Shown here: positions 1 through 64,000 of the stretch, in pieces
Layout of the letters: each line of letters begins with the position of its first letter
How positions within the stretch are numbered: the stretch's first letter is position 1
Assembly: GCA_043744455.1 (NCBI GenBank)
Contig: JAYTUQ010000138.1
Coordinates: 4,051-68,050 of the forward strand
Reading direction: 5' to 3'
DNA length: 64,000 nt
Origin: Saprospiraceae bacterium
GTDB lineage: Bacteria > Bacteroidota > Bacteroidia > Chitinophagales > Saprospiraceae
Made by a program: the position numbers and the translations under genes
The notes under the pieces: generated by a model
Database searches by the model: none
Seen by the model: the letters and a program-made list of their open reading frames with translations, nothing else
Told to the model about the DNA's origin: nothing

Positions 1-296
1 GCTGAAGCATTAATCCGTTTGCTGTGCATTTCGCAACGGAACAAAGCGGGCGTTCCGTCTTGCATTTTTGAAGCTTTCATACCTTCAAAAATGGATTGAC
101 CGTAATGGATTGCCATGTTCGCAGGGTGTAAAGTCAAATTGCCGAAAGGACGCACTTCGAGGTTTGTCCATTCGCCATTGATATAGTCAGCAACAAACAT
201 ATGGTCGCTGAATGTACGCCCAAAGGGAATATTGTTGAAATCTAAACTTGCCAAACGTGAGTTTTGAGTCAGATTTACATTAATTTTGTGATTCAT
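1..296 (-). CDS. ilvE: branched-chain amino acid aminotransferase, N-terminal part (gene continues beyond window start)
   Basis: Own translation of the minus strand from ATG at 296: MNHKINVNLTQNSRLASLDFNNIPFGRTFSDHMFVADYINGEWTNLEVRPFGNLTLHPANMAIHYGQSIFEGMKASK. The FSDHM and HYGQxxFEGxKA motifs are typical of IlvE. Not in the ORF track because it is open at the window edge. Confidence 0.75.
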   Translation of the reverse strand, partial: MNHKINVNLTQNSRLASLDFNNIPFGRTFSDHMFVADYINGEWTNLEVRPFGNLTLHPANMAIHYGQSIFEGMKASKMQDGTPALFRCEMHSKRINAS

Positions 297-555
297 AATA
301 GAATTATTTAAAATAATTTGGAAAGATTTGGTAGGCTGATTACGTATTAAGGCACGAATAATTGAATAAAAAAAATATAGAAAATAAATTAATTTTTGTT
401 CTTTTAACAAATTTCTATTTTTAAGATTAGATTTCCAAAAATTTCAAAGGAAATTTTCCTACTCATAAAACATTATTTGCTTCAAACCCCTTATTGTTAA
501 TATTTATTTTGACAACTTTATTTTGAATTTTAATTAAATAATCAAATTTTCTATT

Positions 556-993
556 TTGAATACTGCATTTTTCGATTACACAATTTACAAAATTTCAGAT
601 TTAACAAATTTTAATGAATCGCTCATGGGTGATAACCAACGGCGTATTTTAGTTGGTATTTTAGACGAACAACACAACGAACCAGAGACTTTTCTCCATA
701 AAATCATTAATTCTGCAAAACTCGATTTAGAAAAAGACTGTTTGATACTGAGGGGCATAGCTGAGTGTAATATGCCAACTTTTTCTCAAATCAAAAGTTT
801 TCATAAAATTGAAAAAGCCATTTTATTTGGTCTAACGGGCAAAGATTTAGGTTTGAACATCGAAACCCATTTGTACATCCCTTTTTCTTTTAATAATTGT
901 CAATTCATGTTTGCAGATAAATTATCTATTGTAGAAAATTCTGTCGAGCGAAAAAAGGCTTTGTGGTTGGGTTTGCAAATGCTTTTTTTGTAA
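556..993 (+). CDS. hypothetical protein (145 aa, TTG start)
   Basis: Isolated ORF with coding-like composition. No family recognised. Confidence 0.4.
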   Translation: MNTAFFDYTIYKISDLTNFNESLMGDNQRRILVGILDEQHNEPETFLHKIINSAKLDLEKDCLILRGIAECNMPTFSQIKSFHKIEKAILFGLTGKDLGLNIETHLYIPFSFNNCQFMFADKLSIVENSVERKKALWLGLQMLFL

Positions 994-997
994 TTGG

Positions 998-1606
998 TTA
1001 TTTGTAGCCCTCTTTCCACAGTTCAAAATAGGCATATTTGTCGGAATAGACATATTTTTCATCTTGTTGGTGCCATTTGAGACTGTGCATTAATTGTATA
1101 CTGGCTTCATTCTTTCTATCCGTATAAACCAACAACTTTATCTTATTTGAGTTATCAAATATAAATGTTGAAAAATGTGTAATAGCTTCACGTACAAAGC
1201 CTTGTCTTCTAAATTTTTCTCCTACTGCGTAGCCAATCGTGGCTTTTCGATTGGCACTACCGAACACTTGATTGGATAAATCGTGTAGATGAAAGACACC
1301 CGCATATTCCCCCGTCGTATTTAATCTCAAAAGCCAATCAAAAGCGGCATTTTTAATAGAAAAACGGCTGTATTCCATCATACAAGACACGTAATCCTCC
1401 ACTTCTTCTTGTATTTTAAACCGTTCGTCAACAAAAGGGTTTAAATCATTTTTAAAAATGTCAAATAATTGCAAACCATTTTCATAAGTCAAAGGCTCAA
1501 ACGTCAAATTTACTGAGGGGGGGATATCGGGCAAAAAGAAATGCTGCTGCATACTTTTTGTTCGTGCTTCTTTCCAAAAATTTTTTCTTTCTAAAGGCAT
1601 CTGCAA
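998..1606 (-). CDS. GNAT family N-acetyltransferase (RimJ/RimL-like)
   Basis: The segment IGYAVGEKFRRQGFVREAITHFSTFIFDNSNKIKLLVYTDRKNEASIQLMHSLKW resembles the acetyl-CoA binding core of Acetyltransf_3-type GNATs. Confidence 0.7.
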   Translation of the reverse strand: MQMPLERKNFWKEARTKSMQQHFFLPDIPPSVNLTFEPLTYENGLQLFDIFKNDLNPFVDERFKIQEEVEDYVSCMMEYSRFSIKNAAFDWLLRLNTTGEYAGVFHLHDLSNQVFGSANRKATIGYAVGEKFRRQGFVREAITHFSTFIFDNSNKIKLLVYTDRKNEASIQLMHSLKWHQQDEKYVYSDKYAYFELWKEGYK

Positions 1607-1664
1607 TGTGGATAAAGGACAATAATTAATTGATAATCAGATAGATACGGTGACAATCAACATC

Positions 1665-2240
1665 TTAATTTATACCCAAATCACATTCAACTTTAGATAA
1701 AAGCCATTTTCCATTCTCTTTTGTCAATTCATAAGAACGTTCAAATTCACCGTTCTCATCTTTGGCATAGAGTGTTGCTTTGGCATGTGTATCATCTGTT
1801 TTAACGACACGAACAGGCGATTTAGTCCACATAGCAATATCGCCATCTTGTGCACACAACATTTTGTCCGCATCCATACCTGATGGAATATCACCAATTT
1901 CTTCGTTTTGCCACAATTTCTCGCATTTTTTATAGAAACCCATCTCACCAGCGATAAATGATTCTGTTACAAAACCACTTTTCATAAACTCGCCAAGATA
2001 CTTTTTCAATGCAAGTTCATTGATTTTCAAATGTTTACCACTGTCATCTGTGATGTCAAATGCACGCGTTGTATCGCGTTGCATCGCGTCATACCACATA
2101 AAAAAACCATGAATGGTCGCTGCAATTTCCGTAGAATCATTGGATACTGAGGGGGGCATTTTTTCGGTTGCTGCCTTTGTTTTGTCTGCACAATTTGTCA
2201 AAATTAAAAAGCAGGCCGCCAAAAAGAATAAGTGCTTCAT
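1665..2240 (-). CDS. lipoprotein of unknown function
   Basis: N-terminus MKHLFFLAACFLILTNC is a lipoprotein signal peptide with a lipobox Cys. No overlapping competitor except a shadow ORF. Confidence 0.6.
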   Translation of the reverse strand: MKHLFFLAACFLILTNCADKTKAATEKMPPSVSNDSTEIAATIHGFFMWYDAMQRDTTRAFDITDDSGKHLKINELALKKYLGEFMKSGFVTESFIAGEMGFYKKCEKLWQNEEIGDIPSGMDADKMLCAQDGDIAMWTKSPVRVVKTDDTHAKATLYAKDENGEFERSYELTKENGKWLLSKVECDLGIN

Positions 2241-2389
2241 AAGTCAATATTTTATATTGTTGTTTGAAAAAAAGTTTTTAAAAGTATCGTTTTAATCGTC
2301 CAAAAATATACTACTAAATCTAAGCAGCCTAAGATTGGGTCATAAAAAACATTAAAATATTCTTTATTCGTTTTATAATGGTCAAAAAT

Positions 2390-3703
2390 TCAGTCTTTCG
2401 TTGAAAATACAGATTGTCCATTATTCACAACACCCCAAACCGACCCCCTCAGTAGCGCACCTATTAAAGGCGTGTTTTTAGACTTGGAACGAATGTCTTT
2501 TGCTTGAAAAGTCCATATGTCATCAACATTAAAAATGGTCAAATTGGCTTCTGCTCCCACCGAAATAGAAGGCATATCAAGTCCTAAAACTTGACGGGGT
2601 TGTATGGCTAAAAATCGAACTAAATCGCTGATTGTGAAAGTTTTGTTCAGATATTGATTGATTAAACCAAAAGTTGTTTCAAGACCGATTGCCCCAAAAT
2701 CAGCATACGGAAATTCCAAATTTTTCCCTTCTTCGGCAATGGGTGTGTGATTGGTGGATATAAAATCAATCGTTCCATCGGCTAAACCTGCTATAAGTGC
2801 TTGACGGTCAACATCTTCGCGCAAGGGCGGCATCACTTTAAAGTTGGTATCGAACCCCCTCAGTACCTCGTCCGTAAAACATAGATTTAAGACTGCAACA
2901 CTTGCGGTCACCTTCAAGCCGCGTTTTTTTGCGCTACGCACGCTGGCAACAGCACCCGCAGTTGAGATATTGTGAAAATGAAGACGTGAATCTGCATAAG
3001 CCAAAAGCGACAAATCACGCTGCACCATCAGCTCCTCTGCCATCGAAGGAATGCCAGATAAACCCAAAGACGTAGAGACTTCGCCTTCATGAATCTCGCC
3101 ATGTGGCGCAATCGTTTTGTCATTTGGCACATTAAAAATAAGACCATCAAAAATTTTGGCATATTGCATACCCCTCAGTAAAAGACTTGCATCTTGAACC
3201 GAATGCCCTCCATCACTAAAAGCAACGGCACCCACAGAACGCATGTCGAGCATTTCAGCCATATCTTTTCCTTGACAATCAACTGACAACGCACCAATCG
3301 GTTCAAAATCAACAAGATATGACTTTGTCCTATTTTTTATGTATAAAATTTCAGACTTAGAATGAATGGCTGGTTCTGTGTTTGGGAAAGGGGCAAGCAT
3401 CGTAAAACCGCCTGCCATCGCGGCATGAGAAACTGACTCGAGGTCTTCTCGATGCTCTAAACCAGGGTCGCCTATTTGTGTGCCTACATCACACCAACCA
3501 ATTGAAACACAAGCGTTTGGCTGTTCAAATACTTCTATTTCGCTTTCATCTTCAAGCGTAATAGAGGTATCAATTTTAAAAATTTTACCATTTTCGATTA
3601 AAATATCGCGGATTTGACCGTCAAGAAGCGGCTGATTGGGTGCGATGATGCAGATATTACGCAAAAGAAGTTGCGGCATAATAGGTGTCTTTTTGGGACG
3701 CAA
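2390..3703 (-). CDS. dihydroorotase-like amidohydrolase (possibly non-catalytic); likely true start at 3679 (MPQLLLRN)
   Basis: Class I DHOase-like layout: GDPGLEHREDLESVSHAAMAGGFT, FISTNHTP, GAIGLETTF. The usual HxH metal-ligand motif is replaced by GWCDVGTQ, and DHAPH by TNHTP. Confidence 0.75.
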   Translation of the reverse strand: MRPKKTPIMPQLLLRNICIIAPNQPLLDGQIRDILIENGKIFKIDTSITLEDESEIEVFEQPNACVSIGWCDVGTQIGDPGLEHREDLESVSHAAMAGGFTMLAPFPNTEPAIHSKSEILYIKNRTKSYLVDFEPIGALSVDCQGKDMAEMLDMRSVGAVAFSDGGHSVQDASLLLRGMQYAKIFDGLIFNVPNDKTIAPHGEIHEGEVSTSLGLSGIPSMAEELMVQRDLSLLAYADSRLHFHNISTAGAVASVRSAKKRGLKVTASVAVLNLCFTDEVLRGFDTNFKVMPPLREDVDRQALIAGLADGTIDFISTNHTPIAEEGKNLEFPYADFGAIGLETTFGLINQYLNKTFTISDLVRFLAIQPRQVLGLDMPSISVGAEANLTIFNVDDIWTFQAKDIRSKSKNTPLIGALLRGSVWGVVNNGQSVFSTKD

Positions 3704-3838
3704 AGTTAGTTTTTTTTAGAAAAAATTGTTTTATTCTTTCTCATGTCATGAACTCAGACAATAAACATTATTAATAACAACGGCTGAAACACATCATAGT
3801 GCATCAGCCGTTGTTCATATAAATCCTAATTTGGACGT

Positions 3839-4912
3839 TTAGATTCGTTTCAAAATCTCCTCTCCAATCGCATCAGTGCCCAAAATCATATTTTTAGGTG
3901 TGTTTGCGTCAGCGATATCGCCCGTTCTGAAACCTGCTTTGAGCACAGCATCAACGGCTGCAATTATCGCTTCCGATTCTTCTTTCATACCAAAAGAAAT
4001 ATCTAACAACAAAGCCGCAGACAAAACAGAAGCCATTGGATTGGCAATGCCCATGCCCGTAATATCGTGTGCCGAACCATGAATTGGTTCATAAACGCCT
4101 GTGCTATCCCCTACCGAAGCCGATGCCAACATACCCATAGAGCCAGCAATTTGAGAGGCTTCGTCCGTCAAAATATCGCCAAATAAGTTGCCTGTAACGA
4201 CCACATCGAAGCGGCGCGGGTCTTTAATCAACAACATAGCTGCGGAATCAACAAATTGATGTGTCAACTCAACATCTGGATAATCTTTAGCCACTTCTAG
4301 AACTGTTTCACGCCATAAACGACTGCTCTCCAACACATTAGCCTTGTCAACGGACATTAATTTGTTGCGGCGAGTACGTGCTGCTTCAAATGCGCGGCGA
4401 GTGATGCGCTCGACTTCATAGCGGTGATAACCTGCAATATCGTAAGCGTAAGTATTCTCTTCGTTACGCCCTTTTTCGCCAAAATAAATATCGCCAGTCA
4501 ATTCCCTGAAAAAGAGAATATCGGCACCCCTCAGTAATTCGGGCTTAATGCTCGATGCGTCTAAGAGTTCATCAAACAATTTGATTGGACGTAAATTGGC
4601 ATATAAACCCAATTCTTTACGCATTCTCAAAAGCCCTTGTTCAGGGCGCACTTTCGCTGTCGGGTCATTGTCATATTTTGGATGACCGACGGCGCCAAAC
4701 AAAATAGCGTCCGAAGCCCGCATTTTCGCCAATGATTCATCAGGCAACGGATTGCCCGTCGCTTCAATCGCTGCATGACCGATGAGGGCTTCGTCATAGA
4801 CGAATTCATGCCCAAATTTGGCGGCAATTTTGTCCAAAACCTTTTTGCCAACGGCAGTTACTTCCTGCCCAATACCGTCTCCTGGGACGATTAAGATGTT
4901 CTTTTTTGCCAT
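3839..4912 (-). CDS. leuB: 3-isopropylmalate dehydrogenase
   Basis: Full-length match in style to LeuB: ILIVPGDGIGQEV, LFGAVG, NLRP, GDILTDEASQIAGSMGMLASAS, YEPIHGSAHDI. Confidence 0.95.
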   Translation of the reverse strand: MAKKNILIVPGDGIGQEVTAVGKKVLDKIAAKFGHEFVYDEALIGHAAIEATGNPLPDESLAKMRASDAILFGAVGHPKYDNDPTAKVRPEQGLLRMRKELGLYANLRPIKLFDELLDASSIKPELLRGADILFFRELTGDIYFGEKGRNEENTYAYDIAGYHRYEVERITRRAFEAARTRRNKLMSVDKANVLESSRLWRETVLEVAKDYPDVELTHQFVDSAAMLLIKDPRRFDVVVTGNLFGDILTDEASQIAGSMGMLASASVGDSTGVYEPIHGSAHDITGMGIANPMASVLSAALLLDISFGMKEESEAIIAAVDAVLKAGFRTGDIADANTPKNMILGTDAIGEEILKRI

Positions 4913-4972
4913 AATTTTATTGAAAAATACTGATTATACTGAGGGGGTGTGTTTATGATAAAAAATTGATTT

Positions 4973-5971
4973 TTAAGTAAATTGATTTAAAATTTTAATA
5001 AAATCTTCTTTCGAAGGCAATACAAGTTCAAATTGACTCGCAAATATTTGAGTATTGTCTTCAGGCAAAGTATATTCAACAACCATATCACTTTTAAGGC
5101 GGCAAAGAACAATACCTATTGTCTTATTCTCGTCGGGTAAGCGCATTTCTCTATCATAATAATTGACATACATCTGCATTTGTCCAATATCTTTATGTTC
5201 GATTTCACCAATTTTCAAATCTACCAGAACAAAGGATTTCAGAATACGATTGTAGAAAACTAAGTCAATATGGAAGTGTTTTTCATCAATCGTAATTCGT
5301 TTTTGTCTTGCTACAAATGTAAAACCTTTACCTAATTCAAGTAAAAATGCTTCTAATTGTTCAATAATAGCCGTCTCAAGTTCAGACTCTGAATAGGCGT
5401 GATGTTCTTTCAAGCCTAAAAACTCTAAAATATAAGGATCTTTAATCAAATCTTTAGGCGACTCGATAACTTGTCCTTTCTTGCTCAGTTCTAAAACTCC
5501 TTTTTTGTCTCTGCTTAAAGCTAATCTTTGATAAAGTGCCGAATTAAACTGTCTTTTCAATTCATCAATACTCCAATTATTATGAGCGGTTTCTATTTCA
5601 TAAAAGCGTCTTTCATTTTCATCTTTCAAGCGCATCAAGAAAACGTAATGTGTCCATGAAATATGAACATTATGCAGTATATCCAATTGGTCAGTTGCCA
5701 ACTGACCAATTGGATATACTGTATAAAATTGACGCATTTGCTTCAAATTTGTAAGCGAAAAGCCCTTCCCAAACTCTCTCGTTAGCTCTGAACTAAGCTG
5801 TTTCATCATTTCAGAAGCATATTTTGCTCGCTTTTGCCCATGTTGTTCTTCTACAACAATTCGCTTCCCAATATGCCAATATGTAACTACCATCGTTCTA
5901 TTAACATTTCGCTGCACAGATTTTCGGGCTTCGATAATGAGTTTTCTTATATCTTCCAGTATTTGTTGCAT
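4973..5971 (-). CDS. YhcG-like PD-(D/E)XK nuclease domain protein (DUF1016 family)
   Basis: The N-terminus IEARKSVQRNVNRTMVVTYWHIGKRIVVEEQHGQKRAKYASEMMKQLSSELTREFGKGFSLTNLKQMRQFY is typical of DUF1016. The C-terminal segment IDLVFYNRILKSFVLVDLKIGE fits a D..(D/E)xK nuclease core. Confidence 0.75.
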   Translation of the reverse strand: MQQILEDIRKLIIEARKSVQRNVNRTMVVTYWHIGKRIVVEEQHGQKRAKYASEMMKQLSSELTREFGKGFSLTNLKQMRQFYTVYPIGQLATDQLDILHNVHISWTHYVFLMRLKDENERRFYEIETAHNNWSIDELKRQFNSALYQRLALSRDKKGVLELSKKGQVIESPKDLIKDPYILEFLGLKEHHAYSESELETAIIEQLEAFLLELGKGFTFVARQKRITIDEKHFHIDLVFYNRILKSFVLVDLKIGEIEHKDIGQMQMYVNYYDREMRLPDENKTIGIVLCRLKSDMVVEYTLPEDNTQIFASQFELVLPSKEDFIKILNQFT

Positions 5972-5997
5972 CGTTTTCTCAAATTATATGATTATCT

Positions 5998-6096
5998 CTA
6001 ATTTATGGTCGAAATAAGCGTTGCATCATAGCCTTGACTCGCCAAATAATGTCCAACTTTATTACCGACACCCACATCCAGAATTAATTTTAGCAT
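5998..6096 (-). pseudogene. truncated DUF5615/Mut7-C-like putative toxin remnant (32 codons)
   Basis: Own translation MLKLILDVGVGNKVGHYLASQGYDATLISTIN* sits 3 nt downstream of the DUF433 gene. It looks like only the N-terminal third of the PIN-like partner that normally follows DUF433. Confidence 0.4.
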
Positions 6097-6099
6097 TGA

Positions 6100-6348
6100 T
6101 TAAGCGGCGTTTGCAAAAACTTTTTTTGATGCCACTAATTCGGCAGCATACAACATAGATGCTTGAATATCAGCATATTCCAAGAAAGGGTAATCTTCTT
6201 TCAATTGCTCAAAAGTTAACCCTGCTGCTAATGCTTTGAGGACATGCTCAACAGTCAATCGCATGGTTCGGATAGTTGGCTTACCCGTCATAATGTTTGG
6301 ATTTACGGTAATGCGTTCTAATAATATCGCGTGTTCTGTATCTTTCAT
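6100..6348 (-). CDS. DUF433 domain protein (putative antitoxin-like)
   Basis: ITVNPNIMTGKPTIRTMRLTVEHVLKALAAGLTFEQLKEDYPFLEYADIQASMLYAAE matches the DUF433 pattern (GKP.I.GTR..V..vl). Confidence 0.7.
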   Translation of the reverse strand: MKDTEHAILLERITVNPNIMTGKPTIRTMRLTVEHVLKALAAGLTFEQLKEDYPFLEYADIQASMLYAAELVASKKVFANAA

Positions 6349-6448
6349 TGTCGTAAGTTTTTACAAAAAAAACGTTTTTTAATCAAAAAGCTAAAATATA
6401 CTGAGGGGGTGCTTCAAACCGCTGCAAAATTTCTTGAAAATAGGGTAT

Positions 6449-7615
6449 TTAGTTTAATGTGGGAAAAATAGTTTTTAAAAATTCATTCAAACTACAAACC
6501 AACGTTCCATCTGCTTTGGGAAATGTATCCGTTTCTTTGACAATAATAAACTTGTCTTTAGCTTTTAAATCTGCTGCACTGTTGTAAAAACCAATGCTTA
6601 CTTTTGTTGAGACTGAAATTTTGACTTCAACAATATAAATATTTCCTAATGGGCTTTGTAAAACCAAATCGGCTTCTGATCCTGTATGTGTTCGGTAAAA
6701 CGAAAATTGCCAACGTTCAGGTGCAGCGCGCTTAATTTGTTCGATAACATAACCTTCCCAAGATGCCCCAAAATGCCGATGTCCAAATAATTGTTCAAAA
6801 CTGTTAATGCCACTTAAAGCATGAAAAATACCAGAATCGCGGAAATAAAATTTAGGTGCTTTGACCAATCGTTTCCCAATATTTATGTAATATGGAGACA
6901 ACCGATAAATGAGAAAACTGCCTTCTAAAATATCTAAATAACGGGTTAAAGTCGGTGCTGAAATACCTAATGAACGGCTTATATCACTGATATTCAATAA
7001 GTTACCATGAAAATTAGTCAACATCTGTAAAGTACGTCGCATCATTTCAGGCGCAATTTCATAGCCTAAAATACGCAAATCACGCTCTAAAAAAGTATTA
7101 ATAAAATTATCTATCCATCGCCAAACAATGTTTTCATTGTCCATCAAAAGGGGTTCAGGAAAGCCTCCGCGTAACCAATGTTGCTCAAGAGATAAATTAG
7201 TTGGTAATTCCCTCAATGAGATAGGTGTTAGTTCAGAATAAGCAATGCGCCCTGCCAAAGATTCTGAACTGTCGCGCAAAACATTAGGCGAAGCTGAGCC
7301 CAAAATCAAGAACCGTCCTGCGTGCCGATTTTCATCTACTAAGGCACGCAACAAAGGAAAAAGGCGTGGTAATCGTTGAATTTCATCAATAACAACCAAT
7401 TTGTCTTGATGAAAACGCAAGTATGTTTCTGCTTCCGTTAAACGTTGTAAATCACTGTCTAACTCTAAATCAAGTTGTACAAAAGGCTTGTTATAATCAA
7501 GAAGTAACGTATTTGCAAGCGTTGTTTTACCGACCTGTCGAGGACCTACGATGCCTGTAACAGGAAAGTAATTCAGATTTTCAAGTACAGTTTGGCTTAA
7601 TTCACGTTTTATCAT
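6449..7615 (-). CDS. AAA family ATPase with DUF4143 C-terminal domain
   Basis: Walker A is GPRQVGKTT and Walker B-like is LVVIDEIQ. The overall layout is the AAA_14 + DUF4143 type common in Bacteroidota. Confidence 0.8.
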   Translation of the reverse strand: MIKRELSQTVLENLNYFPVTGIVGPRQVGKTTLANTLLLDYNKPFVQLDLELDSDLQRLTEAETYLRFHQDKLVVIDEIQRLPRLFPLLRALVDENRHAGRFLILGSASPNVLRDSSESLAGRIAYSELTPISLRELPTNLSLEQHWLRGGFPEPLLMDNENIVWRWIDNFINTFLERDLRILGYEIAPEMMRRTLQMLTNFHGNLLNISDISRSLGISAPTLTRYLDILEGSFLIYRLSPYYINIGKRLVKAPKFYFRDSGIFHALSGINSFEQLFGHRHFGASWEGYVIEQIKRAAPERWQFSFYRTHTGSEADLVLQSPLGNIYIVEVKISVSTKVSIGFYNSAADLKAKDKFIIVKETDTFPKADGTLVCSLNEFLKTIFPTLN

Positions 7616-7698
7616 AGCGCAAAAATACTATTTACCTTGAAAATTAAAAAGGTAATTTTAGAATTTTCATGGTTTTCGTAAAAATACTGAGGGGGGTC

Positions 7699-9219
7699 TC
7701 AAATCAAATTCAGCATCTTCTGTGTCGCTTGTATCGCTGAAACCGTTTGGTCAGAATCTAAGCCCCGCGTTTTAAATTCCTTGCCGTTGTATTGCCACGT
7801 TATAATCGTTTCGCATAATGCGTCCGTTTTACCGCCCGGTGGTATCCTAACATGATAATCGCTCAATTGTGGCAAAGCTATTTTCTTTTTTAGCAAAATA
7901 ATTTTCAAGGCATTCATAAACGCATCGTATTGCCCATCGCCTTGTGCGATTTCTTCAAACGTTTGATTTTCAATACTTAACAGTAACGTAGCCGACGGTT
8001 TTAAATCTTTGGAATGTGTCAATACATAATTTAAAATCTTTATTTTTTCTTCAACAATGCTGCTACTGTCAATGACGTCTGAAATGATGTAGGGTAAGTC
8101 CTCGCGTGTCACCATCTCCTTTTTGTCACCGAGTTGAATGATGCGTTGCGTTACTTTTTTCAAGTCCGCATCTGATAGACGGATACCGAGTTCTTGAAGA
8201 TTTTTTTCAATATTAGCCTTACCCGATGTTTTGCCCAAAGCATATTTGCGCTTGCGTCCAAAACGTTCGGGCATCAAGTCATTGAAATATAGATTTTTCT
8301 TATTATCGCCGTCTGCATGAATACCCGCCGTTTGTGTAAAAACATTTTCGCCAACAATTGGTTTGTTAACAGGGATATGAAAACCTGAAAACGTTTCAAC
8401 GATTTTACTGACTGAATACAAGGATTTTTCAACCACAGCCGTCCTAAATTCGGGCATACAGTCATTGATAACCGCGATTGCACTCGCCAAAGGCGCATTG
8501 CCGCAACGTTCGCCCATGCCATTGACGGTCAAATGCAAGCCATGTGCACCTGCACGCAAGGCTTCCATAACATTAGCAATGCTTAGGTCATAATCGTTGT
8601 GTGCATGAAAATCGAAATGCGTATTTGGGTAACGCTCAATGATAGGCTTAATGAATTCATAAGTTTCTTTGGGTGTCAAAATGCCTAAAGTATCAGGCAA
8701 AAGTACCCGTTTTATGGGCTGTTTTGTCAAAAAATCAAGAAATTGATACACATACTGAGGGGAGTTTCTCATGCCGTTGCTCCAATCTTCGAGGTAAACA
8801 TTGGCATCAATGCCTTTGTTTTTTGCCAACGCAATGACTTTTTCAATCTCACTAAAATGTTCTTCGGGCGTTTTGCGCAGTTGATGCGTCAGGTGATTCA
8901 TGGAGCCTTTGGTCAACAAATTCATCACTTTTGCACCCGCTTCGAGCATCCAATTGATAGACGATTCGCCGTCCACAAAGGTCAAAACCTCGACTTTATC
9001 CAAAAAACCGTTCGCTTTTGCCCAGTGTGTAATCTTTTTGACCGCTTCCAATTCGCCATCAGACACACGGGCAGAGGCGACTTCGATTCTATCAACTTTG
9101 ACTTCTTGCAATAAAATTTGAGCAATCGTCAGTTTTTCCGTAGCTGAAAATGACACGCCAGAGGTTTGTTCGCCGTCTCGGAGCGTGGTATCCATTATTT
9201 CGATGTATTTTTTCCGCAT
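7699..9219 (-). CDS. leuA: 2-isopropylmalate synthase / citramalate synthase family
   Basis: IMDTTLRDGEQTSGVSF, HAHNDYDLSIANV and a C-terminal LeuA-dimer-like regulatory domain. It lies between leuD and leuB. Confidence 0.85.
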   Translation of the reverse strand: MRKKYIEIMDTTLRDGEQTSGVSFSATEKLTIAQILLQEVKVDRIEVASARVSDGELEAVKKITHWAKANGFLDKVEVLTFVDGESSINWMLEAGAKVMNLLTKGSMNHLTHQLRKTPEEHFSEIEKVIALAKNKGIDANVYLEDWSNGMRNSPQYVYQFLDFLTKQPIKRVLLPDTLGILTPKETYEFIKPIIERYPNTHFDFHAHNDYDLSIANVMEALRAGAHGLHLTVNGMGERCGNAPLASAIAVINDCMPEFRTAVVEKSLYSVSKIVETFSGFHIPVNKPIVGENVFTQTAGIHADGDNKKNLYFNDLMPERFGRKRKYALGKTSGKANIEKNLQELGIRLSDADLKKVTQRIIQLGDKKEMVTREDLPYIISDVIDSSSIVEEKIKILNYVLTHSKDLKPSATLLLSIENQTFEEIAQGDGQYDAFMNALKIILLKKKIALPQLSDYHVRIPPGGKTDALCETIITWQYNGKEFKTRGLDSDQTVSAIQATQKMLNLI

Positions 9220-9274
9220 CTTAAATCTTAAATTTCCCGAAGAATCATTTATATTTGTTTAAAATTGAAAAAAA

Positions 9275-9847
9275 ATGACACAACAATTTCAACTTTCAAC
9301 AGATAATTTGACTGATAGCTTTTGGTTAGCTTTAAAAGAAAAATTTCCTCATGCTCATTTAGATATTCGTATTAGTTCGCCCAAAAATTTTGACGGTATG
9401 ACCGAAAAAGACTTTTGGACTATTATTTCTTTATTCAATTGGGCAAATGAAGAGAATGACGATTTGGTATTAGAAAAAGCAATAATTGAATTAGCTTCTA
9501 AACCTTTGCGCTGTATTTATGAATTTCAAGACATACTTTCTGAAAAACTTTACGATTTAGATACGCGCTTACACGCTTCGCATACTGGCGAAAATGCATG
9601 GCTCGATAATGACAGCGATTTTTCAGCCGATGAGTTTTTGTATGCTCGTTGCTGTGTTGTCGCTAATGGTAAAGCTTTTTATCAAAAAGTGCTAAATAAC
9701 GCAGAGTTGATGCCTCAAAACCTTAGTTTTGAAGCCATCTTGACCTTGGCTCATCGCGCTTATCACTTAAAAACTGGTAAACAATTTCGCTATGTTCCTG
9801 CCTATAGTATTGAAACTTTTTCAAATAAAAAAGGCTGGGAAAACTAA
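9275..9847 (+). CDS. DUF4240-like protein
   Basis: The segments DFWTIISLFNW and FLYARCCVVANGKAFYQKVL resemble DUF4240 family members. It is the only plus-strand gene inside the leu cluster. Confidence 0.55.
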   Translation: MTQQFQLSTDNLTDSFWLALKEKFPHAHLDIRISSPKNFDGMTEKDFWTIISLFNWANEENDDLVLEKAIIELASKPLRCIYEFQDILSEKLYDLDTRLHASHTGENAWLDNDSDFSADEFLYARCCVVANGKAFYQKVLNNAELMPQNLSFEAILTLAHRAYHLKTGKQFRYVPAYSIETFSNKKGWEN

Positions 9848-9970
9848 AACTTAAAACCCACTTTATGCCACACGGCAATTCTTTCAAAAATAATAAACCT
9901 CATTCGCCTTTTCAAAGAAACAACTGGTCATCGTCCCAAAGGTAATTTGGTAGATTAAATACTGAGGGGG

Positions 9971-10507
9971 TCATTTTTCAAAATGTGATAAAAATGCCTT
10001 AGCATCTTTATCCTTTTTGAAGATTTTAAGTGCTTTTTGACCTTTAAATTTGTTCAATTCTGTTAAAATACGCTTTCTTTTTACCATATTGAAGGTGGCA
10101 ACATAATGTAAAAATTCAAAATCAAATCGTTCAAGACACCCCTCAGTCATGTCAGGTCTCGTTTTGCCTCGATAAGTCCAAATCCGCTTCACGACACGCC
10201 ACAAACACAACCAAGTAGGATAATCGAAGTAAATAATCGTATCAGCACGTTCCATTCTCATTGCCATTGTGCCACCAAAATTGCCGTCCATTATCCATTT
10301 GGGCTTTTCAATTAAGTTTTGGACCGTTTTTTCCCAAGCGTTTTTCTCCATTTCGACCCAATTGGGCTTCCAATGGTATTGGTCTAAATGAATAAGTTCC
10401 AAGCCTGTAACATCGTGCAATTGTTTTGAAAATGTAGATTTTCCTGCGCCACAACAGCCTATAACCATGATTCTATCCATTTTTGACTTTGCTTTAGAAT
10501 AAAACAC
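9971..10507 (-). CDS. P-loop NTPase/kinase (topology modulation FlaR / adenylate-kinase-like); likely start at 10480 (MDRIMVIG)
   Basis: IMVIGCCGAGKSTFSKQL Walker A, followed by LIHLDQYHWKPNWVE, typical of the FlaR-like AAA_33/AAA_18 small kinases. Confidence 0.7.
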   Translation of the reverse strand: MFYSKAKSKMDRIMVIGCCGAGKSTFSKQLHDVTGLELIHLDQYHWKPNWVEMEKNAWEKTVQNLIEKPKWIMDGNFGGTMAMRMERADTIIYFDYPTWLCLWRVVKRIWTYRGKTRPDMTEGCLERFDFEFLHYVATFNMVKRKRILTELNKFKGQKALKIFKKDKDAKAFLSHFEK

Positions 10508-10555
10508 GTTTTGATGAGAATGATATGCCGCTACGGAGTATTGTGTCTATGTATT

Positions 10556-11152
10556 TTAAAAAGGTCTCGCCGCCGCAAACTCTGCAATCTCTCCTTTCAT
10601 TGCTTGCAAATAATCAATATCGTCATAGCCATTTTGCATATTGTCTTTTTTATAACTGTTGATCTCAAAACTTTCGTTTTCGCCTGTGGCTACGATTGTA
10701 ATCTTTTGAGCGGGTAAATCAATGGTCAACAAGGCTTTTGGGTCTGCTTCAATCGCTTTGAAGATTTTATCCAAAAACTCTGGCGATACTTGAACGGGCA
10801 AAATGCCGATATTCAAAGAGTTTCCCTTGAAAATATCTGCAAAAAAGCTCGAAACGACGCAACGGAAGCCGTAATCGTATATCGCCCAAGCCGCATGTTC
10901 ACGGCTGGAACCACTGCCGAAGTTTTTACCACCCACAAGGATTTTACCGCTGTAAATTGGGTTGTTCAATACAAAATCCTGCTTTGGCGAATCGTCGTTG
11001 TTGTAACGCCAATCGCGAAAAAGATTGTCGCCGAAGCCGACACGTTCAGTTGCTTTCAAAAAACGCGCAGGGATAATTTGGTCCGTGTCCACGTTTTCAA
11101 TAGGCAATGGTACTGCTGTATCTGTTAATATGGTGAATTTGTCGTAAGCCAT
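10556..11152 (-). CDS. leuD: 3-isopropylmalate dehydratase small subunit
   Basis: [33 protein letters not shown]...[17 protein letters not shown]. The ORF-track N-terminal extension to 11431 overlaps leuC and is rejected. The ATG at 11152 gives a canonical 198 aa LeuD. Confidence 0.9.
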
Positions 11153-11270
11153 TTTATTGTTAATGATGAATGATAAATGATGAATAATGAATGGTTGGAC
11201 GATATTTTCGGAAAACTTGAAAAGTTTTTCCGAAAATACCCCCCTCAGTATAAACGGCATAAATTCCGTT

Positions 11271-12674
11271 TTACATGAGGTCACGCGGGTCAGTAACGAC
11301 ACCTGTAACGGCGGCGGCGGCAGCGACAAGCGGACTTGCCAACAGCGTCCGTGCGCCTGGTCCTTGACGACCCTCAAAATTGCGATTGGAAGTACTAACA
11401 GCATATTTTCCAGCAGGAACTTTGTCATCATTCATTGCCAAACAAGCAGAACAGCCCGGTTGACGAAGGGCAAAACCCGCTTCAATCAATATATCCAAAA
11501 TGCCTTCTTCTTTAATTTGCGATTCAACGATGTGCGAACCTGGCACCAACCAAGCGGTGACATTATCGGCTTTTTTACGACCTTTAACGATAGAAGCGAA
11601 GGCGCGGAAATCTTCAATTCGTCCATTCGTGCAGCTGCCCAAAAAGACATAATCAATTTGCTTACCCTTCATGGCTTCGTTTTCATGGAAACCCATGTAG
11701 TTCAATGCTTTATCAAAAGTGATTTTACCACCGCCGACTTGTTCTGCTGTAGGAATAGATGCTGAAACGCCGAGACCCATGCCCGGATTCGTGCCGTAAG
11801 TAATCATTGGCTCGATTTGACTGCCGTCATAAACATATTCTATGTCAAAAACAGTTCCTTCGTCAGTCTTCAAAGTGCGCCAATAAGCGACTAATTCATC
11901 CCATTTATCCCCTTTTGGTGCTAATGGACGACCGTTTAGGTAGTTAAAAGTTGTTTCGTCGGGCGCTATCATACCGCCACGTGCGCCAGATTCGATACTC
12001 ATATTACAGACGGTCATGCGACCTTCCATTGTCATACTTTCAAAAACTTCACCGGCGTATTCTACAAAATAACCCGTTGCGCCACTCGCTGAAATTTGAG
12101 AAATGATATACAATGCTACGTCTTTTGGCATCACACCTTTTCCTAATGTGCCGTTGACTGTAATCCGCATTTTTTTAGGCTTTGGCTGCATGATACATTG
12201 CGAAGACAAAACCATTTCAACCTCTGATGTACCAATGCCAAAAGCAATTGCGCCAAAAGCACCATGCGTAGAGGTATGAGAATCACCGCAAACGATGGTC
12301 ATACCGGGCAAAGTGATGCCGTTTTCAGGTCCAACGACATGAACGATACCGTTTTTTGCATGTCCTAAACCCCAGTGCGAAATACCGTATTTCGCCGAGT
12401 TGCGCTCCAAAGCATCTAATTGGTTGGCAGATAATTTGTCCTTTACGGGCAAATGTTGATTGATAGTTGGGGTATTGTGGTCAGCTGTTGCGAAGGTTCT
12501 ATCGGAGTACATAACGTCCAAACCTCTGCTCTCTAAACCCACAAATGCCACTGGACTGGTCACTTCGTGAATAAAATGACGGTCAATAAAGAAAATATCG
12601 GGACCACCAACGATTTGTCTAACCACATGTGTATCCCAAACTTTGTCGAATAATGAAAGTGCTGTATTATCCAT
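11271..12674 (-). CDS. leuC: 3-isopropylmalate dehydratase large subunit
   Basis: Aconitase-family motifs are present: [46 protein letters not shown]. Confidence 0.95.
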
Positions 12675-13023
12675 TTTAATTATTATATTTTTAGTGGTGC
12701 GAAATTAAAGTAATTGGGTCAAAAACAAGATAAAATGATGTGTGGGATTACGATGTCCAAAATAGTAATTTTTAAAACTTTATTTGGATGGTTATGAATT
12801 CATCATAATACCCCCCCTCAGTATTTGCTCGATTTAGAAATACTTTACAAATCCGTTAGGATTTTCACGTTTGTAAAAAAACATAAGCCTTTCTTTCCAT
12901 TTTTTAAGTATGTTTGTTTCAAAAATATTGGAACAATATTTATAAACCTTAGACATATTTAGAAGGACAAAAATCCTTACACTTTTTACACCATTTTTTA
13001 TTCACTCTAAACGCTTTGTTCAA

Positions 13024-14628
13024 ATGAAAAACAATACGACCAAGACACCGCTTTTCAATACGTTGCGAAAAGCTCTCCGTATGGCTATTACTGCCAATAA
13101 AACACAAGCCTCTTCCGAAGAAATGGTACAACGTGCCGAAGAATCCTTAATGACGAGACGTAAATTCATCGAAAATACAGGTAAAACGCTCATTATTGGC
13201 GGTTTGACGGGCTCGACTACTGAGGGGGTATTTGGTCACAGCCTTTTCTCTAAAAATCCACCACGTATTGCTATTGTCGGAGCGGGCATTGCGGGACTTC
13301 ACACCTTGCATATACTCAAAAAGGCAGGAATTGACGCAACAATTTACGAAGCATCGGGCAGAACAAGCGGACGTATATTTACCGTTCAAAATGCGATGGG
13401 CGAAGGGACTTGGACAGAATTTGGCGGTGAATTTGTGGATACCAACCATAAAGACATGTGGGATTTGGCGAAAGAGTTTAGCCTTGAACTCATTGACTAT
13501 GCACAGACATCTGAAAATGCTTTGACGAAAGAAGTTTTCTTCTTTGAGGGTAAAAATCACTCACTTAAAGAGGTTGTTGAGGCATTTCGGGGCTTTGCAG
13601 ACAAAATTGCTGCCGACGCGGAACGTTTGCCCGACAATATGAGTACGGAAGGGTATAAAACTAAAGACCCCTTTATCAAAAAACTCGACCGCATGTCGTT
13701 GTCGGCATATCTCGAAAAGATAGGTGCAAGGGGCTGGATTAAAGAATTTATTGAAGTCAGTTACGAATCTGAATATGGTTTGTCGCCACAGGTTCAGTCA
13801 GCGATTAATTTACCTATTCTTATATCTACGGATACTGAGGGGGGCAAATTTGAGTTGTTTGGCGAGAGCGATGAACGATATAAAGTCAAAGGAGGCAACC
13901 AATCTATTCCTGATGCTATTGCAAAGAAATATACCGAACATATACAACTCAATCGTTCGTTGGAAGCTATTAGTCGCTCGTCAAATCATTATAATTTGAC
14001 GTTTTCAGGTATGAAAAATCCAGTAAAAGCGGACTATGTGGTTATTGCTATACCCTTTTCACGCTTAAGAAATGTTGATATTCGCCTACAAATGCCACAA
14101 GTTAAATGGGATTCCATAAATCATATGGGTTTTGGGTCAAATGCTAAATTGATGCTCGGTATGAACAAGCATTTTTGGCGCGGACAAGGCTTTCAAGGCT
14201 TGTGTTATGCCGATAATGGTATTCCAAACGGTTGGGACAATGCCCAATTGCAGAATGGGGACAACCAAGTGGCTGGTTTGTCAATCTTATTTGGTGGTCC
14301 ATCAGGTATAGCCCTAGGAAAAGGCTCTGTTCATTCACAAAAAGACAAATATTTGCCGCTTTGGGATAAGATTTATAACGGCGCAATTGAAAATTTTAAT
14401 GGCAAAATGGTGCGGATGCACTGGCCTTCTTACCCTTACGCACTCGGCAGCTATATTTGTTATCGTGCAGGACAATATACGAGTATTGCAGGTGCTGAAG
14501 CGATGCCCATTGGCAATGTCTTTTTTGCAGGTGAACATTGTGGCGGAGATTTTTCGGGTTTTATGAATGGTGCGGCTCAAAGTGGTCGTGAGGCAGCAGA
14601 AAAAATCGTTGCGAAAGTGGCTAAATAG
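13024..14628 (+). CDS. FAD-dependent amine oxidase (flavin monoamine/L-amino-acid oxidase family), probable Tat-exported
   Basis: Twin-arginine-like signal MTRRKFIENTGKTLIIGGL. Dinucleotide-binding fold IAIVGAGIAGLHTLHILKKAGIDATIYEASGRTSGR. C-terminal FFAGEH motif. The true start may be an internal Met upstream of the RR motif. Confidence 0.8.
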   Translation: MKNNTTKTPLFNTLRKALRMAITANKTQASSEEMVQRAEESLMTRRKFIENTGKTLIIGGLTGSTTEGVFGHSLFSKNPPRIAIVGAGIAGLHTLHILKKAGIDATIYEASGRTSGRIFTVQNAMGEGTWTEFGGEFVDTNHKDMWDLAKEFSLELIDYAQTSENALTKEVFFFEGKNHSLKEVVEAFRGFADKIAADAERLPDNMSTEGYKTKDPFIKKLDRMSLSAYLEKIGARGWIKEFIEVSYESEYGLSPQVQSAINLPILISTDTEGGKFELFGESDERYKVKGGNQSIPDAIAKKYTEHIQLNRSLEAISRSSNHYNLTFSGMKNPVKADYVVIAIPFSRLRNVDIRLQMPQVKWDSINHMGFGSNAKLMLGMNKHFWRGQGFQGLCYADNGIPNGWDNAQLQNGDNQVAGLSILFGGPSGIALGKGSVHSQKDKYLPLWDKIYNGAIENFNGKMVRMHWPSYPYALGSYICYRAGQYTSIAGAEAMPIGNVFFAGEHCGGDFSGFMNGAAQSGREAAEKIVAKVAK

Positions 14629-14837
14629 TCTATATTTTCAGGTACTTCAAAAGTCTCTTCAATGATTTTATACCCCCTCAGTAAAAATGATAACAAGCGA
14701 CTCAACCTCGTCGAAATTCAGATTTCGACGAGGTTTTTTCATACTTCTTTTTTCCTATCTTTACCTTTTTTAAAGACATTTGTAAGTAGGGCAATTACAA
14801 CATTCGCCCTTTCATTATCACCAATCATTGAAATAAT

Positions 14838-16319
14838 ATGGCACAACAAAACGACACCGCCTTCTTTGGTCAACCGCGTGGGTTAGCAACACTTTTTTTT
14901 ACTGAAATGTGGGAACGCTTCTCCTATTATGGCATGCGCGCCTTGCTCATTCTGTTTATGACTGCCAGTATTGCCGACGGCGGACTCGGTTTTAACACCC
15001 GTTTGGCGGGCGTGGTTTATGGCATCTACACGGCTTTGGTTTATATGACCAACTTGCCTGGTGGTTGGATTGCAGACCGCTTTATGGGCGCAAGAAAAGC
15101 CGTTTTTGTAGGTGGTGTTATCATTATGTGTGGGCATATCTTATTGATGTTCAACGGCTTAGCTTTTTTTTACACAGGTTTACTCTGCGTCATCATCGGG
15201 ACAGGTTTGCTGAAACCCAATGTCAGTACGATGGTCGGTGGTTTGTACTCTAAAGAAGATAAAAGACGCGACGGTGGCTTCTCAATTTTCTACATGGGCA
15301 TCAATTTAGGTGCATTTATAGCTCCTTTAATTTGTGGTTACTTAGGTCAAAAAGTCAATTGGCACTTCGGATTTGGTGCAGCAGCTGTTGGTATGTTCTT
15401 CGGTTTGTTACAATACAAATTAACTGAAAATTACCTTGGCGAAGTGGGCTTACCTTCTGAAAAAGCATTAAATCCAATGGCAGTGAGCGATGCCAAACGC
15501 CAATTACTGAGGGGTCTGGGCTATTTTACGGTGTTCATACTTATTCTCGTGGGGTTGGTGTATGGCAATGTCTTCGAAGTTAATCCCCGCAACTTGAGTA
15601 TTTTATTCGGCGGCATCTATGTAGTGTTGGTTTTGGGCTATTTCAGCTCATTATTTATGCAAAAAGACTTTACAACAGAGGAACGTGGGCGTTTGGTGGT
15701 CATTGTCGTCTTGTTTATTGCCGCCGCTTTGTTTTGGGCAAGTTACGAACAAGTCGGCTCAACATTGAGTCTCTTCGCTGATCGATTTACGGTCAATAGT
15801 GTCTTCGGTATGGACTTTCCGTCGTCTTGGTGGCAATCGGTTCATGCTTGTGTGATTATCTTTTTCGCGCCTGTTTTTGCTTGGTTATGGATTTATTTAG
15901 CGAAAAGAGACAAAGAACCTTCCATTCCAGTCAAGTTTGCATTAGGTCTCATCTTCGCGGGATTAAGTTTCCTCATTTTAGTCCCTGCTGCCTTGTATTT
16001 GGGTGCAAATGAGGGGTCAAGGGTTGGACCACAATGGTTATTAACTGTTTTCTTTTTGCAAACGCTGGGCGAATTGTGCTTGAGTCCAGTGGGTTTGAGT
16101 TCAATGACCAAATTAGCACCGCAACGCATCGTGGGTCAGATGATGGGTGTTTGGTTTTTAGCTGCTTCTGTTGGCAATTTTATCGGTGGACAAGTGGGCA
16201 GTTTATTTGAGACATATCCATTGCCTCAAATCTTCTTCACGGTCTTTACTTTTGCGGCAACAACAGGGGTTTTGATGTTCTTGTTTAGAAAGAAATTAAC
16301 AAATTTGATAAGGCAATAA
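14838..16319 (+). CDS. POT/PTR2 family di-/tripeptide:proton symporter
   Basis: FFTEMWERFSYYGMRALLILFM and GGWIADRFMG signatures, with about 12-14 TM segments. Confidence 0.9.
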   Translation: MAQQNDTAFFGQPRGLATLFFTEMWERFSYYGMRALLILFMTASIADGGLGFNTRLAGVVYGIYTALVYMTNLPGGWIADRFMGARKAVFVGGVIIMCGHILLMFNGLAFFYTGLLCVIIGTGLLKPNVSTMVGGLYSKEDKRRDGGFSIFYMGINLGAFIAPLICGYLGQKVNWHFGFGAAAVGMFFGLLQYKLTENYLGEVGLPSEKALNPMAVSDAKRQLLRGLGYFTVFILILVGLVYGNVFEVNPRNLSILFGGIYVVLVLGYFSSLFMQKDFTTEERGRLVVIVVLFIAAALFWASYEQVGSTLSLFADRFTVNSVFGMDFPSSWWQSVHACVIIFFAPVFAWLWIYLAKRDKEPSIPVKFALGLIFAGLSFLILVPAALYLGANEGSRVGPQWLLTVFFLQTLGELCLSPVGLSSMTKLAPQRIVGQMMGVWFLAASVGNFIGGQVGSLFETYPLPQIFFTVFTFAATTGVLMFLFRKKLTNLIRQ

Positions 16320-16344
16320 GTCGTTATGGGGCGTAAAAAACGTT

Positions 16345-16368
16345 AGGGAAATTTATAAAAATTTCCCT
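16345..16368. terminator. hairpin between convergent POT and acylase genes (stem AGGGAAATTT / AAATTTCCCT, loop ATAA)
   Basis: Perfect 10-bp stem read directly from the sequence, lying between stop codons at 16319 (+) and 16382 (-). Confidence 0.55.
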
Positions 16369-16381
16369 GACGTGGGCGCAA

Positions 16382-18565
16382 TTATTCGCCAGGATGATAC
16401 GTCCTTTCACTGTGTTTCAGGACATCTTCTTTGTAAAACAAAACATCTTTAAATTGTCCTTTGGTGTACATTTCTGCTTGGTCATCAAAATGTTTTGAGT
16501 TGATATCGCCACTTTCTCCACCCGCCAAAAGTGATTTCGCTTTGATTTTAGGACCAAACTCAACGGCACAGACGAAACTATTTCCGCCACCGCCGTATCT
16601 TTTAATCGTTCCTTTTCTATAATCGGACTTAAAAGCAGGCAAACAGCCCCACAGTGACGACGTAAACGCCACAGGAAAACTCGCTTTTTTGTCGTCAAAC
16701 GGATGATTGATGTTGCTGGAGATACGTTGAAAACGATTGATGTCGCCCCAACGCACTTGCCACGTTCCAAAATTGGTTTTTAACTCACTCACTACCGTCA
16801 ATAATTGCGGAAACAAATCATCAGGCGTGGCAATTGCTGCAAAACGTTTCGTATTTTCTACTTGATCACTTTCGCCTTGGTCGATATATGTTTTTTGAAT
16901 GATGCTATTGGATTTATGCGCCCATTCGATGGCTAAAGTCGTCGCTACAGAGGGGGTCGCTGCATGATAATCCCATTGTTTTAAAACCGAAATGGGTTCA
17001 ACTAAAGCCGTATAACGTGCATCATTTGCCAAATTGTTTTTCTCAAAAGATTGAATGAGTGCAGGTATCAATATCTCGAATGCAGGTAAATAAGTATCAT
17101 ATCCTGAAGCAATCACTTTGTCCAATGTGTATTTATTACCACCATTACTCAATACACGAACCGCGTTAACACCTCTGAAATTTTCGCCATCGGGCGCCAT
17201 GTAGGTTTCATAATTTTCCTTTTTCGGACTGTTTTCACCCGCACACGTATAAGGTGTAGAATTACAATTTTGTAACCAACCATTGGGTGGATTGTAGGCA
17301 TGGACAATGTCTTTAACTTCGTGCAAACCTTTCCATTCGGTGGTAGAAGTCGAGCCATCCATGACCTTCGACCAATTCAATTTTTTATTTCGGATGGGTA
17401 CGTAATTGCCATGCCAATAAGCGATATTGCCTTTATCATCTGCAAAAACGGTATTATTTGACGTATTTGCCTTCAAATCCATCGCTTTTTTGTAATCTTC
17501 AAAACCTTTAGCTTTAGTTCTCACCCAACTTTCAACCAAACTTTTTTTAGCGCGATTATATGACTTTAAACTCACCCATTTGCCATCTCTTTTTGCCATG
17601 ATGGGTCCATGATGCGTTGCATAAGTCATTATGGTTTTTGATTTTACAACACCATTATCGACATAGCGCAAAGTCACTTTCTTTGTTTTAACTGGTTTTA
17701 GTTTTGAGTCATATTCATAAAACAGCTTTTTGTTGCGGGTAACAACTTTTTCCGCATACATGTCCGCCACGTCCACATTTGAAGACGTATGCATCCAACC
17801 GCAGTGTTCGTTGAAACCTTGATAAATGAAAAACTGTCCCCAAGTGACCGCACCGTAGGCATTCAAACCCTCTTCGCTCGTGACGTGCACTTCTGGACGA
17901 AAATAAAAAGTCGTATGTGGATTGATGTAGAGAATGGCATTCCCAGAAGCTGTTTTGGAAGGTCCAAAAGCAAAGCCATTTGAACCTGTTTGCATGTCAT
18001 GGTCTTTTGTTTTGACCGCCGAAGTCGAATTGTCACCTGTATAAAACTTTTTTAACTCTGCCACAGATAAATCAGCCGTACTAATGGCACCGATACTACC
18101 ATCCGTCCAGAGCAAAGGATACCACGGTTGAAAATGATGCAACAAAGCAGGTTTTACTGAGGGGTGTGTTTGGAGATAAAAATTAACGCCATCGGCATAA
18201 GCGTCTAATATTTTTTTAAGCCATGGCTCAGCTTGTTTATATTCAGCAATGGCTTCGGTTGAGTCAATCAATAAACGGATTTGTAAATCATCATAGAGGC
18301 TCGATTCACCTTTGATTTCCGCCAAACGTCCCAATTTTTCAATATAATTCAATTCCACACGCTTGAAATCATCTTCACATTGGGCATACAGCAAACCAAA
18401 AATGGCATTGGCATCGGTTTTACCATAAATGTGCGGAATGCCCCAATTGTCTCGAATGATGGTCACGTCTTTCGCCTGTTGTTTACAACGCGTGATGTCA
18501 GCAGACGTAAAAGTTTGAGCGCATAATGATACTGGAAATAGAAAAAGTAGAAGGAATTTTTTCAT
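16382..18565 (-). CDS. penicillin acylase family Ntn-hydrolase (secreted)
   Basis: Signal peptide MKKFLLLFLFPVSLCAQ. The internal GSNGFAFGPSKTASGNAILYINPH is the autoproteolytic Ser-Asn nucleophile region of penicillin/AHL acylases. Confidence 0.85.
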   Translation of the reverse strand: MKKFLLLFLFPVSLCAQTFTSADITRCKQQAKDVTIIRDNWGIPHIYGKTDANAIFGLLYAQCEDDFKRVELNYIEKLGRLAEIKGESSLYDDLQIRLLIDSTEAIAEYKQAEPWLKKILDAYADGVNFYLQTHPSVKPALLHHFQPWYPLLWTDGSIGAISTADLSVAELKKFYTGDNSTSAVKTKDHDMQTGSNGFAFGPSKTASGNAILYINPHTTFYFRPEVHVTSEEGLNAYGAVTWGQFFIYQGFNEHCGWMHTSSNVDVADMYAEKVVTRNKKLFYEYDSKLKPVKTKKVTLRYVDNGVVKSKTIMTYATHHGPIMAKRDGKWVSLKSYNRAKKSLVESWVRTKAKGFEDYKKAMDLKANTSNNTVFADDKGNIAYWHGNYVPIRNKKLNWSKVMDGSTSTTEWKGLHEVKDIVHAYNPPNGWLQNCNSTPYTCAGENSPKKENYETYMAPDGENFRGVNAVRVLSNGGNKYTLDKVIASGYDTYLPAFEILIPALIQSFEKNNLANDARYTALVEPISVLKQWDYHAATPSVATTLAIEWAHKSNSIIQKTYIDQGESDQVENTKRFAAIATPDDLFPQLLTVVSELKTNFGTWQVRWGDINRFQRISSNINHPFDDKKASFPVAFTSSLWGCLPAFKSDYRKGTIKRYGGGGNSFVCAVEFGPKIKAKSLLAGGESGDINSKHFDDQAEMYTKGQFKDVLFYKEDVLKHSERTYHPGE

Positions 18566-18599
18566 GTTAATAGGTTTGATTTGATATATATGGTTGCAT

Positions 18600-18632
18600 A
18601 GGTATTGGATATTTTAAAAATATCCAATACCT
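18600..18632. promoter_or_regulatory. 33-bp perfect palindrome AGGTATTGGATATTTT-A-AAAATATCCAATACCT upstream of the acylase start
   Basis: Read directly; 16-bp arms around a single central base, 35-67 bp upstream of the ATG at 18565. Related GGAWATTTWAAAAATWTCC cores occur at 16345 and 19537. Confidence 0.4.
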
Positions 18633-18834
18633 CATTCGCTTAAAGTTCGCAAAATAATAAAATTGAGCTAATGGTTTTAAGGTTTTGCGCTTGTTTATGT
18701 TTAGGAAACTTTTAAAGTTACCTAAATGAAAAAGTGCCGTCCACAAACAAGGTGAAAGGCACTTCTAAATAAAATCCATTTTCTTTCATTAACGACATTT
18801 TAATACGTGTCTATTCTTATAAAAGTTGCGGGGG

Positions 18835-19501
18835 TCAGTTAACCCAAATCGTCACAGGTTCACTATACCCACTCACCAACGTACCCGCACCAATACTTTT
18901 AAGACGATATGTTTTTTTTGCGCCCACTTCCAAATCCGTCAATTGCAAAGATGTTTGGCTGCAATATTTGCCATTTTGCCATTTGCCTTCACTATCTAAT
19001 TCTTCCAAACCATAGGTGATTGCCCCTTTAACGAATCATTATATTATTCTTGAAAACAATAAAAGTAGAAAATACTGAGGGGGTCAAAACATCCGAAGTT
19101 ATGTTTGTCCCATTTGACGTTATGTTTGTCCCATTTGACGTTATGTTTGTCCCATTTGAAGTTATGTTTGCCGCATTTGAAGTCATTTTTGTCCCATTTG
19201 AAGTTATTTTTGCCGCGTTTGAAGTTATGTTTGTCCCATTCGAAGTTATTTTTGCCGCATTTGAAGTCATTTTTGTCCCATTTGATTTATTTTTGCCGCA
19301 TTTGAAGTCATTTTTGTCCCATTTGAAGTTATGTTTGTCCCATTTGACGTTATGTTTGCCGCATTTGAAGTTATTTTTGCCGCATTTGAAGTTATGTTTG
19401 CCACATCCGAAGTTATGTTTGCCACATTTGAAGTTATTTTTGCCGCATTTGAAGTCATGTTTGCCGCATTTTAAGTTTGGGCAATGAAGAAAGAGACTCA
19501 A
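18835..19501 (-). pseudogene. decayed repeat-containing gene: heptad-repeat region plus out-of-frame FN3-like C-terminal fragment
   Basis: Minus-strand frame B at 18835-19029 translates to FVKGAITYGLEELDSEGKWQNGKYCSQTSLQLTDLEVGAKKTYRLKSIGAGTLVSGYSEPVTIWVN*, which looks like an FN3 C-terminus but has no start. The upstream 157 aa ORF (19028-19501) is the tandem repeat read in another frame, changes register inside the array, and has a TTG start and no signal peptide. Confidence 0.35.
19095..19471. repeat. tandem array of 18 x 21-bp units (consensus GAAGTTATGTTTGYCSCATTT)
   Basis: Units were delimited by hand. Two alternating variants are present (..ATGTTTGTCCCATTT and ..ATTTTTGCCGCATTT), and unit 10 (19284-19303) is 20 bp. 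The unit is stop-free in several frames, which explains the four overlapping ORFs in the track on both strands. Confidence 0.95.
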
Positions 19502-19665
19502 AAGGAGGCTTATATTCCTGTTTTACCTCACTTTTAGGATATTTTAAAAATTTCCTACTGTTTTTTAATCTTGAAAAAAATTTATCGTCCGTTTGTATAG
19601 GGATAAAATGAGAAGGGCGGCGTGTTGTGACACGTTGCCCTTTAGGTTTTTGCAGTATAAACCAT

Positions 19666-20127
19666 TTATAATCCCTTTAACTTTGCAATTGCCAAAACTA
19701 TCCAAACGAATAAAGTAATCAAAATCATAATTCCATAGAAAGATTTTAAAGTATCAGACTTCATCGCACTTTCATGTGAATTCCTCTCTTTCATTTTCTT
19801 TTCTTGCTCCTTTTCAGTTGGATCAAAATTATAAGCGTAATGATTCATCTCATATCCAATCACTTTGCCAATTCTAACATCGTCATATAAATCCCTAAAC
19901 AACCTTTCTTGCCATAGAAAATAGCCGTCAAGATACCAAAATAATACAATCGGCATGAATGCAATAGGAACGACAAATATCGGATTTCCTTTGTCTGCTG
20001 TTGCAAATCCGAGTATGATTGCAACGATACTAATACACCAACCTTTCAACTGAAAGGAATTACTACCCATTCTCGTTATCGCATTTTGAACAAATTCAAG
20101 ATGTTTTTCTTTTACTTCAATTGTCAT
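19666..20127 (-). CDS. small 3-TM membrane protein (candidate effector), 153 aa
   Basis: Hydrophobic helices WCISIVAIILGFA, IFVVPIAFMPIVLFWYLDGYF and the C-terminal FYGIMILITLFVWIVLAIA. The WYLDGYFLWQERLFRDLY motif follows TM2. The start overlaps the upstream gene by 11 nt. Confidence 0.7.
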   Translation of the reverse strand: MTIEVKEKHLEFVQNAITRMGSNSFQLKGWCISIVAIILGFATADKGNPIFVVPIAFMPIVLFWYLDGYFLWQERLFRDLYDDVRIGKVIGYEMNHYAYNFDPTEKEQEKKMKERNSHESAMKSDTLKSFYGIMILITLFVWIVLAIAKLKGL

Positions 20128-20650
20128 AATGTTGCAAATTGTTAAAATGAAATAATGTTAACCCTCCATCTGTTAGCTGAGTAGCGATTGTCGCAGCCAA
20201 TAACACCAATTTGTATTCCAGCTTTAATTTATTACTAAATTTACTCAGCGACACCGCAAGTTTTTGTATACTTTTTAAAACTTCTTTATTAGGATTTTCT
20301 GTTGCTAAAAATACCGCTTCTGATGCCTTTGAAAATACCTTTTTCATATCCGTTCTCAAATCTGCATATTTCTGAGCGTCAAATTTATTCTCTGGAAAGA
20401 TATTTTCTAATTCTGCCCACTTTTCATTTAGCTGTTTTAAAATTTCTGAGGTTAATATTAATTTAGGGCGTATTTCTTTTTTCCAACCTTTTGATTTTTT
20501 ATTATCTTCAAACCATCCAATAGAAAAATATTCAGACATAACACTACAAAATAAGGCAATGGTACTTGTAGAAGTATCATTGCTATCTAGATTCTCAATG
20601 AGCCATTTAAGCTCCTCTTTTTTCCCTATTAAGAATTTTGTTTCAGCCAA
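20117..20650 (-). CDS. hypothetical all-helical protein, 177 aa (TTG start)
   Basis: The ORF fills the gap between the TIR-like and 3-TM genes, starting 19 nt after the upstream stop and overlapping the downstream gene by 11 nt. Very AT-rich; no family recognised. Confidence 0.6.
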   Translation of the reverse strand: MAETKFLIGKKEELKWLIENLDSNDTSTSTIALFCSVMSEYFSIGWFEDNKKSKGWKKEIRPKLILTSEILKQLNEKWAELENIFPENKFDAQKYADLRTDMKKVFSKASEAVFLATENPNKEVLKSIQKLAVSLSKFSNKLKLEYKLVLLAATIATQLTDGGLTLFHFNNLQHYDN

Positions 20651-20669
20651 ATATTATCATCAAAATATT

Positions 20670-21731
20670 TTAATTAGTTAAAGATTCATAAAAGAAGAAG
20701 GCATCTTTTTTTATTAACTCTAACTTTTCAATTATTAAACCTAAACTTTTGAGCAATTTATTATCAACAGAATTCATAACTCCGAATTTTCTTGATGAAG
20801 ACTGATCATAAGTAACTGATAGAAAATCATAAAAATTTTCGATTTCGGAGTTTAAATTATTCTTTGGGTCTTCGAAACAAGATTTCAATAGCTTTACTAT
20901 TGTTAGTAATTTCTGTATTGCTATTTCTCTTTTTTCTGCATTTTTATAATCTTCTTTACATGTAATGCAAATAGGAATTATTTTTCGACAAAAAATGTAA
21001 GAATGAGGTTTATTGGGGTAAATTGGTTTTGTAATTTCCAATTCATACCAAACTTCATTGTTTGTGACTTTTCTTAAAGAATTTTCCATGCTTTGTGTTA
21101 ATGGTTGCATTTTTTCAATCATTTGAGAGATGAGTAAATCAAGATTTGAATCATGTTTGCTGTTCTCTGCTTCCTCTTTTTCTGTTACTTTATCAATATT
21201 ATTTGTTTTGGTTTTTTTTTTTGAAAGCATAGCTTTATAAGATGTCTTAACTGATTTAGCCAGTACTTTCATGTATTCATTTATATCATCATCATGAAGG
21301 CTTTCAAAAGATATGGGTTTATCCTTTTTATGTATTGCACCAGGTCCCATTGATTTTGAATATTCGCCCCAATAAGCCTGAAATAACCAAGTTTGATAAT
21401 GCGCTGGTAATTCATTTACCTCACAGGCTTCGAAAATAACGGAATGTAATGTCAATAGTTCATTATTGTCATATCGTTTTCGTAAAACGGGTAATTCATA
21501 CTTTCTGACAAATTTATCTTCGTTAATGACTACGTCTGGTGTCAAAAGAATGATTGCGATATTACATTCTGTTGCCCATCTTAAACATACTTCTGTTGGC
21601 AGTCCATCTGCTGCTATTTGGTCATGCAATGGATTACATGTGAAATGCCTTTGAAAGGCACTCACAAATTTATTAAGTAATATTTTATTCGGCGACGAAT
21701 AAGGAAAAAAGACTTTCGGTAAAGTTGTCAT
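20670..21731 (-). CDS. TIR-like domain protein with helical C-terminal extension, 353 aa
   Basis: The N-terminal ~105 aa follow the TIR_2 pattern: KVFFPYSS (betaA), CNIAIILLTPDVV (betaC), FVRKYELPVL (candidate catalytic Glu79) and LLTLHSVIFEACEV..LP (betaD). The C-terminal 240 aa are Lys/Glu/Asn-rich and helical. Confidence 0.6.
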   Translation of the reverse strand: MTTLPKVFFPYSSPNKILLNKFVSAFQRHFTCNPLHDQIAADGLPTEVCLRWATECNIAIILLTPDVVINEDKFVRKYELPVLRKRYDNNELLTLHSVIFEACEVNELPAHYQTWLFQAYWGEYSKSMGPGAIHKKDKPISFESLHDDDINEYMKVLAKSVKTSYKAMLSKKKTKTNNIDKVTEKEEAENSKHDSNLDLLISQMIEKMQPLTQSMENSLRKVTNNEVWYELEITKPIYPNKPHSYIFCRKIIPICITCKEDYKNAEKREIAIQKLLTIVKLLKSCFEDPKNNLNSEIENFYDFLSVTYDQSSSRKFGVMNSVDNKLLKSLGLIIEKLELIKKDAFFFYESLTN

Positions 21732-21799
21732 TGTTTGAATATCTTTTTGCTGTTTAACGCAATGTTTAATTCAAACCACGTCTTACTTTTTTCATTTGA

Positions 21800-21807
21800 C
21801 AAAAGTA
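21800..21807 (-). promoter_or_regulatory. candidate Bacteroidota -7 box (TACTTTTG = TAnnTTTG) for the TIR-like operon
   Basis: The minus-strand sequence TACTTTTG lies about 70 nt upstream of the ATG at 21731, within a 175-bp AT-rich spacer after the mod gene. Confidence 0.25.
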
Positions 21808-21905
21808 GGATTTTGTTTTACGAATAAAACATCTTGTATTAAATATTTTTTATTCATATTTCCTTCAATAATATGTTTTATTGTTTTAAAAATCTAATTG
21901 CCATG

Positions 21906-24173
21906 TTACCCAACCACCACCGTAAAAACCCGACTCGTATCTATCCCCAATATATCCACAATCTTAACCATGACTTTATAAGTGCCAGACTTTGGATAAG
22001 TATGAACTGTACTTGTCAACTCAATGCTTTTGTCTTTGCGGGTGCGGAAACTTTGCCATTCGTTTTCAAATATGTAATTGCCTGTCCATTGTTCTTCATC
22101 GTTTTCTAAGCGAATGATTTCTTTTTTGCTTTCGTAATCAAAGTCTATTGCCCAATAATCCACCCAATCTGTCCAGTTTTCAGTTAAGTTGCTTTGAGTG
22201 ACGTCGCCTGTGGTTTTGTCCTTTTCAACTTTGATGATTTGTCCCATATCAATGATGACTTTTGATTGTCCGCTTTTCAGATTGTCTAACACTTTGTCGA
22301 GATTGTCTTGTGTGTAATTGCTCACGAAATTCGTCAATTCGACTTTTAGGGTTAACTTCTTCTCGCTTGCATCGGGATTTTCTTGGTCAACAGTATGCAA
22401 GGCGGCATCTAAGTAGCCGACATCAAAAAACTGAACTTGTCCTTTCTCTCTAACCCGTTTATCAAAGACATCGTTGGGCACACGACGCAAACGGATGTCT
22501 AAATCGCTGCCTTGTAAATAGTAATCCAAGGTCGTTTTGATGTCCATTTCAAAATCAAAAGCCAATACATCGCAGTACGTGTAACCCAATTCGCGCATTT
22601 CATCTGCCACTTCTAATACGCGGCTTTTGGTGACGGGTACATCTAACAAACCGATATGTACCCAACGTCCTGCTTTTTTACCATGCAATGTCCGATGCCC
22701 AATCACTTGTGTGGCAGCATAAGCTTCGAGCATAAATTTGATAAAATCATCTTCGGCGTGCTGCATACTGAGGGGGTCGCCTTGTTTGCCAAAACGTTCG
22801 ATGTTCATAAAAAACTGTCGTTCGTATTTGCCCAAGTTCAAAACCTCAAAAGCACGGTAATCTTTGCCGCTTTTTTGTTGCTCACGTTGTATGGCTATCA
22901 TGCGTTTGCGCGTGGTGTGTATCGCAAAGCGTCCTAAATCGGTCGTTATCCATTTCCGGTTGAGCTTTTCGGCTACGGCGGCGGTTGTGCCACTACCACA
23001 AAAGAAGTCGGCAATTAAATCATCTTCGTTGCTGCTTGCTTTTATGATGCGTTCAAGTAAAGATTCAGGTTTTTGGGTAGGATAACTTGCAGATTCATTT
23101 GCTTGCGAATTAACTGGAAATATATCAACCCATAAGTTATCTATCATTTTCCCTTCGGAATCATCTAAATATTGTTTTTTTCTAGGATTACCACTTGATG
23201 TAAATTCTATTAGATTGTTTGACATAGCTTCATCAATTCGTTCTTGTGACCAAATCCAATGCATTCCAGATGGTGGTTGCAAAATCTTATCTCCAAAATG
23301 TCTTTCAGGACCTTTACCTTTTTGAACTAAACTCACTAATTGATATCGTTTTCCAGTTTCTCTTTCAACCTTATCAAACTTTTTTTCATAATCAGAATTT
23401 TGCTCAATAAATATAGGGTTCAAGCGAGTTTCTTTTGATTTTGTATAATAAAGAATATGGTCGGATACTGTACCATAACTAGAACTTTGAGCCTTAACAA
23501 CCCTAATTTTCTGCCAAATTATCTCATTTTGAAGTTTATCACTACCAAAAATATCATCTAATATAATTCTCAAATAACTATTCATTCTTGAATCCACATG
23601 CACATAAATAGACCCCTCAGTATGGAGCAAACTGTGCATCAATTTCAACCGTTCATACATCATAGAGAGATAAGAAGAAATGCCACGTCCCCATGTATCA
23701 CGATAAGCAATTTCCTCAATAACAGATTGTCTTTTTTCAGCTGTTTCACCTGCTATTTCAACATTAAACCCAAAATCAGAACCGACCGCAAAAGGTGGGT
23801 CAATATAAATGAGTTTCAAACCGCCTTGCTCGTCTATTTCTTTTCGCAACGGTCCATGTGCCAAAGAAGAAAGAATGAGTTTATTGTCGCCCCAAATCAG
23901 TTTGTTTGTCCAACCTTTGAGTTGTCGCCCACGTGTATCGGTTTCAAACAGCGAAAACATTTCGCCTTGTTTTGTGGCTTCCTTACGTGGTTCGTCAATA
24001 TGTTCGATGCTGTGAAAAGGAAGAACAGAGCGCGTGACTTCTTCCGAACGTCCGTTCCAAAAAAGGAAAACATCTTCATCGTCGGCGAAGAGTTTGTAGA
24101 TAAATTCTTTGGGTAGTTTTTTACCTTGTTTTATGAGGTTGATAAGGTCGTTTTTTTCAGATTCGTTGAGCAT
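21906..24173 (-). CDS. mod: beta-class N6-adenine/N4-cytosine DNA methyltransferase (Type III Mod-like) with Ig/PKD-like C-terminal tail
   Basis: Motif IV (LIYIDPPF) precedes motif I (DFFCGSGTTAAVAEKL) by about 260 aa, the beta permutation with a central TRD. The C-terminus HTYPKSGTYKVMVKIVDILGIDTSRVFTV is PKD-like. Confidence 0.85.
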   Translation of the reverse strand: MLNESEKNDLINLIKQGKKLPKEFIYKLFADDEDVFLFWNGRSEEVTRSVLPFHSIEHIDEPRKEATKQGEMFSLFETDTRGRQLKGWTNKLIWGDNKLILSSLAHGPLRKEIDEQGGLKLIYIDPPFAVGSDFGFNVEIAGETAEKRQSVIEEIAYRDTWGRGISSYLSMMYERLKLMHSLLHTEGSIYVHVDSRMNSYLRIILDDIFGSDKLQNEIIWQKIRVVKAQSSSYGTVSDHILYYTKSKETRLNPIFIEQNSDYEKKFDKVERETGKRYQLVSLVQKGKGPERHFGDKILQPPSGMHWIWSQERIDEAMSNNLIEFTSSGNPRKKQYLDDSEGKMIDNLWVDIFPVNSQANESASYPTQKPESLLERIIKASSNEDDLIADFFCGSGTTAAVAEKLNRKWITTDLGRFAIHTTRKRMIAIQREQQKSGKDYRAFEVLNLGKYERQFFMNIERFGKQGDPLSMQHAEDDFIKFMLEAYAATQVIGHRTLHGKKAGRWVHIGLLDVPVTKSRVLEVADEMRELGYTYCDVLAFDFEMDIKTTLDYYLQGSDLDIRLRRVPNDVFDKRVREKGQVQFFDVGYLDAALHTVDQENPDASEKKLTLKVELTNFVSNYTQDNLDKVLDNLKSGQSKVIIDMGQIIKVEKDKTTGDVTQSNLTENWTDWVDYWAIDFDYESKKEIIRLENDEEQWTGNYIFENEWQSFRTRKDKSIELTSTVHTYPKSGTYKVMVKIVDILGIDTSRVFTVVVG

Positions 24174-24197
24174 AATGTTTATTTTGATGGTAGAATG

Positions 24198-26876
24198 TTA
24201 TTCAAAAGTAAAAAGGTTTTCCATATCATGGAAATCCCGAATGGTGTCTGCATACTTATCCCAATCTTCTTGTTTGATGTAGAGTGTTTTATAAACAAAT
24301 TGCAGTTGCAAATTATTAACATCTTTACACCATTGCGCTAAGCGTTTGATTTTGCGCACATCGTCAAGGTCTTCCCGTCCTTTTGTTTCGACAATAAAAA
24401 TCTCTTTATCATTCTTTTTAACTAAGAAATCAGGGAAATAGGTACTGATATTGCCATTCTCTGCTTGATATTCTATTTGGAAGTTAACACCATTTGCACC
24501 AAAGGTATTTTTAGCAAAAGCTTTGATTTGAGACGAGGTATTGAGTTTTTTTGCAAAAGTGCGTTCAAAAGCAGAATCGCCAATCACTAAATTGAAAATA
24601 GTCAGTGATGACGCAAAAGAAGACTGACGACCAACAAGTTTAGGCTGAACAGTCAATAAACTTCTAAAGTCCGAAGAACGTAAATAAACATCCTTCCTTT
24701 CAACTACCGTTAAATCATCAATCGCTTTTTTGAAAATCTTTTGTAGTGCTTGTTGATTCTCTACTTTGATAATATTTCGAGCCGTATTATCATCAAGCGG
24801 TACAGTCTTACCAAAAAACTGATGTTGAATAAACGCCTGAACTTTTGGATATAGTAAATCAAAGCCTTGCATCAAACGGCTTTCACTCAACATCATTTGC
24901 GTCAAAAAGCCAATAACGTTGCGATAGTTCGGAATTTGATTATTGAAAAAAGACCGATGCGATTCTACGCCATCAATATCTACAAAAACTATTTCTCTTG
25001 AATCATCATCATGTGCATTCGTAAAATATTTACCTTTTTCAAAGGCTGTCATACTGAGGGGGTCTAAATGTTCTAAGTTTTTAAATTCACGAACAAAACG
25101 CGGCGTAATAATAGGTGTTAAAATATCCAATACCGCTAAATCTTTTTCTGTATTTTCTTTATCCAACTCGACATAAAAGCCAGAAATGGCAGAAGTACCT
25201 TTACCCATCGGACTGTACTCAAACGAAACGCCTTCTGTTTTGAGTTCTTCAACAAAATCCATAAATTTAGGTGTTCCGATGACGACTAATTTCTCTTCTT
25301 GACCAATCGGAAACATTTTTCTTAAACCACGTCCAATAGCTTGTTCGGGCAGAATTTTATTATCAGTTGAAAACATACGTAAACCGACAATCGTCGTCAC
25401 ATTTTTCACGTCCCAACCTTCACGTAACATCAAAACAGATACAACTGCCCGATAAGGCGACATATCGCTGTCAATATCATTTGCCGCTTCACGTAGCTTT
25501 TTTAGTTCTTCTTTATCTTTTTTAGAAATGCCTTCGCTGATTTCACCATTAGACTTTGTGTGAATGGTCAAAACCTTATCTTTCAACTTTGGTAATGTGT
25601 TGAGATAATCGGCAACTTTGTTAGCATCTTTTGTATCAGCCGACATGACAAACAGAACAGGTGTTTTGTGTGGCAAAAATGCTTCAAACTGTTTTTCCCA
25701 TTCTGAATAACCTAAATCTAAAAAGTCTTTGTAGCGTTCTATGAAATCATCAGAAGGTTTTTCAATCAATAACTTACGGCTTTCATCATCAGGCAAAACA
25801 GGCGTTTTAACGACACCTTGTTTAATCGCTTCAACAAGTGGATAATCACAAACTGTTTGAGGAAAAATGCCGCCTGAACTATTTTTAGGCGTCGCTGTAA
25901 AATCTGTTTGCAAAGACAAACCAAAACCATTTTCATCTTCCAAACGCTCATGAATTTCTTTAATACTTTTGAACCAAGCTAAAGAAGGGTTGTGTACATG
26001 ATGGGCTTCATCATTCAAAATAACAAGGTCTTTGATTTTACCACCCCTCAGTAATTTACCCAAATCTAAGCCTTTTGAAGTATCTGCATCGGGTTTGGGT
26101 TTAGCACCCAAATAAATTGTTTCAGGTTCATTCAGTGTTTTATCTTCGTTGAAAAATACCCGATGAATATTTGTCAAAAAAACATTTCCATGTTGTGCTA
26201 ATGTTTTCAATTCATCTTGAAAATGATAAGTAAACTGAAAATCGGTATGCCAATCACGGTCTTTAAAACCATCAATGGGAATGAAAGGCTCTTGAAACAA
26301 CATTTTCAGTTCTCCCAAATCTTTCTTCAAACGTTCTAAAACAATGATATTTGGCGCTATAATGAGAAAATTACGTGAAAGACGGCTATCAGTCTCGTAG
26401 AGTTTATGAAAATAAGCCCAAACAAGTGTCAAAGCCATTACTTTGGTTTTACCTGCACCCGTTGCCATTTTGATAACGTAACGTGTCCAATCTTCTGGGA
26501 ACATACCCGTAGATAAACGTCCGCCAGAACCATCAAAACGCATCAAATCATACTTTTCATAAGCCTGTTTTACTTCAAAAAGATAGGCAATTGTTTCTAT
26601 CGCTTCACGCTGCGAAAAGAAAAAGCGAAAATTATCAGGATGTGGTTGTTGAAACCAAAAAGTAAATAAGGCTTTTGTTGTATCACTGACACCAGAGTAG
26701 TCTTTTTCGCGCCATTCATGAACAGCCGTTCTGACTTTTGCAACAAGCGGCGGCATGAGTTTAGAGAAATCTTCAAAATCTAATTCTTTTTTGGTACTAT
26801 TAGGCACCCAACGGTCTTTGGGTGGGACGATTGTAAACGGGTTAGAAAGTGTTGCTGTTTTTTCGTTATTGGACAT
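24198..26876 (-). CDS. res: Type III restriction enzyme Res subunit (SF2 helicase + PD-(D/E)XK nuclease)
   Basis: Walker A MATGAGKTKV, DEAH box LNDEAHHV and motif VI MLREGWDV. The C-terminal YFPDFLV...IVETKG is a D...ExK endonuclease motif. The mod gene follows 24 nt downstream. Confidence 0.85.
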   Translation of the reverse strand: MSNNEKTATLSNPFTIVPPKDRWVPNSTKKELDFEDFSKLMPPLVAKVRTAVHEWREKDYSGVSDTTKALFTFWFQQPHPDNFRFFFSQREAIETIAYLFEVKQAYEKYDLMRFDGSGGRLSTGMFPEDWTRYVIKMATGAGKTKVMALTLVWAYFHKLYETDSRLSRNFLIIAPNIIVLERLKKDLGELKMLFQEPFIPIDGFKDRDWHTDFQFTYHFQDELKTLAQHGNVFLTNIHRVFFNEDKTLNEPETIYLGAKPKPDADTSKGLDLGKLLRGGKIKDLVILNDEAHHVHNPSLAWFKSIKEIHERLEDENGFGLSLQTDFTATPKNSSGGIFPQTVCDYPLVEAIKQGVVKTPVLPDDESRKLLIEKPSDDFIERYKDFLDLGYSEWEKQFEAFLPHKTPVLFVMSADTKDANKVADYLNTLPKLKDKVLTIHTKSNGEISEGISKKDKEELKKLREAANDIDSDMSPYRAVVSVLMLREGWDVKNVTTIVGLRMFSTDNKILPEQAIGRGLRKMFPIGQEEKLVVIGTPKFMDFVEELKTEGVSFEYSPMGKGTSAISGFYVELDKENTEKDLAVLDILTPIITPRFVREFKNLEHLDPLSMTAFEKGKYFTNAHDDDSREIVFVDIDGVESHRSFFNNQIPNYRNVIGFLTQMMLSESRLMQGFDLLYPKVQAFIQHQFFGKTVPLDDNTARNIIKVENQQALQKIFKKAIDDLTVVERKDVYLRSSDFRSLLTVQPKLVGRQSSFASSLTIFNLVIGDSAFERTFAKKLNTSSQIKAFAKNTFGANGVNFQIEYQAENGNISTYFPDFLVKKNDKEIFIVETKGREDLDDVRKIKRLAQWCKDVNNLQLQFVYKTLYIKQEDWDKYADTIRDFHDMENLFTFE

Positions 26877-27262
26877 TATGGTTTGGGTTTAAATTTTATG
26901 TTTTGTATAAGGCAAACATACAACAACTAATCAACAACACAATTAGATTTTACAAATAAATTTAATTGATACAGCGACGGCGAAGTTTTAAATTTTGCTG
27001 CCTACCCACCAACGGCAAAGTTTAAAACTTCGTCGTTGGTGAATACAAAAAGATTCAACGTAAAGTTGTTAAAATAAAGGAAAAATAGAACGAAAGGCTT
27101 AATAAATGGGGAAGAACAAATCTTAAAATAATATGTTTCTTATGGTATATCAAAAACAATACTTAAAAATGTTTCACTTGTGATATTTTAGTGACCTTAG
27201 GCTAAGACCTTTGTATCAAGAAATCACTCAATCTTATTTTCAAATCAAAAAATTAAAATCAC

Positions 27263-27934
27263 ATGGCTTCTTTTTTGAAATTATTCGTTTTATCCGTTTT
27301 TACAATGGCTTGTGTTTCTAAAAGTGTAAAAACACCCACAAGCGACATGTCCATGAACACCCCCTCAGTATCAGAGGAAATGGTGGGGATGGATACTTCT
27401 AAATTAGAAATTGCCACATTGGCTGGGGGCTGCTTTTGGAAAATGGATGCGGCGTATCAACAATTGCGCGGCGTAAAAAAAGTAGAGGTGGGTTATGCAG
27501 GTGGCAATGTCAAAAACCCAACTTATGAACAAGTCTGTACACGTACAACAGGACACGCCGAAACCGTCCAAGTGACTTTTGACCCTAAAATTGTAAGTTT
27601 TAGGGAAATTCTTAATGTTTTTTGGACCATTCACGACCCCACTGTGCTAAATCAAGAGGGCAATGACAAAGGAGACGACTATCGTTCTGTGGTTTTTTAC
27701 CGTTCAGAAGCGCAAAAAGCAATGGCTCAAATCGTAAAAGACAGTCTCGACAAAGTGCATTTGCATCCAAGTGCGATAGTAACGACCATAGAACCATTCA
27801 AAAACTACTATCCTGCTGAAAAATATCATCAAAATTACTACAATCAGCATCCAGATGAACCGTATACCTATAATGTGGTGCGCAAAAAGGTAGAACTTTT
27901 TGAAAAAGTGTTTGCTTCACAACTTAAAAAATAA
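27263..27934 (+). CDS. msrA: peptide-methionine (S)-S-oxide reductase, secreted form
   Basis: GGCFWKMDAAYQQLRGVKKVEVGYAGG is the MsrA active-site GCFW motif. A signal peptide is at the N-terminus. Confidence 0.9.
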   Translation: MASFLKLFVLSVFTMACVSKSVKTPTSDMSMNTPSVSEEMVGMDTSKLEIATLAGGCFWKMDAAYQQLRGVKKVEVGYAGGNVKNPTYEQVCTRTTGHAETVQVTFDPKIVSFREILNVFWTIHDPTVLNQEGNDKGDDYRSVVFYRSEAQKAMAQIVKDSLDKVHLHPSAIVTTIEPFKNYYPAEKYHQNYYNQHPDEPYTYNVVRKKVELFEKVFASQLKK

Positions 27935-27942
27935 GGAAAAGT

Positions 27943-28012
27943 GGATAATGGAAAATGAATAGCGGATAACGGATAATTTTACCCATTATCCGCTATTCAT
28001 TTTCCATTATCC
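27943..28012. terminator. perfect 27-bp-stem hairpin built from GGATAA words, between convergent msrA and hydrolase genes
   Basis: Arm 27943-27969 GGATAATGGAAAATGAATAGCGGATAA is the exact reverse complement of arm 27986-28012. The hydrolase stop codon (28007-28009) lies inside the second arm. Confidence 0.6.
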
Positions 28013-28984
28013 GTTTTCAACTATCCATTTAACGATGGTTTCGATGACCCCCTCAGTAAGTGGCAATTCAGTTTGTTGATAGACCTTTTGGGCACTTATC
28101 CTATTGGCTTCACCGTCTTTCAGCACATGCGTCATATTATTAAAATACACAAGTTTGGCTTTGGGATTGGCTTTTGACAACAATTCTGCTTCTTTGGGTG
28201 GTACTTGAATATCATTTTTGCCTGAAATGAGTAAAATGGGCAGTTTAAGTTTGGTTATTTCCACTTGTGGTGAATATTTCATAACTGAAACCATAAACTT
28301 TTCAATGGCAGGATTCGCCAAACTGCGTAATGTAGGCGGAAATGAATCTACTTTCTCACCTTTTTTCCATTTACTATACACGTCTTTGAGTTGCGGCACT
28401 AAAAACGGGGCTTGTTTACCGAGTTGCTCATATATAATTGTGTCCATGCTTTGCGCTGTGCCACATAAAGAAATCAAAGCATCGATTTTTGTCTTTTGAA
28501 CCGCTAAAAGCGCAATCAAAGAACCTTCTGAATGTCCAGCTATTATGAATTTGGTAAAACGCCGTTTCCGTTTCATGGACTTTAAAGTATCCATCCAATG
28601 GGTTGCATCATTCACAAAATCATTAAAAGTTACGTCTTCCACTTTCTGCGTCATTTTACTTTTGCCAATATGCCTTTTGTCGTATCTGAAACTGGCAATA
28701 CCTTTCGCGGCTAAACCTTCTGCTAACATTTTAAAACTATTGGTTTTTAAACCCAAAGCACTGTTGCAGTCTCTATCGGTTGGTCCTGAACCTGCAATGA
28801 TAAGCACAACGGGCATACGTTTGACACGTGTGGGCGTAATCAAAGTTCCTTCAAGCAAACCATCTTGAAGCTTTAAAGTTAAAATTTCCTCTTTATACTG
28901 AGGGGTCTGTGCAAACGTAGAAAACGTATTGAAAAAGAGTAAAAAAGTAAAAGCGAATCGAATTTCCATACTTCTAATGTTCAA
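28007..28984 (-). CDS. secreted alpha/beta hydrolase
   Basis: Signal peptide ending FSTFAQ, nucleophile elbow GHSEGS and a late His (MTHVLKDG). Its start overlaps the upstream 660 aa gene by 4 nt. Confidence 0.8.
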   Translation of the reverse strand: MNIRSMEIRFAFTFLLFFNTFSTFAQTPQYKEEILTLKLQDGLLEGTLITPTRVKRMPVVLIIAGSGPTDRDCNSALGLKTNSFKMLAEGLAAKGIASFRYDKRHIGKSKMTQKVEDVTFNDFVNDATHWMDTLKSMKRKRRFTKFIIAGHSEGSLIALLAVQKTKIDALISLCGTAQSMDTIIYEQLGKQAPFLVPQLKDVYSKWKKGEKVDSFPPTLRSLANPAIEKFMVSVMKYSPQVEITKLKLPILLISGKNDIQVPPKEAELLSKANPKAKLVYFNNMTHVLKDGEANRISAQKVYQQTELPLTEGVIETIVKWIVENG

Positions 28985-30963
28985 TTATTTATTTTAGTCT
29001 TTTTAGCAATGACTTGCGCTTTATCTTGTTCTTCACATTCGCGGCAAATCTCACCACAATCCCATTCTTTAATTTGCCCCGCAACAAGCTTACCTTTAAA
29101 ACAACAAATCAAAAGATGACCATTTTCTAAAAGTAAATCAATTTGTTCTGAACCACCTGTTTTATTAGTGTTAAAAAACTTAACGATGCACTCATCTTTA
29201 TCAAAACGAACATCCACTTCGCCATACTTTCTGTTGACAGTTATTTTATCTTTAACCAACCGCAACTTATCGCTTAATTTAAAATGAATTTCATAAGGAA
29301 TACTTTCACAATCAAAGTCTTTAAGAATCATTTTTTTATTTGTAGTTACTTTTATTTGCCCTAAATGATTATCTTCTTTAGCTTTAATATTAAATGTTTT
29401 ATGAAGCGGCAAAACAAGTTTTAATGAATTGTTGTTGATGCTGGCTATTTTTATTTGTTCACCTTTATTTATGGTAATAACAGGATTTGTAAAAAATTTA
29501 TTGGGAAACCTTAATGTTACAGTTGATTTGGTATTTGAGACAGATGAATTAATTACTTTACCTCTAACAGTTGTAAGTTCTAAATCAACCCTTTGAGTAT
29601 TGCTATAAATATTATCACGTAAAAGAATAGATATTATTGAATCTTTTCTTGGCGGTGCATAAATAACCTTAAATGTATGGAGACGATTTATTTCCAATAA
29701 TGGTTTTAAAGTGTCACCATTATACATCATAAAGTTATTTGCAATACCATTTACCAATAATTTAAACTGATTTGTATCGTTAGGAATAACTTTACCTTTC
29801 ATACTTGTAAATTCATTCAATACAACATTTATTCGTTTATAAACTTTAATATAGTTCGAAGGTATAAGTGTTAAATCGACATAAGGCTTGTTTGTATTTA
29901 AATCACGTATGGTCATGTTATAAAGTTTTGGCGATTCTTCATTAACGCTTTTAAACTTAATTTTTGTTGGATAAGAAGATTCATTAGATGGTATCACTAA
30001 AACGCGTTGTCCCTTGTTATTTACTTCAAGAAAAGCCTTATTATCATCAATAAGTGCAATGTCTGTTTCTTTATCATTAAATGGATAAGCATCGGGTAAT
30101 ACAATTCTACGTTTATTATCGTTTGATGACGAGTTCTTAGAAATAGGCGGTTGTAATCCAGGCATGCCCACTAACATAACAACACCAAGAATAAGCGCAA
30201 TTTGTGCCATCCCATTCTTTAAAGTAAAAAACAAAACCCTTTGAGCCGTTGTGTGTTGACCATAATAAATATGCGTTGGTTTATAATTGGGTAAGGCACA
30301 TTCAGGTTCTAAATTTTGCTCTTTATTCAATGCCACATTTATTTCAACAACGGTCACATCTTCTCTTTTTTTAGTTTTATTCAAAACATCAATAGTTATG
30401 CCCGTAATTGTTAAAATCAATGCATGATTGCCATCTTTATTACCTGTTAGCCAAAACTTCCAACTGTTAATTTCTCCAGATACAACGGATTGTAGCGTTA
30501 ACTTATTTAACGGTTCAATCGTAAACGCATCATCCGTTGCAGTTAGATTAACTTCCATTTCATCGCGTAAATAAATATCTTCATAAATATTCTTAAATTT
30601 AGTGGCAATGGTTTCTATTTGTTCATCGCTAATTTTTACTTCACACAAAATTTTCTTTCCTAAAGTCATCGCCGAAGGAATATTATGCACGGCATACCCT
30701 TTCTTAACAGGTTTAGTTGTTTTTGTTAATTCAATTTCAGCTAACAAATCTAAGAGGCTATTCGTAACGCGATTAATAGTCCGATTGTATTCATCATATT
30801 GAATAAGATGTCGGTCATGTTCGGTGCGATTCAACTCACCCAATAACGTGCATAAATAAATACGGTGTTTGAGAGTAGTTATGTTATCAATTAACAAATA
30901 AATGGCGTTTTGTAAATCACCTTTTTTGATAAAGTTTTCGACATTGGTTCTAATAGTTTCCAT
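28981..30963 (-). CDS. 660 aa single-pass membrane protein: helical adaptor-like N-terminus, central TM, Asn/Lys-rich beta-rich exterior, Cys-rich tail
   Basis: The N-terminus NVENFIKKGDLQNAIYLLIDNITTLKHRIYLCTLLGELNRTEHDRHLIQYDEYNRTINRVTNSLLDLLAEIE resembles short effector-associated helical modules. The TM helix is MAQIALILGVVMLVGMPGL. The C-terminus carries CCFKG...CGEICRECEE. The gene is very AT-rich. Confidence 0.65.
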   Translation of the reverse strand: METIRTNVENFIKKGDLQNAIYLLIDNITTLKHRIYLCTLLGELNRTEHDRHLIQYDEYNRTINRVTNSLLDLLAEIELTKTTKPVKKGYAVHNIPSAMTLGKKILCEVKISDEQIETIATKFKNIYEDIYLRDEMEVNLTATDDAFTIEPLNKLTLQSVVSGEINSWKFWLTGNKDGNHALILTITGITIDVLNKTKKREDVTVVEINVALNKEQNLEPECALPNYKPTHIYYGQHTTAQRVLFFTLKNGMAQIALILGVVMLVGMPGLQPPISKNSSSNDNKRRIVLPDAYPFNDKETDIALIDDNKAFLEVNNKGQRVLVIPSNESSYPTKIKFKSVNEESPKLYNMTIRDLNTNKPYVDLTLIPSNYIKVYKRINVVLNEFTSMKGKVIPNDTNQFKLLVNGIANNFMMYNGDTLKPLLEINRLHTFKVIYAPPRKDSIISILLRDNIYSNTQRVDLELTTVRGKVINSSVSNTKSTVTLRFPNKFFTNPVITINKGEQIKIASINNNSLKLVLPLHKTFNIKAKEDNHLGQIKVTTNKKMILKDFDCESIPYEIHFKLSDKLRLVKDKITVNRKYGEVDVRFDKDECIVKFFNTNKTGGSEQIDLLLENGHLLICCFKGKLVAGQIKEWDCGEICRECEEQDKAQVIAKKTKINN

Positions 30964-31283
30964 AATGGGTTATTTTGGTTGTCTTAAAAATGTCTTACAA
31001 AGCAATGAATCCGATTCGTTATGATTAGTAATGCGTTGTTCTCTGTCGTAAATATAGGTCTTAATTAGTAAAAAGCAAATTACATGTTATTTTTTTTTAA
31101 GTTTTAAAGAAAATATTAATGAGTATTGGGTTACAACCCTTTTTAGATGCAACTTTTTGCAAAACTAATACTCTCTACGAAAAAATACGTAGATAAACCT
31201 TATGAATTTAAATGAACAATATGTTATTGCAAAATATTAATATTCAGTATATTAATGATTTTTCACTTTTAAATATCTTCATC

Positions 31284-31805
31284 ATGAAAAAGACCTTGCT
31301 TTTAAGTTTACTTTCCATTTTTGCCCTACCGTTTTTTGCCCAAACAGCCCAAAAACAATTGGTGGGCGGACATTGTGATGGGTGCGAACTTTATACTGAG
31401 GGGATACCTAAAAATCTTTCTTGGCAAACGACGATGGCACAAGGAGAAGTAGGTACTAAACTGCATATCAGTGGAACGATTTATCAAGAAGATGGCAAAA
31501 CACCTGCGCCCAATGTGATTTTGTACATTTATCACACCGATAATGATGGCTATTATAAAGCTGCGGCGAATCAAACAGTCGCTAAGCGTCATGGACGACT
31601 GAGGGGGTGGATGAAAACCGATGACAAGGGACGTTATGCCTTTACAACGATTCGCCCTGGCACTTATCCTAACACCAAGTTCCTCGCACATATACATCCG
31701 ACGATTAAAGAACCGAATAAAAATGAGTATTATATTGATGATTTTGTCTTTGCCGATGACCCCAATATGACGGCTTCTGAAAAGAACAAAATGTCAAATC
31801 GTTGA
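31284..31805 (+). CDS. intradiol ring-cleavage dioxygenase-like secreted protein
   Basis: Start chosen at MKKTLLLSLLSIFALPFFAQ (signal peptide). The segments ILYIYHTDNDGYY, RLRGWMKTDDKGRYAFTTIRPGTYP and AHIH match the dioxygenase_C fold pattern. Confidence 0.7.
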   Translation: MKKTLLLSLLSIFALPFFAQTAQKQLVGGHCDGCELYTEGIPKNLSWQTTMAQGEVGTKLHISGTIYQEDGKTPAPNVILYIYHTDNDGYYKAAANQTVAKRHGRLRGWMKTDDKGRYAFTTIRPGTYPNTKFLAHIHPTIKEPNKNEYYIDDFVFADDPNMTASEKNKMSNR

Positions 31806-32519
31806 AAAATTAGCAACATCTAATAAGGGAACCTTCTTTGCATTCAATAATTGTCGAATGGCAACTAAATGAGAAAAGATAACAATGGGAACAATGACAG
31901 AAGGCAACCAAACAAATGGAAATTTTAACACACCTATATTAGGCTGATTAAAAGCAAATTGCTGAAAAGGCGTGGGCGCAGACAAAATACCTATAGCTAC
32001 GACATTGAGCACCAATAATAGACACACAAAATTCCAAATCAAATTGACCGTCCATTTCGTTTCACTGTTTTTAAAAACCCACCAAGCCAAAGGCAAAGCG
32101 GTTAAACCTGAAAATATATCAAAATTCCGTCCTTCAAAAGTCATTGAACGGGGTATTTGTTCGTTTAAAAACAACCAAAACAAGACAATTTCAACAGGTA
32201 CGCGACAAATATGAATCGCTGTTAAATCCTTCAAAGGCATTCTATCAATAAAATTTTGACCTTTTTTTGTGACTAAAAAATAAATCATTGTTAAAAATCC
32301 AGGCACAACGGCAAGGGCAAAGCGAGGCGGCATGGTATCCGTTTTTAAATAGAAATCGCTCGCTGCGAGAATACCCTGTAAGCTTACCCATACCCCTAAA
32401 CCTATCAAAATTTTGTTGGCAATGGTGGATGAGACGCGTGCACAAGTCCTATAAAATAAAGCAACTGTTAAAATAGTCGTTAAAATGAAAATGACAGACA
32501 CATATATCGGTACGTCCAT
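31794..32519 (-). CDS. polytopic membrane protein, unknown function
   Basis: Six or seven hydrophobic helices across 241 aa. No family recognised. Confidence 0.55.
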   Translation of the reverse strand: MDVPIYVSVIFILTTILTVALFYRTCARVSSTIANKILIGLGVWVSLQGILAASDFYLKTDTMPPRFALAVVPGFLTMIYFLVTKKGQNFIDRMPLKDLTAIHICRVPVEIVLFWLFLNEQIPRSMTFEGRNFDIFSGLTALPLAWWVFKNSETKWTVNLIWNFVCLLLVLNVVAIGILSAPTPFQQFAFNQPNIGVLKFPFVWLPSVIVPIVIFSHLVAIRQLLNAKKVPLLDVANFSTI

Positions 32520-32783
32520 ATTTTTGAAATTTTATAATTTGATTTGGTTAGGTTTTGTTTACTAATTTTAACAAAGATAGTAGAAACAGCGAAAAATGCT
32601 CTTGCAATGGTGTTGAAATTAAGCAAACTTTGGACTCAACGGTACAAATAAAACATAAAAAATCAATTGGTTGCCATCAGAAAATGAAAAAAGTAAAAAG
32701 GGCTCATCGGTTTTGGTTTTTTAACGCTTACTAAACGCCCTAAACTTAACGAAACAAGTATCTTTACCACCAAAAATGACTTT

Positions 32784-33071
32784 ATGAAACCGACAATTCA
32801 TACTTTAGACCTCCATTTTTTGGGTCATGCTGAAACGGTGGCTGCCTTTTTGATTGTTGCCGATGGCGAAGTTGCATTGGTTGAAACAGGTCCTTATTCG
32901 ACGTTTGATTCCTTGAAAAAGGCGTGTTTAGACGTGGGGCATCCCTTAGAAACGATAAAAAAAGTCTTTTTGACGCATATTCATTTCGACCATGCGGGCG
33001 CAGCATGGGCTTTGGCATGTCCACATTATCCATTATCCGCTACACATTATCCATTATCAACTAAAATATAA
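32784..33071 (+). pseudogene. truncated MBL-fold metallo-hydrolase (N-terminal ~78 aa only)
   Basis: The translation MKPTIHTLDLHFLG...VFLTHIHFDHAGAAWALA contains the HxHxDH motif, then runs into the CATTATCC word repeat (PHYPLSATHYPLS) and stops. Full-length relatives are about 280 aa. Confidence 0.6.
33022..33058. repeat. CATTATCC word repeat related to the 27943-28012 hairpin arm
   Basis: CCACATTATCCATTATCCGCTACACATTATCCATTATC shares CCATTATCCGCTA..TCCATTATC with the arm at 27983-28012. Confidence 0.6.
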
Positions 33072-33075
33072 ATTT

Positions 33076-34203
33076 ATGAATATTATTATCAGCGCAGGTG
33101 GCACGGGCGGACATATATTTCCAGCGATTGCCGTTGCAGATGAATTGAAGCGACAAGACCCCTCAGTAAAAATTCTGTTTGTGGGTGCGGAAGGTAAAAT
33201 GGAGATGGAACGGGTGCCAAAAGCAGGTTATGCCATTGAGGGACTGTGGATTGCGGGATTTCAAAGGCGTTTGACAATGAAAAACGTCCTTTTGAATTTA
33301 CAATTACCTTTCAAAGTGTTGCATTCGATGATGAAAGTGAGGCGCATTTTGTCAACTTTTAAACCTGATGTCGTTGTGGGTTTTGGCGGTTTCGCTTCGG
33401 GTCCAACATTAAAAGCAGCGGCTTCAATGGGTATTCCGACCATTTTGCAAGAGCAAAATTCATATGCAGGTGTGACTAATAAGTTGTTGGCACAAAAAGC
33501 AAAAAAAATATGCGTGGCTTATGAGGGTTTAGAAAAATTCTTTCCTTCGCAGAAACTCATCGTGACGGGCAACCCTGTTAGAGCCGATATTTTGGACATA
33601 AAATCGAAATATACTGAGGGGGTCAATTATTTTGGTTTAGACAAAAATAAAAAAACGATAGCTGTTCTCGGTGGTTCTTTGGGTGCAAAAAGCTTGAATG
33701 TGGCGATGGAAGCCAATGCAGAACTGATTGGAAATCAATCAAATATGCAAATCCTATGGCAATGTGGACGCTTATATGAAGAAGATTTTAAAGATGGCAA
33801 AGCGGCTCATTTACCTAATGTACAGATGCGTCCTTTCATTGACCGCATGGATTTGGCTTACGCTGTTGCTGATGTTATCATCGCACGAGCGGGTGCATTG
33901 ACGATTTCGGAACTGTGTTTGGCGGGAACGCCTACGGTGTTAGTGCCTTCCCCAAATGTGGCGGAAGACCACCAAACAAAAAACGCGATGGCATTGGTGA
34001 ATAAAAAAGCGGCTGTACTTGTAAAGGATAAAGATGCTTCACAAAAGATGATATCTACAGCCATAGAAGTTATTGGTAATCAAGAGCTTATGAGCGAATT
34101 GAGTAAAAATATTTTAAGTCTTTCTAAACCTCATGCGGCTAAAGATATTGCTGACGTGGTTATGAATCAAAGTCGAATAAGCAGTAACAACGAGCCGAAT
34201 TGA
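33076..34203 (+). CDS. murG: UDP-N-acetylglucosamine--N-acetylmuramyl-(pentapeptide) pyrophosphoryl-undecaprenol GlcNAc transferase
   Basis: MNIIISAGGTGGHIFPAIAVADEL, GFGGFASGP and a C-terminal ARAGALTISEL...EDHQTKNA. The track N-terminal extension from 32992 is rejected. Confidence 0.9.
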   Translation: MNIIISAGGTGGHIFPAIAVADELKRQDPSVKILFVGAEGKMEMERVPKAGYAIEGLWIAGFQRRLTMKNVLLNLQLPFKVLHSMMKVRRILSTFKPDVVVGFGGFASGPTLKAAASMGIPTILQEQNSYAGVTNKLLAQKAKKICVAYEGLEKFFPSQKLIVTGNPVRADILDIKSKYTEGVNYFGLDKNKKTIAVLGGSLGAKSLNVAMEANAELIGNQSNMQILWQCGRLYEEDFKDGKAAHLPNVQMRPFIDRMDLAYAVADVIIARAGALTISELCLAGTPTVLVPSPNVAEDHQTKNAMALVNKKAAVLVKDKDASQKMISTAIEVIGNQELMSELSKNILSLSKPHAAKDIADVVMNQSRISSNNEPN

Positions 34204-34394
34204 AAGTGTCAAATGATAAACATAAAAGCTATACGTTCAATCATTTTGATGTATTCATTGATACCCTTTTGGCAGTTATTGCTACTAATGACCCACTGTG
34301 GACGACCATACATGCCGATTGGGAAATGTTGCGGACAAAAACGGTAAAAACCATTGCAGAAATTAGAGACGCAACTGTTAAATCTAACCCTTAA
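34200..34394 (+). CDS. small hypothetical protein (64 aa)
   Basis: Has a 4-nt overlap with the murG stop. No family recognised. Confidence 0.3.
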   Translation: MKVSNDKHKSYTFNHFDVFIDTLLAVIATNDPLWTTIHADWEMLRTKTVKTIAEIRDATVKSNP

Positions 34395-34752
34395 AAACAG
34401 AAATCAGCAAAACGCTCATGGACGTTTTTTTTAACATTTTCTTAAAATTGAAAAATTTGTATGCCTAAACAGCGTTTCTATTCTTTTAGAAATCTACTCT
34501 TTTATACCCCCTCAGTATCCATCCTAATACAGAGGTAAAAAGAGGTTTTTTCACTAAATCTATCACTTGACTTTTCGTTTAGTTTCAAATATCTAACTTT
34601 ACGCCGTTTTCAAAGCATAATAAACTCATTTCAAAAATTCAAAATTTGAAAATTCTACAATCACGTTAAAAAAGGCATTATTTACCTTTCTTACAAAAAA
34701 TGGATTAGAATTTGGTTATCCAAATTTTGAAATCAATTCGACCTATCAAAAT

Positions 34753-37700
34753 ATGAAGAAAAGTTTTATTCTCCTTTTCTCTTTCTGGGCTTTTATCGGT
34801 ACGCACTTGCATGCGCAATGCAACCGACCAAACCCTTCTGACAATCCTTGTACAGCGCCTACTTTTTGCGATAACGACCAATTAGATGGCTTTTGCAGTA
34901 TTGTGACAACGCCTATTTTAGGGCGTAAATATCTAAAACCTGCTTCTTTTTGTGGTTCATTGGAAAGTCCCAGCTGGTTTAAATTTGTAGCAGATGCGTC
35001 AGACCATTCATTTACATTCAACGCCAATAATGCGATTGGTTGTAATGGGAATGGAGTCCAAGCGGCTGTTTATGATGCCATAGATTGTACAGATTCGACT
35101 ACTTTTATCCAGAAATCGAATTGTATAAATGCCACTGGTGGACAACCCGTTGCCACCGTCAATGCGACCAATTTGGTCGCAGGCAGGACATATTATATAC
35201 TCGTTGACGGCTATGGTGGACAGGCGTGTTCGTATCAAATTTTGAATGTTGCCGCACCTATCCGAGCCACAAATCAACCTTTACCGACGCCCTCAGTCAT
35301 TTATGGTGCCACGAGCGTTTGTGCCAATGCAACAAGCGTCACTTACAGTGTACCTAAAGTCCTAAATGCCAGTGATTACAAGTTTGACGTAACCATAAAC
35401 GGTGTCACCAACACCTTTATTCGTCCTGATAGTTTCTATACAATCACCTCATTTCCTGCCAGTGGTACGGCAAGAATTTGTGTGAGTTATATGAACGATT
35501 GTACGGTTTCGGGAACGCCGCGTTGTGTAGATATAACCATAACAACGAGTACAATTATCACATTACCAACGGCTTATCTCTGTCCAGGCCAAACTTATAC
35601 ATTACCAGATGGCAATATTGAAGACAATGCTATTCCCCCCAATTCAGACCAAACGACGCCGTTTAGTTTCAATAAAACAGGTTCAGGAGGTTGCGACACG
35701 ACATTTAATGTGACTGTTGTTAAATATGCAGAAAGAACAGCCACTCAAAATATTTTTTTGAAACCTACCGAAACGAAAGTCGTATGCGGCACAACCATGT
35801 CGATACCCGCAGCCACTTGTCCAAGCAAACCCAATGTCATCGTTTGTAGCGGTGGTGCGTCAACAGGCTGTGATTCTATCATCAATTTGACCATTTTTAA
35901 TGCCAAAGAAACCTCTGCCATAACACCTGCAAACCCTGTTTTGAATTGTAATTCTATGACTCTGCAAGTCAATCATACAGATACATGTACGGGTATTGTG
36001 CATAAGGAAACCTATCAATGGTTTTTCCAAGCACAAGCCGGCGACCCCCTCAGTAATTTGAACAATCAGCAATCCAATTTGACGGTGACACAGACTGGCA
36101 TTTATTCTGTTATAGTACGCGATTCTGTTTATCGTCTAGGGCAACCCATTTTAGGCAGCCGCATTTTTGTTGATACTATTCGCGTGACGGTGACAGGTTT
36201 AGGAGGCAATGGCACGCCTGTACAGCCAAATTTAATCAGCGGCAAAACGGATACAACCGTTTGTCAAGGTGCAAGAACAACTTTAACTATTCCCGCTGTG
36301 CCCAATGCAACCATTTATACATGGTCATTGACCCGCAACGGGGGAACGATATTTTCAGGGCAAGGGACAACTTCTGTAACCATTGATTGGTTGCCCACAA
36401 CATCTGGCGATACCGTGGTTGTGATAGCAAGCAATGCGTGTGGCACAAGCCCTGCACGCCGTTTAACTGTTTTAATGCTCAACTTTCCTAACTTAAATGC
36501 AGGTGCTGATTTAGCAGTATGTGGTACGACAGCAACCTTAAATGCCACCCCCAGCACACAAAATGGTTCTTGGGTTAGTGCTGCAACAAATACAGGTGGT
36601 GTCGTGTTTAGCAATGCCAGTTTACCAAATAGTAATGTTCAAGTAACACAATCTGGTCTTTACAAATTGATTTGGCGAGAAACCCTAAGCGGATGTTCAA
36701 AAGCAGATACAGTGGATTATACCTTTAATCCTATACCTCAAACAAGCAATTTAAAAGACAGTTGTAATGTTGCTCGTACCAATTATTTTGTTAAGTTCAA
36801 TATCACAGGTGGTACCCCGCCCTATCAAGTTTATTTTTCAGGAACGAACAACCCCGCAGGTACAGTCGGCGCAGGTGGATTGTTTTCCTCAAATGCTTTA
36901 ACATTAGGGACAAATGCTTTTGACATTAAAGATGTCAATTTATGTTCACCAACGGCGCCCATTTCAGTTACTCAAGGTTGTACAAACTGTACAACAAGAG
37001 CGGGCATCATGGATGTGACGACCGAATTATCCATTTGTCAAGGCGATACAGCGCGGGCAACCTACCAAGGCGGCTATGTCAACGATGGTAACGATACATT
37101 GCAATTCGTTTTACATCGCGGCGACCCACGTTCAGGCGTCATTGCGAGGAGCAATGCACCGCGTTTTACCTATCAAGCAGGTATGCTCTTTGACACACCT
37201 TATTATATATCAGCGATAGCAGGCGATGATAGTCTAAGACAAGTGAAATTAACTGACCCTTGTTTCAATTTTAGCCCTGGCGTTCCAGTCATTTTTCACA
37301 AAAAACCGACAGCAACCATTGCTGTTTCTGATTCTAATTTATGTGTTGGCAATTGTACCAATTTGCGTTTCAATATGACGGGCAAATCGCCTTTTAATGT
37401 GGGTATTAGGGTAACGGACTCAATAACAAAAGATACTTCGTTCAACCTCATTACCGATGGCTATCTTGCGCGTGTTTGCCCAACGCGAAATACAACTTAT
37501 CGCCTCTTTTCTATCAGAGATTCGTTTGGTTGTGCCGATACAACGCTAACGAGACAAGTTGCCGTTACCATTTTTCAGCCCGTTTTTGCAGGAACACCCA
37601 AAGCACCCCCCCTCAGTATTTGCAGCAGTTTAGACACAACTATTACATTATCAACACTTTTGAACACCGCTACTGCGGGCGGCACATGGACAGAAGTATC

Positions 37701-39630
37701 GAGTGCACCTTCAACAAGTGGCGCATTTACAGCCGCATCTGGTAGATTCCGTACGCGCAACCAAGCCACGGGTATCTATCGGTTTGCATATACCGTAACA
37801 CCCAGAGCGGGTTCGCCTTGTCCGAGTAATACAGCTTTTGTCAATATTGAAGTCAAATTTACGCCAGTTGCAGATGCTGGTCCAAATGATACCATCCGTT
37901 GCAACAAACAACAAGTGCGCATTGGTGGACCCAATACATCAACAGGCAATTCCGTAACGGTTCAATGGTCAGGGGGTATTGGTGGCAATGTACCGCAACA
38001 AAATGTGACACAACCAGGCACTTTTATACTTACAGCCACATCCGATGGTTGTTCATCGCGTGATACTGTTGTTGTGTTTGTAGATACAGCTACACCTCGT
38101 GCCATCATCCGACCCGTTACTCAAACGCTGTCTTGTACAGTGAATTCTGTAACATTAGACGGTGCAAATTCGACACCTGTTGGGCAAATCAACTATCTAT
38201 GGTTATTCAATAATATTCCTTTCGAAAACAATCCAATGACACAAGCGAATTTTGGTGGCATATATACTTTATCCGTAACGAATCAGAAAAATGGTTGTAT
38301 CAACAGCGATACCATCAACATAAAGGAAAATAGAACACAGCCAAATATAAATATAGTTAAACCAAAAATATTAAATTGTAAAGATACTATTGTGACCATT
38401 GATGCCAGCACATCTTCACGTGGCAGTAATTATACTTTCACTTGGAAATCCGCTAATGGCGGGCGTTTTTTTAGCGATTCCACAACTTTAACACCTAAAG
38501 TTAAAGTGTCAGGTTTTTATTTATTGACAATTACTGATACAACCAATAACTGCAAAGACTCTTCATTTACCTTTGTTCCAGTTGATACCATTCGTCCAGT
38601 TGCTTCTGCTATCGCTACTGATTCGTTGAACTGTACCAATCCGACGGTTGCCTTGAGCGGTCGTGGTTCAACGTTAAGTACCATTATCACTTACAATTGG
38701 ACAGCACTAACCGGGCATATTCTTTTAGGTGCTAATACATTGAACCCCATTGTTGATGAGCCTGGTTTTTATGTCTTAACCGTACTTAATAGTCGAAATT
38801 TTTGTTCAGGCATGGATACTGCCCGAGTTATTCAAAACAATCAGCGTCCCACAGGCATTAATATTTCCATAAAAAAGCCGACATGTTTCAGTGAATGTGA
38901 TGCCACTTTACGTATCAATAGCGTCCAAGGCGGCACATCACCCTTTATCTATTCCCTTGACGGTAAAGTATTTACAACAAAAAATACTTTTACAAACCAA
39001 TGTGCAGGAACCTTCAAATTGACGATTCAAGATGCGGGCGGTTGTTTGTTGGATACCTTATTTTCTATTTCTCAACCCAAGCAATTATCTGTTTCTTTAG
39101 GTATTGATACAACGCTCAAGTTAGGTGACAGTTTGTTGCTAAAGGTATTGACGAATGCTGAAACCATAAAAAGCATCGTTTGGAATCCACTTGTTGACTC
39201 AACGAAGTGTCCAAAAGGCAGTTTTTGTATCCAACAATGGGTTCGTCCTACCCGAGGAACAACATATACGGCGACATTAACAGACCAAAACGGCTGCCGC
39301 ACAGTTGGGCGTATCAATGTGTCTATTGACAAACAAAGACCTATTTTTATTCCGTCTGCTTTTTCGCCAAACAATGATTCTTATAATGATATCTTAATGA
39401 TTAATGGCAGTCAAGTTATCAAAAACATCAAACGCTTTCAAATTTATGACCGTTGGGGCGAACTGATGTTTGCAAAAGCCAACTTCAATGCCGATGACCC
39501 CAATTTCGGTTGGGATGGTCGCAACAAAGGACGCGATGTCTTGCCTGGTGTATATGTCTATTACGTTGAAGTTGAATATTTCGACAATACATCGGATATT
39601 ATTGAAGGTGATGTAACGTTGATGCGTTAA
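34753..39630 (+). CDS. 1625 aa Cys-rich multi-Ig-domain surface protein with T9SS gliding-motility-type C-terminal sorting domain
   Basis: Signal peptide MKKSFILLFSFWAFIGTHLHAQ, many repeated about 80-100 aa beta-domains, and the C-terminus FIPSAFSPNNDSYNDILMING...YDRWGELMF...GWDGRNKGRDVLPGVYVYYVEV (CHU_C/TIGR04131-like). Confidence 0.85.
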   Translation: MKKSFILLFSFWAFIGTHLHAQCNRPNPSDNPCTAPTFCDNDQLDGFCSIVTTPILGRKYLKPASFCGSLESPSWFKFVADASDHSFTFNANNAIGCNGNGVQAAVYDAIDCTDSTTFIQKSNCINATGGQPVATVNATNLVAGRTYYILVDGYGGQACSYQILNVAAPIRATNQPLPTPSVIYGATSVCANATSVTYSVPKVLNASDYKFDVTINGVTNTFIRPDSFYTITSFPASGTARICVSYMNDCTVSGTPRCVDITITTSTIITLPTAYLCPGQTYTLPDGNIEDNAIPPNSDQTTPFSFNKTGSGGCDTTFNVTVVKYAERTATQNIFLKPTETKVVCGTTMSIPAATCPSKPNVIVCSGGASTGCDSIINLTIFNAKETSAITPANPVLNCNSMTLQVNHTDTCTGIVHKETYQWFFQAQAGDPLSNLNNQQSNLTVTQTGIYSVIVRDSVYRLGQPILGSRIFVDTIRVTVTGLGGNGTPVQPNLISGKTDTTVCQGARTTLTIPAVPNATIYTWSLTRNGGTIFSGQGTTSVTIDWLPTTSGDTVVVIASNACGTSPARRLTVLMLNFPNLNAGADLAVCGTTATLNATPSTQNGSWVSAATNTGGVVFSNASLPNSNVQVTQSGLYKLIWRETLSGCSKADTVDYTFNPIPQTSNLKDSCNVARTNYFVKFNITGGTPPYQVYFSGTNNPAGTVGAGGLFSSNALTLGTNAFDIKDVNLCSPTAPISVTQGCTNCTTRAGIMDVTTELSICQGDTARATYQGGYVNDGNDTLQFVLHRGDPRSGVIARSNAPRFTYQAGMLFDTPYYISAIAGDDSLRQVKLTDPCFNFSPGVPVIFHKKPTATIAVSDSNLCVGNCTNLRFNMTGKSPFNVGIRVTDSITKDTSFNLITDGYLARVCPTRNTTYRLFSIRDSFGCADTTLTRQVAVTIFQPVFAGTPKAPPLSICSSLDTTITLSTLLNTATAGGTWTEVSSAPSTSGAFTAASGRFRTRNQATGIYRFAYTVTPRAGSPCPSNTAFVNIEVKFTPVADAGPNDTIRCNKQQVRIGGPNTSTGNSVTVQWSGGIGGNVPQQNVTQPGTFILTATSDGCSSRDTVVVFVDTATPRAIIRPVTQTLSCTVNSVTLDGANSTPVGQINYLWLFNNIPFENNPMTQANFGGIYTLSVTNQKNGCINSDTINIKENRTQPNINIVKPKILNCKDTIVTIDASTSSRGSNYTFTWKSANGGRFFSDSTTLTPKVKVSGFYLLTITDTTNNCKDSSFTFVPVDTIRPVASAIATDSLNCTNPTVALSGRGSTLSTIITYNWTALTGHILLGANTLNPIVDEPGFYVLTVLNSRNFCSGMDTARVIQNNQRPTGINISIKKPTCFSECDATLRINSVQGGTSPFIYSLDGKVFTTKNTFTNQCAGTFKLTIQDAGGCLLDTLFSISQPKQLSVSLGIDTTLKLGDSLLLKVLTNAETIKSIVWNPLVDSTKCPKGSFCIQQWVRPTRGTTYTATLTDQNGCRTVGRINVSIDKQRPIFIPSAFSPNNDSYNDILMINGSQVIKNIKRFQIYDRWGELMFAKANFNADDPNFGWDGRNKGRDVLPGVYVYYVEVEYFDNTSDIIEGDVTLMR

Positions 39631-39752
39631 ATTTTAGAATTATCATCACCCCCTCAGTAAAAATACTCAAAAATAAGTACCTTGCTACCGCAACAACATT
39701 CACATCGGTTTTAGCCCATAAAATTTTGCATTTATTGATAAAATTAAACAAC

Positions 39753-40754
39753 ATGAAAATACATTTCCTTTCTATCTTTTTGATTTTCAATGCGTTAACA
39801 CTTTTTAGTCAATCCAATTTTGACCAAAATGCTTCCATTAAAGCGGCTAATGCTGTTTTAGAATCTTTAACACCTGCGCAAAAAACAGTCGCTCAACGGG
39901 CATTTGATGACACTTTGAGATTAATATGGACAAATCTGCCCGAAGGACAAGCGACACATCACGGGGTTCATTTTAAAGATATGACAGATACCCAACGTAT
40001 GGGTGTTCACAACCTATTGAGAACCGTTTTGAGTCAACAAGGGTATCAAAAATTCATGTTTATCATGCAATATGATGAAGATACGCATGTGCGACTGGCA
40101 AAAGCAAAAAGCCCCATTGCCGACCGTTATGGCAATCAAAATTATTGGCTTGAAATATTTGGCACGCCTGCAATAGACAAAATTTGGTCTTGGAAGTTTG
40201 AAGGGCATCATATCTCCCTCAATTTCACCTACTCGCCACAGGGCGTGACGTGTACGCCGATGTTTGTAGGCATCAATCCTGCTTTGACCACTTCAGGACC
40301 TTATGCTGGTTACAATCTCATGTTTGAAGAAAATGATTTGGGCAATCAACTCTTTAATTCGTTAAATCCTGAATTGAAGAAAAAGGCAACAACGAGTCCA
40401 CATCCTAAAGATGCTGACGTAATGCTTCAAACAGGTAAAGAAGCATTTATGAAAGATAAAAAAGGCGTTTCTTTCAAGGACATGACACCTAAACAACAGA
40501 TTTTATTAGAAAACATTATTCGGTCATGGGTCGAAAATCTAACGCCTACATTGGCAAAAGAGAAAATGAATAAGGTTTTAGCCCATAAAAACAATCTACT
40601 TTTTACGTGGCAAGGAACAAATAACACCAACGAATTGCATTATTATGCCATCAAAACGGATAGTTTTATCATTGAATTCACAAATAGAGACCAAGGCATT
40701 TACCATTATCATACAATGTGGCGTGATCTGACAGAGGATTTTAAGGCTAAGTAA
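39753..40754 (+). CDS. DUF3500 domain protein (secreted)
   Basis: YWLEIFGTPAIDKIWSWKFEGHHISLNFTY is the DUF3500 signature. Start chosen at MKIHFLSIFLIFNALTLFSQ. Confidence 0.75.
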   Translation: MKIHFLSIFLIFNALTLFSQSNFDQNASIKAANAVLESLTPAQKTVAQRAFDDTLRLIWTNLPEGQATHHGVHFKDMTDTQRMGVHNLLRTVLSQQGYQKFMFIMQYDEDTHVRLAKAKSPIADRYGNQNYWLEIFGTPAIDKIWSWKFEGHHISLNFTYSPQGVTCTPMFVGINPALTTSGPYAGYNLMFEENDLGNQLFNSLNPELKKKATTSPHPKDADVMLQTGKEAFMKDKKGVSFKDMTPKQQILLENIIRSWVENLTPTLAKEKMNKVLAHKNNLLFTWQGTNNTNELHYYAIKTDSFIIEFTNRDQGIYHYHTMWRDLTEDFKAK

Positions 40755-40861
40755 TACCCTTGCGCGCACTTTGCGCCATCACGCTTTGCGTGACAGTATG
40801 TCTCCAGCATTCTGAAATATGAATGAAAACGTCGAGCATTTGTAAGAAATAATATCTCTTT

Positions 40862-40981
40862 GTAACTATTTATCACATAGTTGACAATAGGTGTTTTCAC
40901 ATAAAAAACATAGTTTTTTTAGTACAATCTCTATATTTCCTATGTGAAAACACCTATTGTGCCTATGTGATAAATAGTTAC
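40862..40981. repeat. 41-bp imperfect inverted repeat separated by a 37-bp loop
   Basis: Arm GTAACTATTTATCACATAG-TTG-ACAATAGGTGTTTTCACATA (40862-40903) pairs with the reverse complement of 40941-40981 (GTAACTATTTATCACATAG-GC-ACAATAGGTGTTTTCACATA). Confidence 0.85.
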
Positions 40982-41124
40982 GAAAAAGTAATAAAGGCAT
41001 GTTTAAAATTTCCCTATTCTGGATTAGTAACTTCATTAAAGCCCGAATATTATCTTATTTACAAATTCCCTTAGCAATTGCGTTTTACTTTATAATGTAT
41101 TGATTATCAACCTATTATTCATTC

Positions 41125-41967
41125 ATGAAAGTGTCCACTATCAACACAGGTTTTTTCAAATTAGACGGCGGCGCAATGTTCGGCGTTGTACCCAAACGGC
41201 TTTGGGAAAAGCTGAATCCGCCCGACGAAAACAACCTGTGCACTTGGTCTATGCGTTGCCTTTTGATAGAAACCGATGACCGCAAAATATTGGTTGACAC
41301 AGGTTTAGGCGATAAACAAGATGCGCGTTTTAGGTCGCATTTTGAACCTTTTGGGACGGATAGTCTTTTACAAAGCCTTGAAAAAAAAGGACTGAATGCA
41401 ACCGATATTACCGATGTTTTTTTAACGCATCTTCATTTTGACCATTGTGGCGGTGCTATCAGTAAAAATACTGAGGGGGTACTTTTTCCGACTTTTGTGA
41501 ATGCCACTTATTGGTCTAACCAACAGCATTGGGATTGGGCAATGTCTCCGAATGCGCGTGAACAAGCCTCGTTTTTAAAGGAAAATTTCGAACCTTTAAA
41601 ACAATGGGGTATTTTGAAATGTGTTGAATTGGACGGGCAAGAAATTTTTAGCGGCGTAAAAGTTCATTTTCAATACGGACACACAGAAGCTATGATGGCT
41701 TTAGAAATACAATTGGCGGATAAAACGCTCTTTTATTGTGCCGATACCATGCCTTCGTCGTGGCATGTGACTATGCCTTACGTTATGGCTTATGATGTAC
41801 GTCCGTTGGAAACCTTAAAAGAGAAAGCAGCTATTTTAGAGCAAGCTGTTACTGAGGGGTGGTATCTCATCTTCGAACATGATCCTTTGACGGAATGTGC
41901 GACTGTAAAAAAGACTGAATCTGGTAGGATTGTTTTGGACAAAAAGTATTTGTTAAATGAAATATGA
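41125..41967 (+). CDS. MBL-fold metallo-hydrolase
   Basis: VFLTHLHFDHCGGA (HxHxDH) plus a downstream His in the HTEAMM region; 280 aa. Confidence 0.85.
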   Translation: MKVSTINTGFFKLDGGAMFGVVPKRLWEKLNPPDENNLCTWSMRCLLIETDDRKILVDTGLGDKQDARFRSHFEPFGTDSLLQSLEKKGLNATDITDVFLTHLHFDHCGGAISKNTEGVLFPTFVNATYWSNQQHWDWAMSPNAREQASFLKENFEPLKQWGILKCVELDGQEIFSGVKVHFQYGHTEAMMALEIQLADKTLFYCADTMPSSWHVTMPYVMAYDVRPLETLKEKAAILEQAVTEGWYLIFEHDPLTECATVKKTESGRIVLDKKYLLNEI

Positions 41968-42064
41968 AAGAGTGGAAATATAAAGGATGAAACATGATAT
42001 CAGCTACCTATAATGAGGGGGCGCATTTTTCATATATTATCTCTCATATTTCCACTTTTATACC

Positions 42065-42802
42065 TTATTTGTTCGTTATCATGGTAAGCATACCGCCATA
42101 AATCCCCGTTTTATTGGCGTAACCCCGTACAACTATCGTATAAATTTTCCCTTCTTCAAAAGTAAAATTCACATTAGGAAATGAAGGCAATATGGTTTTT
42201 GTACCCGATAATTTTACTTTAAAATCGTAGCTACCTTTTGGTATTTCAATAAAGTCAGTCAATTTAGGAAAAGAAACATTTGAAAATTGACTGTTTGTGG
42301 TCACATCACTTCCGGGCGTAACGGCTTCTACATCAATATTATTATTCACATCAGGCATCAAATGAACCAAACGAATTTTCGCCTTTCCGGCGGCGGGTAA
42401 TAATAAAATATCGGGTACCGAGAATGCTCGAATTGTTTTAGTTGCATCTTTATCTTGATACAAAAAAACGGAGTAGCCCTTATCCTTACTTTCTAATTGT
42501 AAGGAATCGGTTGAAATAGCTTGTCCTGTTTTGGAAGAAATAATTTTGTAACCCGTTTTTTTACCTGCTGTAAACTCAGCATTGAAATAAGCCGTTCCTT
42601 TTGAATAAACAATGGAATCAGTGTTGACTTTTTTGCTATCTACTTGAAAATCAAAAGCGGGTGCATCCACAGCAGCATGATAAAATTGAATTTTGCCAGT
42701 TTCCTTAACCACCGTGGGTGTGGTATCCTCAGGTTTACAAGCAGTAAAAATCAAAGTGGCAGCTGTAAAGGGTAAGATTAGTTTTGTTAATAAAAGTTTC
42801 AT
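42065..42802 (-). CDS. DUF4397 domain lipoprotein
   Basis: Lipobox LIFTAC. Repeated segments IQFYHAAVDAPAFDFQVD and IRLVHLMPDVNNNIDV are typical of DUF4397. Confidence 0.7.
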   Translation of the reverse strand: MKLLLTKLILPFTAATLIFTACKPEDTTPTVVKETGKIQFYHAAVDAPAFDFQVDSKKVNTDSIVYSKGTAYFNAEFTAGKKTGYKIISSKTGQAISTDSLQLESKDKGYSVFLYQDKDATKTIRAFSVPDILLLPAAGKAKIRLVHLMPDVNNNIDVEAVTPGSDVTTNSQFSNVSFPKLTDFIEIPKGSYDFKVKLSGTKTILPSFPNVNFTFEEGKIYTIVVRGYANKTGIYGGMLTMITNK

Positions 42803-42964
42803 TAAAAATAAGAGTTTATTATGTAAAAAAATATGATTGTATCCTTAATCATTAATGTTATTGGCGTTTAAGGTCTTTGGTCATTAAAATCCTTAATCAT
42901 TAACGTTATTGACCGATGACTCTTGATTGCAATGACTCTTGACTATAAGATTAATAACTATTTA

Positions 42965-44245
42965 TTAATCTACACGTGTTATCAAAATCTTATCAATCCG
43001 CATACCATCCATATCTACGATTTCAAACTTAAATACATTCCATTCTGCGATTTCTCCTGTTTGAGGTAAATGCCCAAGCAAATGCAAAATAAAACCACTA
43101 ATGGTATGAAAGCCATCGCTTTCATGACCATCATCGTCCATATCAAATTCCTTCAAAAAATCATCCCAAGCATAAAGTCCATCAATGAGCCACGAACCGT
43201 CTGCTCTTTCTATCATTTCGTAAGAGATTTGACCATCATCTTCCGAAATATCGCCTACTAAAGCATCGAAAACGTCATTTATGGTCACAATACCGACCAA
43301 CGAACCGTATTCATCAACCACCAATCCTTGATGTATTTTTGATTCTTTGAATTTTTCTAACGCAGAATAGGCGTTCATGGTTTCAGGGAAATAATTGACT
43401 GTGCGCAGCATTTTTGTAAAGTCTATCGTCTCATTGCGCAACAAAACCAACAGCAAATCTTTAACATTGACAATGCCTTTCACATTGTCCAATTCATCTT
43501 CACACACAGGATAAACAGCGTGACCGTGCTTTTGTATGGTTGCCAAATTCTCTTCATTGGAGTCATTGACATCGAGCCACACAATATCAGAACGATGCGA
43601 CATCAATGAGCCGACCTTTTTGTCGCCTAAGTGAAACACATTTTCAACAATGTCTTGCTCAATCTCTTCTATCGTCCCTGCCGTCGCACCTTCATCAATT
43701 ATCGCTTTGATTTCTTCTTCTGTTACCTTTGAAATATCCATTTTGATACCCAAAAGGCGAATAAATAATTCTGTTACGCGACTCAAAAGCCAAACAAAGG
43801 GGCGGGCAATACGCGAAATCCAAAGAAAAGGTATCGAAATATATTGTGCAATTGTTTCAGGTTTAGACAAACCGATGCGTTTTGGAATCATCTCACCAAA
43901 AACAATGGAGATAAATGCAACTAAAAGAACATTGATGGCGGTTGCGATTTGTAAAGCATAATTCGTGAGAAAGGGAATCTTTGCGACCCAAGGTTCTATG
44001 GCTTTGGCATAAGCTTCACCACACAATATACCAATCAATATGCCGACTAGAGTGATGCCAATTTGAACCGTTGAAAGATAAATATTTGGTATGTGGGTTA
44101 ATGCCAATGCTGCTTTTGCACCGCTATTTCCGCGTTTTGCTGCCAACTCTAACCGAATCTTTCGGGCTGTACTCAAAGCAATTTCAGCCATTGAAAATAA
44201 GCCACTAATGGCGGTCAGAATAAAAAGTAATAAAAAACTATTCAT
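42965..44245 (-). CDS. CNNM/hemolysin family transporter (DUF21-CBS pair-CorC_HlyC)
   Basis: N-terminal 4-TM DUF21 (AEIALSTARKIRL), tandem CBS region and a C-terminal transporter-associated domain. Confidence 0.85.
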   Translation of the reverse strand: MNSFLLLFILTAISGLFSMAEIALSTARKIRLELAAKRGNSGAKAALALTHIPNIYLSTVQIGITLVGILIGILCGEAYAKAIEPWVAKIPFLTNYALQIATAINVLLVAFISIVFGEMIPKRIGLSKPETIAQYISIPFLWISRIARPFVWLLSRVTELFIRLLGIKMDISKVTEEEIKAIIDEGATAGTIEEIEQDIVENVFHLGDKKVGSLMSHRSDIVWLDVNDSNEENLATIQKHGHAVYPVCEDELDNVKGIVNVKDLLLVLLRNETIDFTKMLRTVNYFPETMNAYSALEKFKESKIHQGLVVDEYGSLVGIVTINDVFDALVGDISEDDGQISYEMIERADGSWLIDGLYAWDDFLKEFDMDDDGHESDGFHTISGFILHLLGHLPQTGEIAEWNVFKFEIVDMDGMRIDKILITRVD

Positions 44246-44304
44246 TTTGTAGTTTTAAAAATCGTCGCAAAAGTAAAACATTCGGACGATTTAAGGCTAT
44301 TTTT

Positions 44305-45030
44305 ATGCCCAAATCAAAAAAGTTAATTTTCTCAATGCGTTCTCAAAACAGTATTTTACTCGAAACACAGTTCTTTCCGCCCATTTCCTATGTCTCGGCT
44401 TTGATAAATCACGGCTCATCTGCCACGGCATTTTCTCAAACGCAGACATTTTCAACGACGCTCATTTTAGAAAAAAACGAGCATTTTCAGAAAGGTTCTT
44501 ATCGCAATCGTTGCCATATTGCCACCGCTCAAGGTGTTCAAATATTGAGCGTGCCGCTTAAAAAAGGCAAAAACAAACAACAAATCATTACTGATGTCCA
44601 AATTTCAAATGATATTCAATGGCAACGTCCTCTGTGGCGAACTTTACAAACGGCTTATGGCAATGCACCTTTTTGGGAACATTATGCGCCCATCATTGAG
44701 CCTTTTTTTATAAAACAATACCAATTCCTATTTGATTACAATTTGGCTATTTTACAAACCATTTTCAAAATATTAAAATCTCACACATCTATTACTATAA
44801 CATTTACAGAGGCTTATAAGCCTATTTATACTGTCATACAAGAGCATGATGGCGTCGAAGACATTAAAATGTTGGATTTGCGCAATCATTTCACACCTAA
44901 AAATGATACAGGACATCCGAAAAGATACGCCCAAGTTTTTGAAGATAGAAACGGATTTATTCCCCATTTAAGCATCTTAGACCTCATTTTTTGTCGTGGC
45001 AATCAATCGCTTGATATTCTTACATCATGA
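44305..45030 (+). CDS. WbqC family protein
   Basis: QFFPPISY, HFQKGSYRNRCHIATAQGVQILSVPL and a C-terminal SILDLIF match the WbqC-like pattern. Confidence 0.7.
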   Translation: MPKSKKLIFSMRSQNSILLETQFFPPISYVSALINHGSSATAFSQTQTFSTTLILEKNEHFQKGSYRNRCHIATAQGVQILSVPLKKGKNKQQIITDVQISNDIQWQRPLWRTLQTAYGNAPFWEHYAPIIEPFFIKQYQFLFDYNLAILQTIFKILKSHTSITITFTEAYKPIYTVIQEHDGVEDIKMLDLRNHFTPKNDTGHPKRYAQVFEDRNGFIPHLSILDLIFCRGNQSLDILTS

Positions 45031-46328
45031 AGATAACAACCACTTCCGCCGTTCAATTCAATCAGATACTCCGACAAGGCAGCCTTGTGCTGATTTCTAT
45101 TTTGTTGGCAAAGAGCGGTTTAACAACCAACGATATTGGTGTCTATGAAACGCTTTTGTTCATTGGCACCACATTGAGTTATTTTTGGCTCAATGCGTTG
45201 ATTCAAAGTACTTTAAGTTTTATACCGTCTCATCCTCCAACTGACAAACCTAAGATTATTTTTAATATCTTCCTCATTTTCAATGCTTTAAACCTTTTTC
45301 TTTTTGCGATACTTTTATTACTCAAATATCCCATTTCTGTATTTTTTACGGACAAAGCAGACTTGTCTTTCTTTGAACTCTACGCCGTTTATTTACTCCT
45401 CAACTTTCCACCGCTCCTCCTCGAAACCCTTTGGACAGTGGACAACCGACCCCTCAGTATTATCGCTTATTCTTTGGTGTCCCATATCCTTTTGCCTTTT
45501 GCTATGGTCGTGCCATTGTGGTACGGAAAACCCTTTGTTTGGAGTTATTATGGCATGATTGGCGTTGCGGCAGTCCGTTATATCTGGTTGATAATCATTA
45601 TTTTACAAAACAGTAAGAATAATGTTGTTTCTTTAAACATCATCCGTTCCTTTTTATTTTTAGCTTTGCCATTGATGGCTTATTCGTTTATGAATGGTTT
45701 TGTCACCTCCTTTATCAGTTGGATTGTCAATTGGTATCATAACGGTGACACGCATGTATTTGCTGTATTTCGTTACGGTGCAAGAGAATTTCCATTGACC
45801 CTTGCACTTGTCACGGGGCTTTCAAACAGCTTGATTCCTATTGTTGCCAACAATACGGTTGAAAGTTTAGGCATTTTAAAGCTGAAATCAGAAAGGCTTT
45901 GGCACATCCTTTTCCCCATATCTATCGTCTTGATGTTGGGTGCTAAAATGCTCTTTCCGATTGTGTTTAATCCAACTTTTGCGCTTAGTACTGGGGTATT
46001 TTGCATTTTTTTATTGTTGTTAACAAGCCGTGCTTTGTTTCCTCAAACGATTTTATTGGCTTTAAAAGAAACTAAAACAATGTTGTGGATTTCCATTATT
46101 GAAACACTCATCATCATTATTCTGTGTTTTTTGCTCATAAAGCCCTTTGATACTGAGGGGGTCGCGTGGGCATTGGTGTTGGGGTTCTTAGTAGAAAAAA
46201 TATTGATTATAGTTTTTTTAAAAAGACACTATAATATTGATTTTCAAGACTATACCAATGTAAAACTGTATATGTCTTATAGTCTTTTACTGCTTTTTAG
46301 TTATGCCTTTCAACTTCTTTTTCTTTAA
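45027..46328 (+). CDS. polysaccharide biosynthesis/oligosaccharide flippase family membrane protein
   Basis: 433 aa with about 12 TM helices. It overlaps the WbqC stop by 4 nt. Confidence 0.6.
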   Translation: MKITTTSAVQFNQILRQGSLVLISILLAKSGLTTNDIGVYETLLFIGTTLSYFWLNALIQSTLSFIPSHPPTDKPKIIFNIFLIFNALNLFLFAILLLLKYPISVFFTDKADLSFFELYAVYLLLNFPPLLLETLWTVDNRPLSIIAYSLVSHILLPFAMVVPLWYGKPFVWSYYGMIGVAAVRYIWLIIIILQNSKNNVVSLNIIRSFLFLALPLMAYSFMNGFVTSFISWIVNWYHNGDTHVFAVFRYGAREFPLTLALVTGLSNSLIPIVANNTVESLGILKLKSERLWHILFPISIVLMLGAKMLFPIVFNPTFALSTGVFCIFLLLLTSRALFPQTILLALKETKTMLWISIIETLIIIILCFLLIKPFDTEGVAWALVLGFLVEKILIIVFLKRHYNIDFQDYTNVKLYMSYSLLLLFSYAFQLLFL

Positions 46329-46413
46329 ACCATTTTAAAGAAAATACAGACACGATTATCGTTGTTTTTATCTATACTCAATTGAGTATAAATATCATTA
46401 GCTGGTCTTTCTA

Positions 46414-47610
46414 TTATGCACTTTCATCAAACATAATTTCGTCTGAACTGCCTATTTTATATAATGGTTGCTCATTGGGTAATGTAAAATAAAAAGATGA
46501 ACCTTCACCTTCAGTACTTTCTACCCATATTTCCCCACCATTTTTTTCTAAAAATCCTTTTACCAATAATAATCCAATGCCAGCCCCTTTATTTTTCTTT
46601 CTTGTTTCTGAAAGGCTTTTCATTTGGGGTGTAAATAGTTTTTTTATTATTTGTTCAGACATGCCAACGCCAGTGTCCTTAACCTGAACAATAATTTTGT
46701 CATCTTTGCTTTTTGCTGAAACCGTTATTGTACCACCTTTTTCTGTATGTTTTATCGCATTTGAAACGATATTTTGAATGATGGAAATTAACATTTTACC
46801 ATCTGCAAATACAGATATATTCTCTTCAATTTCGTGATGTAGATTTATCGTATTTATAGAAGCCGTTTCGTTTAAAGTTTCAAAAACTTTGTCAATGTAT
46901 TCTGTTAGTTTTATTTGTGTAGGAGAAAAAGCGTCTGAAGCATATTTTATTCTTGCCCATTCTACTAAATAGTCTAACATATCTAATTCATCCGTTGACG
47001 ATTTATAAAGTAAGTCAAGCATTTCCTGAACAGCATCGGGCTTCATTTTATGAAAATTATCTTTCAAGTATTTTGCAGTTCCAATAATAGCGGACAAAGG
47101 ACTTCTTAAATCGTGTGAAAGTATTGCCAAAACACTTTCTTTATGCTTATTGAGTTCTTCCAATTCTCTGACATATTTTCTTATAGCATCTTCCGATTGT
47201 TTCCTATCTGTCAAGTCGCGCAAAATTTTAACATAGCCCAACATCTCACCGTTTAAACCGATGAGTGGAAAAACCAACCCATAAGCATAAAACAGACTCT
47301 TGTCTTTAGTAATGTGCCATCTATTATCGGTAGCTCTGCCTTCTTTTAAAGCTGTTTCAATTTCTCTTTTCGAAATACCATTTTTTAAATCATCCTCTGT
47401 AAATATTAAATCGAAAGGTTCTCCAATAACTTCCTCCGTTTCGTAACCAAATATTTTTGTCGAGCCAGAACTCCAACTATTTATGACGAATTCATTGTCT
47501 ATCGTAAATATCGAATAGTCTTGTAAGCTGTCAATTATTTGGCTATAAAATTCAGCCGTTGGTATATATCTTTTTTTAAGAATTTTTGGAACGTCTTGTT
47601 TGTTTTCCAT
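46414..47610 (-). CDS. PAS domain sensor histidine kinase
   Basis: PAS region (IFGYETEEVIGEPFDLIF), H-box SHDLRSPL, N-box SNAIKHT and G-boxes DTGVGM / GAGIGL. Confidence 0.9.
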   Translation of the reverse strand: MENKQDVPKILKKRYIPTAEFYSQIIDSLQDYSIFTIDNEFVINSWSSGSTKIFGYETEEVIGEPFDLIFTEDDLKNGISKREIETALKEGRATDNRWHITKDKSLFYAYGLVFPLIGLNGEMLGYVKILRDLTDRKQSEDAIRKYVRELEELNKHKESVLAILSHDLRSPLSAIIGTAKYLKDNFHKMKPDAVQEMLDLLYKSSTDELDMLDYLVEWARIKYASDAFSPTQIKLTEYIDKVFETLNETASINTINLHHEIEENISVFADGKMLISIIQNIVSNAIKHTEKGGTITVSAKSKDDKIIVQVKDTGVGMSEQIIKKLFTPQMKSLSETRKKNKGAGIGLLLVKGFLEKNGGEIWVESTEGEGSSFYFTLPNEQPLYKIGSSDEIMFDESA

Positions 47611-47627
47611 TAAATTAATTTTAGCCG

Positions 47628-47702
47628 TTATGTTGAATTATTATGTCCAATTTTTATGTTGCATTTTTATGTTGCATTGTTATGTTGCATTGTTATGTTA
47701 TC
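47628..47702. repeat. about 5.8 tandem copies of a 13-bp unit TTATGTTGCATTK immediately upstream of the histidine kinase start
   Basis: Units at 47628, 47641, 47654, 47667 and 47680, with a partial unit at 47693. Read directly from the sequence. Confidence 0.85.
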
Positions 47703-47924
47703 TTCTGTCGCCATTGCTTATACCGCTCAAATATAAAAAGTTTTGTCGTACTTTTCGTATTGTCCCTCATTTACAACTTGAGGTGTTCACATAAAGGAGA
47801 ATTCATCAAAGAGGAAATTTAATCCTTACCTTTAATTTCCTTATAAACTATTTCGGGTATCAAAAACCCCCTCAGTATAATACCGCATACGGTTAAATTT
47901 TTTTAATTTGTTCCAGCGGTTCTG

Positions 47925-49013
47925 TTATTTTTTATTCTTATACCTTTTTTCAAAATCCTCTATGATTTCTTCATTTGTGATGGTTGAAAAATCATTTCTG
48001 CTTGTCAAAGCTGCCAATGTTGCAATATATGCCTCGCCAAAGGCAGAAGTAACCGTTGTCGCGATGGCTGCTGAAATAGCCCCACCTGCAATTGAGCCCG
48101 CACCTGGAATCATTTTTAACAAATTAACGGCAATCGTTCTTCCAATAATAGTTGCACCTGCTCCAGTAATGGTAGATGACACTAAGGTGGATAAAAAAGA
48201 TTTTTGCAATTCCAAACCAAATGCCGCAGTAATCGCTGCTAACATGCCGACTTGGATGGGAATTAAAATAAAGGCATCAGAAAAAGGTATGGGACTTGCG
48301 CCTGCCGCCGCCGCCGACGCCGCTGCGGCTGCAACTATCCCGTGGGCTTTATTTTTTTTTTGTTGGATGCTAACTTTTTGTGCCGCAATAAATGCCGTTT
48401 TATGGGCTTCTGGAACAACATCCATTGTAATATCTACTAAGTCTATCAATCCTGACACTTTAATAACGTGACCATCATCAAGGAGGGATGGAATCGAGTT
48501 TACTCTCACAACATTTTTAGCAAATGGTAGATGAGATTGAATTTCTTTTCTAAAGCCATTGTCGTAAGAGGCTTTGGTAATCACACCGATGGTCGGCATA
48601 TAATTAGATAGCATTTGGCAAAGTTGGATTTCTCCGTCTTCAATTCTCCGCGAACTCTCGTCAATGCATATCCATGCAACGTGAATATGATTTTGAGGGT
48701 CAGTATCTTTGTTTTTAGACTTAACGAAGGCTTCGAGTTCAGAAAAAATTTGCTTATATTCTTTAAGTTCAAGCCCTCTACTGTCGTATATTCTAAGCGG
48801 AATACCGGGCTTCGTATATTCAGTCGTATTGGTGGTTACAGGTTTGCCTTGCCCCGTTTTTGCGAAATTTCCTTGAAAAACTGAATTGATTAAGGTACTT
48901 TTCCCAACACCCGTTCTTCCTGCTATCAAAATATTTACAAATCCTCTGTCTTTCAAGGCGTCCCGAATCGCGTTTTCGATGGTTGTTGACAAGTCAAAAG
49001 AGTTAGCGTCCAT
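47925..49013 (-). CDS. GTPase (MMR_HSR1-like) fused to DUF697-like glycine-zipper membrane domain
   Basis: G1 GRTGVGKST, G3 YDSRG and G4-like TKAS. The C-terminal Ala/Gly-rich segments AAAASAAAAGASPIP and GAGSIAGGAISAAIATT resemble the YcjF/DUF697 family. Confidence 0.75.
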   Translation of the reverse strand: MDANSFDLSTTIENAIRDALKDRGFVNILIAGRTGVGKSTLINSVFQGNFAKTGQGKPVTTNTTEYTKPGIPLRIYDSRGLELKEYKQIFSELEAFVKSKNKDTDPQNHIHVAWICIDESSRRIEDGEIQLCQMLSNYMPTIGVITKASYDNGFRKEIQSHLPFAKNVVRVNSIPSLLDDGHVIKVSGLIDLVDITMDVVPEAHKTAFIAAQKVSIQQKKNKAHGIVAAAAASAAAAGASPIPFSDAFILIPIQVGMLAAITAAFGLELQKSFLSTLVSSTITGAGATIIGRTIAVNLLKMIPGAGSIAGGAISAAIATTVTSAFGEAYIATLAALTSRNDFSTITNEEIIEDFEKRYKNKK

Positions 49014-49115
49014 ATGATGTAATTTTTAATTATTTTTTATCGCAAATATAAGGCTCTCTTTTTATTTCCCTACTCTTTGCGCATTTATACTGAGGGGGTC
49101 GATATTCATGACACG

Positions 49116-49440
49116 TTAAACTTCAAAAATCTCATTCAATTTTGTGACAATAAGTTTTAACTCTTGCTGAGTTATTGTTCCAATACGTCTTATTAATCTT
49201 GATTTTGCTAAAACACGCATTTGAAAAATGAGAATCTCTGAATCTTGGGTTAGACCATTTTGTTTATTTTTATGCAATAGAATTGTGGCGGGAAAACGCT
49301 TCATCTTTGTTGAAAGTGGGACAGGCAATACATAAACCAGTATTTTCATTCATTAGGTTTGCTGAAACAATAACGATAGGACGAAGTCCCGCTTGTTCGC
49401 TGCCTTGTGTTGGGTCAAGTTGGGCAAACCAAAATTTCAC
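49116..49440 (-). pseudogene. mazF: MazF/PemK family toxin gene with a single-nucleotide frameshift near 49332
   Basis: From GTG at 49440 the translation is VKFWFAQLDPTQGSEQAGLRPIVIVSANLMNENTGL. The reading frame then changes, and the rest, (V)LPVPLSTKMKRFPATILL...LIRRIGTITQQELKLIVTKLNEIFEV, is the 77 aa track ORF in the -1 register. Removing one T restores a canonical MazF of about 107 aa. Confidence 0.7.
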
Positions 49441-49658
49441 ATTGTCTCATAGTTATCTAATGTTTGTTTATAATCCACCAAACCTTCGTTTGCCATATTT
49501 AGCATGTCTTCGTCTTGTGCAACCCGTTTCCATGCATCTGCTTTTTGTTCAATTAATTTCTCATCTGTGATTTCCTTAATCTCAACATAGTTAAGTTGCT
49601 TAATTAAGGTCATGAAAGCATCCGCATACTTCTCTTTGATATTTAATGTTATTTTCAT
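49437..49658 (-). CDS. putative antitoxin of the MazF-like module (73 aa)
   Basis: A small acidic ORF whose TGA stop overlaps the toxin GTG start (GTGA overlap at 49437-49440). Confidence 0.55.
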   Translation of the reverse strand: MKITLNIKEKYADAFMTLIKQLNYVEIKEITDEKLIEQKADAWKRVAQDEDMLNMANEGLVDYKQTLDNYETM

Positions 49659-49768
49659 CTTCTTTTTTTGTACAAAAATAATAATTAGATGAACATTTAT
49701 ACCCGAAAGAGAATAGTTTGCCTAAATCAATTTGCCTAATATATTTATTTTAAAATTTTATTTATTAT

Positions 49769-49843
49769 CTTAAATGCCTTAAATTCCTTAAATGGTTAAA
49801 ATGTAGTTTTTTTTACCATTTAAGGCATTTAAGGCATTTAAGG
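49769..49843. repeat. about 28-bp-stem hairpin composed of tandem CCTTAAATG words
   Basis: CTTAAATGCCTTAAATTCCTTAAATGGT (49769-49796) pairs with ACCATTTAAGGCATTTAAGGCATTTAAGG (49815-49843), with one mismatch. Confidence 0.8.
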
Positions 49844-49901
49844 TTTATACCTAAAAGAGATTAACGTATTGCATATTCATCATTAAAAGATCCATCATTA
49901 C

Positions 49902-50585
49902 TTAGTGTTTTAATCCAGCGATTAAATTAATAGTCAGTGCTACTACAAAGGTGTTAAATGCAAAGGACAGTAACCCGTGTGCTAATACCGTTCTACGAAT
50001 GGCGCGAGAACTTATTTCTACATCCGAAACTTGAAAAGTCATACCAATGACAAAAGAAAAATAAGCAAAGTCGAGATAGTCGGGTTTAGTTTCGCTTGGG
50101 AAATTAAGCGGATTTGCCTCTTGTTTATTATCGTTTTGTTTGAAATAATACATGTGGGCATAATGAAATGTAAATATAGTATGCACAAGCACCCAACTTA
50201 CGACCATTCCCATGACAGATATTACTTCGGTAAGGGTTTTATGGGAATCTATTTTATCAGAAATCATGAGCAATAGAACAGTAAACATACTGGCAGAGGC
50301 ACTAATCAAAATACTGATGAAGACGAAAAGCCGGCTACCATCCTCTTCATTGGCTTTTTGTTCAATTTCCGAAACCGCAAGTTTAAAGAAAAGAAGGAAA
50401 CTTATCGTAACAAATGTTAACGCAAAGGCTACCCAAAGTATACTAACAATGAGTATAAGTTCGAAATCTTGGTTCATAATACCTAAAAAAGTAAGAAAAG
50501 CCACAAAAAGGCTTAGCATTATGCGTTGCAATGGACGCATATTTAAAAGGACATTCTTGCTGTTTTTATCTGTTACTTTTGTCAT
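49902..50585 (-). CDS. DUF1345 family membrane protein
   Basis: Four to five TM helices, plus HYAHMYY and DFAYFSFVIGMTFQVSD, which resemble DUF1345. Confidence 0.65.
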   Translation of the reverse strand: MTKVTDKNSKNVLLNMRPLQRIMLSLFVAFLTFLGIMNQDFELILIVSILWVAFALTFVTISFLLFFKLAVSEIEQKANEEDGSRLFVFISILISASASMFTVLLLMISDKIDSHKTLTEVISVMGMVVSWVLVHTIFTFHYAHMYYFKQNDNKQEANPLNFPSETKPDYLDFAYFSFVIGMTFQVSDVEISSRAIRRTVLAHGLLSFAFNTFVVALTINLIAGLKH

Positions 50586-50867
50586 ATTAAATAAAGTAAA
50601 CCCAATTTTATAAAATTACCTGCAAATGGTGGTATCGTGTCAAGATTGCGCCTCGAAACCATATTTTATTGCCGATTTAAGTGTATCAATGTTTATATCT
50701 TTTAGCGTTTTGAACTTAATGAAGACCACAAGTTAGTGGACTTACCCGTCATGAAGGTTAATAATATTTTTCTCGAAATGCCTTCTTCATATCCAAATAG
50801 CGCACATCATCTTTAGCATTGAACCAATATTGTTTAAAAACAGCGGCGGCTTGTGCTTTTTCATTCG

Positions 50868-51239
50868 TTAAAGCATCGGGCAATTGTGGTAAAAGGTTAT
50901 TGCCTTAGCATATCCAGAATCTGCACGTAATTCAGGGAATTGTAAGCCAAGAATGATGTCTTTTTTATCAATCCCTTTTTCGACTAATTCTTGAGCGATT
51001 AAAATATCAGTCCTGTTTTCTTGTACCCACACCTTTTGGTTGAGAATATCAAAATGGAAAATGACATAAAATTGATAAGTGTCTTTTTGCCAACCACTAT
51101 TAAGCAGTTGGAAATGATTGCCTTCATAATCGGCAATGACTTTAGCATCTAAGCCGTTTTTTTGTTGATTAAAAGCATCTGCATACTCTTTGAGCGTTGC
51201 AACTATGATTTTTTGATATTTTTCTATTTTATCAGCCAT
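50868..51239 (-). CDS. xisI: XisI family protein
   Basis: KYQKIIVATLKEYA...HFQLLNSGWQKDTYQFYVIFHFDILNQKVWVQENRTDILIAQELVEKGIDKKDIILGLQFPELR matches the XisI pattern. Confidence 0.8.
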   Translation of the reverse strand: MADKIEKYQKIIVATLKEYADAFNQQKNGLDAKVIADYEGNHFQLLNSGWQKDTYQFYVIFHFDILNQKVWVQENRTDILIAQELVEKGIDKKDIILGLQFPELRADSGYAKAITFYHNCPML

Positions 51240-51304
51240 TTGTCAATACTTTCAGTTTTAGGTTCAAAAACGACGAGATTAACTTTATAGCGGGGGCAAG
51301 CGAG
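51224..51304 (-). pseudogene. XisH C-terminal remnant
   Basis: Own translation ..LACPRYKVNLVVFEPKTESIDKWLIK* overlaps the xisI ATG. It resembles only the last ~25 aa of XisH, and an in-frame TAG lies immediately upstream. Confidence 0.45.
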
Positions 51305-51358
51305 CTATCGAGAAGTTTTGTCTATTTATAAAACAAAAATTCGTTATTTCAATAAAAG

Positions 51359-51799
51359 GTGTTTAATTTTACCATAAAATTAAAAAAAAGCAGTATGACA
51401 AGTTCTCATAATTCAATCAACCAATTAAGTGTTGAAGACCTTTTTTCAAGTGTTTCGGCGTTGGAAACAAGCGAAATAGAGCTTTTTATGAAAAAAATGG
51501 GTCAATTGGTTGCCCGCAGGAAAACAGTTTCTGCTTCTGAACGTGAGACTGCTTTATTGTTGGCTATAAATCAAGCTATTCCTCAAAAATTACAAGAGCG
51601 TTATACCTTTTTGGTACAAAAATCAGAAGATGAAACGATGAACGCTGATGAAAATAAAGAGTTTTTAAAATTGGTGGACAAAATGGAAACTCAAAATGCG
51701 AAAAGACTTCAATATTTATTAGAATTGGCACAACTAAAGGGTGTTTCACTCACACATATTATGACTCAACTCCACCTTAACCCAAATGTTCAATCTTAA
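51359..51799 (+). CDS. hypothetical helical protein paired with HNH endonuclease (likely start MTSSHNS at 51395)
   Basis: SERETALLLAINQAIPQKLQERYTFLVQKSEDETMNADENKEFLKLVDKMETQNAKRLQYLLELAQLKGVSL. It overlaps the downstream HNH gene by 14 nt. Confidence 0.55.
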   Translation: MFNFTIKLKKSSMTSSHNSINQLSVEDLFSSVSALETSEIELFMKKMGQLVARRKTVSASERETALLLAINQAIPQKLQERYTFLVQKSEDETMNADENKEFLKLVDKMETQNAKRLQYLLELAQLKGVSLTHIMTQLHLNPNVQS

Positions 51800-52220
51800 A
51801 ACAAAACAACTTATCTTTGAAAGGGCTGATTTTTTGTGCGAATACTGCCTCACGCCAATCGCTTTTTCTTCTCAACCCTTTGTATGTGAACACATTATTC
51901 CTACAGTTAAAAATGGCACAAATGAGTTGGACAATTTAGCTGCATCATGTGGTGGCTGCAATGGTCATAAATACACTAAGACAGAAGCATTAGACCCCAT
52001 TACACGTACAATTGTTCCTTTATATAGTCCTCGCAAAATGAATTGGGCAGGACATTTTATGTGGTCTGCTGACTTTTTAAATATTATTGGTATCACAGAT
52101 ATAGGACGTGCAACTGTTCAGACACTGTATTTGAATAGAAAAGGCGTTGTCAATATTCGACGTGTCTTGTTGATTGACGGTATACTATCCCACATCGATT
52201 ACGGATTTTTCCTCGGGTAA
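51786..52220 (+). CDS. HNH endonuclease
   Basis: CEYCLTP..CEHIIP..NGTNELDNLAASCGGCNGHK is an HNH/zinc-ribbon core. Confidence 0.8.
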   Translation: MFNLKTKQLIFERADFLCEYCLTPIAFSSQPFVCEHIIPTVKNGTNELDNLAASCGGCNGHKYTKTEALDPITRTIVPLYSPRKMNWAGHFMWSADFLNIIGITDIGRATVQTLYLNRKGVVNIRRVLLIDGILSHIDYGFFLG

Positions 52221-53110
52221 ATAAACAAAACAGAATCCGATAGAACAGCCGAACCGAAGACACCTATCGCCCCTTTTATTTTTGTTTTAATAAAAACAGG
52301 CTCTACAAAAGGGTTTTGAATGGCTTGCAATTGGTCATCAAGGTCTTTGTAAAATTCGGCTGAATTTTTATCTAATGACTGTATAAATACCCAACCGCTA
52401 TCCCCTTTTTCATACTCAAAAGTGACTTCAATGGGCAAACTTAATTTGCGCCCATCGGCATTTTCATCTGTAAAAACAATGCGCCCAATGTCTTTTACAA
52501 GGAACAATTCCCCTTTTGCTGCGCAAGTATTCTTAAAAACATCTAAAACATGGGCGTGTTTGACGCTGGTATCAATCAGCCGATTCATTTGAAAACGGTA
52601 ATAGTCTTGCGTGCCAACTGGGTCATTAATATCAATGATGACACCGTCGTGACCGCCATAAACATCTACAAATCGGGGCGTGTATTCAATTTTTTCAATC
52701 TTCACCGCTTTTTGATTAATCGTTGTGCTGGCTGAGTAAGTTTTTCCTTCAAAACTGATGTTGAGGGTGTACGTTTTGCCATATTCTGCTATCATATTGC
52801 CTTGATAAAAAGGTTCCCAACGGCATCTGAATTTATTGAAAGTAGAATCGGGCAGCAATATATCTACCGAAGAACCGCTTATGATTTTCACAACTGCCCC
52901 TCGTGCAAATATTTGTTGTGGCGTTACTTTCGCACTGAAAAAAGGATTGCTTTTACTGATAAAAATTTGAGGCTTTTTTCCTGCGTACAACATGGCTTCA
53001 ATAAATACTTGTTCTTTGTGATGGGTGGGAAAGTCAATATTGATGTCTTTTTGACAAGCAATAATAACAAAAATGGTCAAACCAATGACGGAATATGTTA
53101 ATTTTTTCAT
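52199..53110 (-). CDS. DUF4249 family lipoprotein
   Basis: Lipobox IIAC. It sits immediately downstream of a TonB-dependent receptor, which is the usual pairing. Confidence 0.65.
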   Translation of the reverse strand: MKKLTYSVIGLTIFVIIACQKDINIDFPTHHKEQVFIEAMLYAGKKPQIFISKSNPFFSAKVTPQQIFARGAVVKIISGSSVDILLPDSTFNKFRCRWEPFYQGNMIAEYGKTYTLNISFEGKTYSASTTINQKAVKIEKIEYTPRFVDVYGGHDGVIIDINDPVGTQDYYRFQMNRLIDTSVKHAHVLDVFKNTCAAKGELFLVKDIGRIVFTDENADGRKLSLPIEVTFEYEKGDSGWVFIQSLDKNSAEFYKDLDDQLQAIQNPFVEPVFIKTKIKGAIGVFGSAVLSDSVLFIYPRKNP

Positions 53111-53113
53111 GTT

Positions 53114-55405
53114 TTAAAATTTAAAATTAAAAGAAATGCTTGGAATGATGGGCAGCAGCGACACTTGCTTGGCTTGCGGCTGATTACTGAGGGGGTCAAT
53201 TAAAAAATAAATGAAATACGGATTTTGTCTGTTGTAAGTATTATAAAACCCGAAAATCCATTCTATTTCACAAGGTATTTTAAAGAATTTTCGCTTGTTT
53301 TTATACGCCGCCGATACATCAAAACGGTGATAAGCCCCTAACCGATGGTTATTTCTACCTTCATAAATAAAATAATTGCCTTCAAAAATTGACCCTGCAT
53401 TGAGTGCGGCAACACGCCCCGTAGGCAATGTAAAAGGCGCACCCGATGAATAAACAAAGACAGCACTGAGGTTCCATTTAGGGGTCAATTCATAACTCCC
53501 GGTTATAGATAAAACATGTCGCCTATCATATTTAAAAGGAAATTTTTCACCAAAATTTAATTCCTTAAATGTTTGATTTGTCCAAGAGAGCGTGTAGGCA
53601 ATCCAGCCTGTTAGCTTGCCTGTATTTTTCTTTATAAAAAATTCTGCCCCATAACTTTCTCCTTTGCCATACACAAGGCTGCTATCTAAATTTGCTTTGA
53701 GCGTCAACTGATTGCCTTCTGCAAATAAAACTTGATTGTCCATATTTTTATAATAGACTTCAACACTCGCCTCCAAAGCATTGTTATCAAAATTGCTGAA
53801 ATAGCCCAAAGCATATTGCGTAGAAAATTGGGGTTTTGTATTATTGCTTGAAGGAAGCCAAATATCAGTAGGCAAACCCGCCGTTGAGTTAGGAATTAAA
53901 TGCAAAAACTGATTCATTTGCGTATAAGATGCTTTGACAGAATTGGTTGGATTGATGGATAATTTAGCGGTCAAGCGTGGTTCTATGTTAAAATAGGTTT
54001 TATTTTTTATTAAAAAAACAGGTAGCCTTACCCCATAGTTGATGCTGAATTTGTCTGAAATATCGAACTCATCTCGAGCATAAAAAGCCATTTCGTTGGA
54101 ATAAAATTGCTTAAGGCTGTCTTTGTTAATCGTCACCCGATTTCCCCTTCTTGGAATATTGGCTGAAAATGCGGCAGGAAGCAATGTATGATTAGTGAAA
54201 ATAAAGCCTGTTTTTATAGTATGCTTCGAATTGGGAATAATGGTAAAATCTGTTTTAGCTGTTAGGTCTTTTATGCCTGTATAAAGTGCCGAATAATAAG
54301 AGTTTTGCTCCGTACTCAAAGCCAAATGGTAATCATTGTAGATAACGGAAGTATTAGAAAAAACTTGACTGCCAAACAAGTGATTCCAACGTAAAGTACC
54401 TGTTGTATTACCAAAATCTGTTGAATAATTCAAACTATTTGCCGCATTATAAGCCGCATTGTCATTGCCTTTAAAAAAACTAAGAAATAGATGGTCTTTG
54501 TTTCCAAATTCATAATTCATTTTAACATTCAAATCATAAAATTTATAGGAATTGGACGCAGACAGGCGTTTCAAGATTAAATTAACATGAGACTGTCGCC
54601 CTGAAACGATGAATGAAGATTTGTTCTTTTGAATAGGTCCTTGCACGGTGAGGTTGTTGGAAAGCAAACCGATACCCCCCTCAGTATGAAAGCGATTTTT
54701 ATCACCTTCTTTCATCTGAATATCCAAAATAGAACTCAATCTGCCGCCAAATTCAGCTGGAAAGCCGCCTTTAATCAGCTTCACATGGTTAATAGCATTG
54801 ACATTGAAAGTGCTGAATAAACCGAATAAATGGTTGGGATTATAGACAGTGGCTTCATCTAATTGCACTAAATTTTGATCGAGATTTCCACCTCTAACGA
54901 AGTAGCCAGTCGTCCCTTCTTGCCCCGATTGAACGCCCGGCAAAAGCTGAATAATTTTCAAAATATCACGTTCTCCTGCTATGGCGGGCAGGGTCATAAT
55001 GGCGCGCATCGGTACATCAATAACGCCCATTTGAGCGCGTTGAACGTTGTCATTATTACGCGAAGCCTTTATCTCGATTTCGTCTAAAATAGCGGAATTG
55101 ACCAAAAGGTCAATGTCTAAACGCAGGTTTTCTTTAGTAAAAATCTTCTTCGCTTGGGCTTGATAACCGATAAATGAAATGACCAAACCAATGGTATCCG
55201 CTGCTGAAATGGTGAGCGAATAATAGCCATATTCATTAGCGGTCGTACCACTTTTGGATTGAGGTGAGTAAATAGTAGCGCCAATCAAGGCTTCCTTGCT
55301 TTTTTCAGCTTTGATATAGCCGCTTATTGTGACGGTTTGGGCTGAAACCATTAAATCTTGAAGCATTATCAGCAAAAAAGAAAGGAAAATAAGGTATTTT
55401 TTCAT
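53114..55405 (-). CDS. TonB-dependent receptor with N-terminal carboxypeptidase-regulatory-like domain
   Basis: Signal peptide, then VTISGYIKAEKSKEALIGATIY (CarboxypepD_reg), a plug region (LPGVQSGQEG), a long beta-barrel and a C-terminal ..SISFNFKF. Confidence 0.85.
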   Translation of the reverse strand: MKKYLIFLSFLLIMLQDLMVSAQTVTISGYIKAEKSKEALIGATIYSPQSKSGTTANEYGYYSLTISAADTIGLVISFIGYQAQAKKIFTKENLRLDIDLLVNSAILDEIEIKASRNNDNVQRAQMGVIDVPMRAIMTLPAIAGERDILKIIQLLPGVQSGQEGTTGYFVRGGNLDQNLVQLDEATVYNPNHLFGLFSTFNVNAINHVKLIKGGFPAEFGGRLSSILDIQMKEGDKNRFHTEGGIGLLSNNLTVQGPIQKNKSSFIVSGRQSHVNLILKRLSASNSYKFYDLNVKMNYEFGNKDHLFLSFFKGNDNAAYNAANSLNYSTDFGNTTGTLRWNHLFGSQVFSNTSVIYNDYHLALSTEQNSYYSALYTGIKDLTAKTDFTIIPNSKHTIKTGFIFTNHTLLPAAFSANIPRRGNRVTINKDSLKQFYSNEMAFYARDEFDISDKFSINYGVRLPVFLIKNKTYFNIEPRLTAKLSINPTNSVKASYTQMNQFLHLIPNSTAGLPTDIWLPSSNNTKPQFSTQYALGYFSNFDNNALEASVEVYYKNMDNQVLFAEGNQLTLKANLDSSLVYGKGESYGAEFFIKKNTGKLTGWIAYTLSWTNQTFKELNFGEKFPFKYDRRHVLSITGSYELTPKWNLSAVFVYSSGAPFTLPTGRVAALNAGSIFEGNYFIYEGRNNHRLGAYHRFDVSAAYKNKRKFFKIPCEIEWIFGFYNTYNRQNPYFIYFLIDPLSNQPQAKQVSLLPIIPSISFNFKF

Positions 55406-55529
55406 TTTGTCAGTTTTGAAACAATACGAGATATTCTGTTGGGGGAGATGATACCCCCTCAGTATAAAAGCATTATTTTATAAAAAAATGGTGGAATGTT
55501 GATTAATAAATCAACTGAGAAAAGTAACA

Positions 55530-56012
55530 TTACCGCTCGCATATTTTTGCATTGCCATCCGCATTAGTGATGACTTCTTTTTCAACTTTGGTTGTTTTCT
55601 CTTTAATATCTACTTCGTATTGGACAGTGCCATTGGCTAAAGTAATTTTATCGGCATCTTTAGGTAGATTATAATTCGGGTAATTGGTTGAGAAAAATGT
55701 CTGTACCGCAGTCGGTAAAGCACTGTATTTAATCTCTTCTTCTTTTAAGATAAATGTATTTTCATTGCTGAAAAAGAGTGTAATATCATCTGAATTTTTC
55801 TTTTCCAACTCAACTTCAATACCGGCTGTGCCATTGCAAAGCGTGTCTTTTTGTGCTTCATCAATCTTATAATCAGCATAATTTGTTGAAATATAAGTAG
55901 TTATGGCAGCGGGCAATGTAGCAATATTTATGCTGTTTTCATTGCTTTCTTTATGACAAGCCAACAGACCAGTTAAGCTAATAGCAGCGATGCCTAAGAT
56001 TAAATTTTTCAT
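55530..56012 (-). CDS. PepSY-like (DUF2874) lipoprotein
   Basis: Lipobox LLAC. The motifs LPAAITTYISTNYADYKI and LPTAVQTFFSTNYPNYNL form a duplicated pair. Confidence 0.65.
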   Translation of the reverse strand: MKNLILGIAAISLTGLLACHKESNENSINIATLPAAITTYISTNYADYKIDEAQKDTLCNGTAGIEVELEKKNSDDITLFFSNENTFILKEEEIKYSALPTAVQTFFSTNYPNYNLPKDADKITLANGTVQYEVDIKEKTTKVEKEVITNADGNAKICER

Positions 56013-56107
56013 TTTATGAATGTTTAATTTAAAAAAAATTGATTTATAATCTTTACGGAAAGTAGTGTTTCAAACGCTGCGTATTATTGAAAAATATTGC
56101 GATTAAC

Positions 56108-57271
56108 TCAAAAGTCAAACAGAAAACCGCTATTTATGCCCAATATTCTATGCTTTTGCCAGTTGTTTGTAGTGATGTTAACCCGATAGTCAGCCCCGAT
56201 TTTCCAACGGTATTGCTTGGATAATCGCTTTTCAAATCCGACATCGAAAAGGAGGAAACCCCATTGCGTTTCATGCCGTTTGACCATTTGGTCAATATCT
56301 AAAACGGTTCCCAAACTGCTGTTTTTGAATTCATAACCCACTTCATAAGGCAACGAAGTGACCGCCCCAAAGCCTAACCCAATATAAGGTTGCCAACCTT
56401 TTGGGCTATCAAAACGATAGCGGATACCTGCCATATATTGTATGGTCGGTTGCTTAATAATAGCGCGATTAAAAGGATAAGTTCTATCAGGCGACAGTAT
56501 GACAGGCACGCCAATCACATCGCTCATTTTATCAACATTATAACTAATTTGAGCATAATGAGCATCCGCCCAAAGTGATAAGTTCGGCGAAAAAAACACA
56601 GCACCACTCAAACCCCATTTGAAACCTGAAGGATGACTCAAACCATCACCAAACGGAAATAATAGACCTGCCGAAATGCCCAAACCATAATCCTTAGGAC
56701 GCAAAACTTCAAGGCGTTGTGCAAGCGTTTTATGCTCATTTTTTATGATTGGGAAATTGCCTAATACCAATAATTCATTTTGTTTTTTTAATTTTAAAGG
56801 AGCGATTGGAATAGTATTTAATTTTTCTAAACTATTGAAATTTTCTGTTGCATTAATAGGCGTATTGATTGTATTATTTTTTTGAAAATTATTATAATTT
56901 GAGGGTAAATAAGACACAATCGTTTCTCTTAAAATCCGTGTTTTATAAATCGTATCTCGTTCAATGATGGTGTTTATTTTATAAATAGTATCAGATTGAA
57001 TGACAATTGTTTTAGAATTAACAGCCTCAAAACGACTATTAAGTGCGGTCACTTCCAGTTCGGTATTTTTCATTTTATGATAGAAAAACCAATTAGCAGC
57101 TAATGAGCATAATAATAAAGGCGCAAGCCCCCACAGCAGCCACATACTGAGGGGGTGCTTAGTCTTCTGCGGGGGAAGTTGTTTTTCTAAAGCTAACCAA
57201 TCTTTTTCTACAAAAGGCGGTTCCGGTCTATTGTCAAGATTATCTTGAAATTGTTTGAAAAAATTATCCAT
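56108..57271 (-). CDS. putative anti-sigma factor / membrane protein with C-terminal beta-barrel-like domain
   Basis: Lies 3 nt downstream of the ECF sigma gene. Single TM (LSMWLLWGLAPLLLCSLAANWFFY), with a C-terminus rich in alternating aromatic/Gly beta-strands. Confidence 0.55.
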   Translation of the reverse strand: MDNFFKQFQDNLDNRPEPPFVEKDWLALEKQLPPQKTKHPLSMWLLWGLAPLLLCSLAANWFFYHKMKNTELEVTALNSRFEAVNSKTIVIQSDTIYKINTIIERDTIYKTRILRETIVSYLPSNYNNFQKNNTINTPINATENFNSLEKLNTIPIAPLKLKKQNELLVLGNFPIIKNEHKTLAQRLEVLRPKDYGLGISAGLLFPFGDGLSHPSGFKWGLSGAVFFSPNLSLWADAHYAQISYNVDKMSDVIGVPVILSPDRTYPFNRAIIKQPTIQYMAGIRYRFDSPKGWQPYIGLGFGAVTSLPYEVGYEFKNSSLGTVLDIDQMVKRHETQWGFLLFDVGFEKRLSKQYRWKIGADYRVNITTNNWQKHRILGINSGFLFDF

Positions 57272-57274
57272 TTT

Positions 57275-57865
57275 CTACAATGATTTGTATTTTATTGTTG
57301 CCGCTTGCCCATTTTTAGGTAAACGATGAACGAGCATGTCTCTCAATTTTTCTTTGGCGCGAGCTAAATTGGCTCTTGACGTACTTTCTGTAATACCGAG
57401 CATCGAAGCAATCTCTTTATGATTATATTCTTCCATCACATAGAGGTTAAAAACCATTCGATACTGAGGGGGTAAGGCTTGTACAAGGGGCAAAGCATCT
57501 TCTTCTGATGACAAAACAGGCAAAGGCAATTCATCATCTAAGAGATAAATCACCGAATCAATATCTATTGTCGTTGGAAATTTATGTTGAGCGCGGTGAT
57601 AATCAATAGCAGAATGTATCAAAATACGCCGAAACCAAGGCTTAAACGGCTGTTCTATATTGTATTGATGGAGTTTAGAAAAAACTTTTATGAAAGCATC
57701 ATTCAATATTTCGACAGCTTCTTCCCGATTGTATGCATATCGCAACCCAATACTCAGCCCGTAGCCGTAGTACAGTTCATACAACGCCCGCTGACAATTC
57801 CGATTTTCTTTTTTACACCCTTCAAGAATTCGGAGGACATCTTTTTCGCTGGTATTTTTCATCAT
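57275..57865 (-). CDS. ECF-type RNA polymerase sigma-70 factor
   Basis: Region 2 (ELYYGYGLSIGLRYAYNREEAVEILNDAFIKVF) and region 4 (YNHKEIASMLGITESTSRANLARAKEKL). Confidence 0.85.
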   Translation of the reverse strand: MMKNTSEKDVLRILEGCKKENRNCQRALYELYYGYGLSIGLRYAYNREEAVEILNDAFIKVFSKLHQYNIEQPFKPWFRRILIHSAIDYHRAQHKFPTTIDIDSVIYLLDDELPLPVLSSEEDALPLVQALPPQYRMVFNLYVMEEYNHKEIASMLGITESTSRANLARAKEKLRDMLVHRLPKNGQAATIKYKSL

Positions 57866-58022
57866 TACAATAGACAGTACGAAGGCGTTGGATGAAAATG
57901 CTGCGTGAAAATTCTATTATTAGCAATTTAACCCATTCTTACCCCAAATTTCTTATTTATTTAGTATAAAATGGAAGAATGAATGATTTTTCACAACTTT
58001 CTAAAAGGAGAGGCATTTCTGA

Positions 58023-58367
58023 AGCAAAATTGCAAGATTTAGTAGAAAAACAAACGTCAAAACCTATAATTGGAATGCCAACAGTCAATATTTTAGCGGT
58101 TATGTTGAAACATATTTCACTTACGATTTCAATCAACCGACAAGCCATGAACGGGCAGCATTTTTATATAATCATAATCGGCACAATGAGGTTAATATTA
58201 ATTTGGCATATTTAAAAGCTGCTTACAGCCATACTAAAGTTCGAGCCAATTTGGCTTTAATGGCTGGCACTTATACCAATGCTAATTTGGCAGCAGAAAA
58301 TGGTGTTTTAAAAAATATTTTTGAAGCCAATGTGGGTTTCCAATTGGGCAATGAGTTGTTCTTCTAA
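58023..58367 (+). pseudogene. fragment of an outer-membrane beta-barrel (porin-like) gene
   Basis: Own translation ..NSQYFSGYVETYFTYDFNQPTSHERAAFLYNHNRHNEVNINLAYLKAAYSHTKVRANLALMAGTYTNANLAAENGVLKNIFEANVGFQLGNELFF*. There is no start or signal peptide, and only about 115 codons are open. Confidence 0.5.
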
Positions 58368-58540
58368 TATTTGTTCCGACTGTCTGGACATTCTTGTATT
58401 TCTATGCTTTTAGGTAAATTTTTTACTGTGATACCCCCCTCAGTATTTTTTATCATTTTATACTCAATTGAAAATAGTTTACCTAAAAACAAAGGGGTTT
58501 TCAACGCTTTAAATTATTCATTATCAACTATCCATTAACG

Positions 58541-60097
58541 TTACACCCAAACGGCAAATAACCGTTTCCCTTCGTGTTCAATCCATTCTTTGCGCCAAGA
58601 TTTGGTTTTATTGTATTCAAAAATAACCAAAAAGCCTGTTTGAACACCGTGGATGTCTAAATAGTCACTCAATTGCCCGATGCCTTTTTTGTGATATACC
58701 TCACCATACCAGCGTTTGAGTTCAATGATGTATGTGTATTGGTTGTAAGTGGCGACTATATCCAAACGCTTTTCTTCGGAGGTTTGGACTTCTTTAAATG
58801 ATTGCCCTTTACCGTTCAAAATGGGGGCTAAAAAAGACAAAAAGACCAATCTGCCGTTTTGTTCCAAAAAGCTTTTATCCTTTTCATTAAATTCTTCTTT
58901 CATAAATTGTTGAAACTTCAACAGAACCGCAGGCATATCCAATGAGCCATCGGCTAAGGCAAAATGACCACCGTAATTGTAGTGCGATTTTAAAGCAGTG
59001 CTTGTCTTTGATGCCATATAATTATATATCCGTTGCTCGTATATCCGATTATGGATTTTTATAGACCCATTTTGTTTAAAAATACCGTGCAATAAACCCA
59101 ACTCAATTAAAGGGTCATCAGAATTAAAAAGAATCACATCGCCATCCATAATGATGCGATACACAAAATTGTAGAGGTCGGGATTATTTTCTAAGTTTTT
59201 AATCAAACTGTCAAAATTTGTATTGCGTTCTTTCGACAATTCCCGCAAGGCTTCATCTATATCCGCAAACGTCCATGTCTGTTCTGTCTTTTCGGGCAAT
59301 AGCTCTTCATCAATCGTTTTACACAATTTGCTGACAAAAAAAGGATAACCCGATGTGTGGTAGAACAAACGCTCGGCTATGGCTTGGGTGTCCATCGTTA
59401 CGCCTTTGTCGGTGCAATATTCATCGAGCATCGGTTTTATTTCTGCCACTTGTAGGTTCATATCTACTTTATAGTCGGTGGCGATATTCCATGGAGAATT
59501 AAATTTCTGTTGAGCATCGGGGCGCAATTTCAGTTTTAAGGTTTTTACATCGTGCAAACCTGCCAAGACGACCGAATGAAACGTTTTAACCGAAAAGCGT
59601 TCTAAATATTTGTCGCGCAGCATGGCGAGAAAACTCACAAACAATTGATTATTACTGCTTTTATCCACCTCATCTATCATCAAGACCACTTTTTTATCCG
59701 TCTGATTCACCAATTCCGTAATGGTTTGCGACAACCGTTTTAGGCTATCCGTTTCTTTCACTTTCCCTTTTAAAAAGGCGGACAATTCCTGCTCCCTGTG
59801 TTGAGCATAATATGCCAAAACGTCCACAAACTCACTTGCAAATACGCTTTCTTTTTCAAACATCAAATCACCAAGACCTTCAAAACTGATTCTGAAAACA
59901 ATATAGTCCTCCTCAGTATTTAAGGCTCTTTCTACATTGTGTAACATCGTCGTTTTCCCATATTGTCGTGGGCGGTTGATGATGAAATATTCGCCATCTT
60001 CTACCAAACGGATTGTCCGTGCTAATTTCTTAGACACATCTGCCATATAGTGTTGACTCGGAAAACACAAACCCGTAATGTTGAATTTCTTTTTCAT
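58541..60097 (-). CDS. AAA-like ATPase with C-terminal PD-(D/E)XK nuclease-like domain
   Basis: Walker A RPRQYGKTT, Walker B VVLMIDEVD, and a C-terminal RLDIVATYNQYTYIIELKRW (D..ExK). Confidence 0.75.
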   Translation of the reverse strand: MKKKFNITGLCFPSQHYMADVSKKLARTIRLVEDGEYFIINRPRQYGKTTMLHNVERALNTEEDYIVFRISFEGLGDLMFEKESVFASEFVDVLAYYAQHREQELSAFLKGKVKETDSLKRLSQTITELVNQTDKKVVLMIDEVDKSSNNQLFVSFLAMLRDKYLERFSVKTFHSVVLAGLHDVKTLKLKLRPDAQQKFNSPWNIATDYKVDMNLQVAEIKPMLDEYCTDKGVTMDTQAIAERLFYHTSGYPFFVSKLCKTIDEELLPEKTEQTWTFADIDEALRELSKERNTNFDSLIKNLENNPDLYNFVYRIIMDGDVILFNSDDPLIELGLLHGIFKQNGSIKIHNRIYEQRIYNYMASKTSTALKSHYNYGGHFALADGSLDMPAVLLKFQQFMKEEFNEKDKSFLEQNGRLVFLSFLAPILNGKGQSFKEVQTSEEKRLDIVATYNQYTYIIELKRWYGEVYHKKGIGQLSDYLDIHGVQTGFLVIFEYNKTKSWRKEWIEHEGKRLFAVWV

Positions 60098-60130
60098 TCT
60101 ATGTTTTTATACCGCAAATTTAAGCATAAA

Positions 60131-60586
60131 TTACCATTTGCTGATGCGCTCAATCAATGGGCTACCCTTCAATGATGATATTGATTTGGGTAAACGAATT
60201 GGTGGATTTCGTTTTATGGATATTAATTCAGAAATAATGGGGGAATCGGTTACGATGGGTAGAGACGCACGGCCGTGCGTCTCTACGTGGCCGTGCGTCT
60301 CTAATTTAAAATCAATTTTGTCAAGGTGCGTCAGCACCTTTGCAATGATGGCATTTCTGGCTTCGGGTGTTTTACCCAATTTGGAACTGTTCAAATCCAT
60401 ATCCTCGAAAAGATTGTCAAAATCTTCTTCGCTGTCGGTACCCATTGTACTCAACTGGATATTGATAAGGATTTTTTGTAAGCCCAAAATGTAATCACGG
60501 AACTCGTCAGCGTTCATTTTTCCTCTTAGCGTATTGGCAATGTTCCAAAGTTGGGCTTGCAGTATCTTTTTATAATCTTCAATCAT
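60131..60586 (-). pseudogene. hsdM: Type I R-M methyltransferase HsdM N-terminal fragment
   Basis: LQAQLWNIANTLRGKMNADEFRDYILGL is the HsdM_N signature. The ORF lacks the whole catalytic domain and degenerates after about 95 aa at a GC-rich palindrome. Confidence 0.6.
60261..60302. repeat. GC-rich palindrome AGAGACGCACGGCCGTGCGTCTCT plus a duplicated half GGCCGTGCGTCTCT
   Basis: A 24-nt perfect palindrome at 60261-60284, with the right half repeated at 60289-60302. It is embedded in otherwise AT-rich DNA. Confidence 0.85.
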
Positions 60587-60778
60587 TCCGATTGTCTTTA
60601 ATTTTTAGTTGGCGTATTTACGAATTACGGATTGGTTAATGTCAAAAGTTGCCCTTAAAGTGTCAATCGTCCACTTGTCGGGTGGTGAGTGTACTTTGGG
60701 TGCGATTGGGCAAAAATAGCAAACGAATTGGTGCATACGTTCATTTATATGTTTTTTATTCAGTTCTACCCAACTATC

Positions 60779-61039
60779 ATGGGCAAAGTGACGGCGGAAA
60801 GTACGACTGGTGTGGCGGTTGCCAACGCTAAAATCTCGATTGTGTCTGTCAATAAATCGTGCGTGAGCGATGCGGAAGGACGTTTTGACCTTTCTCCCGT
60901 TGCAGCGGGTGTTTACAATATTTTAATTGAAGCGGAAAGCTTTCAACCGTTTGCGATTGAGGCATATGAGGTAAAAACGGGCATTATTGGACGTTTGAAT
61001 GTGGTGTTGACGGTGGTGGCTTCCCCTGTGATGGCTTAA
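60779..61039 (+). pseudogene. isolated carboxypeptidase-regulatory-like domain (probable N-terminal fragment of a TonB-dependent receptor)
   Basis: MGKVTAESTTGVAVANAKISIVSVNKSCVSDAEGRFDLSPVAAGVYNILIEAESFQPFAIEAYEVK matches the CarboxypepD_reg pattern. There is no signal peptide, plug or barrel. Confidence 0.45.
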
Positions 61040-61230
61040 AGAACAGGGTCTTGTAAACACAACTTGTCCCGAATCATCGGGATGTCCGTAAAGTGCACAT
61101 AGGTTTTTGTTCTTTTTACTGTTTACACGTATCTGAGACTTTTAAAGTATCAGATACGTCTTGTCGAAGAAAGCTATGTCCGCTCTATGGCTATGTGTTC
61201 TAAACAAATTACCCTTTATTTGCACCAAAA

Positions 61231-62178
61231 ATGACAGTCCGAGAAGTCAAACGCGATTTTATACAAACACTTTCTCCTCAATACGGCTTAGGTGAAGCGC
61301 GTGCCATGAGCCGCTACATTTTTGAAGATTATTTTGGTTCAAAATACGAGACCGATACTTTCCTTGATTTTTTAATTGAAGATTTTAATGCCATTAAAAA
61401 ACGGCTGTTGGCGGGTGAACCTGTGCAATATGTTGTCGGTTTTGCTTGGTTTTATGGTTTAAAATTCAAAGTCAATCCCAATGTCTTGATTCCGAGACCT
61501 GAAACGGAGGAATTGGTCGCGTGGGTTCTTGAAAGTGTCAATAGTCATTGGTCATCAGACATTGGTCATTTGTCATTGGTCAATGGTCAGCAGCCTATAA
61601 TGCAGAACCCAAAACCCGAAACGCAAAACGCATTACCCAAAACGCGAAACGCGAAACGCATAACTCTTTTAGACATTGGTACGGGTTCAGGCTGTATTCC
61701 CATTACTTTAAAGGTTAAAAATCCCGATTTAGTTGTTTCTGCCGTTGATATCAGCGAAGGCGCTTTGATTACCGCGAGCCGCAACGCTTATCGTATGACT
61801 GCGGACGTTGATTTCAAACGAATGGACATTTTGAATGAAAACGATTGGTCACAGGTCGGTCGTTTTGATGTGATTGTCAGCAATCCGCCTTATATTCCCA
61901 CAAAGGAAAAGGCTTTGATGTCGCATAATGTGTTGGACTATGAGCCTCATTTGGCTTTGTTTGTGGATGATGACGATGCTTTGATTTTTTATACACAGAT
62001 AGCCAATTTCGCTCTTTTGCACTTAAATACTGAGGGGGTGCTTTTTTATGAATGTAATGAATACAATGCCGTCGAAGTGGTTGATATGTTGAAAAATAAA
62101 GGGTTTAAGTCAGTTGAATTGCAAAAAGATATGAGCGGGAAGGATAGGATGATTAGGGCTTGTTTTTTTGACCACTGA
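61231..62178 (+). CDS. prmC: peptide chain release factor N5-glutamine methyltransferase, with an in-frame low-complexity insertion
   Basis: VLIPRPETEELV, LDIGTGSGCI and VSNPPYIP are HemK/PrmC motifs. About 35-40 extra residues lie between the ETE and GTGSG motifs. Confidence 0.85.
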   Translation: MTVREVKRDFIQTLSPQYGLGEARAMSRYIFEDYFGSKYETDTFLDFLIEDFNAIKKRLLAGEPVQYVVGFAWFYGLKFKVNPNVLIPRPETEELVAWVLESVNSHWSSDIGHLSLVNGQQPIMQNPKPETQNALPKTRNAKRITLLDIGTGSGCIPITLKVKNPDLVVSAVDISEGALITASRNAYRMTADVDFKRMDILNENDWSQVGRFDVIVSNPPYIPTKEKALMSHNVLDYEPHLALFVDDDDALIFYTQIANFALLHLNTEGVLFYECNEYNAVEVVDMLKNKGFKSVELQKDMSGKDRMIRACFFDH

Positions 62179-62280
62179 TGGGACAGATACGACTGATTTT
62201 CTCTGATTTTCTTTTTTGATTTTATAAAATTGAGAAAAAAAAATCAGAGAAAATCAGTCGTATCTGTCCCATCAGTGGTC
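62170..62280. repeat. perfect 41-bp inverted repeat with a 29-bp loop
   Basis: Arm 62170-62210 GACCACTGATGGGACAGATACGACTGATTTTCTCTGATTTT is the exact reverse complement of 62240-62280. It is flanked by T7 on the left and A9 on the right, and arm 1 contains the prmC stop codon. Confidence 0.9.
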
Positions 62281-62325
62281 AAAAAAAAACATAATATTCC
62301 AACCAAACCATTTAGTTTTGCCATT

Positions 62326-64000
62326 ATGTCAGAAAAAAAGAAATTATTAGAAGTAAAAGACCTTGAGGTTCAGTTTGAAATAGAAAACAGAACGCTCACT
62401 GCTGTCAAACGCATCAGTTTTACGCTGCACAAAGGTGAAACGGTGGGCATTGTGGGCGAATCGGGTTCGGGCAAATCGGTGACCTCGTTGTCCATTATGC
62501 GATTGATTGCCGAACCGCCAGGACGTATTTCAAATGGTCAAATACTGTTTTATAGGGAGAGAGGTGATGTTGTGGATTTATTGACATTGCCAGAAAAACA
62601 AATGCAAAAACATCGCGGCAACGACATTGCAATGATATTTCAAGAGCCGATGACGTCCCTAAATCCCGTCTATACCTGCGGCGACCAAGTGATGGAAGCT
62701 ATTTTGACACATCAAAAAATCAATAAAAAAGCGGCTAAGCAACAAACCCTTGCCTTGTTTGAAAAAGTGCAACTGCCTGACCCCGAAAGGGCGTTTAGGA
62801 GCTATCCACATCAATTGAGTGGCGGACAAAAACAGCGTGTGATGATTGCCATGGCGATGTCGTGCAACCCGTCAATACTGATTGCCGACGAACCGACGAC
62901 TGCCCTCGACGTAACGGTGCAACAAACGATATTGGAATTGATGAAAGATTTGCAACGCGAATCAGATGCAGCAGTTGTGTTCATTACACATGATTTGGGG
63001 GTGATTGCGGACATTGCAGACCGTGTTTTGGTGATGTACAAAGGCGAGATTGTGGAGGAAGGTGCTGTCGAACAGATATTCAAATCGCCCAAACATCCTT
63101 ATACGAAAAGCCTTTTGGCGTGTCGTCCGCCTTTGGGTGATCGATTGCGGCGATTGCCTGTGGTTGCCGATTTTATGGATGTCGAAACCGATGCCGATGG
63201 CACGATGCGTATTGTTGAAAAAGAACATTCTGTGGGCGAATTATTGTCGAAAATGAAGATTCCACAAGCGGAAATTCAAACTCGTTTGTCCGATTTGATG
63301 AAAAATGAGCCAATTTTGCGCGTTGAAAACCTTAAAACGTGGTTTCCTACCAAACATAATTTCTTTGGCAAACCCACTGAATACGTCAAGGCGGTGGATG
63401 ATGTCAGTTTTACGGTATATCCAGGCGAAACATTGGGTTTGGTGGGTGAATCGGGCTGCGGAAAGACCACTTTAGGTCGTGCGATACTCCGTTTATCTCC
63501 TGCTACTGAGGGATCTATTTTTTTTGAAAACAACGATTTGGTGCATTTGGATGCAGATGCTTTAAAGGCTTTGCGTAGAGACATACAGATTATTTTTCAA
63601 GACCCATATTCGTCCTTAAATCCACGTATGACGATTGGTTCTGCGATAATGGAACCGATGCAAGTGCATAAATTGTATAAAAACGATGCGGAACGTAAGC
63701 AAAAAGTGATAGAATTATTGGAAACTGTCAGCATGAATGCCCAGCATTTTAATCGTTATCCGCATGAATTTTCGGGTGGTCAGCGACAACGGATATGTAT
63801 TGCCCGTGCCTTGGCGTTGAATCCCAAATTTATCATTTGTGATGAATCTGTGTCTGCGCTCGATGTGTCTGTGCAAGCGCAAGTCTTGAATTTGTTGATA
63901 GAATTGCGTCAAAAGATGCAGTTTACGTGCATATTTATAAGCCATGATTTGTCTGTCGTGAAGTTCATATCAGATAGAATGGTGGTGATGAACAAAGGAA
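62326..64000 (+). CDS. ABC transporter ATP-binding protein with two fused ATPase domains (Dpp/Opp D-F type), runs off window end
   Basis: Own translation MSEKKKLLEVKDLEVQF... Walker A GESGSGKS and signature LSGGQKQRVMIA, then a second Walker A GESGCGKTT and signature FSGGQRQRICIA. No stop before 64000. Confidence 0.85.
   Translation, partial: MSEKKKLLEVKDLEVQFEIENRTLTAVKRISFTLHKGETVGIVGESGSGKSVTSLSIMRLIAEPPGRISNGQILFYRERGDVVDLLTLPEKQMQKHRGNDIAMIFQEPMTSLNPVYTCGDQVMEAILTHQKINKKAAKQQTLALFEKVQLPDPERAFRSYPHQLSGGQKQRVMIAMAMSCNPSILIADEPTTALDVTVQQTILELMKDLQRESDAAVVFITHDLGVIADIADRVLVMYKGEIVEEGAVEQIFKSPKHPYTKSLLACRPPLGDRLRRLPVVADFMDVETDADGTMRIVEKEHSVGELLSKMKIPQAEIQTRLSDLMKNEPILRVENLKTWFPTKHNFFGKPTEYVKAVDDVSFTVYPGETLGLVGESGCGKTTLGRAILRLSPATEGSIFFENNDLVHLDADALKALRRDIQIIFQDPYSSLNPRMTIGSAIMEPMQVHKLYKNDAERKQKVIELLETVSMNAQHFNRYPHEFSGGQRQRICIARALALNPKFIICDESVSALDVSVQAQVLNLLIELRQKMQFTCIFISHDLSVVKFISDRMVVMNKG

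Follow-up and report, generated by a model that had tools for sequence, protein, structure and literature searches.

A frequent word spread through genes, spacers and phages is a pattern known from Neisseria and Haemophilus, where DNA uptake sequences form it, and the USS core is adjoined by phased AT tracts. In temperate Pasteurellaceae phages USS builds up to about 750 copies per Mb (PMC6776037), DUS spacing follows the size of conversion fragments (PMC2397512), and for the kingDUS of K. oralis one mismatch adds 21% (PMC3630211). Within Bacteroidota, Riemerella is naturally transformable without pili, and competition assays show that R. columbina favours DNA of its own over other DNA (PMC8459023, PMC7965970), so an uptake reading is plausible in this phylum. 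No report of natural competence in Saprospiraceae and no earlier description of an uptake-sequence-like motif of the present kind in Bacteroidota were found in the literature; as far as could be found, the pattern is new for Bacteroidota.

The window, a stretch of 64,000 nucleotides from a Saprospiraceae bacterium that was analysed at its full length, contains 49 copies of CTGAGGGG/CCCCTCAG (27 plus, 22 minus). The preferred form is the 13-base word ATACTGAGGGGGT, in which the G-run varies from 4 to 7. TACTGAGGGG was present in 47 copies; the two 8-mer copies without it, at 10139 and 31599, are both GACTGAGGGG. The individual copies are as follows.

746..755, plus: motif copy TACTGAGGGG, CDS 556-993 (+), sense
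1511..1520, plus: motif copy, GNAT acetyltransferase CDS 998-1606 (-), antisense
2145..2154, plus: motif copy, DUF3828 CDS 1665-2240 (-), antisense
2445..2454, minus: motif copy, amidohydrolase CDS 2390-3703 (-), sense
2856..2865, minus: motif copy, amidohydrolase CDS 2390-3703 (-), sense
3171..3180, minus: motif copy, amidohydrolase CDS 2390-3703 (-), sense
4527..4536, minus: motif copy, leuB, encodes LLRG; motif at the same site in L078 (16769)
4937..4946, plus: motif copy, intergenic, spacer between leuB and YhcG-like nuclease
6399..6408, plus: motif copy, intergenic
7685..7694, plus: motif copy, intergenic, 5 nt past cimA stop codon
8753..8762, plus: motif copy, cimA, antisense; orthologous L078 site is CACCTGAGTA, two substitutions, no indel
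9960..9969, plus: motif copy, intergenic, 2 nt past a stop codon
10139..10148, minus: variant copy GACTGAGGGG, CDS 9971-10507 (-), sense
11241..11250, minus: motif copy, intergenic, 23 nt past leuC stop; ATAC..GTAT form
12814..12823, minus: motif copy, intergenic, upstream of leuC; G7 run
13218..13227, plus: motif copy, FAD oxidoreductase CDS 13024-14628 (+), sense
13833..13842, plus: motif copy, FAD oxidoreductase CDS 13024-14628 (+), sense
14674..14683, minus: motif copy, spacer between 14628 and 14838
15505..15514, plus: motif copy, oligopeptide:H+ symporter CDS, sense
18155..18164, plus: motif copy, acylase CDS 16382-18565 (-), antisense
19073..19082, plus: motif copy, ORF 19028-19501 (-), antisense
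22766..22775, plus: motif copy, Type III Mod CDS, antisense
23613..23622, minus: motif copy, Type III Mod CDS, sense
25052..25061, plus: motif copy, Type III Res CDS, antisense
26044..26053, minus: motif copy, Type III Res CDS, sense
27361..27370, minus: motif copy, msrA CDS (+), antisense
28049..28058, minus: motif copy, alpha/beta hydrolase CDS (-), sense
28896..28905, plus: motif copy, alpha/beta hydrolase CDS (-), antisense
31394..31403, plus: motif copy, dioxygenase-like CDS (+), sense
31597..31606, plus: variant copy GACTGAGGGG, dioxygenase-like CDS (+), sense
33159..33168, minus: motif copy, murG offset +83, GAC CCC TCA GTA (DPSV); identical in 5 clade genomes
33612..33621, plus: motif copy, murG offset +538; common to L377 and L379
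34508..34517, minus: motif copy, intergenic; ATAC..GTAT form
36046..36055, minus: motif copy, 1625-aa T9SS-sorted protein CDS (+), antisense
37609..37618, minus: motif copy, 1625-aa T9SS-sorted protein CDS (+), antisense
39650..39659, minus: motif copy, intergenic, 20 nt past a stop codon
41469..41478, plus: motif copy, MBL-fold hydrolase CDS (+), sense
41850..41859, plus: motif copy, MBL-fold hydrolase CDS (+), sense
45450..45459, minus: motif copy, CDS 45027-46328 (+), antisense
46151..46160, plus: motif copy, CDS 45027-46328 (+), sense
47868..47877, minus: motif copy, intergenic
49088..49097, plus: motif copy, intergenic
53185..53194, plus: motif copy, CarboxypepD_reg/beta-barrel OMP CDS (-), antisense
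54677..54686, minus: motif copy, CarboxypepD_reg/beta-barrel OMP CDS (-), sense
55455..55464, minus: motif copy, intergenic; ATAC..GTAT form
57145..57154, plus: motif copy, OMP beta-barrel CDS (-), antisense
57462..57471, plus: motif copy, ECF sigma factor CDS (-), antisense
58436..58445, minus: motif copy, intergenic; ATAC..GTAT form
62028..62037, plus: motif copy, methyltransferase CDS 61231-62178 (+), sense

In dinucleotide shuffles of the window the 8-mer had an expected number of 0.28 and the 10-mer one of 0.03, while Markov models of order 1-4 put the 10-mer at 0.02-0.3; across all null models, 47-49 copies were observed vs 0.01-0.3 expected. The over-represented motif described in the original prediction is confirmed as real. 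Its copy positions were all correct within a few bases; its count of about 48 (26/22) was nearly right, missing the copy at 748, and it overestimated the chance number of 8-mers, put there at about 2. G-run lengths were 4 (n=14), 5 (n=26), 6 (n=6) and 7 (n=3), the same range as had been proposed, with a T directly after the run in 43/49 copies. The symmetric ATAC...GTAT form, also reported from the start, was present in 6/49 copies, 5 of them intergenic. Exact copies numbered 168 vs 19 one-mismatch variants, a share of 11% as against 21% for the kingDUS. A weak phased signal of A/T-rich flank positions (-2, -12/-13, -22) is reminiscent of the tracts beside the USS core.

In ten genomes of the clade (MurG identity 73% or more), with 209 kb of DNA, 175 copies were found (0.84 per kb; 88 plus, 87 minus). 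A further 160 loci from Bacteroidota outside the clade, 2.56 Mb in all, contained no copy of the 10-mer. Comparison with relatives, as originally suggested, places the motif in one Saprospiraceae clade, to which it is restricted and whose members have it in common; neither the clade nor the sister lineage showed dialect variants. An assembly artefact was rejected, given the same motif in independent assemblies from NCBI, ENA, JGI and Logan.

Coding copies used all five stop-free reading frames on both strands, with 0 copies in the sense frame that places TGA in frame, and the sense:antisense ratio of 41:66 was in line with the 2:3 ratio of available frames. A protein motif was rejected on these in-frame copies in conserved genes, in agreement with the original prediction, whose readings (TEG, LRG, PSV, PLS, PQY) were matched and which is joined by a murG site built from synonymous codons. 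There, Asp-Pro-Ser-Val is encoded by GAC CCC TCA GTA in five clade genomes and by GAC CCG TCT GTA in two motif-free sister (outgroup) genomes; other third codon positions were 21% invariant among the four clade genomes in the murG alignment. Substitutions were the sole differences between motif-bearing and motif-free orthologous sites. These alignments indicate that copies arise in place by point substitution and that synonymous motif sites are frozen within the clade, and selection appears to act on the DNA, not on the protein. A mobile repeat (MITE/REP), raised as a question earlier, was rejected, as information content was at background outside about -2 to +10 and orthologues showed no insertions; REP-like elements of the sister lineage are quite unlike the motif.

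Known Chi sites are 5-8 nt long and polar relative to replication. Co-orientation with local GC skew was seen for 70/143 copies (p=0.87), and finding 27/49 copies or fewer on one strand would have P=0.002 if an E. coli-like 75% skew held. A Chi/KOPS-type signal was rejected since orientation was unrelated to transcription or GC skew, and the lack of strand skew first noted in the window extends to the clade. DUS forms inverted-pair terminators, whereas this motif almost never does (1 pair among 143 copies).

Density in the window was about 0.8 per kb (766 per Mb), similar to USS and DUS and to the initial estimate of about 1 per 1.3 kb. Spacing was more even than random in 5/5 loci (Fisher combined p=0.002). 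The earlier suggestion that motif-free gaps mark accessory DNA failed by length, the largest window gap being 4.1 kb vs 5.7 kb expected under random placement, and held through gene annotation: in a post hoc grouping, defence/mobile-annotated genes carried 6 copies in 18.2 kb (0.33 per kb) vs 43 copies in 45.8 kb (0.94 per kb) for the rest of the window (p=0.011). GC content explained little (Spearman rho 0.18, p=0.15). Spacers were enriched 1.7-fold (25% of copies in 15% of DNA, p=0.0015), and the match to the 13-mer was closer for copies in spacers than for those in coding sequence.

In about 8 phage contigs the motif recurs once every 1.0-1.8 kb, equal to host density, with copies also inside terminase and structural genes; some of the sampled motif-bearing phage loci encode a terminase, tail spike, holin or lysozyme. 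The window value of 766 per Mb compares with the USS figure of up to about 750 per Mb in temperate Pasteurellaceae phages. About 130 kb of motif-rich phage DNA yielded no integrase, and the temperate lifestyle required by the USS precedent is therefore only putative for these phages. They are rich in anti-restriction functions (ArdA and several methyltransferases).

With about even confidence, ATACTGAGGGGGT is read as a putative DNA uptake (self-recognition) sequence, specific to the clade and akin to USS and DUS, which would accumulate by biased uptake and recombination. The likeness to uptake sequences drawn in the original prediction is supported by density, frame and strand independence, lineage restriction and unconserved flanks, and gains new support from regular spacing, spacer enrichment, accessory-gene depletion and the motif in co-occurring phages. 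USS behaves alike on most points, including accumulation in temperate phages. Each part of that prediction open to a test on sequence was upheld. This evidence supports a resemblance to an uptake sequence, whereas preferential DNA uptake would be a putative role; from the pattern in the DNA we infer biased uptake, a receptor and a link to recombination. The DNA-binding part of the transformation apparatus, probably pilus-independent in Bacteroidota as in Riemerella, would prefer double-stranded fragments with the word over those without. Word-bearing fragments would be imported more often and would recombine into the chromosome, and alleles in which a point mutation had created the word would displace those without it, a molecular drive possibly strengthened by selection for exchange with relatives. 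Over time the number of words would level off near one for each recombination-tract length, in both orientations and at any place that coding permits, with the best consensus match in spacers, and would spread slowly into newly acquired genes and resident phages. comEC, dprA, comF, comEA and Riemerella-type envelope genes were not seen in the 209 kb of clade DNA. This speaks against the uptake reading, as do the lack of reported competence in Saprospiraceae, the phage DNA free of integrase, the missing dialects, the post hoc nature of the accessory-gene grouping and the near absence of inverted pairs.

Host-level density in phages would also fit a self mark mimicked by phages or a mutational bias. 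An intracellular mark is an unlikely explanation: a nuclease of the host, or one of its recombination or defence systems, would read the 13-mer in either orientation and marked DNA would be spared or repaired, a Chi/RecBCD-like logic without polarity in which selection would lead the host to retain the mark and phages to copy it. Phages at host density, down to their terminase and structural genes and with no integrase in the sampled parts, and their heavy anti-restriction outfit speak for it, and regular spacing with frozen synonymous sites would suit a mark needed on every stretch of DNA. However, the phage evidence does not discriminate, because a true uptake sequence is known to build up in temperate phages too, and depletion in resident defence/accessory genes is awkward if all self DNA needs the mark. 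Chi sites are shorter and polar, a polarity that the strand counts and GC-skew result above do not show, and no system is known to read a mark of 13 bp in both orientations.

One mechanism discussed for HIP1 in cyanobacteria is a very-short-patch-like correction coupled to a methyltransferase. A comparable sequence-specific mutation or repair bias, converting near-cognate sequences to the motif in any DNA replicating in these cells, is improbable here. It would account for a motif alike in host genes, spacers and phages, for origin by point substitution, for a very sharp exact form with few one-mismatch neighbours, and for the methyltransferases abundant in the window and phages. However, the repair biases known to us act on 4-6 bp contexts and none on an asymmetric 13-mer; random spacing is predicted where regular spacing was observed, and neither the phased flank signal nor the scarcity of copies in accessory genes, whose composition is similar, is explained.

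A binding-site array for a clade-specific chromosome-organising or nucleoid-associated protein is more doubtful still: it would suit a motif that is evenly spaced, enriched in spacers and indifferent to orientation, but equal phage density and accessory-gene depletion are left unexplained, and we know of no precedent among specific nucleoid-protein sites (parS, matS, those bound by SlmA or Noc) for a density of about 800 per Mb with three quarters of the sites within coding sequence. That the motif is an assembly artefact, a translated protein motif or the core of a short mobile repeat has a negligible probability, already refuted by the tests above (flanks, substitutions, five frames, independent assemblies, dissimilar REP-like elements in the sister lineage), after which no support is left.

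As minor observations, short flanks are common to a few copies (3707/5135/5396 in L078 and 5675/5800 in L379), and a tandem repeat in L380 carries one motif copy per unit.

The 8-mer core CTGAGGGG/CCCCTCAG was found 49 times in the window (27 plus, 22 minus), against 0.28 copies expected from dinucleotide-preserving shuffles of the same DNA. Nearly all copies (47/49) extend to the 10-mer TACTGAGGGG, for which dinucleotide shuffles gave an expectation of 0.03; Markov models of order 1-4 placed the expected number in the window at 0.02-0.3. The positions given in the original prediction were right within a few bases, and its count was short by the copy at 748, which had been missed. Density in the window is 766 copies per Mb. 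Across the ten Saprospiraceae genomes found to carry the motif (MurG identity of at least 73%, the window included; hereafter the clade), 175 copies were counted in 209 kb.

The word is sharp, with 168 exact 10-mers recovered from the ten clade genomes versus 19 one-mismatch variants (11%), mostly GACTGAGGGG. The G-run is of variable length, as had been predicted: 4 (14 copies), 5 (26), 6 (6), or 7 (3) in the window, within an overall range of 4-8, and it is directly followed by T in 43 of the 49 window copies. When 142 copies from seven genomes were aligned, information was limited to (A>T)-T-A-C-T-G-A-G-G-G-G-(G>T)-(T>G,C). The full 13-mer, ATACTGAGGGGGT, is asymmetric, contains no palindrome, and is better fit by the 36 spacer copies than by the 107 coding copies (A at −2 in 83% versus 51%; fifth G in 75% versus 59%). 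Flank logos of the aligned copies revealed no conservation outside the core, and the motif is thus not part of a longer repeat. A weak compositional signal was detected in the flanks (chi-square p<1e-4), with A/T-rich positions at −2, −12/−13, and −22, about one helical turn apart, and a G/C-rich stretch from −9 to −7.

The taxonomic range was probed by using MurG homologs at graded identity and then the contigs that carry them. The motif was present at MurG identities of 86, 82, 75, 74, 73, and 73% (0.57-1.14 copies per kb) and absent from contigs at 71 and 70%. Among 80 LeuC loci from reference genomes, it occurred in three only, all from Saprospiraceae MAGs, and it was not found in 80 metagenome MurG loci among the matches listed, all at ≤59% identity. 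The 10-mer had zero copies in 160 non-clade Bacteroidota loci (2.56 Mb). The word is identical throughout the clade, and de novo k-mer scans found no dialect in the clade or in its motif-free sister lineage. Nor did such scans find another dispersed motif in the 160 LeuC/MurG loci and later MurG relatives; elsewhere they gave only tandem arrays and CRISPR-like or REP-like elements (loci L017, L060, L074, L005, L044, L125, L140, L381, and L385). The last two loci belong to the sister lineage. L381 (1132-8809) holds 11 copies of a ~40-nt intergenic REP-like element, CGYGAAAATCCGCCCAATCCGCGTCATCCGCGTTCCAATT, and L385 (1601-9975; 974-14418) holds clustered heptamer arrays, GGATTTC/GGATTGT and AATGATG/AATGATA, with inverted pairs between genes.

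In alignments of the window to related contigs, covering leuB, leuC, leuD, and cimA, motif-bearing and motif-free versions of a site are separated by substitutions alone; the cimA site, for example, reads CCCCTCAGTA in the window and CACCTGAGTA in the clade locus L078. One leuB site, encoding LLRG, is common to the window and a related contig. At offset +83 of murG, five clade genomes have GAC CCC TCA GTA (Asp-Pro-Ser-Val), and the same four residues are spelled GAC CCG TCT GTA in two motif-free outgroups; murG third codon positions are otherwise invariant at 21% across four aligned clade genomes. Two further murG sites are common to subsets of the genomes, with amino-acid changes at variable positions. 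Substitution-only differences and the synonymous murG site show that the motif is built and held at the DNA level. Some copies are old, others have been gained or lost, and none has entered as an inserted block. A mobile repeat was rejected since there were neither conserved flanks nor insertions in the flank logos and orthologous alignments, and an assembly artefact was excluded.

Genes in the window include the leu operon, murG, msrA, transporters, a Type III R-M pair, and several defence-type genes, and a T9SS type B sorting domain marks its Bacteroidota origin; no tRNA and no Rfam family was found in it. Of the copies pooled from seven genomes, 41 lie within genes in sense and 66 in antisense orientation, and 36 lie in spacers. 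The sense frame in which TGA would be read in frame has zero copies, the remaining five frames (two sense, three antisense) all occur, and 41:66 is the ratio predicted by the 2:3 availability of frames; copies thus favour neither strand relative to transcription, and no one peptide is encoded. The earlier claim that this is not a protein motif was borne out, and that explanation was dropped, by the use of five frames on two strands in unrelated genes. Spacers make up 15% of the DNA but contain 25% of copies (p=0.0015); the remaining 75% of copies are coding.

The original prediction had also noted an absence of strand skew, and this extends to the clade, in which 88 copies are plus and 87 minus over ten genomes. 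GC skew in the window is mostly uniform and negative and most genes lie on the minus strand, so the window is probably within one replichore. If copies were skewed to 75%, as Chi is in E. coli, the probability of ≤27 of 49 on one strand would be P=0.002. The G-rich strand of the motif coincides with the locally G-rich strand in 70 of 143 pooled copies (p=0.87). A Chi, KOPS, or priming-site role was rejected for this lack of polarity (27:22 in the window, 88:87 in ten genomes, 70/143 for GC skew).

In each of the five loci with at least 15 copies, spacing was more regular than under random placement (Fisher combined p=0.002), with a coefficient of variation of 0.69-0.84 versus 0.94-0.98. The largest gap in the window is 4.1 kb versus 5.7 kb expected, and six gaps reach 2.4 kb versus 7.4 expected. 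Gaps had been put forward as a hint of foreign DNA; their lengths are not unusual, and what stands of that suggestion is a lower motif density in defence and mobile genes, under a post hoc grouping. For this comparison genes were classed by Pfam and PADLOC, not by motif content. The defence/mobile class carries 6 copies in 18.2 kb (0.33 per kb) versus 43 in 45.8 kb (0.94 per kb) for the rest (p=0.011, post hoc grouping), and p=0.002 was obtained, with the same post hoc grouping, once the Type III R-M pair, which has a normal motif density, was left out. GC content explains little of motif density (Spearman rho 0.18, p=0.15). The class consists of the PDC-S02 nuclease, the PDC-S01 ATPase, the PDC-M50A block, the Type III R-M pair, the EAD11 protein, the XisI/HNH block, an AAA ATPase, and apparently decayed Type I R-M genes, with the following window positions.

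Genes of the window classed as defence or mobile type
4973-5971: YhcG/DUF1016 PDDEXK nuclease, candidate defence gene, motif-free (PADLOC PDC-S02, E 8e-140)
6449-7615: AAA_14+DUF4143 ATPase, candidate defence gene, motif-free (PDC-S01, E 1e-86)
19028-21731: four-ORF block, motif-poor, ~30% GC
19666-20127: ORF in this low-GC block (PADLOC candidate PDC-M50A, E 8e-38)
21906-26876, minus strand: Type III R-M pair (Mod 755 aa, Res 892 aa), four motif copies
28981-30963, minus strand: 660-aa protein, motif-free; sole match an N-terminal effector-associated domain, EAD11
50868-52220: XisI, unannotated ORF, and HNH endonuclease block, motif-free
60131-62178: HsdM N-terminal fragment (151 aa) adjoining a 315-aa methyltransferase, weak Eco57I-like match

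The nuclease and the ATPase separate leuB from cimA within the leu operon, which suggests that they were inserted into this housekeeping operon. No TIR domain was detected in the block at 19028-21731, which had been described as a TIR-like operon, and its remaining ORFs had no Pfam or PADLOC match. The N-terminal part of Res matches the BPTD_3080 restriction endonuclease family, and by its motif density the Type III pair looks long-resident. The genes at 60131-62178 appear to be decayed remnants of a Type I or IIG R-M locus.

Viral contigs (2.9 million) were searched in three 14-mer scans, which returned about 200 single matches, at chance level, and about eight contigs in which a copy occurs every 1.0-1.8 kb. 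Sampled loci of these motif-rich contigs encode large and small terminase, virion, tail-spike, holin, and lysozyme proteins, ArdA, and several DNA methyltransferases, and copies of the motif lie inside structural genes; no integrase was seen in the ~130 kb sampled from parts of these contigs. Temperate Pasteurellaceae phages gather the USS of their hosts, up to ~750 per Mb, large lytic phages do not, and USS content has been used for phage-to-host assignment in that family (PMC6776037). The argument that phage copies speak against an uptake sequence was withdrawn given this gathering by temperate phages (PMC6776037). Motif-rich viral loci (L206 10225-11631, L191 57-1007, and others) also encode ParB-DNA methyltransferase fusions, four N6_N4 methylases, and the ArdA anti-restriction protein, in addition to RadC and PAPS-reductase/DUF3440 proteins. 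From this gene content, clade phages appear to invest heavily against host restriction.

The motif was compared with known systems of short abundant words. Like the USS of Pasteurellaceae, it reaches ~750-800 per Mb in equal orientations, sits in several frames within genes, has spacer copies nearer the consensus, may be denser in core than in accessory DNA (here under a post hoc gene grouping), is restricted to one clade, is gathered by co-evolving phages (PMC6776037), and has a weak A/T signal in its flanks phased by about one helical turn. Unlike the USS, it has a variable G-run (4-8) and is found in another phylum, whose known transformation works without type IV pili (PMC8459023). Its sequence is unrelated to either the Hin-type AAGTGCGGT or the Apl-type ACAAGCGGT, and where the USS has two phased AT tracts 3′ of the core, the A/T positions here are much weaker and on the 5′ side. 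Membership in the Pasteurellaceae USS was rejected given the unrelated core and the lack of two phased 3′ tracts. The DUS of Neisseriaceae (ATGCCGTCTGAA and dialects), for which the minor pilin ComP is the receptor, resembles the motif as an asymmetric word of 12-13 bp, at about one per kb, common to the genera of one clade, sharp (one-mismatch forms 11% here, 21% for kingDUS), and regularly spaced in a range compatible with recombination tracts. The motif differs from the DUS by the absence of observed dialects and by the near absence of inverted-pair terminators (one pair within 120 bp among 143 copies). A ComP-type pilin receptor in Bacteroidota is unlikely, and DUS membership was rejected because the sequence is unrelated and only one inverted pair was found. 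With its unrelated sequence and its lack of the inverted-pair terminators of DUS, the motif is an analogue of DUS and USS, and by sequence a member of neither.

Other systems resemble the motif less. Chi and KOPS/AIMS are likewise short, G-rich, over-represented, and present in genes, and phages can carry host Chi, but these words are 5-8 nt and strongly co-oriented with replication, whereas the motif is 13 nt and without polarity. HIP1 of cyanobacteria (GCGATCGC), whose function is debated, is also a hyper-abundant, short, lineage-specific word in and between genes; however, it is an 8-bp palindrome overlapping methyltransferase sites, and the longer motif was rejected as a HIP1-type palindrome for its asymmetry. 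REP/BIME and MITE elements share the many dispersed copies but are mostly palindromic units of 20-150 nt that are limited to spacers and spread whole, unlike a 13-nt motif that is mostly coding and arises by substitution; real REP-like examples are those of L381 and L385.

Given that this genomic footprint matches USS and DUS point by point, we regard a clade-specific DNA uptake or self-recognition sequence as the best explanation of the motif, with confidence that is about evenly balanced. Such a word would accumulate through biased uptake and homologous recombination, and DUS spacing has been found to track the length of conversion fragments (PMC2397512). In Bacteroidota, Riemerella anatipestifer is naturally transformable via ComEC, DprA, ComF, and Bacteroidota-specific envelope proteins, with no type IV pili (PMC8459023), and R. 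columbina favours its own DNA in competition assays, in a paper that defines no uptake motif (PMC7965970). An uptake sequence in this phylum is plausible by analogy with Riemerella transformation.

In the 209 kb of clade loci, no competence gene (ComEC, DprA, ComF, or outer-membrane uptake system) and no receptor candidate was seen. One pair of genes in the window broadly resembles in type RA0C_RS04915 and RS04920, which serve in Riemerella transformation:

52199-55405, minus strand: CarboxypepD_reg+Plug+beta-barrel outer-membrane protein (763 aa) adjoining a DUF4249 partner (303 aa)

It was rejected as an ortholog of the Riemerella pair since the partner domain differs (DUF5689/DUF5017 in Riemerella), which leaves it a lead only. 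In the clade loci L377 and L378 (7877-9883), murG adjoins the gene of a predicted extracellular nuclease, an Endonuclease_1 (PF04231) that is secreted and ends in a T9SS sorting tail. The Vibrio nuclease Dns, which is related to Endonuclease_1, modulates transformation.

Three other explanations were weighed against an uptake sequence. The motif may be an intracellular, genome-wide identity mark, a 13-bp and orientation-free word that phages copy and that is recognised by a nuclease, recombination system, or defence system peculiar to the clade; we consider this unlikely, and if true it would constitute a code for self of another kind than Chi, methylation, or uptake sequences. That a sequence-specific repair bias is the source of the motif seems more doubtful still, and binding sites for a nucleoid protein are the least probable of the three.

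The motif was not mentioned in any paper found by full-text literature searches, nor did these turn up competence in Saprospiraceae or a Bacteroidota uptake sequence. To our knowledge, hyper-abundant uptake sequences are established in two proteobacterial families only, Pasteurellaceae and Neisseriaceae. The motif is a genomic signature of USS/DUS type in a new phylum, probably with a different receptor. If it is an uptake sequence, it would be a third, independent case, in Bacteroidota, and the phenomenon would be general; because transformation in this phylum works without type IV pili, a new kind of sequence-specific DNA receptor would be required. Questions raised are which protein reads the word, whether molecular drive alone is sufficient to build such signatures, and whether these abundant, mostly uncultured freshwater and sludge bacteria are naturally transformable. 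For binning clade contigs the motif is an inexpensive marker, and it also links phages to this host, about 8 phage contigs having been picked out of 2.9 million. Added to DNA constructs, it could make bacteria of the clade genetically tractable.

Individual copies in two other clade loci have particular settings. In L380 (928-1765), a tandem Ig-like repeat gene carries the motif once in every 279-bp unit, and another copy in this locus, at 15049, lies in a hairpin loop (AAAACGGTTGAA / TTCAACCGTTTT). The sole inverted motif pair, with identical 13-nt flanks, is upstream of leuC in L068 (3931/3987).

Follow-up and report, generated by a model that had tools for sequence, protein, structure and literature searches.

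The three minus-strand genes described here, found beside a Type III restriction-modification (R-M) pair in a Bacteroidota genome (Saprospiraceae bacterium, contig JAYTUQ010000138.1), appear to form a mosaic, type V-like Thoeris abortive-infection system, a reading to which we assign a probability of roughly 0.55. The operon is probably a variant of a known defence system and not a new one. What is new here is the TIR family to which gene 1 belongs, the gene 2 protein, and the combination of both with the membrane effector ThsF. The suggestion, made in the initial annotation, that the system is undescribed therefore stands for these elements but not for the core composed of a TIR protein and a gene 3-family protein, which PADLOC listed as the candidate PDC-M50 in 2024 and which, in December 2025, received experimental validation under the name type V Thoeris.

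Type V Thoeris is an experimentally validated two-gene operon composed of ThsB and ThsF (Yirmiya et al., bioRxiv December 2025, doi 10.64898/2025.12.03.692087). In that work, ThsF is a three-transmembrane (TM) protein labelled 'DUF2270' and enriched in Bacteroidota, and it acts as a channel-forming effector activated by 3'cADPR, modelled by AF3 as a heptamer ring with positively charged pockets between protomers. PDC-M50 is the cassette FAM_00415>>FAM_00416 and was found through 'guilt by embedding' in R-M, BREX or DISARM loci (Payne et al., bioRxiv 2024, doi 10.1101/2024.01.29.577857); a literature search found the name 'PDC-M50' absent from the main text of the papers.

Genes 1, 2 and 3 constitute a single tightly packed, terminator-bounded unit (Table 1) within the window, i.e., the whole stretch of 64,000 nucleotides that was analysed. 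The ORF coordinates leave a gap of 19 nt between genes 1 and 2 and an overlap of 11 nt between genes 2 and 3, in keeping with the first description of the locus, and the AT-rich spacer reported upstream of gene 1 is present, although it measures 174 nt rather than 175. A G+C-rich hairpin, which is likely the operon terminator, follows gene 3, and no other gene of the trio is followed by one. The motif TACTTTTG in the spacer may represent the operon's own promoter, but it carries little weight because the -7 consensus is not enriched across the window (105 occurrences observed versus 92 expected). A sigma-70 promoter scan returned nothing above chance, and Rfam and tRNA scans of the window returned no matches.

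Table 1. Coordinates of the operon, its domains and its neighbours (positions in the window)
Feature	Position	Strand	Remarks
Gene 1	20670..21731	-	353 aa, ATG start; TIR-type N-terminus and helical C-terminus
TIR-like domain of gene 1	21222..21731	-	about aa 1-170
C-terminal helical domain of gene 1	20673..21221	-	about aa 171-353
Glu79 codon	21495-21497	-	GAA, candidate catalytic residue; codon verified
Gene 2	20117..20650	-	177 aa, TTG start; soluble orphan
Gene 3	19666..20127	-	153 aa, ATG start; three TM, ThsF/PDC-M50A family
Gene 3 TM helix 1	19999..20058	-	aa 24-43, hydropathy; continuous with N-terminal amphipathic helix 3-44 in AF2
Gene 3 TM helix 2	19918..19989	-	aa 47-70; followed by conserved FWxLDGYFLWQERLFR motif
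Gene 3 TM helix 3	19678..19752	-	aa 126-150; hydropathy and AF2
Hairpin	19612..19643		14 bp, G+C-rich, about 25 nt past gene 3 stop codon
Spacer, mod stop to gene 1 start	21732..21905	-	174 nt, 23% GC
Putative -7 box TACTTTTG	21800-21807	-	in spacer; fits Bacteroidota consensus TAnnTTTG
mod	21906-24173	-	Type III-like methyltransferase, same strand as trio
res	24198-26876	-	Type III-like helicase-nuclease, same strand as trio

The GC content of the trio is 30.7%, versus 37.7% for the window and 36-39% for res and mod, which places it in the lowest 1.8% among stretches of the same size. The Type III-like nature first attributed to the upstream neighbours is borne out by profile matches. Mod matches PADLOC MTase_III (E=1.6e-113) and N6_N4_Mtase (E=4.6e-43), while Res matches ResIII (E=1.1e-15), an RE_endonuc domain and PADLOC REase_III (E=1e-16), so that both the Mod methyltransferase and the Res helicase-nuclease of a Type III system are present. 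The islet formed by res-mod and the trio is flanked by housekeeping genes, and this setting, together with the low GC content, supports the earlier view of the trio locus as a horizontally acquired islet adjoining an R-M system.

The assignment to Thoeris is carried by gene 3. This protein matches all four PADLOC PDC-M50A models (E=8e-38, 5.5e-31, 9e-19 and 1.2e-18) as well as phrog_19896 (E=1e-32), and it belongs to a family with at least 459 homologues and 562 genomic loci. It keeps all 17 invariant columns of a 49-member family alignment, and its linker is about 13 residues longer than that of most family members as a result of an insertion. By hydropathy, its TM segments span aa 24-43, 47-70 and 126-153; in the AF2 model (pLDDT 86.6), helices lie at 3-44, 49-85 and 125-150. 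Both agree with the architecture originally proposed, i.e., two adjacent TM helices, a linker and a C-terminal TM helix, and gene 3 shares with ThsF its three TM helices and small size (about 130-150 aa). The sole Pfam match of gene 3 is a sub-threshold one to PF10028 (DUF2270; E=0.0068; score 16.5 bits, cut-off 25), and this model is touched by only 6 of the 49 family members; the DUF2270 annotation of ThsF by Yirmiya et al. was probably obtained with a more sensitive method. On the basis of its PDC-M50A matches, and because its family partners validated type V ThsB proteins, gene 3 is identified as a predicted ThsF, an identification with which the architecture and the weak DUF2270 link are consistent.

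Gene 3 had previously been likened to SLATT effectors. This candidate was rejected, as no SLATT model matched gene 3 or its 49 homologues at E<=1. Structure is neutral on any likeness to SLATT or other pore-forming proteins, since Foldseek found no PDB match for the high-confidence model of gene 3.

The partners of the gene 3 family in other genomes are predominantly TIR proteins. With local profiles, a TIR gene is found within 150 nt in 46 of 77 gene 3-family loci, and Pfam alone detects a CAP12-type TIR neighbour in three more, presumably the 335-aa cluster of L034, L058 and L064. Tight downstream neighbours (n=52) include 32 ThsB_TIR, 12 TIR_2 and 3 CAP12-TIR proteins, and 29 of the 52 match PDC-M50B/ThsB; tight upstream neighbours (n=40) include 11 ThsB_TIR and 7 TIR_2 proteins. 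The family is found as the operonic partner of validated type V ThsBs: the TIRs encoded directly upstream of gene 3 homologues in L043, L048 and L070 share 71% identity with the ThsB of Bacillus sp. 1NLA3E, and the TIR beside a gene 3 homologue in L066 shares 52% with that of B. thuringiensis DAR 81934. The gene 3 and ThsB families also co-occur on plasmids and are adjacent on the Klebsiella plasmid NZ_AP022022.1. These pairings bear out the Thoeris-like logic first put forward for the operon, in which a small membrane effector acts with a TIR enzyme. In roughly one ThsF locus out of four, no TIR was detected in the vicinity, and ThsF may therefore also occur alone. Across the 80 loci, ThsF-TIR pairs mostly lie away from R-M genes; a ThsF-ThsB pair in Daviesbacteria also follows an R-M pair.

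Proximity to res and mod raises the question of autonomy. The trio lies on the same strand as res-mod and directly downstream of it, and the five genes stay together on independent contigs, including the metagenomic contig L102, which contains exactly res-mod-g1-g2-g3. Since PDC-M50 was itself first recognised inside other defence loci (R-M, BREX or DISARM), and the Daviesbacteria pair also follows R-M genes, the trio could be an accessory to, or an embedded backup of, the adjacent Type III system, read through from mod and not autonomous. We regard this as improbable in view of the AT-rich spacer with its possible -7 box between mod and gene 1, the difference in GC content between the trio and the R-M genes, the location of most ThsF-TIR pairs away from R-M genes, and the fact that validated type V systems function as two-gene operons.

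Gene 1 has no direct match in Pfam (none at E<=1), PADLOC or NCBIfam, nothing significant in PHROGs, and it is left unmatched by the PADLOC ThsB and PDC-M50B models. Its family is small: a word-indexed search returned just two close homologues, an exhaustive profile search returned 17 representatives among 1.84e9 proteins, and a scan of JGI metagenomes with close gene 1 relatives gave no match. The gene 1 profile nevertheless matches P0128 (E=3e-12), P0131 (E=5e-10) and P0134 (E=4e-7), which themselves score 40.4, 36.0 and 35.5 bits, respectively, against Pfam TIR_2, above its cut-off of 28. TIR_2 is also matched by P0129 and P0130 among the profile relatives. By transitive homology, the N-terminus of gene 1 is assigned a divergent TIR_2-type domain, as had been recognised from its motifs, all of which are present. 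Consistently, most profile matches span query residues of about 2-170, and several of the matched proteins are only 169-205 aa long. Against PDB sequences, the best profile match is SpbK (E=0.003), confined to the first 45 or so residues of the TIR domain, followed by 7uxr (E=0.08), both of which are TIR proteins.

The candidate catalytic Glu79 is invariant in all 17 aligned members of the gene 1 family and falls within one alignment column of the WVxxE glutamate in the Table S1 ThsB sequences; the equivalent glutamate is the catalytic residue in TIR NADases. An AF2 model built from three sequences is of low confidence (pLDDT 47), and at that level it suggests a beta-alpha alternation at the N-terminus (E6-11/H16-29/E33-38/H46-55/E58-63). 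Foldseek returned nothing at E<=0.001 for this low-confidence model, and the weak matches were mostly TIR domains. The C-terminal domain is all-helical in the same low-confidence AF2 secondary structure. It is common to the full-length relatives P0126, P0128, P0134, P0135, P0137, P0140 and P0141, has no family match in Pfam, PADLOC, NCBIfam or the PDB, and is a possible sensor or oligomerisation domain.

Membership of gene 1 in the ThsB clade was considered and rejected. Profile-profile comparison of its N-terminus with ThsB-type partners gave a probability of only 8%, which places it outside that clade, and the ThsB and PDC-M50B models were likewise unmatched. TIR domains of the gene 1 type nonetheless adjoin ThsF in three other genomes (L074, E=6e-14; L009, E=1.5e-13; L080, E=7.5e-13). 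We propose that gene 1 is an atypical ThsB-like sensor and signal synthase.

Gene 2 was initially described as a soluble protein of no recognised family, and this description fits its hydropathy, which reveals no TM segment, and the lack of a significant match in Pfam, PADLOC, NCBIfam, PHROGs or the PDB. The word-indexed search found a single homologue anywhere (P0125, 53% identity); both proteins are encoded immediately downstream of a gene 1 family member. Profile comparison detected no similarity between gene 2 and the C-terminal domain of gene 1, HMMs of these two regions matched no ORF of 77 ThsF loci, and the set of 80 ThsF loci yielded no gene 2 counterpart. A small helical ORF (125-166 aa) comes after each of the distant gene 1 relatives; profile-profile comparison detected no homology between these ORFs and gene 2. 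The likeness of gene 2 to these ORFs is therefore positional only, and the idea of a TIR-helical and gene 2-like pair conserved across the family was dropped for this reason. Gene 2 is proposed to be an accessory protein specific to the rare gene 1 TIR lineage.

Co-occurrence was less extensive than would be expected of a conserved unit, as initially envisaged. The trio was not found outside this genome, an outcome that the initial annotation had itself named as refuting its proposal, and where genes 1 and 2 do occur together elsewhere, no gene 3 follows them. In the closest such pairs (L001 and L100), a convergent XisI gene lies downstream and the contigs end upstream; the upstream fragment in L002 is not ThsF-like. 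No ThsF was found within 6 kb of the distant full-length gene 1 relatives (L089-L094), which indicates that the gene 1 lineage can work without ThsF. In L093, the relative is flanked by housekeeping genes and has no obvious effector.

This distribution would suit a self-contained TIR abortive-infection module composed of genes 1 and 2, in which the TIR protein is an NAD+-depleting effector, gene 2 its regulator or sensor, and ThsF a secondary addition, whether an effector that acts independently or by 'eavesdropping', or one left over from a type V system whose ThsB was lost. The small helical ORFs beside the distant relatives and the SpbK match of gene 1, SpbK being a TIR effector, point in the same direction, as does the warning that the TIR of a putative Thoeris operon may in some cases be an NADase effector (Yirmiya et al., doi 10.64898/2025.12.03.692087). 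We consider this explanation unlikely, if the most serious of the alternatives to a Thoeris system. The single terminator and the overlapping ends of genes 2 and 3 suggest that the genes are co-expressed, the ThsF family is overwhelmingly TIR-partnered and the islet encodes no TIR other than gene 1, gene 1-type TIR domains neighbour ThsF in three other genomes, and no homology to gene 2 was detected in the small ORFs beside the distant relatives.

The locus could also be decaying or unrelated to defence, in which case gene 1 would be a non-enzymatic adaptor TIR, gene 2 an ORF that is spurious or confined to the lineage, and gene 3 a membrane protein without a partner. This would account for the extreme rarity of genes 1 and 2 and for the TTG start of gene 2 and its lack of a family. 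It is very improbable given that the three ORFs are intact, that another organism has counterparts of genes 1 and 2 (60% and 53% identical) in which the TIR motifs are invariant, that gene 3 retains every invariant residue of its family, and that the surroundings are those of a defence locus.

The mosaic, type V-like reading has to be set against the known systems. The locus resembles type V Thoeris in that a three-TM protein with a weak DUF2270 match, from a family common in Bacteroidota that partners validated ThsBs, is in an operon with a TIR gene. It departs from it as follows: gene 1 combines a rare TIR_2-type domain with a helical domain of about 180 aa and is not of the ThsB_TIR/PDC-M50B type, the 177-aa orphan gene 2 separates the TIR gene from ThsF, the operon has three genes instead of the two-gene core, and the gene 3 linker carries the insertion. 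Likewise, gene 3 fits PDC-M50A and the locus abuts an R-M pair, R-M loci being among those in which PDC-M50 was found, whereas no protein of the window matches PDC-M50B, the ThsB-like TIR; PADLOC would therefore probably not call a system here. Type II Thoeris comprises ThsB and a Macro-TM effector, for which the current name is ThsC; in type VII, ThsB is paired with the SLATT effector ThsH. Both share with the present operon a TIR-made signal that activates a membrane-spanning effector, whereas gene 3 has neither a Macro nor a SLATT domain and no fold match in the PDB. SpbK, TIR-STING and PycTIR are stand-alone or effector TIR abortive-infection proteins. Gene 1 resembles them through its SpbK match and through relatives that occur with no separate effector gene, and it differs in that its operon also encodes a translationally coupled, dedicated ThsF effector and in the restriction of the SpbK similarity to the start of the TIR domain.

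In the proposed type V-like mechanism, phage infection would activate gene 1, whose TIR domain would convert NAD+ into an ADPR-derived signal (3'cADPR in validated type V systems). The sensor or regulator would be the helical C-terminal domain of gene 1 and/or the co-inherited gene 2 protein, the latter acting possibly as a co-sensor, an inhibitor or an adaptor. The signal would then bind between the protomers of an oligomeric ThsF ring, and the signal-bound ring would breach the membrane and abort the infection. A more speculative and rather doubtful extension is that genes 1 and 2 form an unrecognised two-protein sensor and signal-generator module plugged into ThsF, with gene 2 as an obligate partner that gates or specifies TIR activation and a signal that may not be 3'cADPR.

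ThsF as an effector, the general logic of Thoeris and its modularity have already been published, and the gain from this locus is a variant and not a new principle. The locus is probably missed by current tools, as gene 1 fails the PADLOC ThsB and PDC-M50B models and ThsF would consequently look like an orphan. Cryptic TIR partners of this kind may explain some of the roughly one quarter of ThsF loci that have no recognisable TIR. For the question of how Thoeris TIRs sense infection, the helical fusion of gene 1 together with gene 2 offers a tractable case of a different sensing arrangement, and perhaps of another signal that acts on the same type of ThsF pore. Should the two-protein module prove true, Thoeris sensing would be splittable between two proteins, and ThsF would be drivable by TIRs far outside the ThsB clade.

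The three-ORF, minus-strand layout given in the initial annotation is present in the sequence, with a gap of 19 nt between genes 1 and 2, an overlap of 11 nt between genes 2 and 3, and a spacer of 174 nt (23% GC) located 5′ of gene 1. The low GC content reported for the trio also holds (30.7%, against 37.7% in the window), placing it in the lowest 1.8% among same-size windows. Upstream of the trio, the proposed Type III-like res-mod pair is recognised by Pfam and PADLOC models, mod matching N6_N4_Mtase and PADLOC MTase_III (E=1.6e-113) and res matching ResIII, an endonuclease domain and REase_III (E=1e-16). The outer flanks are housekeeping: one carries MsrA, hydrolases and MurG, the other a penicillin amidase, a POT transporter and an amine oxidase. 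Because a metagenomic contig of independent origin (L102, 7,517 bp) carries exactly res, mod and genes 1 to 3, and because the flanks are housekeeping, the block is regarded as a compact defence islet of ~7.3 kb. Functional coupling of the trio to the R-M system that it adjoins is an improbable alternative. Assignment of the genome to Bacteroidota is supported by the CHU_C type IX secretion protein that it encodes.

Coordinates of the trio, of neighbouring elements and of related arrangements at homologue loci (L-numbers)
Feature	Coordinates	Strand	Remarks
Gene 1, 353 aa	20670-21731	-	ORF
Gene 2, 177 aa, TTG start	20117-20650	-	ORF
Gene 3, 153 aa	19666-20127	-	ORF
14-bp G+C-rich hairpin	19612-19643		past gene 3 stop codon
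Tandem array, 21-bp unit x 18.3 copies	19095-19477		consensus GAAGTTATGTTTGCCCCATTT, 42-bp super-period
Paralogous pair of 'TIR_2 plus helical domain' genes, with a ~160-aa ORF behind each	L091:5983-7540, L091:11587-12988		JGI metagenome Ga0209490_10000560
Apparent five-gene operon	L009:1799-6420		Chitinophagales MAG
ThsF homologue, 5-nt gap, 1171-aa TIR protein	L080:5971-9916		Aureivirga sp. CE67

The tandem array lies ~190 nt downstream of gene 3, and most of its units contain TATGTTTG or TATTTTTG on the plus strand, similar to the Bacteroidota -7 box; the long ORFs lying over it (19028-19501 and others) are probably repeat artefacts. Contig L102 stops ~240 nt beyond gene 3, just before the position of the array. 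Only one further stretch of the window equals the trio in AT-richness (~30% GC); it holds a minus-strand ORF of 660 aa (28981-30963), which has no Pfam match at E<=1e-5 and may be another horizontally acquired gene.

[quoted passage not shown] Each of the four PADLOC PDC-M50A models recognises it (best E=8e-38), as does phrog_19896 (E=1e-32); no significant match was found in Pfam or NCBIfam, the sole Pfam match being a weak one to DUF2270 (E=0.0068). The family includes at least 459 clustered proteins from many phyla, as well as 562 loci in species-representative genomes, and is characterised by the conserved motifs KHLExxQ, NSFxLKGW and FWxLDGYFLWQERLFR. All invariant family residues are retained in gene 3, and a non-functional trio is considered very unlikely. 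The AF2 model (pLDDT 86.6) displays a long N-terminal helix running into TM1, followed by TM2, a linker and TM3, consistent with the hydropathy profile; this predicted fold has no match in the PDB. The SLATT-like nature initially proposed for gene 3 finds no support in the sequence: SLATT models match neither gene 3 nor 49 relatives. Effectors of the SLATT type are the defining feature of type VII Thoeris. Weak Pfam DUF3278 matches occur in 13 of 49 family members (alignment A2, best E=4e-5), the 'octameric membrane protein' family 8xMP is matched by 8 of 49 and DUF2270 by 6 of 49; there may be a remote relationship between ThsF and other families of small, oligomeric membrane proteins.

The core of such a system has already been described. 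[quoted passage not shown] According to the same authors, addition of 3'cADPR has a toxic effect on cells with the B. thuringiensis DAR 81934 system, whose defence is blocked by the Tad1 sponge, and Bacteroidota are especially enriched in type V systems (doi 10.64898/2025.12.03.692087).

The association of ThsF-family genes with TIR genes was surveyed in 80 fetched loci, which provide 52 tight downstream and 40 tight upstream neighbours. Downstream, these match ThsB_TIR (32/52), TIR_2 (12/52) or CAP12-PCTIR_TIR (3/52), and 29 of the 52 match PADLOC PDC-M50B/ThsB; upstream, they match ThsB_TIR (11/40) or TIR_2 (7/40). Local profiles detect a TIR within 150 nt of the ThsF gene in 46 of 77 loci and within 3 kb in 7 further ones, to which Pfam alone adds CAP12-type TIR neighbours in 3 more of the 77, which we equate with the 335-aa cluster of L034, L058 and L064. 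A Daviesbacteria locus mirrors the context seen in the window, with a methyltransferase, an MvaI/BcnI nuclease, a gene 3 homologue and a ThsB_TIR gene placed consecutively. The supplement of Yirmiya et al. gives TIRs only, and these sequences were used as probes: the validated ThsB of Bacillus sp. 1NLA3E shares 71% identity with the TIR encoded immediately upstream of the gene 3 homologues of L043, L048 and L070, and that of B. thuringiensis shares 52% with its counterpart in L066. A point in common with type V Thoeris is that the gene 3 family partners relatives of the validated ThsBs. Plasmid-borne ThsB genes of the B. thuringiensis type have almost the same host distribution as gene 3 homologues, and the two genes directly adjoin on Klebsiella plasmid NZ_AP022022.1. 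ThsF homologues occur in 139 plasmid records, mostly conjugative plasmids of Klebsiella and E. coli, where they are labelled just 'hypothetical protein' beside 'TIR domain-containing protein' genes (e.g., NZ_AP022022.1:60639-61815); enterobacterial plasmids appear to carry type V Thoeris frequently, and present annotation leaves it unnamed.

One difference from type V Thoeris lies in gene 1, which by its sequence is a rare, divergent TIR protein outside the ThsB clade. Membership of that clade was rejected: the PADLOC ThsB and PDC-M50B models are unmatched, and hhalign gives 8% probability against ThsB-type partners. Gene 1 has no direct family match in Pfam, PADLOC or NCBIfam and only two close homologues (60% and 46% identity), close relatives were not found in JGI metagenomes, and a profile run exhaustively against 1.84 billion representatives returned 17 matches. 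These matches delimit residues ~1-170 as a separable domain, which also stands alone (169-205 aa) or within proteins of 1092 and 1696 aa. Pfam TIR_2 scores above the gathering threshold in gene 1-family proteins P0128 (40.4 bits), P0131 (36.0) and P0134 (35.5); several weaker lines agree. Over the N-terminal domain, all PDB matches of the family profile are TIR proteins (SpbK E=0.003, 7uxr E=0.08). Glu79 (GAA, 21495-21497) is invariant in 17/17 sequences, within a conserved E(L/I/V)P(I/V)L motif past the hydrophobic beta-C strand, and aligns within one column of the WVxxE glutamate of the Table S1 ThsB sequences. By analogy with TIR NADases, Glu79 is the candidate catalytic residue. The AF2 model, built from three sequences, is of poor quality (pLDDT 47), with N-terminal beta-alpha alternation and an all-helical C-terminal half, and Foldseek yields no significant match, its weak list consisting mostly of TIR domains.

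Gene 1-type TIR domains are found beside ThsF in three other loci: a 256-aa protein whose gene lies 174 nt downstream of ThsF in Roseivirgaceae (L074, E=6e-14), a domain in the Roc-GTPase/multi-TIR/ThsF operon of a Chitinophagales genome (L009, E=1.5e-13), and residues 984-1090 of the LRR/Roc protein of Aureivirga (L080, E=7.5e-13). The L009 operon encodes a Roc/COR GTPase-like protein (501 aa, by sequence appearance), a gene 1-type TIR_2 protein (185 aa), a TIR-like protein (227 aa), a ParA-like ATPase with a TIR-like C-terminus (469 aa) and ThsF (143 aa), and would be a multi-TIR, multi-component Thoeris V-like arrangement. The Aureivirga protein resembles an NLR/ROCO-type sensor fused to a signalling TIR and probably accounts for the single LRR and Roc/Ras matches among the downstream neighbours.

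Gene 2, an orphan linked to gene 1, lacks a TM segment and any family, PHROG or PDB match; one homologue (53% identity) was found in 5.8 billion clusters, always directly downstream of a gene 1 homologue, and no counterpart was found in 77 ThsF loci. The trio is unique to this genome and does not form a conserved unit. In L001 and L100, whose contigs end upstream of the pair, what follows genes 1 and 2 is a convergent XisI gene rather than ThsF. Behind each of the distant full-length relatives of gene 1 (L089-L094) comes a small helical ORF (125-166 aa) that shows no detectable homology to gene 2; no ThsF was found within 6 kb of these relatives. The gene lying upstream of the gene 1 homologue in L002 does not resemble ThsF. 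This occurrence of the gene 1 lineage without ThsF favours the main rival, in which genes 1 and 2 are a complete TIR NADase module by themselves, with ThsF appended; translational coupling in the trio speaks against this reading, as does the strong dependence of the ThsF family on TIRs, and we consider it unlikely.

Several features of these loci may be recorded. The XisI-family gene adjoins the only other gene 1-gene 2 pairs (L001:1882-2226, L100:831-980). L100 also encodes a Por_Secre_tail (type IX secretion) protein, suggesting a Bacteroidota host, and a strong AAGGAGG Shine-Dalgarno sequence 5′ of the gene following the L002 homologue suggests a different phylum. L093 has housekeeping flanks; L091 is a defence island with a CBASS-type TIR-STING, a deaminase and DUF1016 and without ThsF, and its two paralogous genes with the ORFs behind them may be an undescribed two-gene TIR system in their own right.

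The best-supported reading, to which we give a probability of roughly 55%, is that the trio is a mosaic type V-like Thoeris. The family memberships, the operon structure and the TIR-ThsF linkage behind it are demonstrated, and from there a course of events can be inferred: gene 1, together with gene 2, would sense infection, its TIR would make an ADPR-derived signal, and this signal would activate an oligomeric ThsF pore that aborts infection via membrane damage. The Thoeris logic of a TIR-like enzyme with a small membrane effector was correctly anticipated, given the TIR_2 link of gene 1 and the ThsF family of gene 3. The claim of an unnamed system stands in part: the core was already named PDC-M50 (2024) and type V Thoeris (2025), and what is novel here is the TIR lineage of gene 1, its orphan partner gene 2 and their pairing with ThsF. 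In this composition, the trio probably escapes present-day detection tools.
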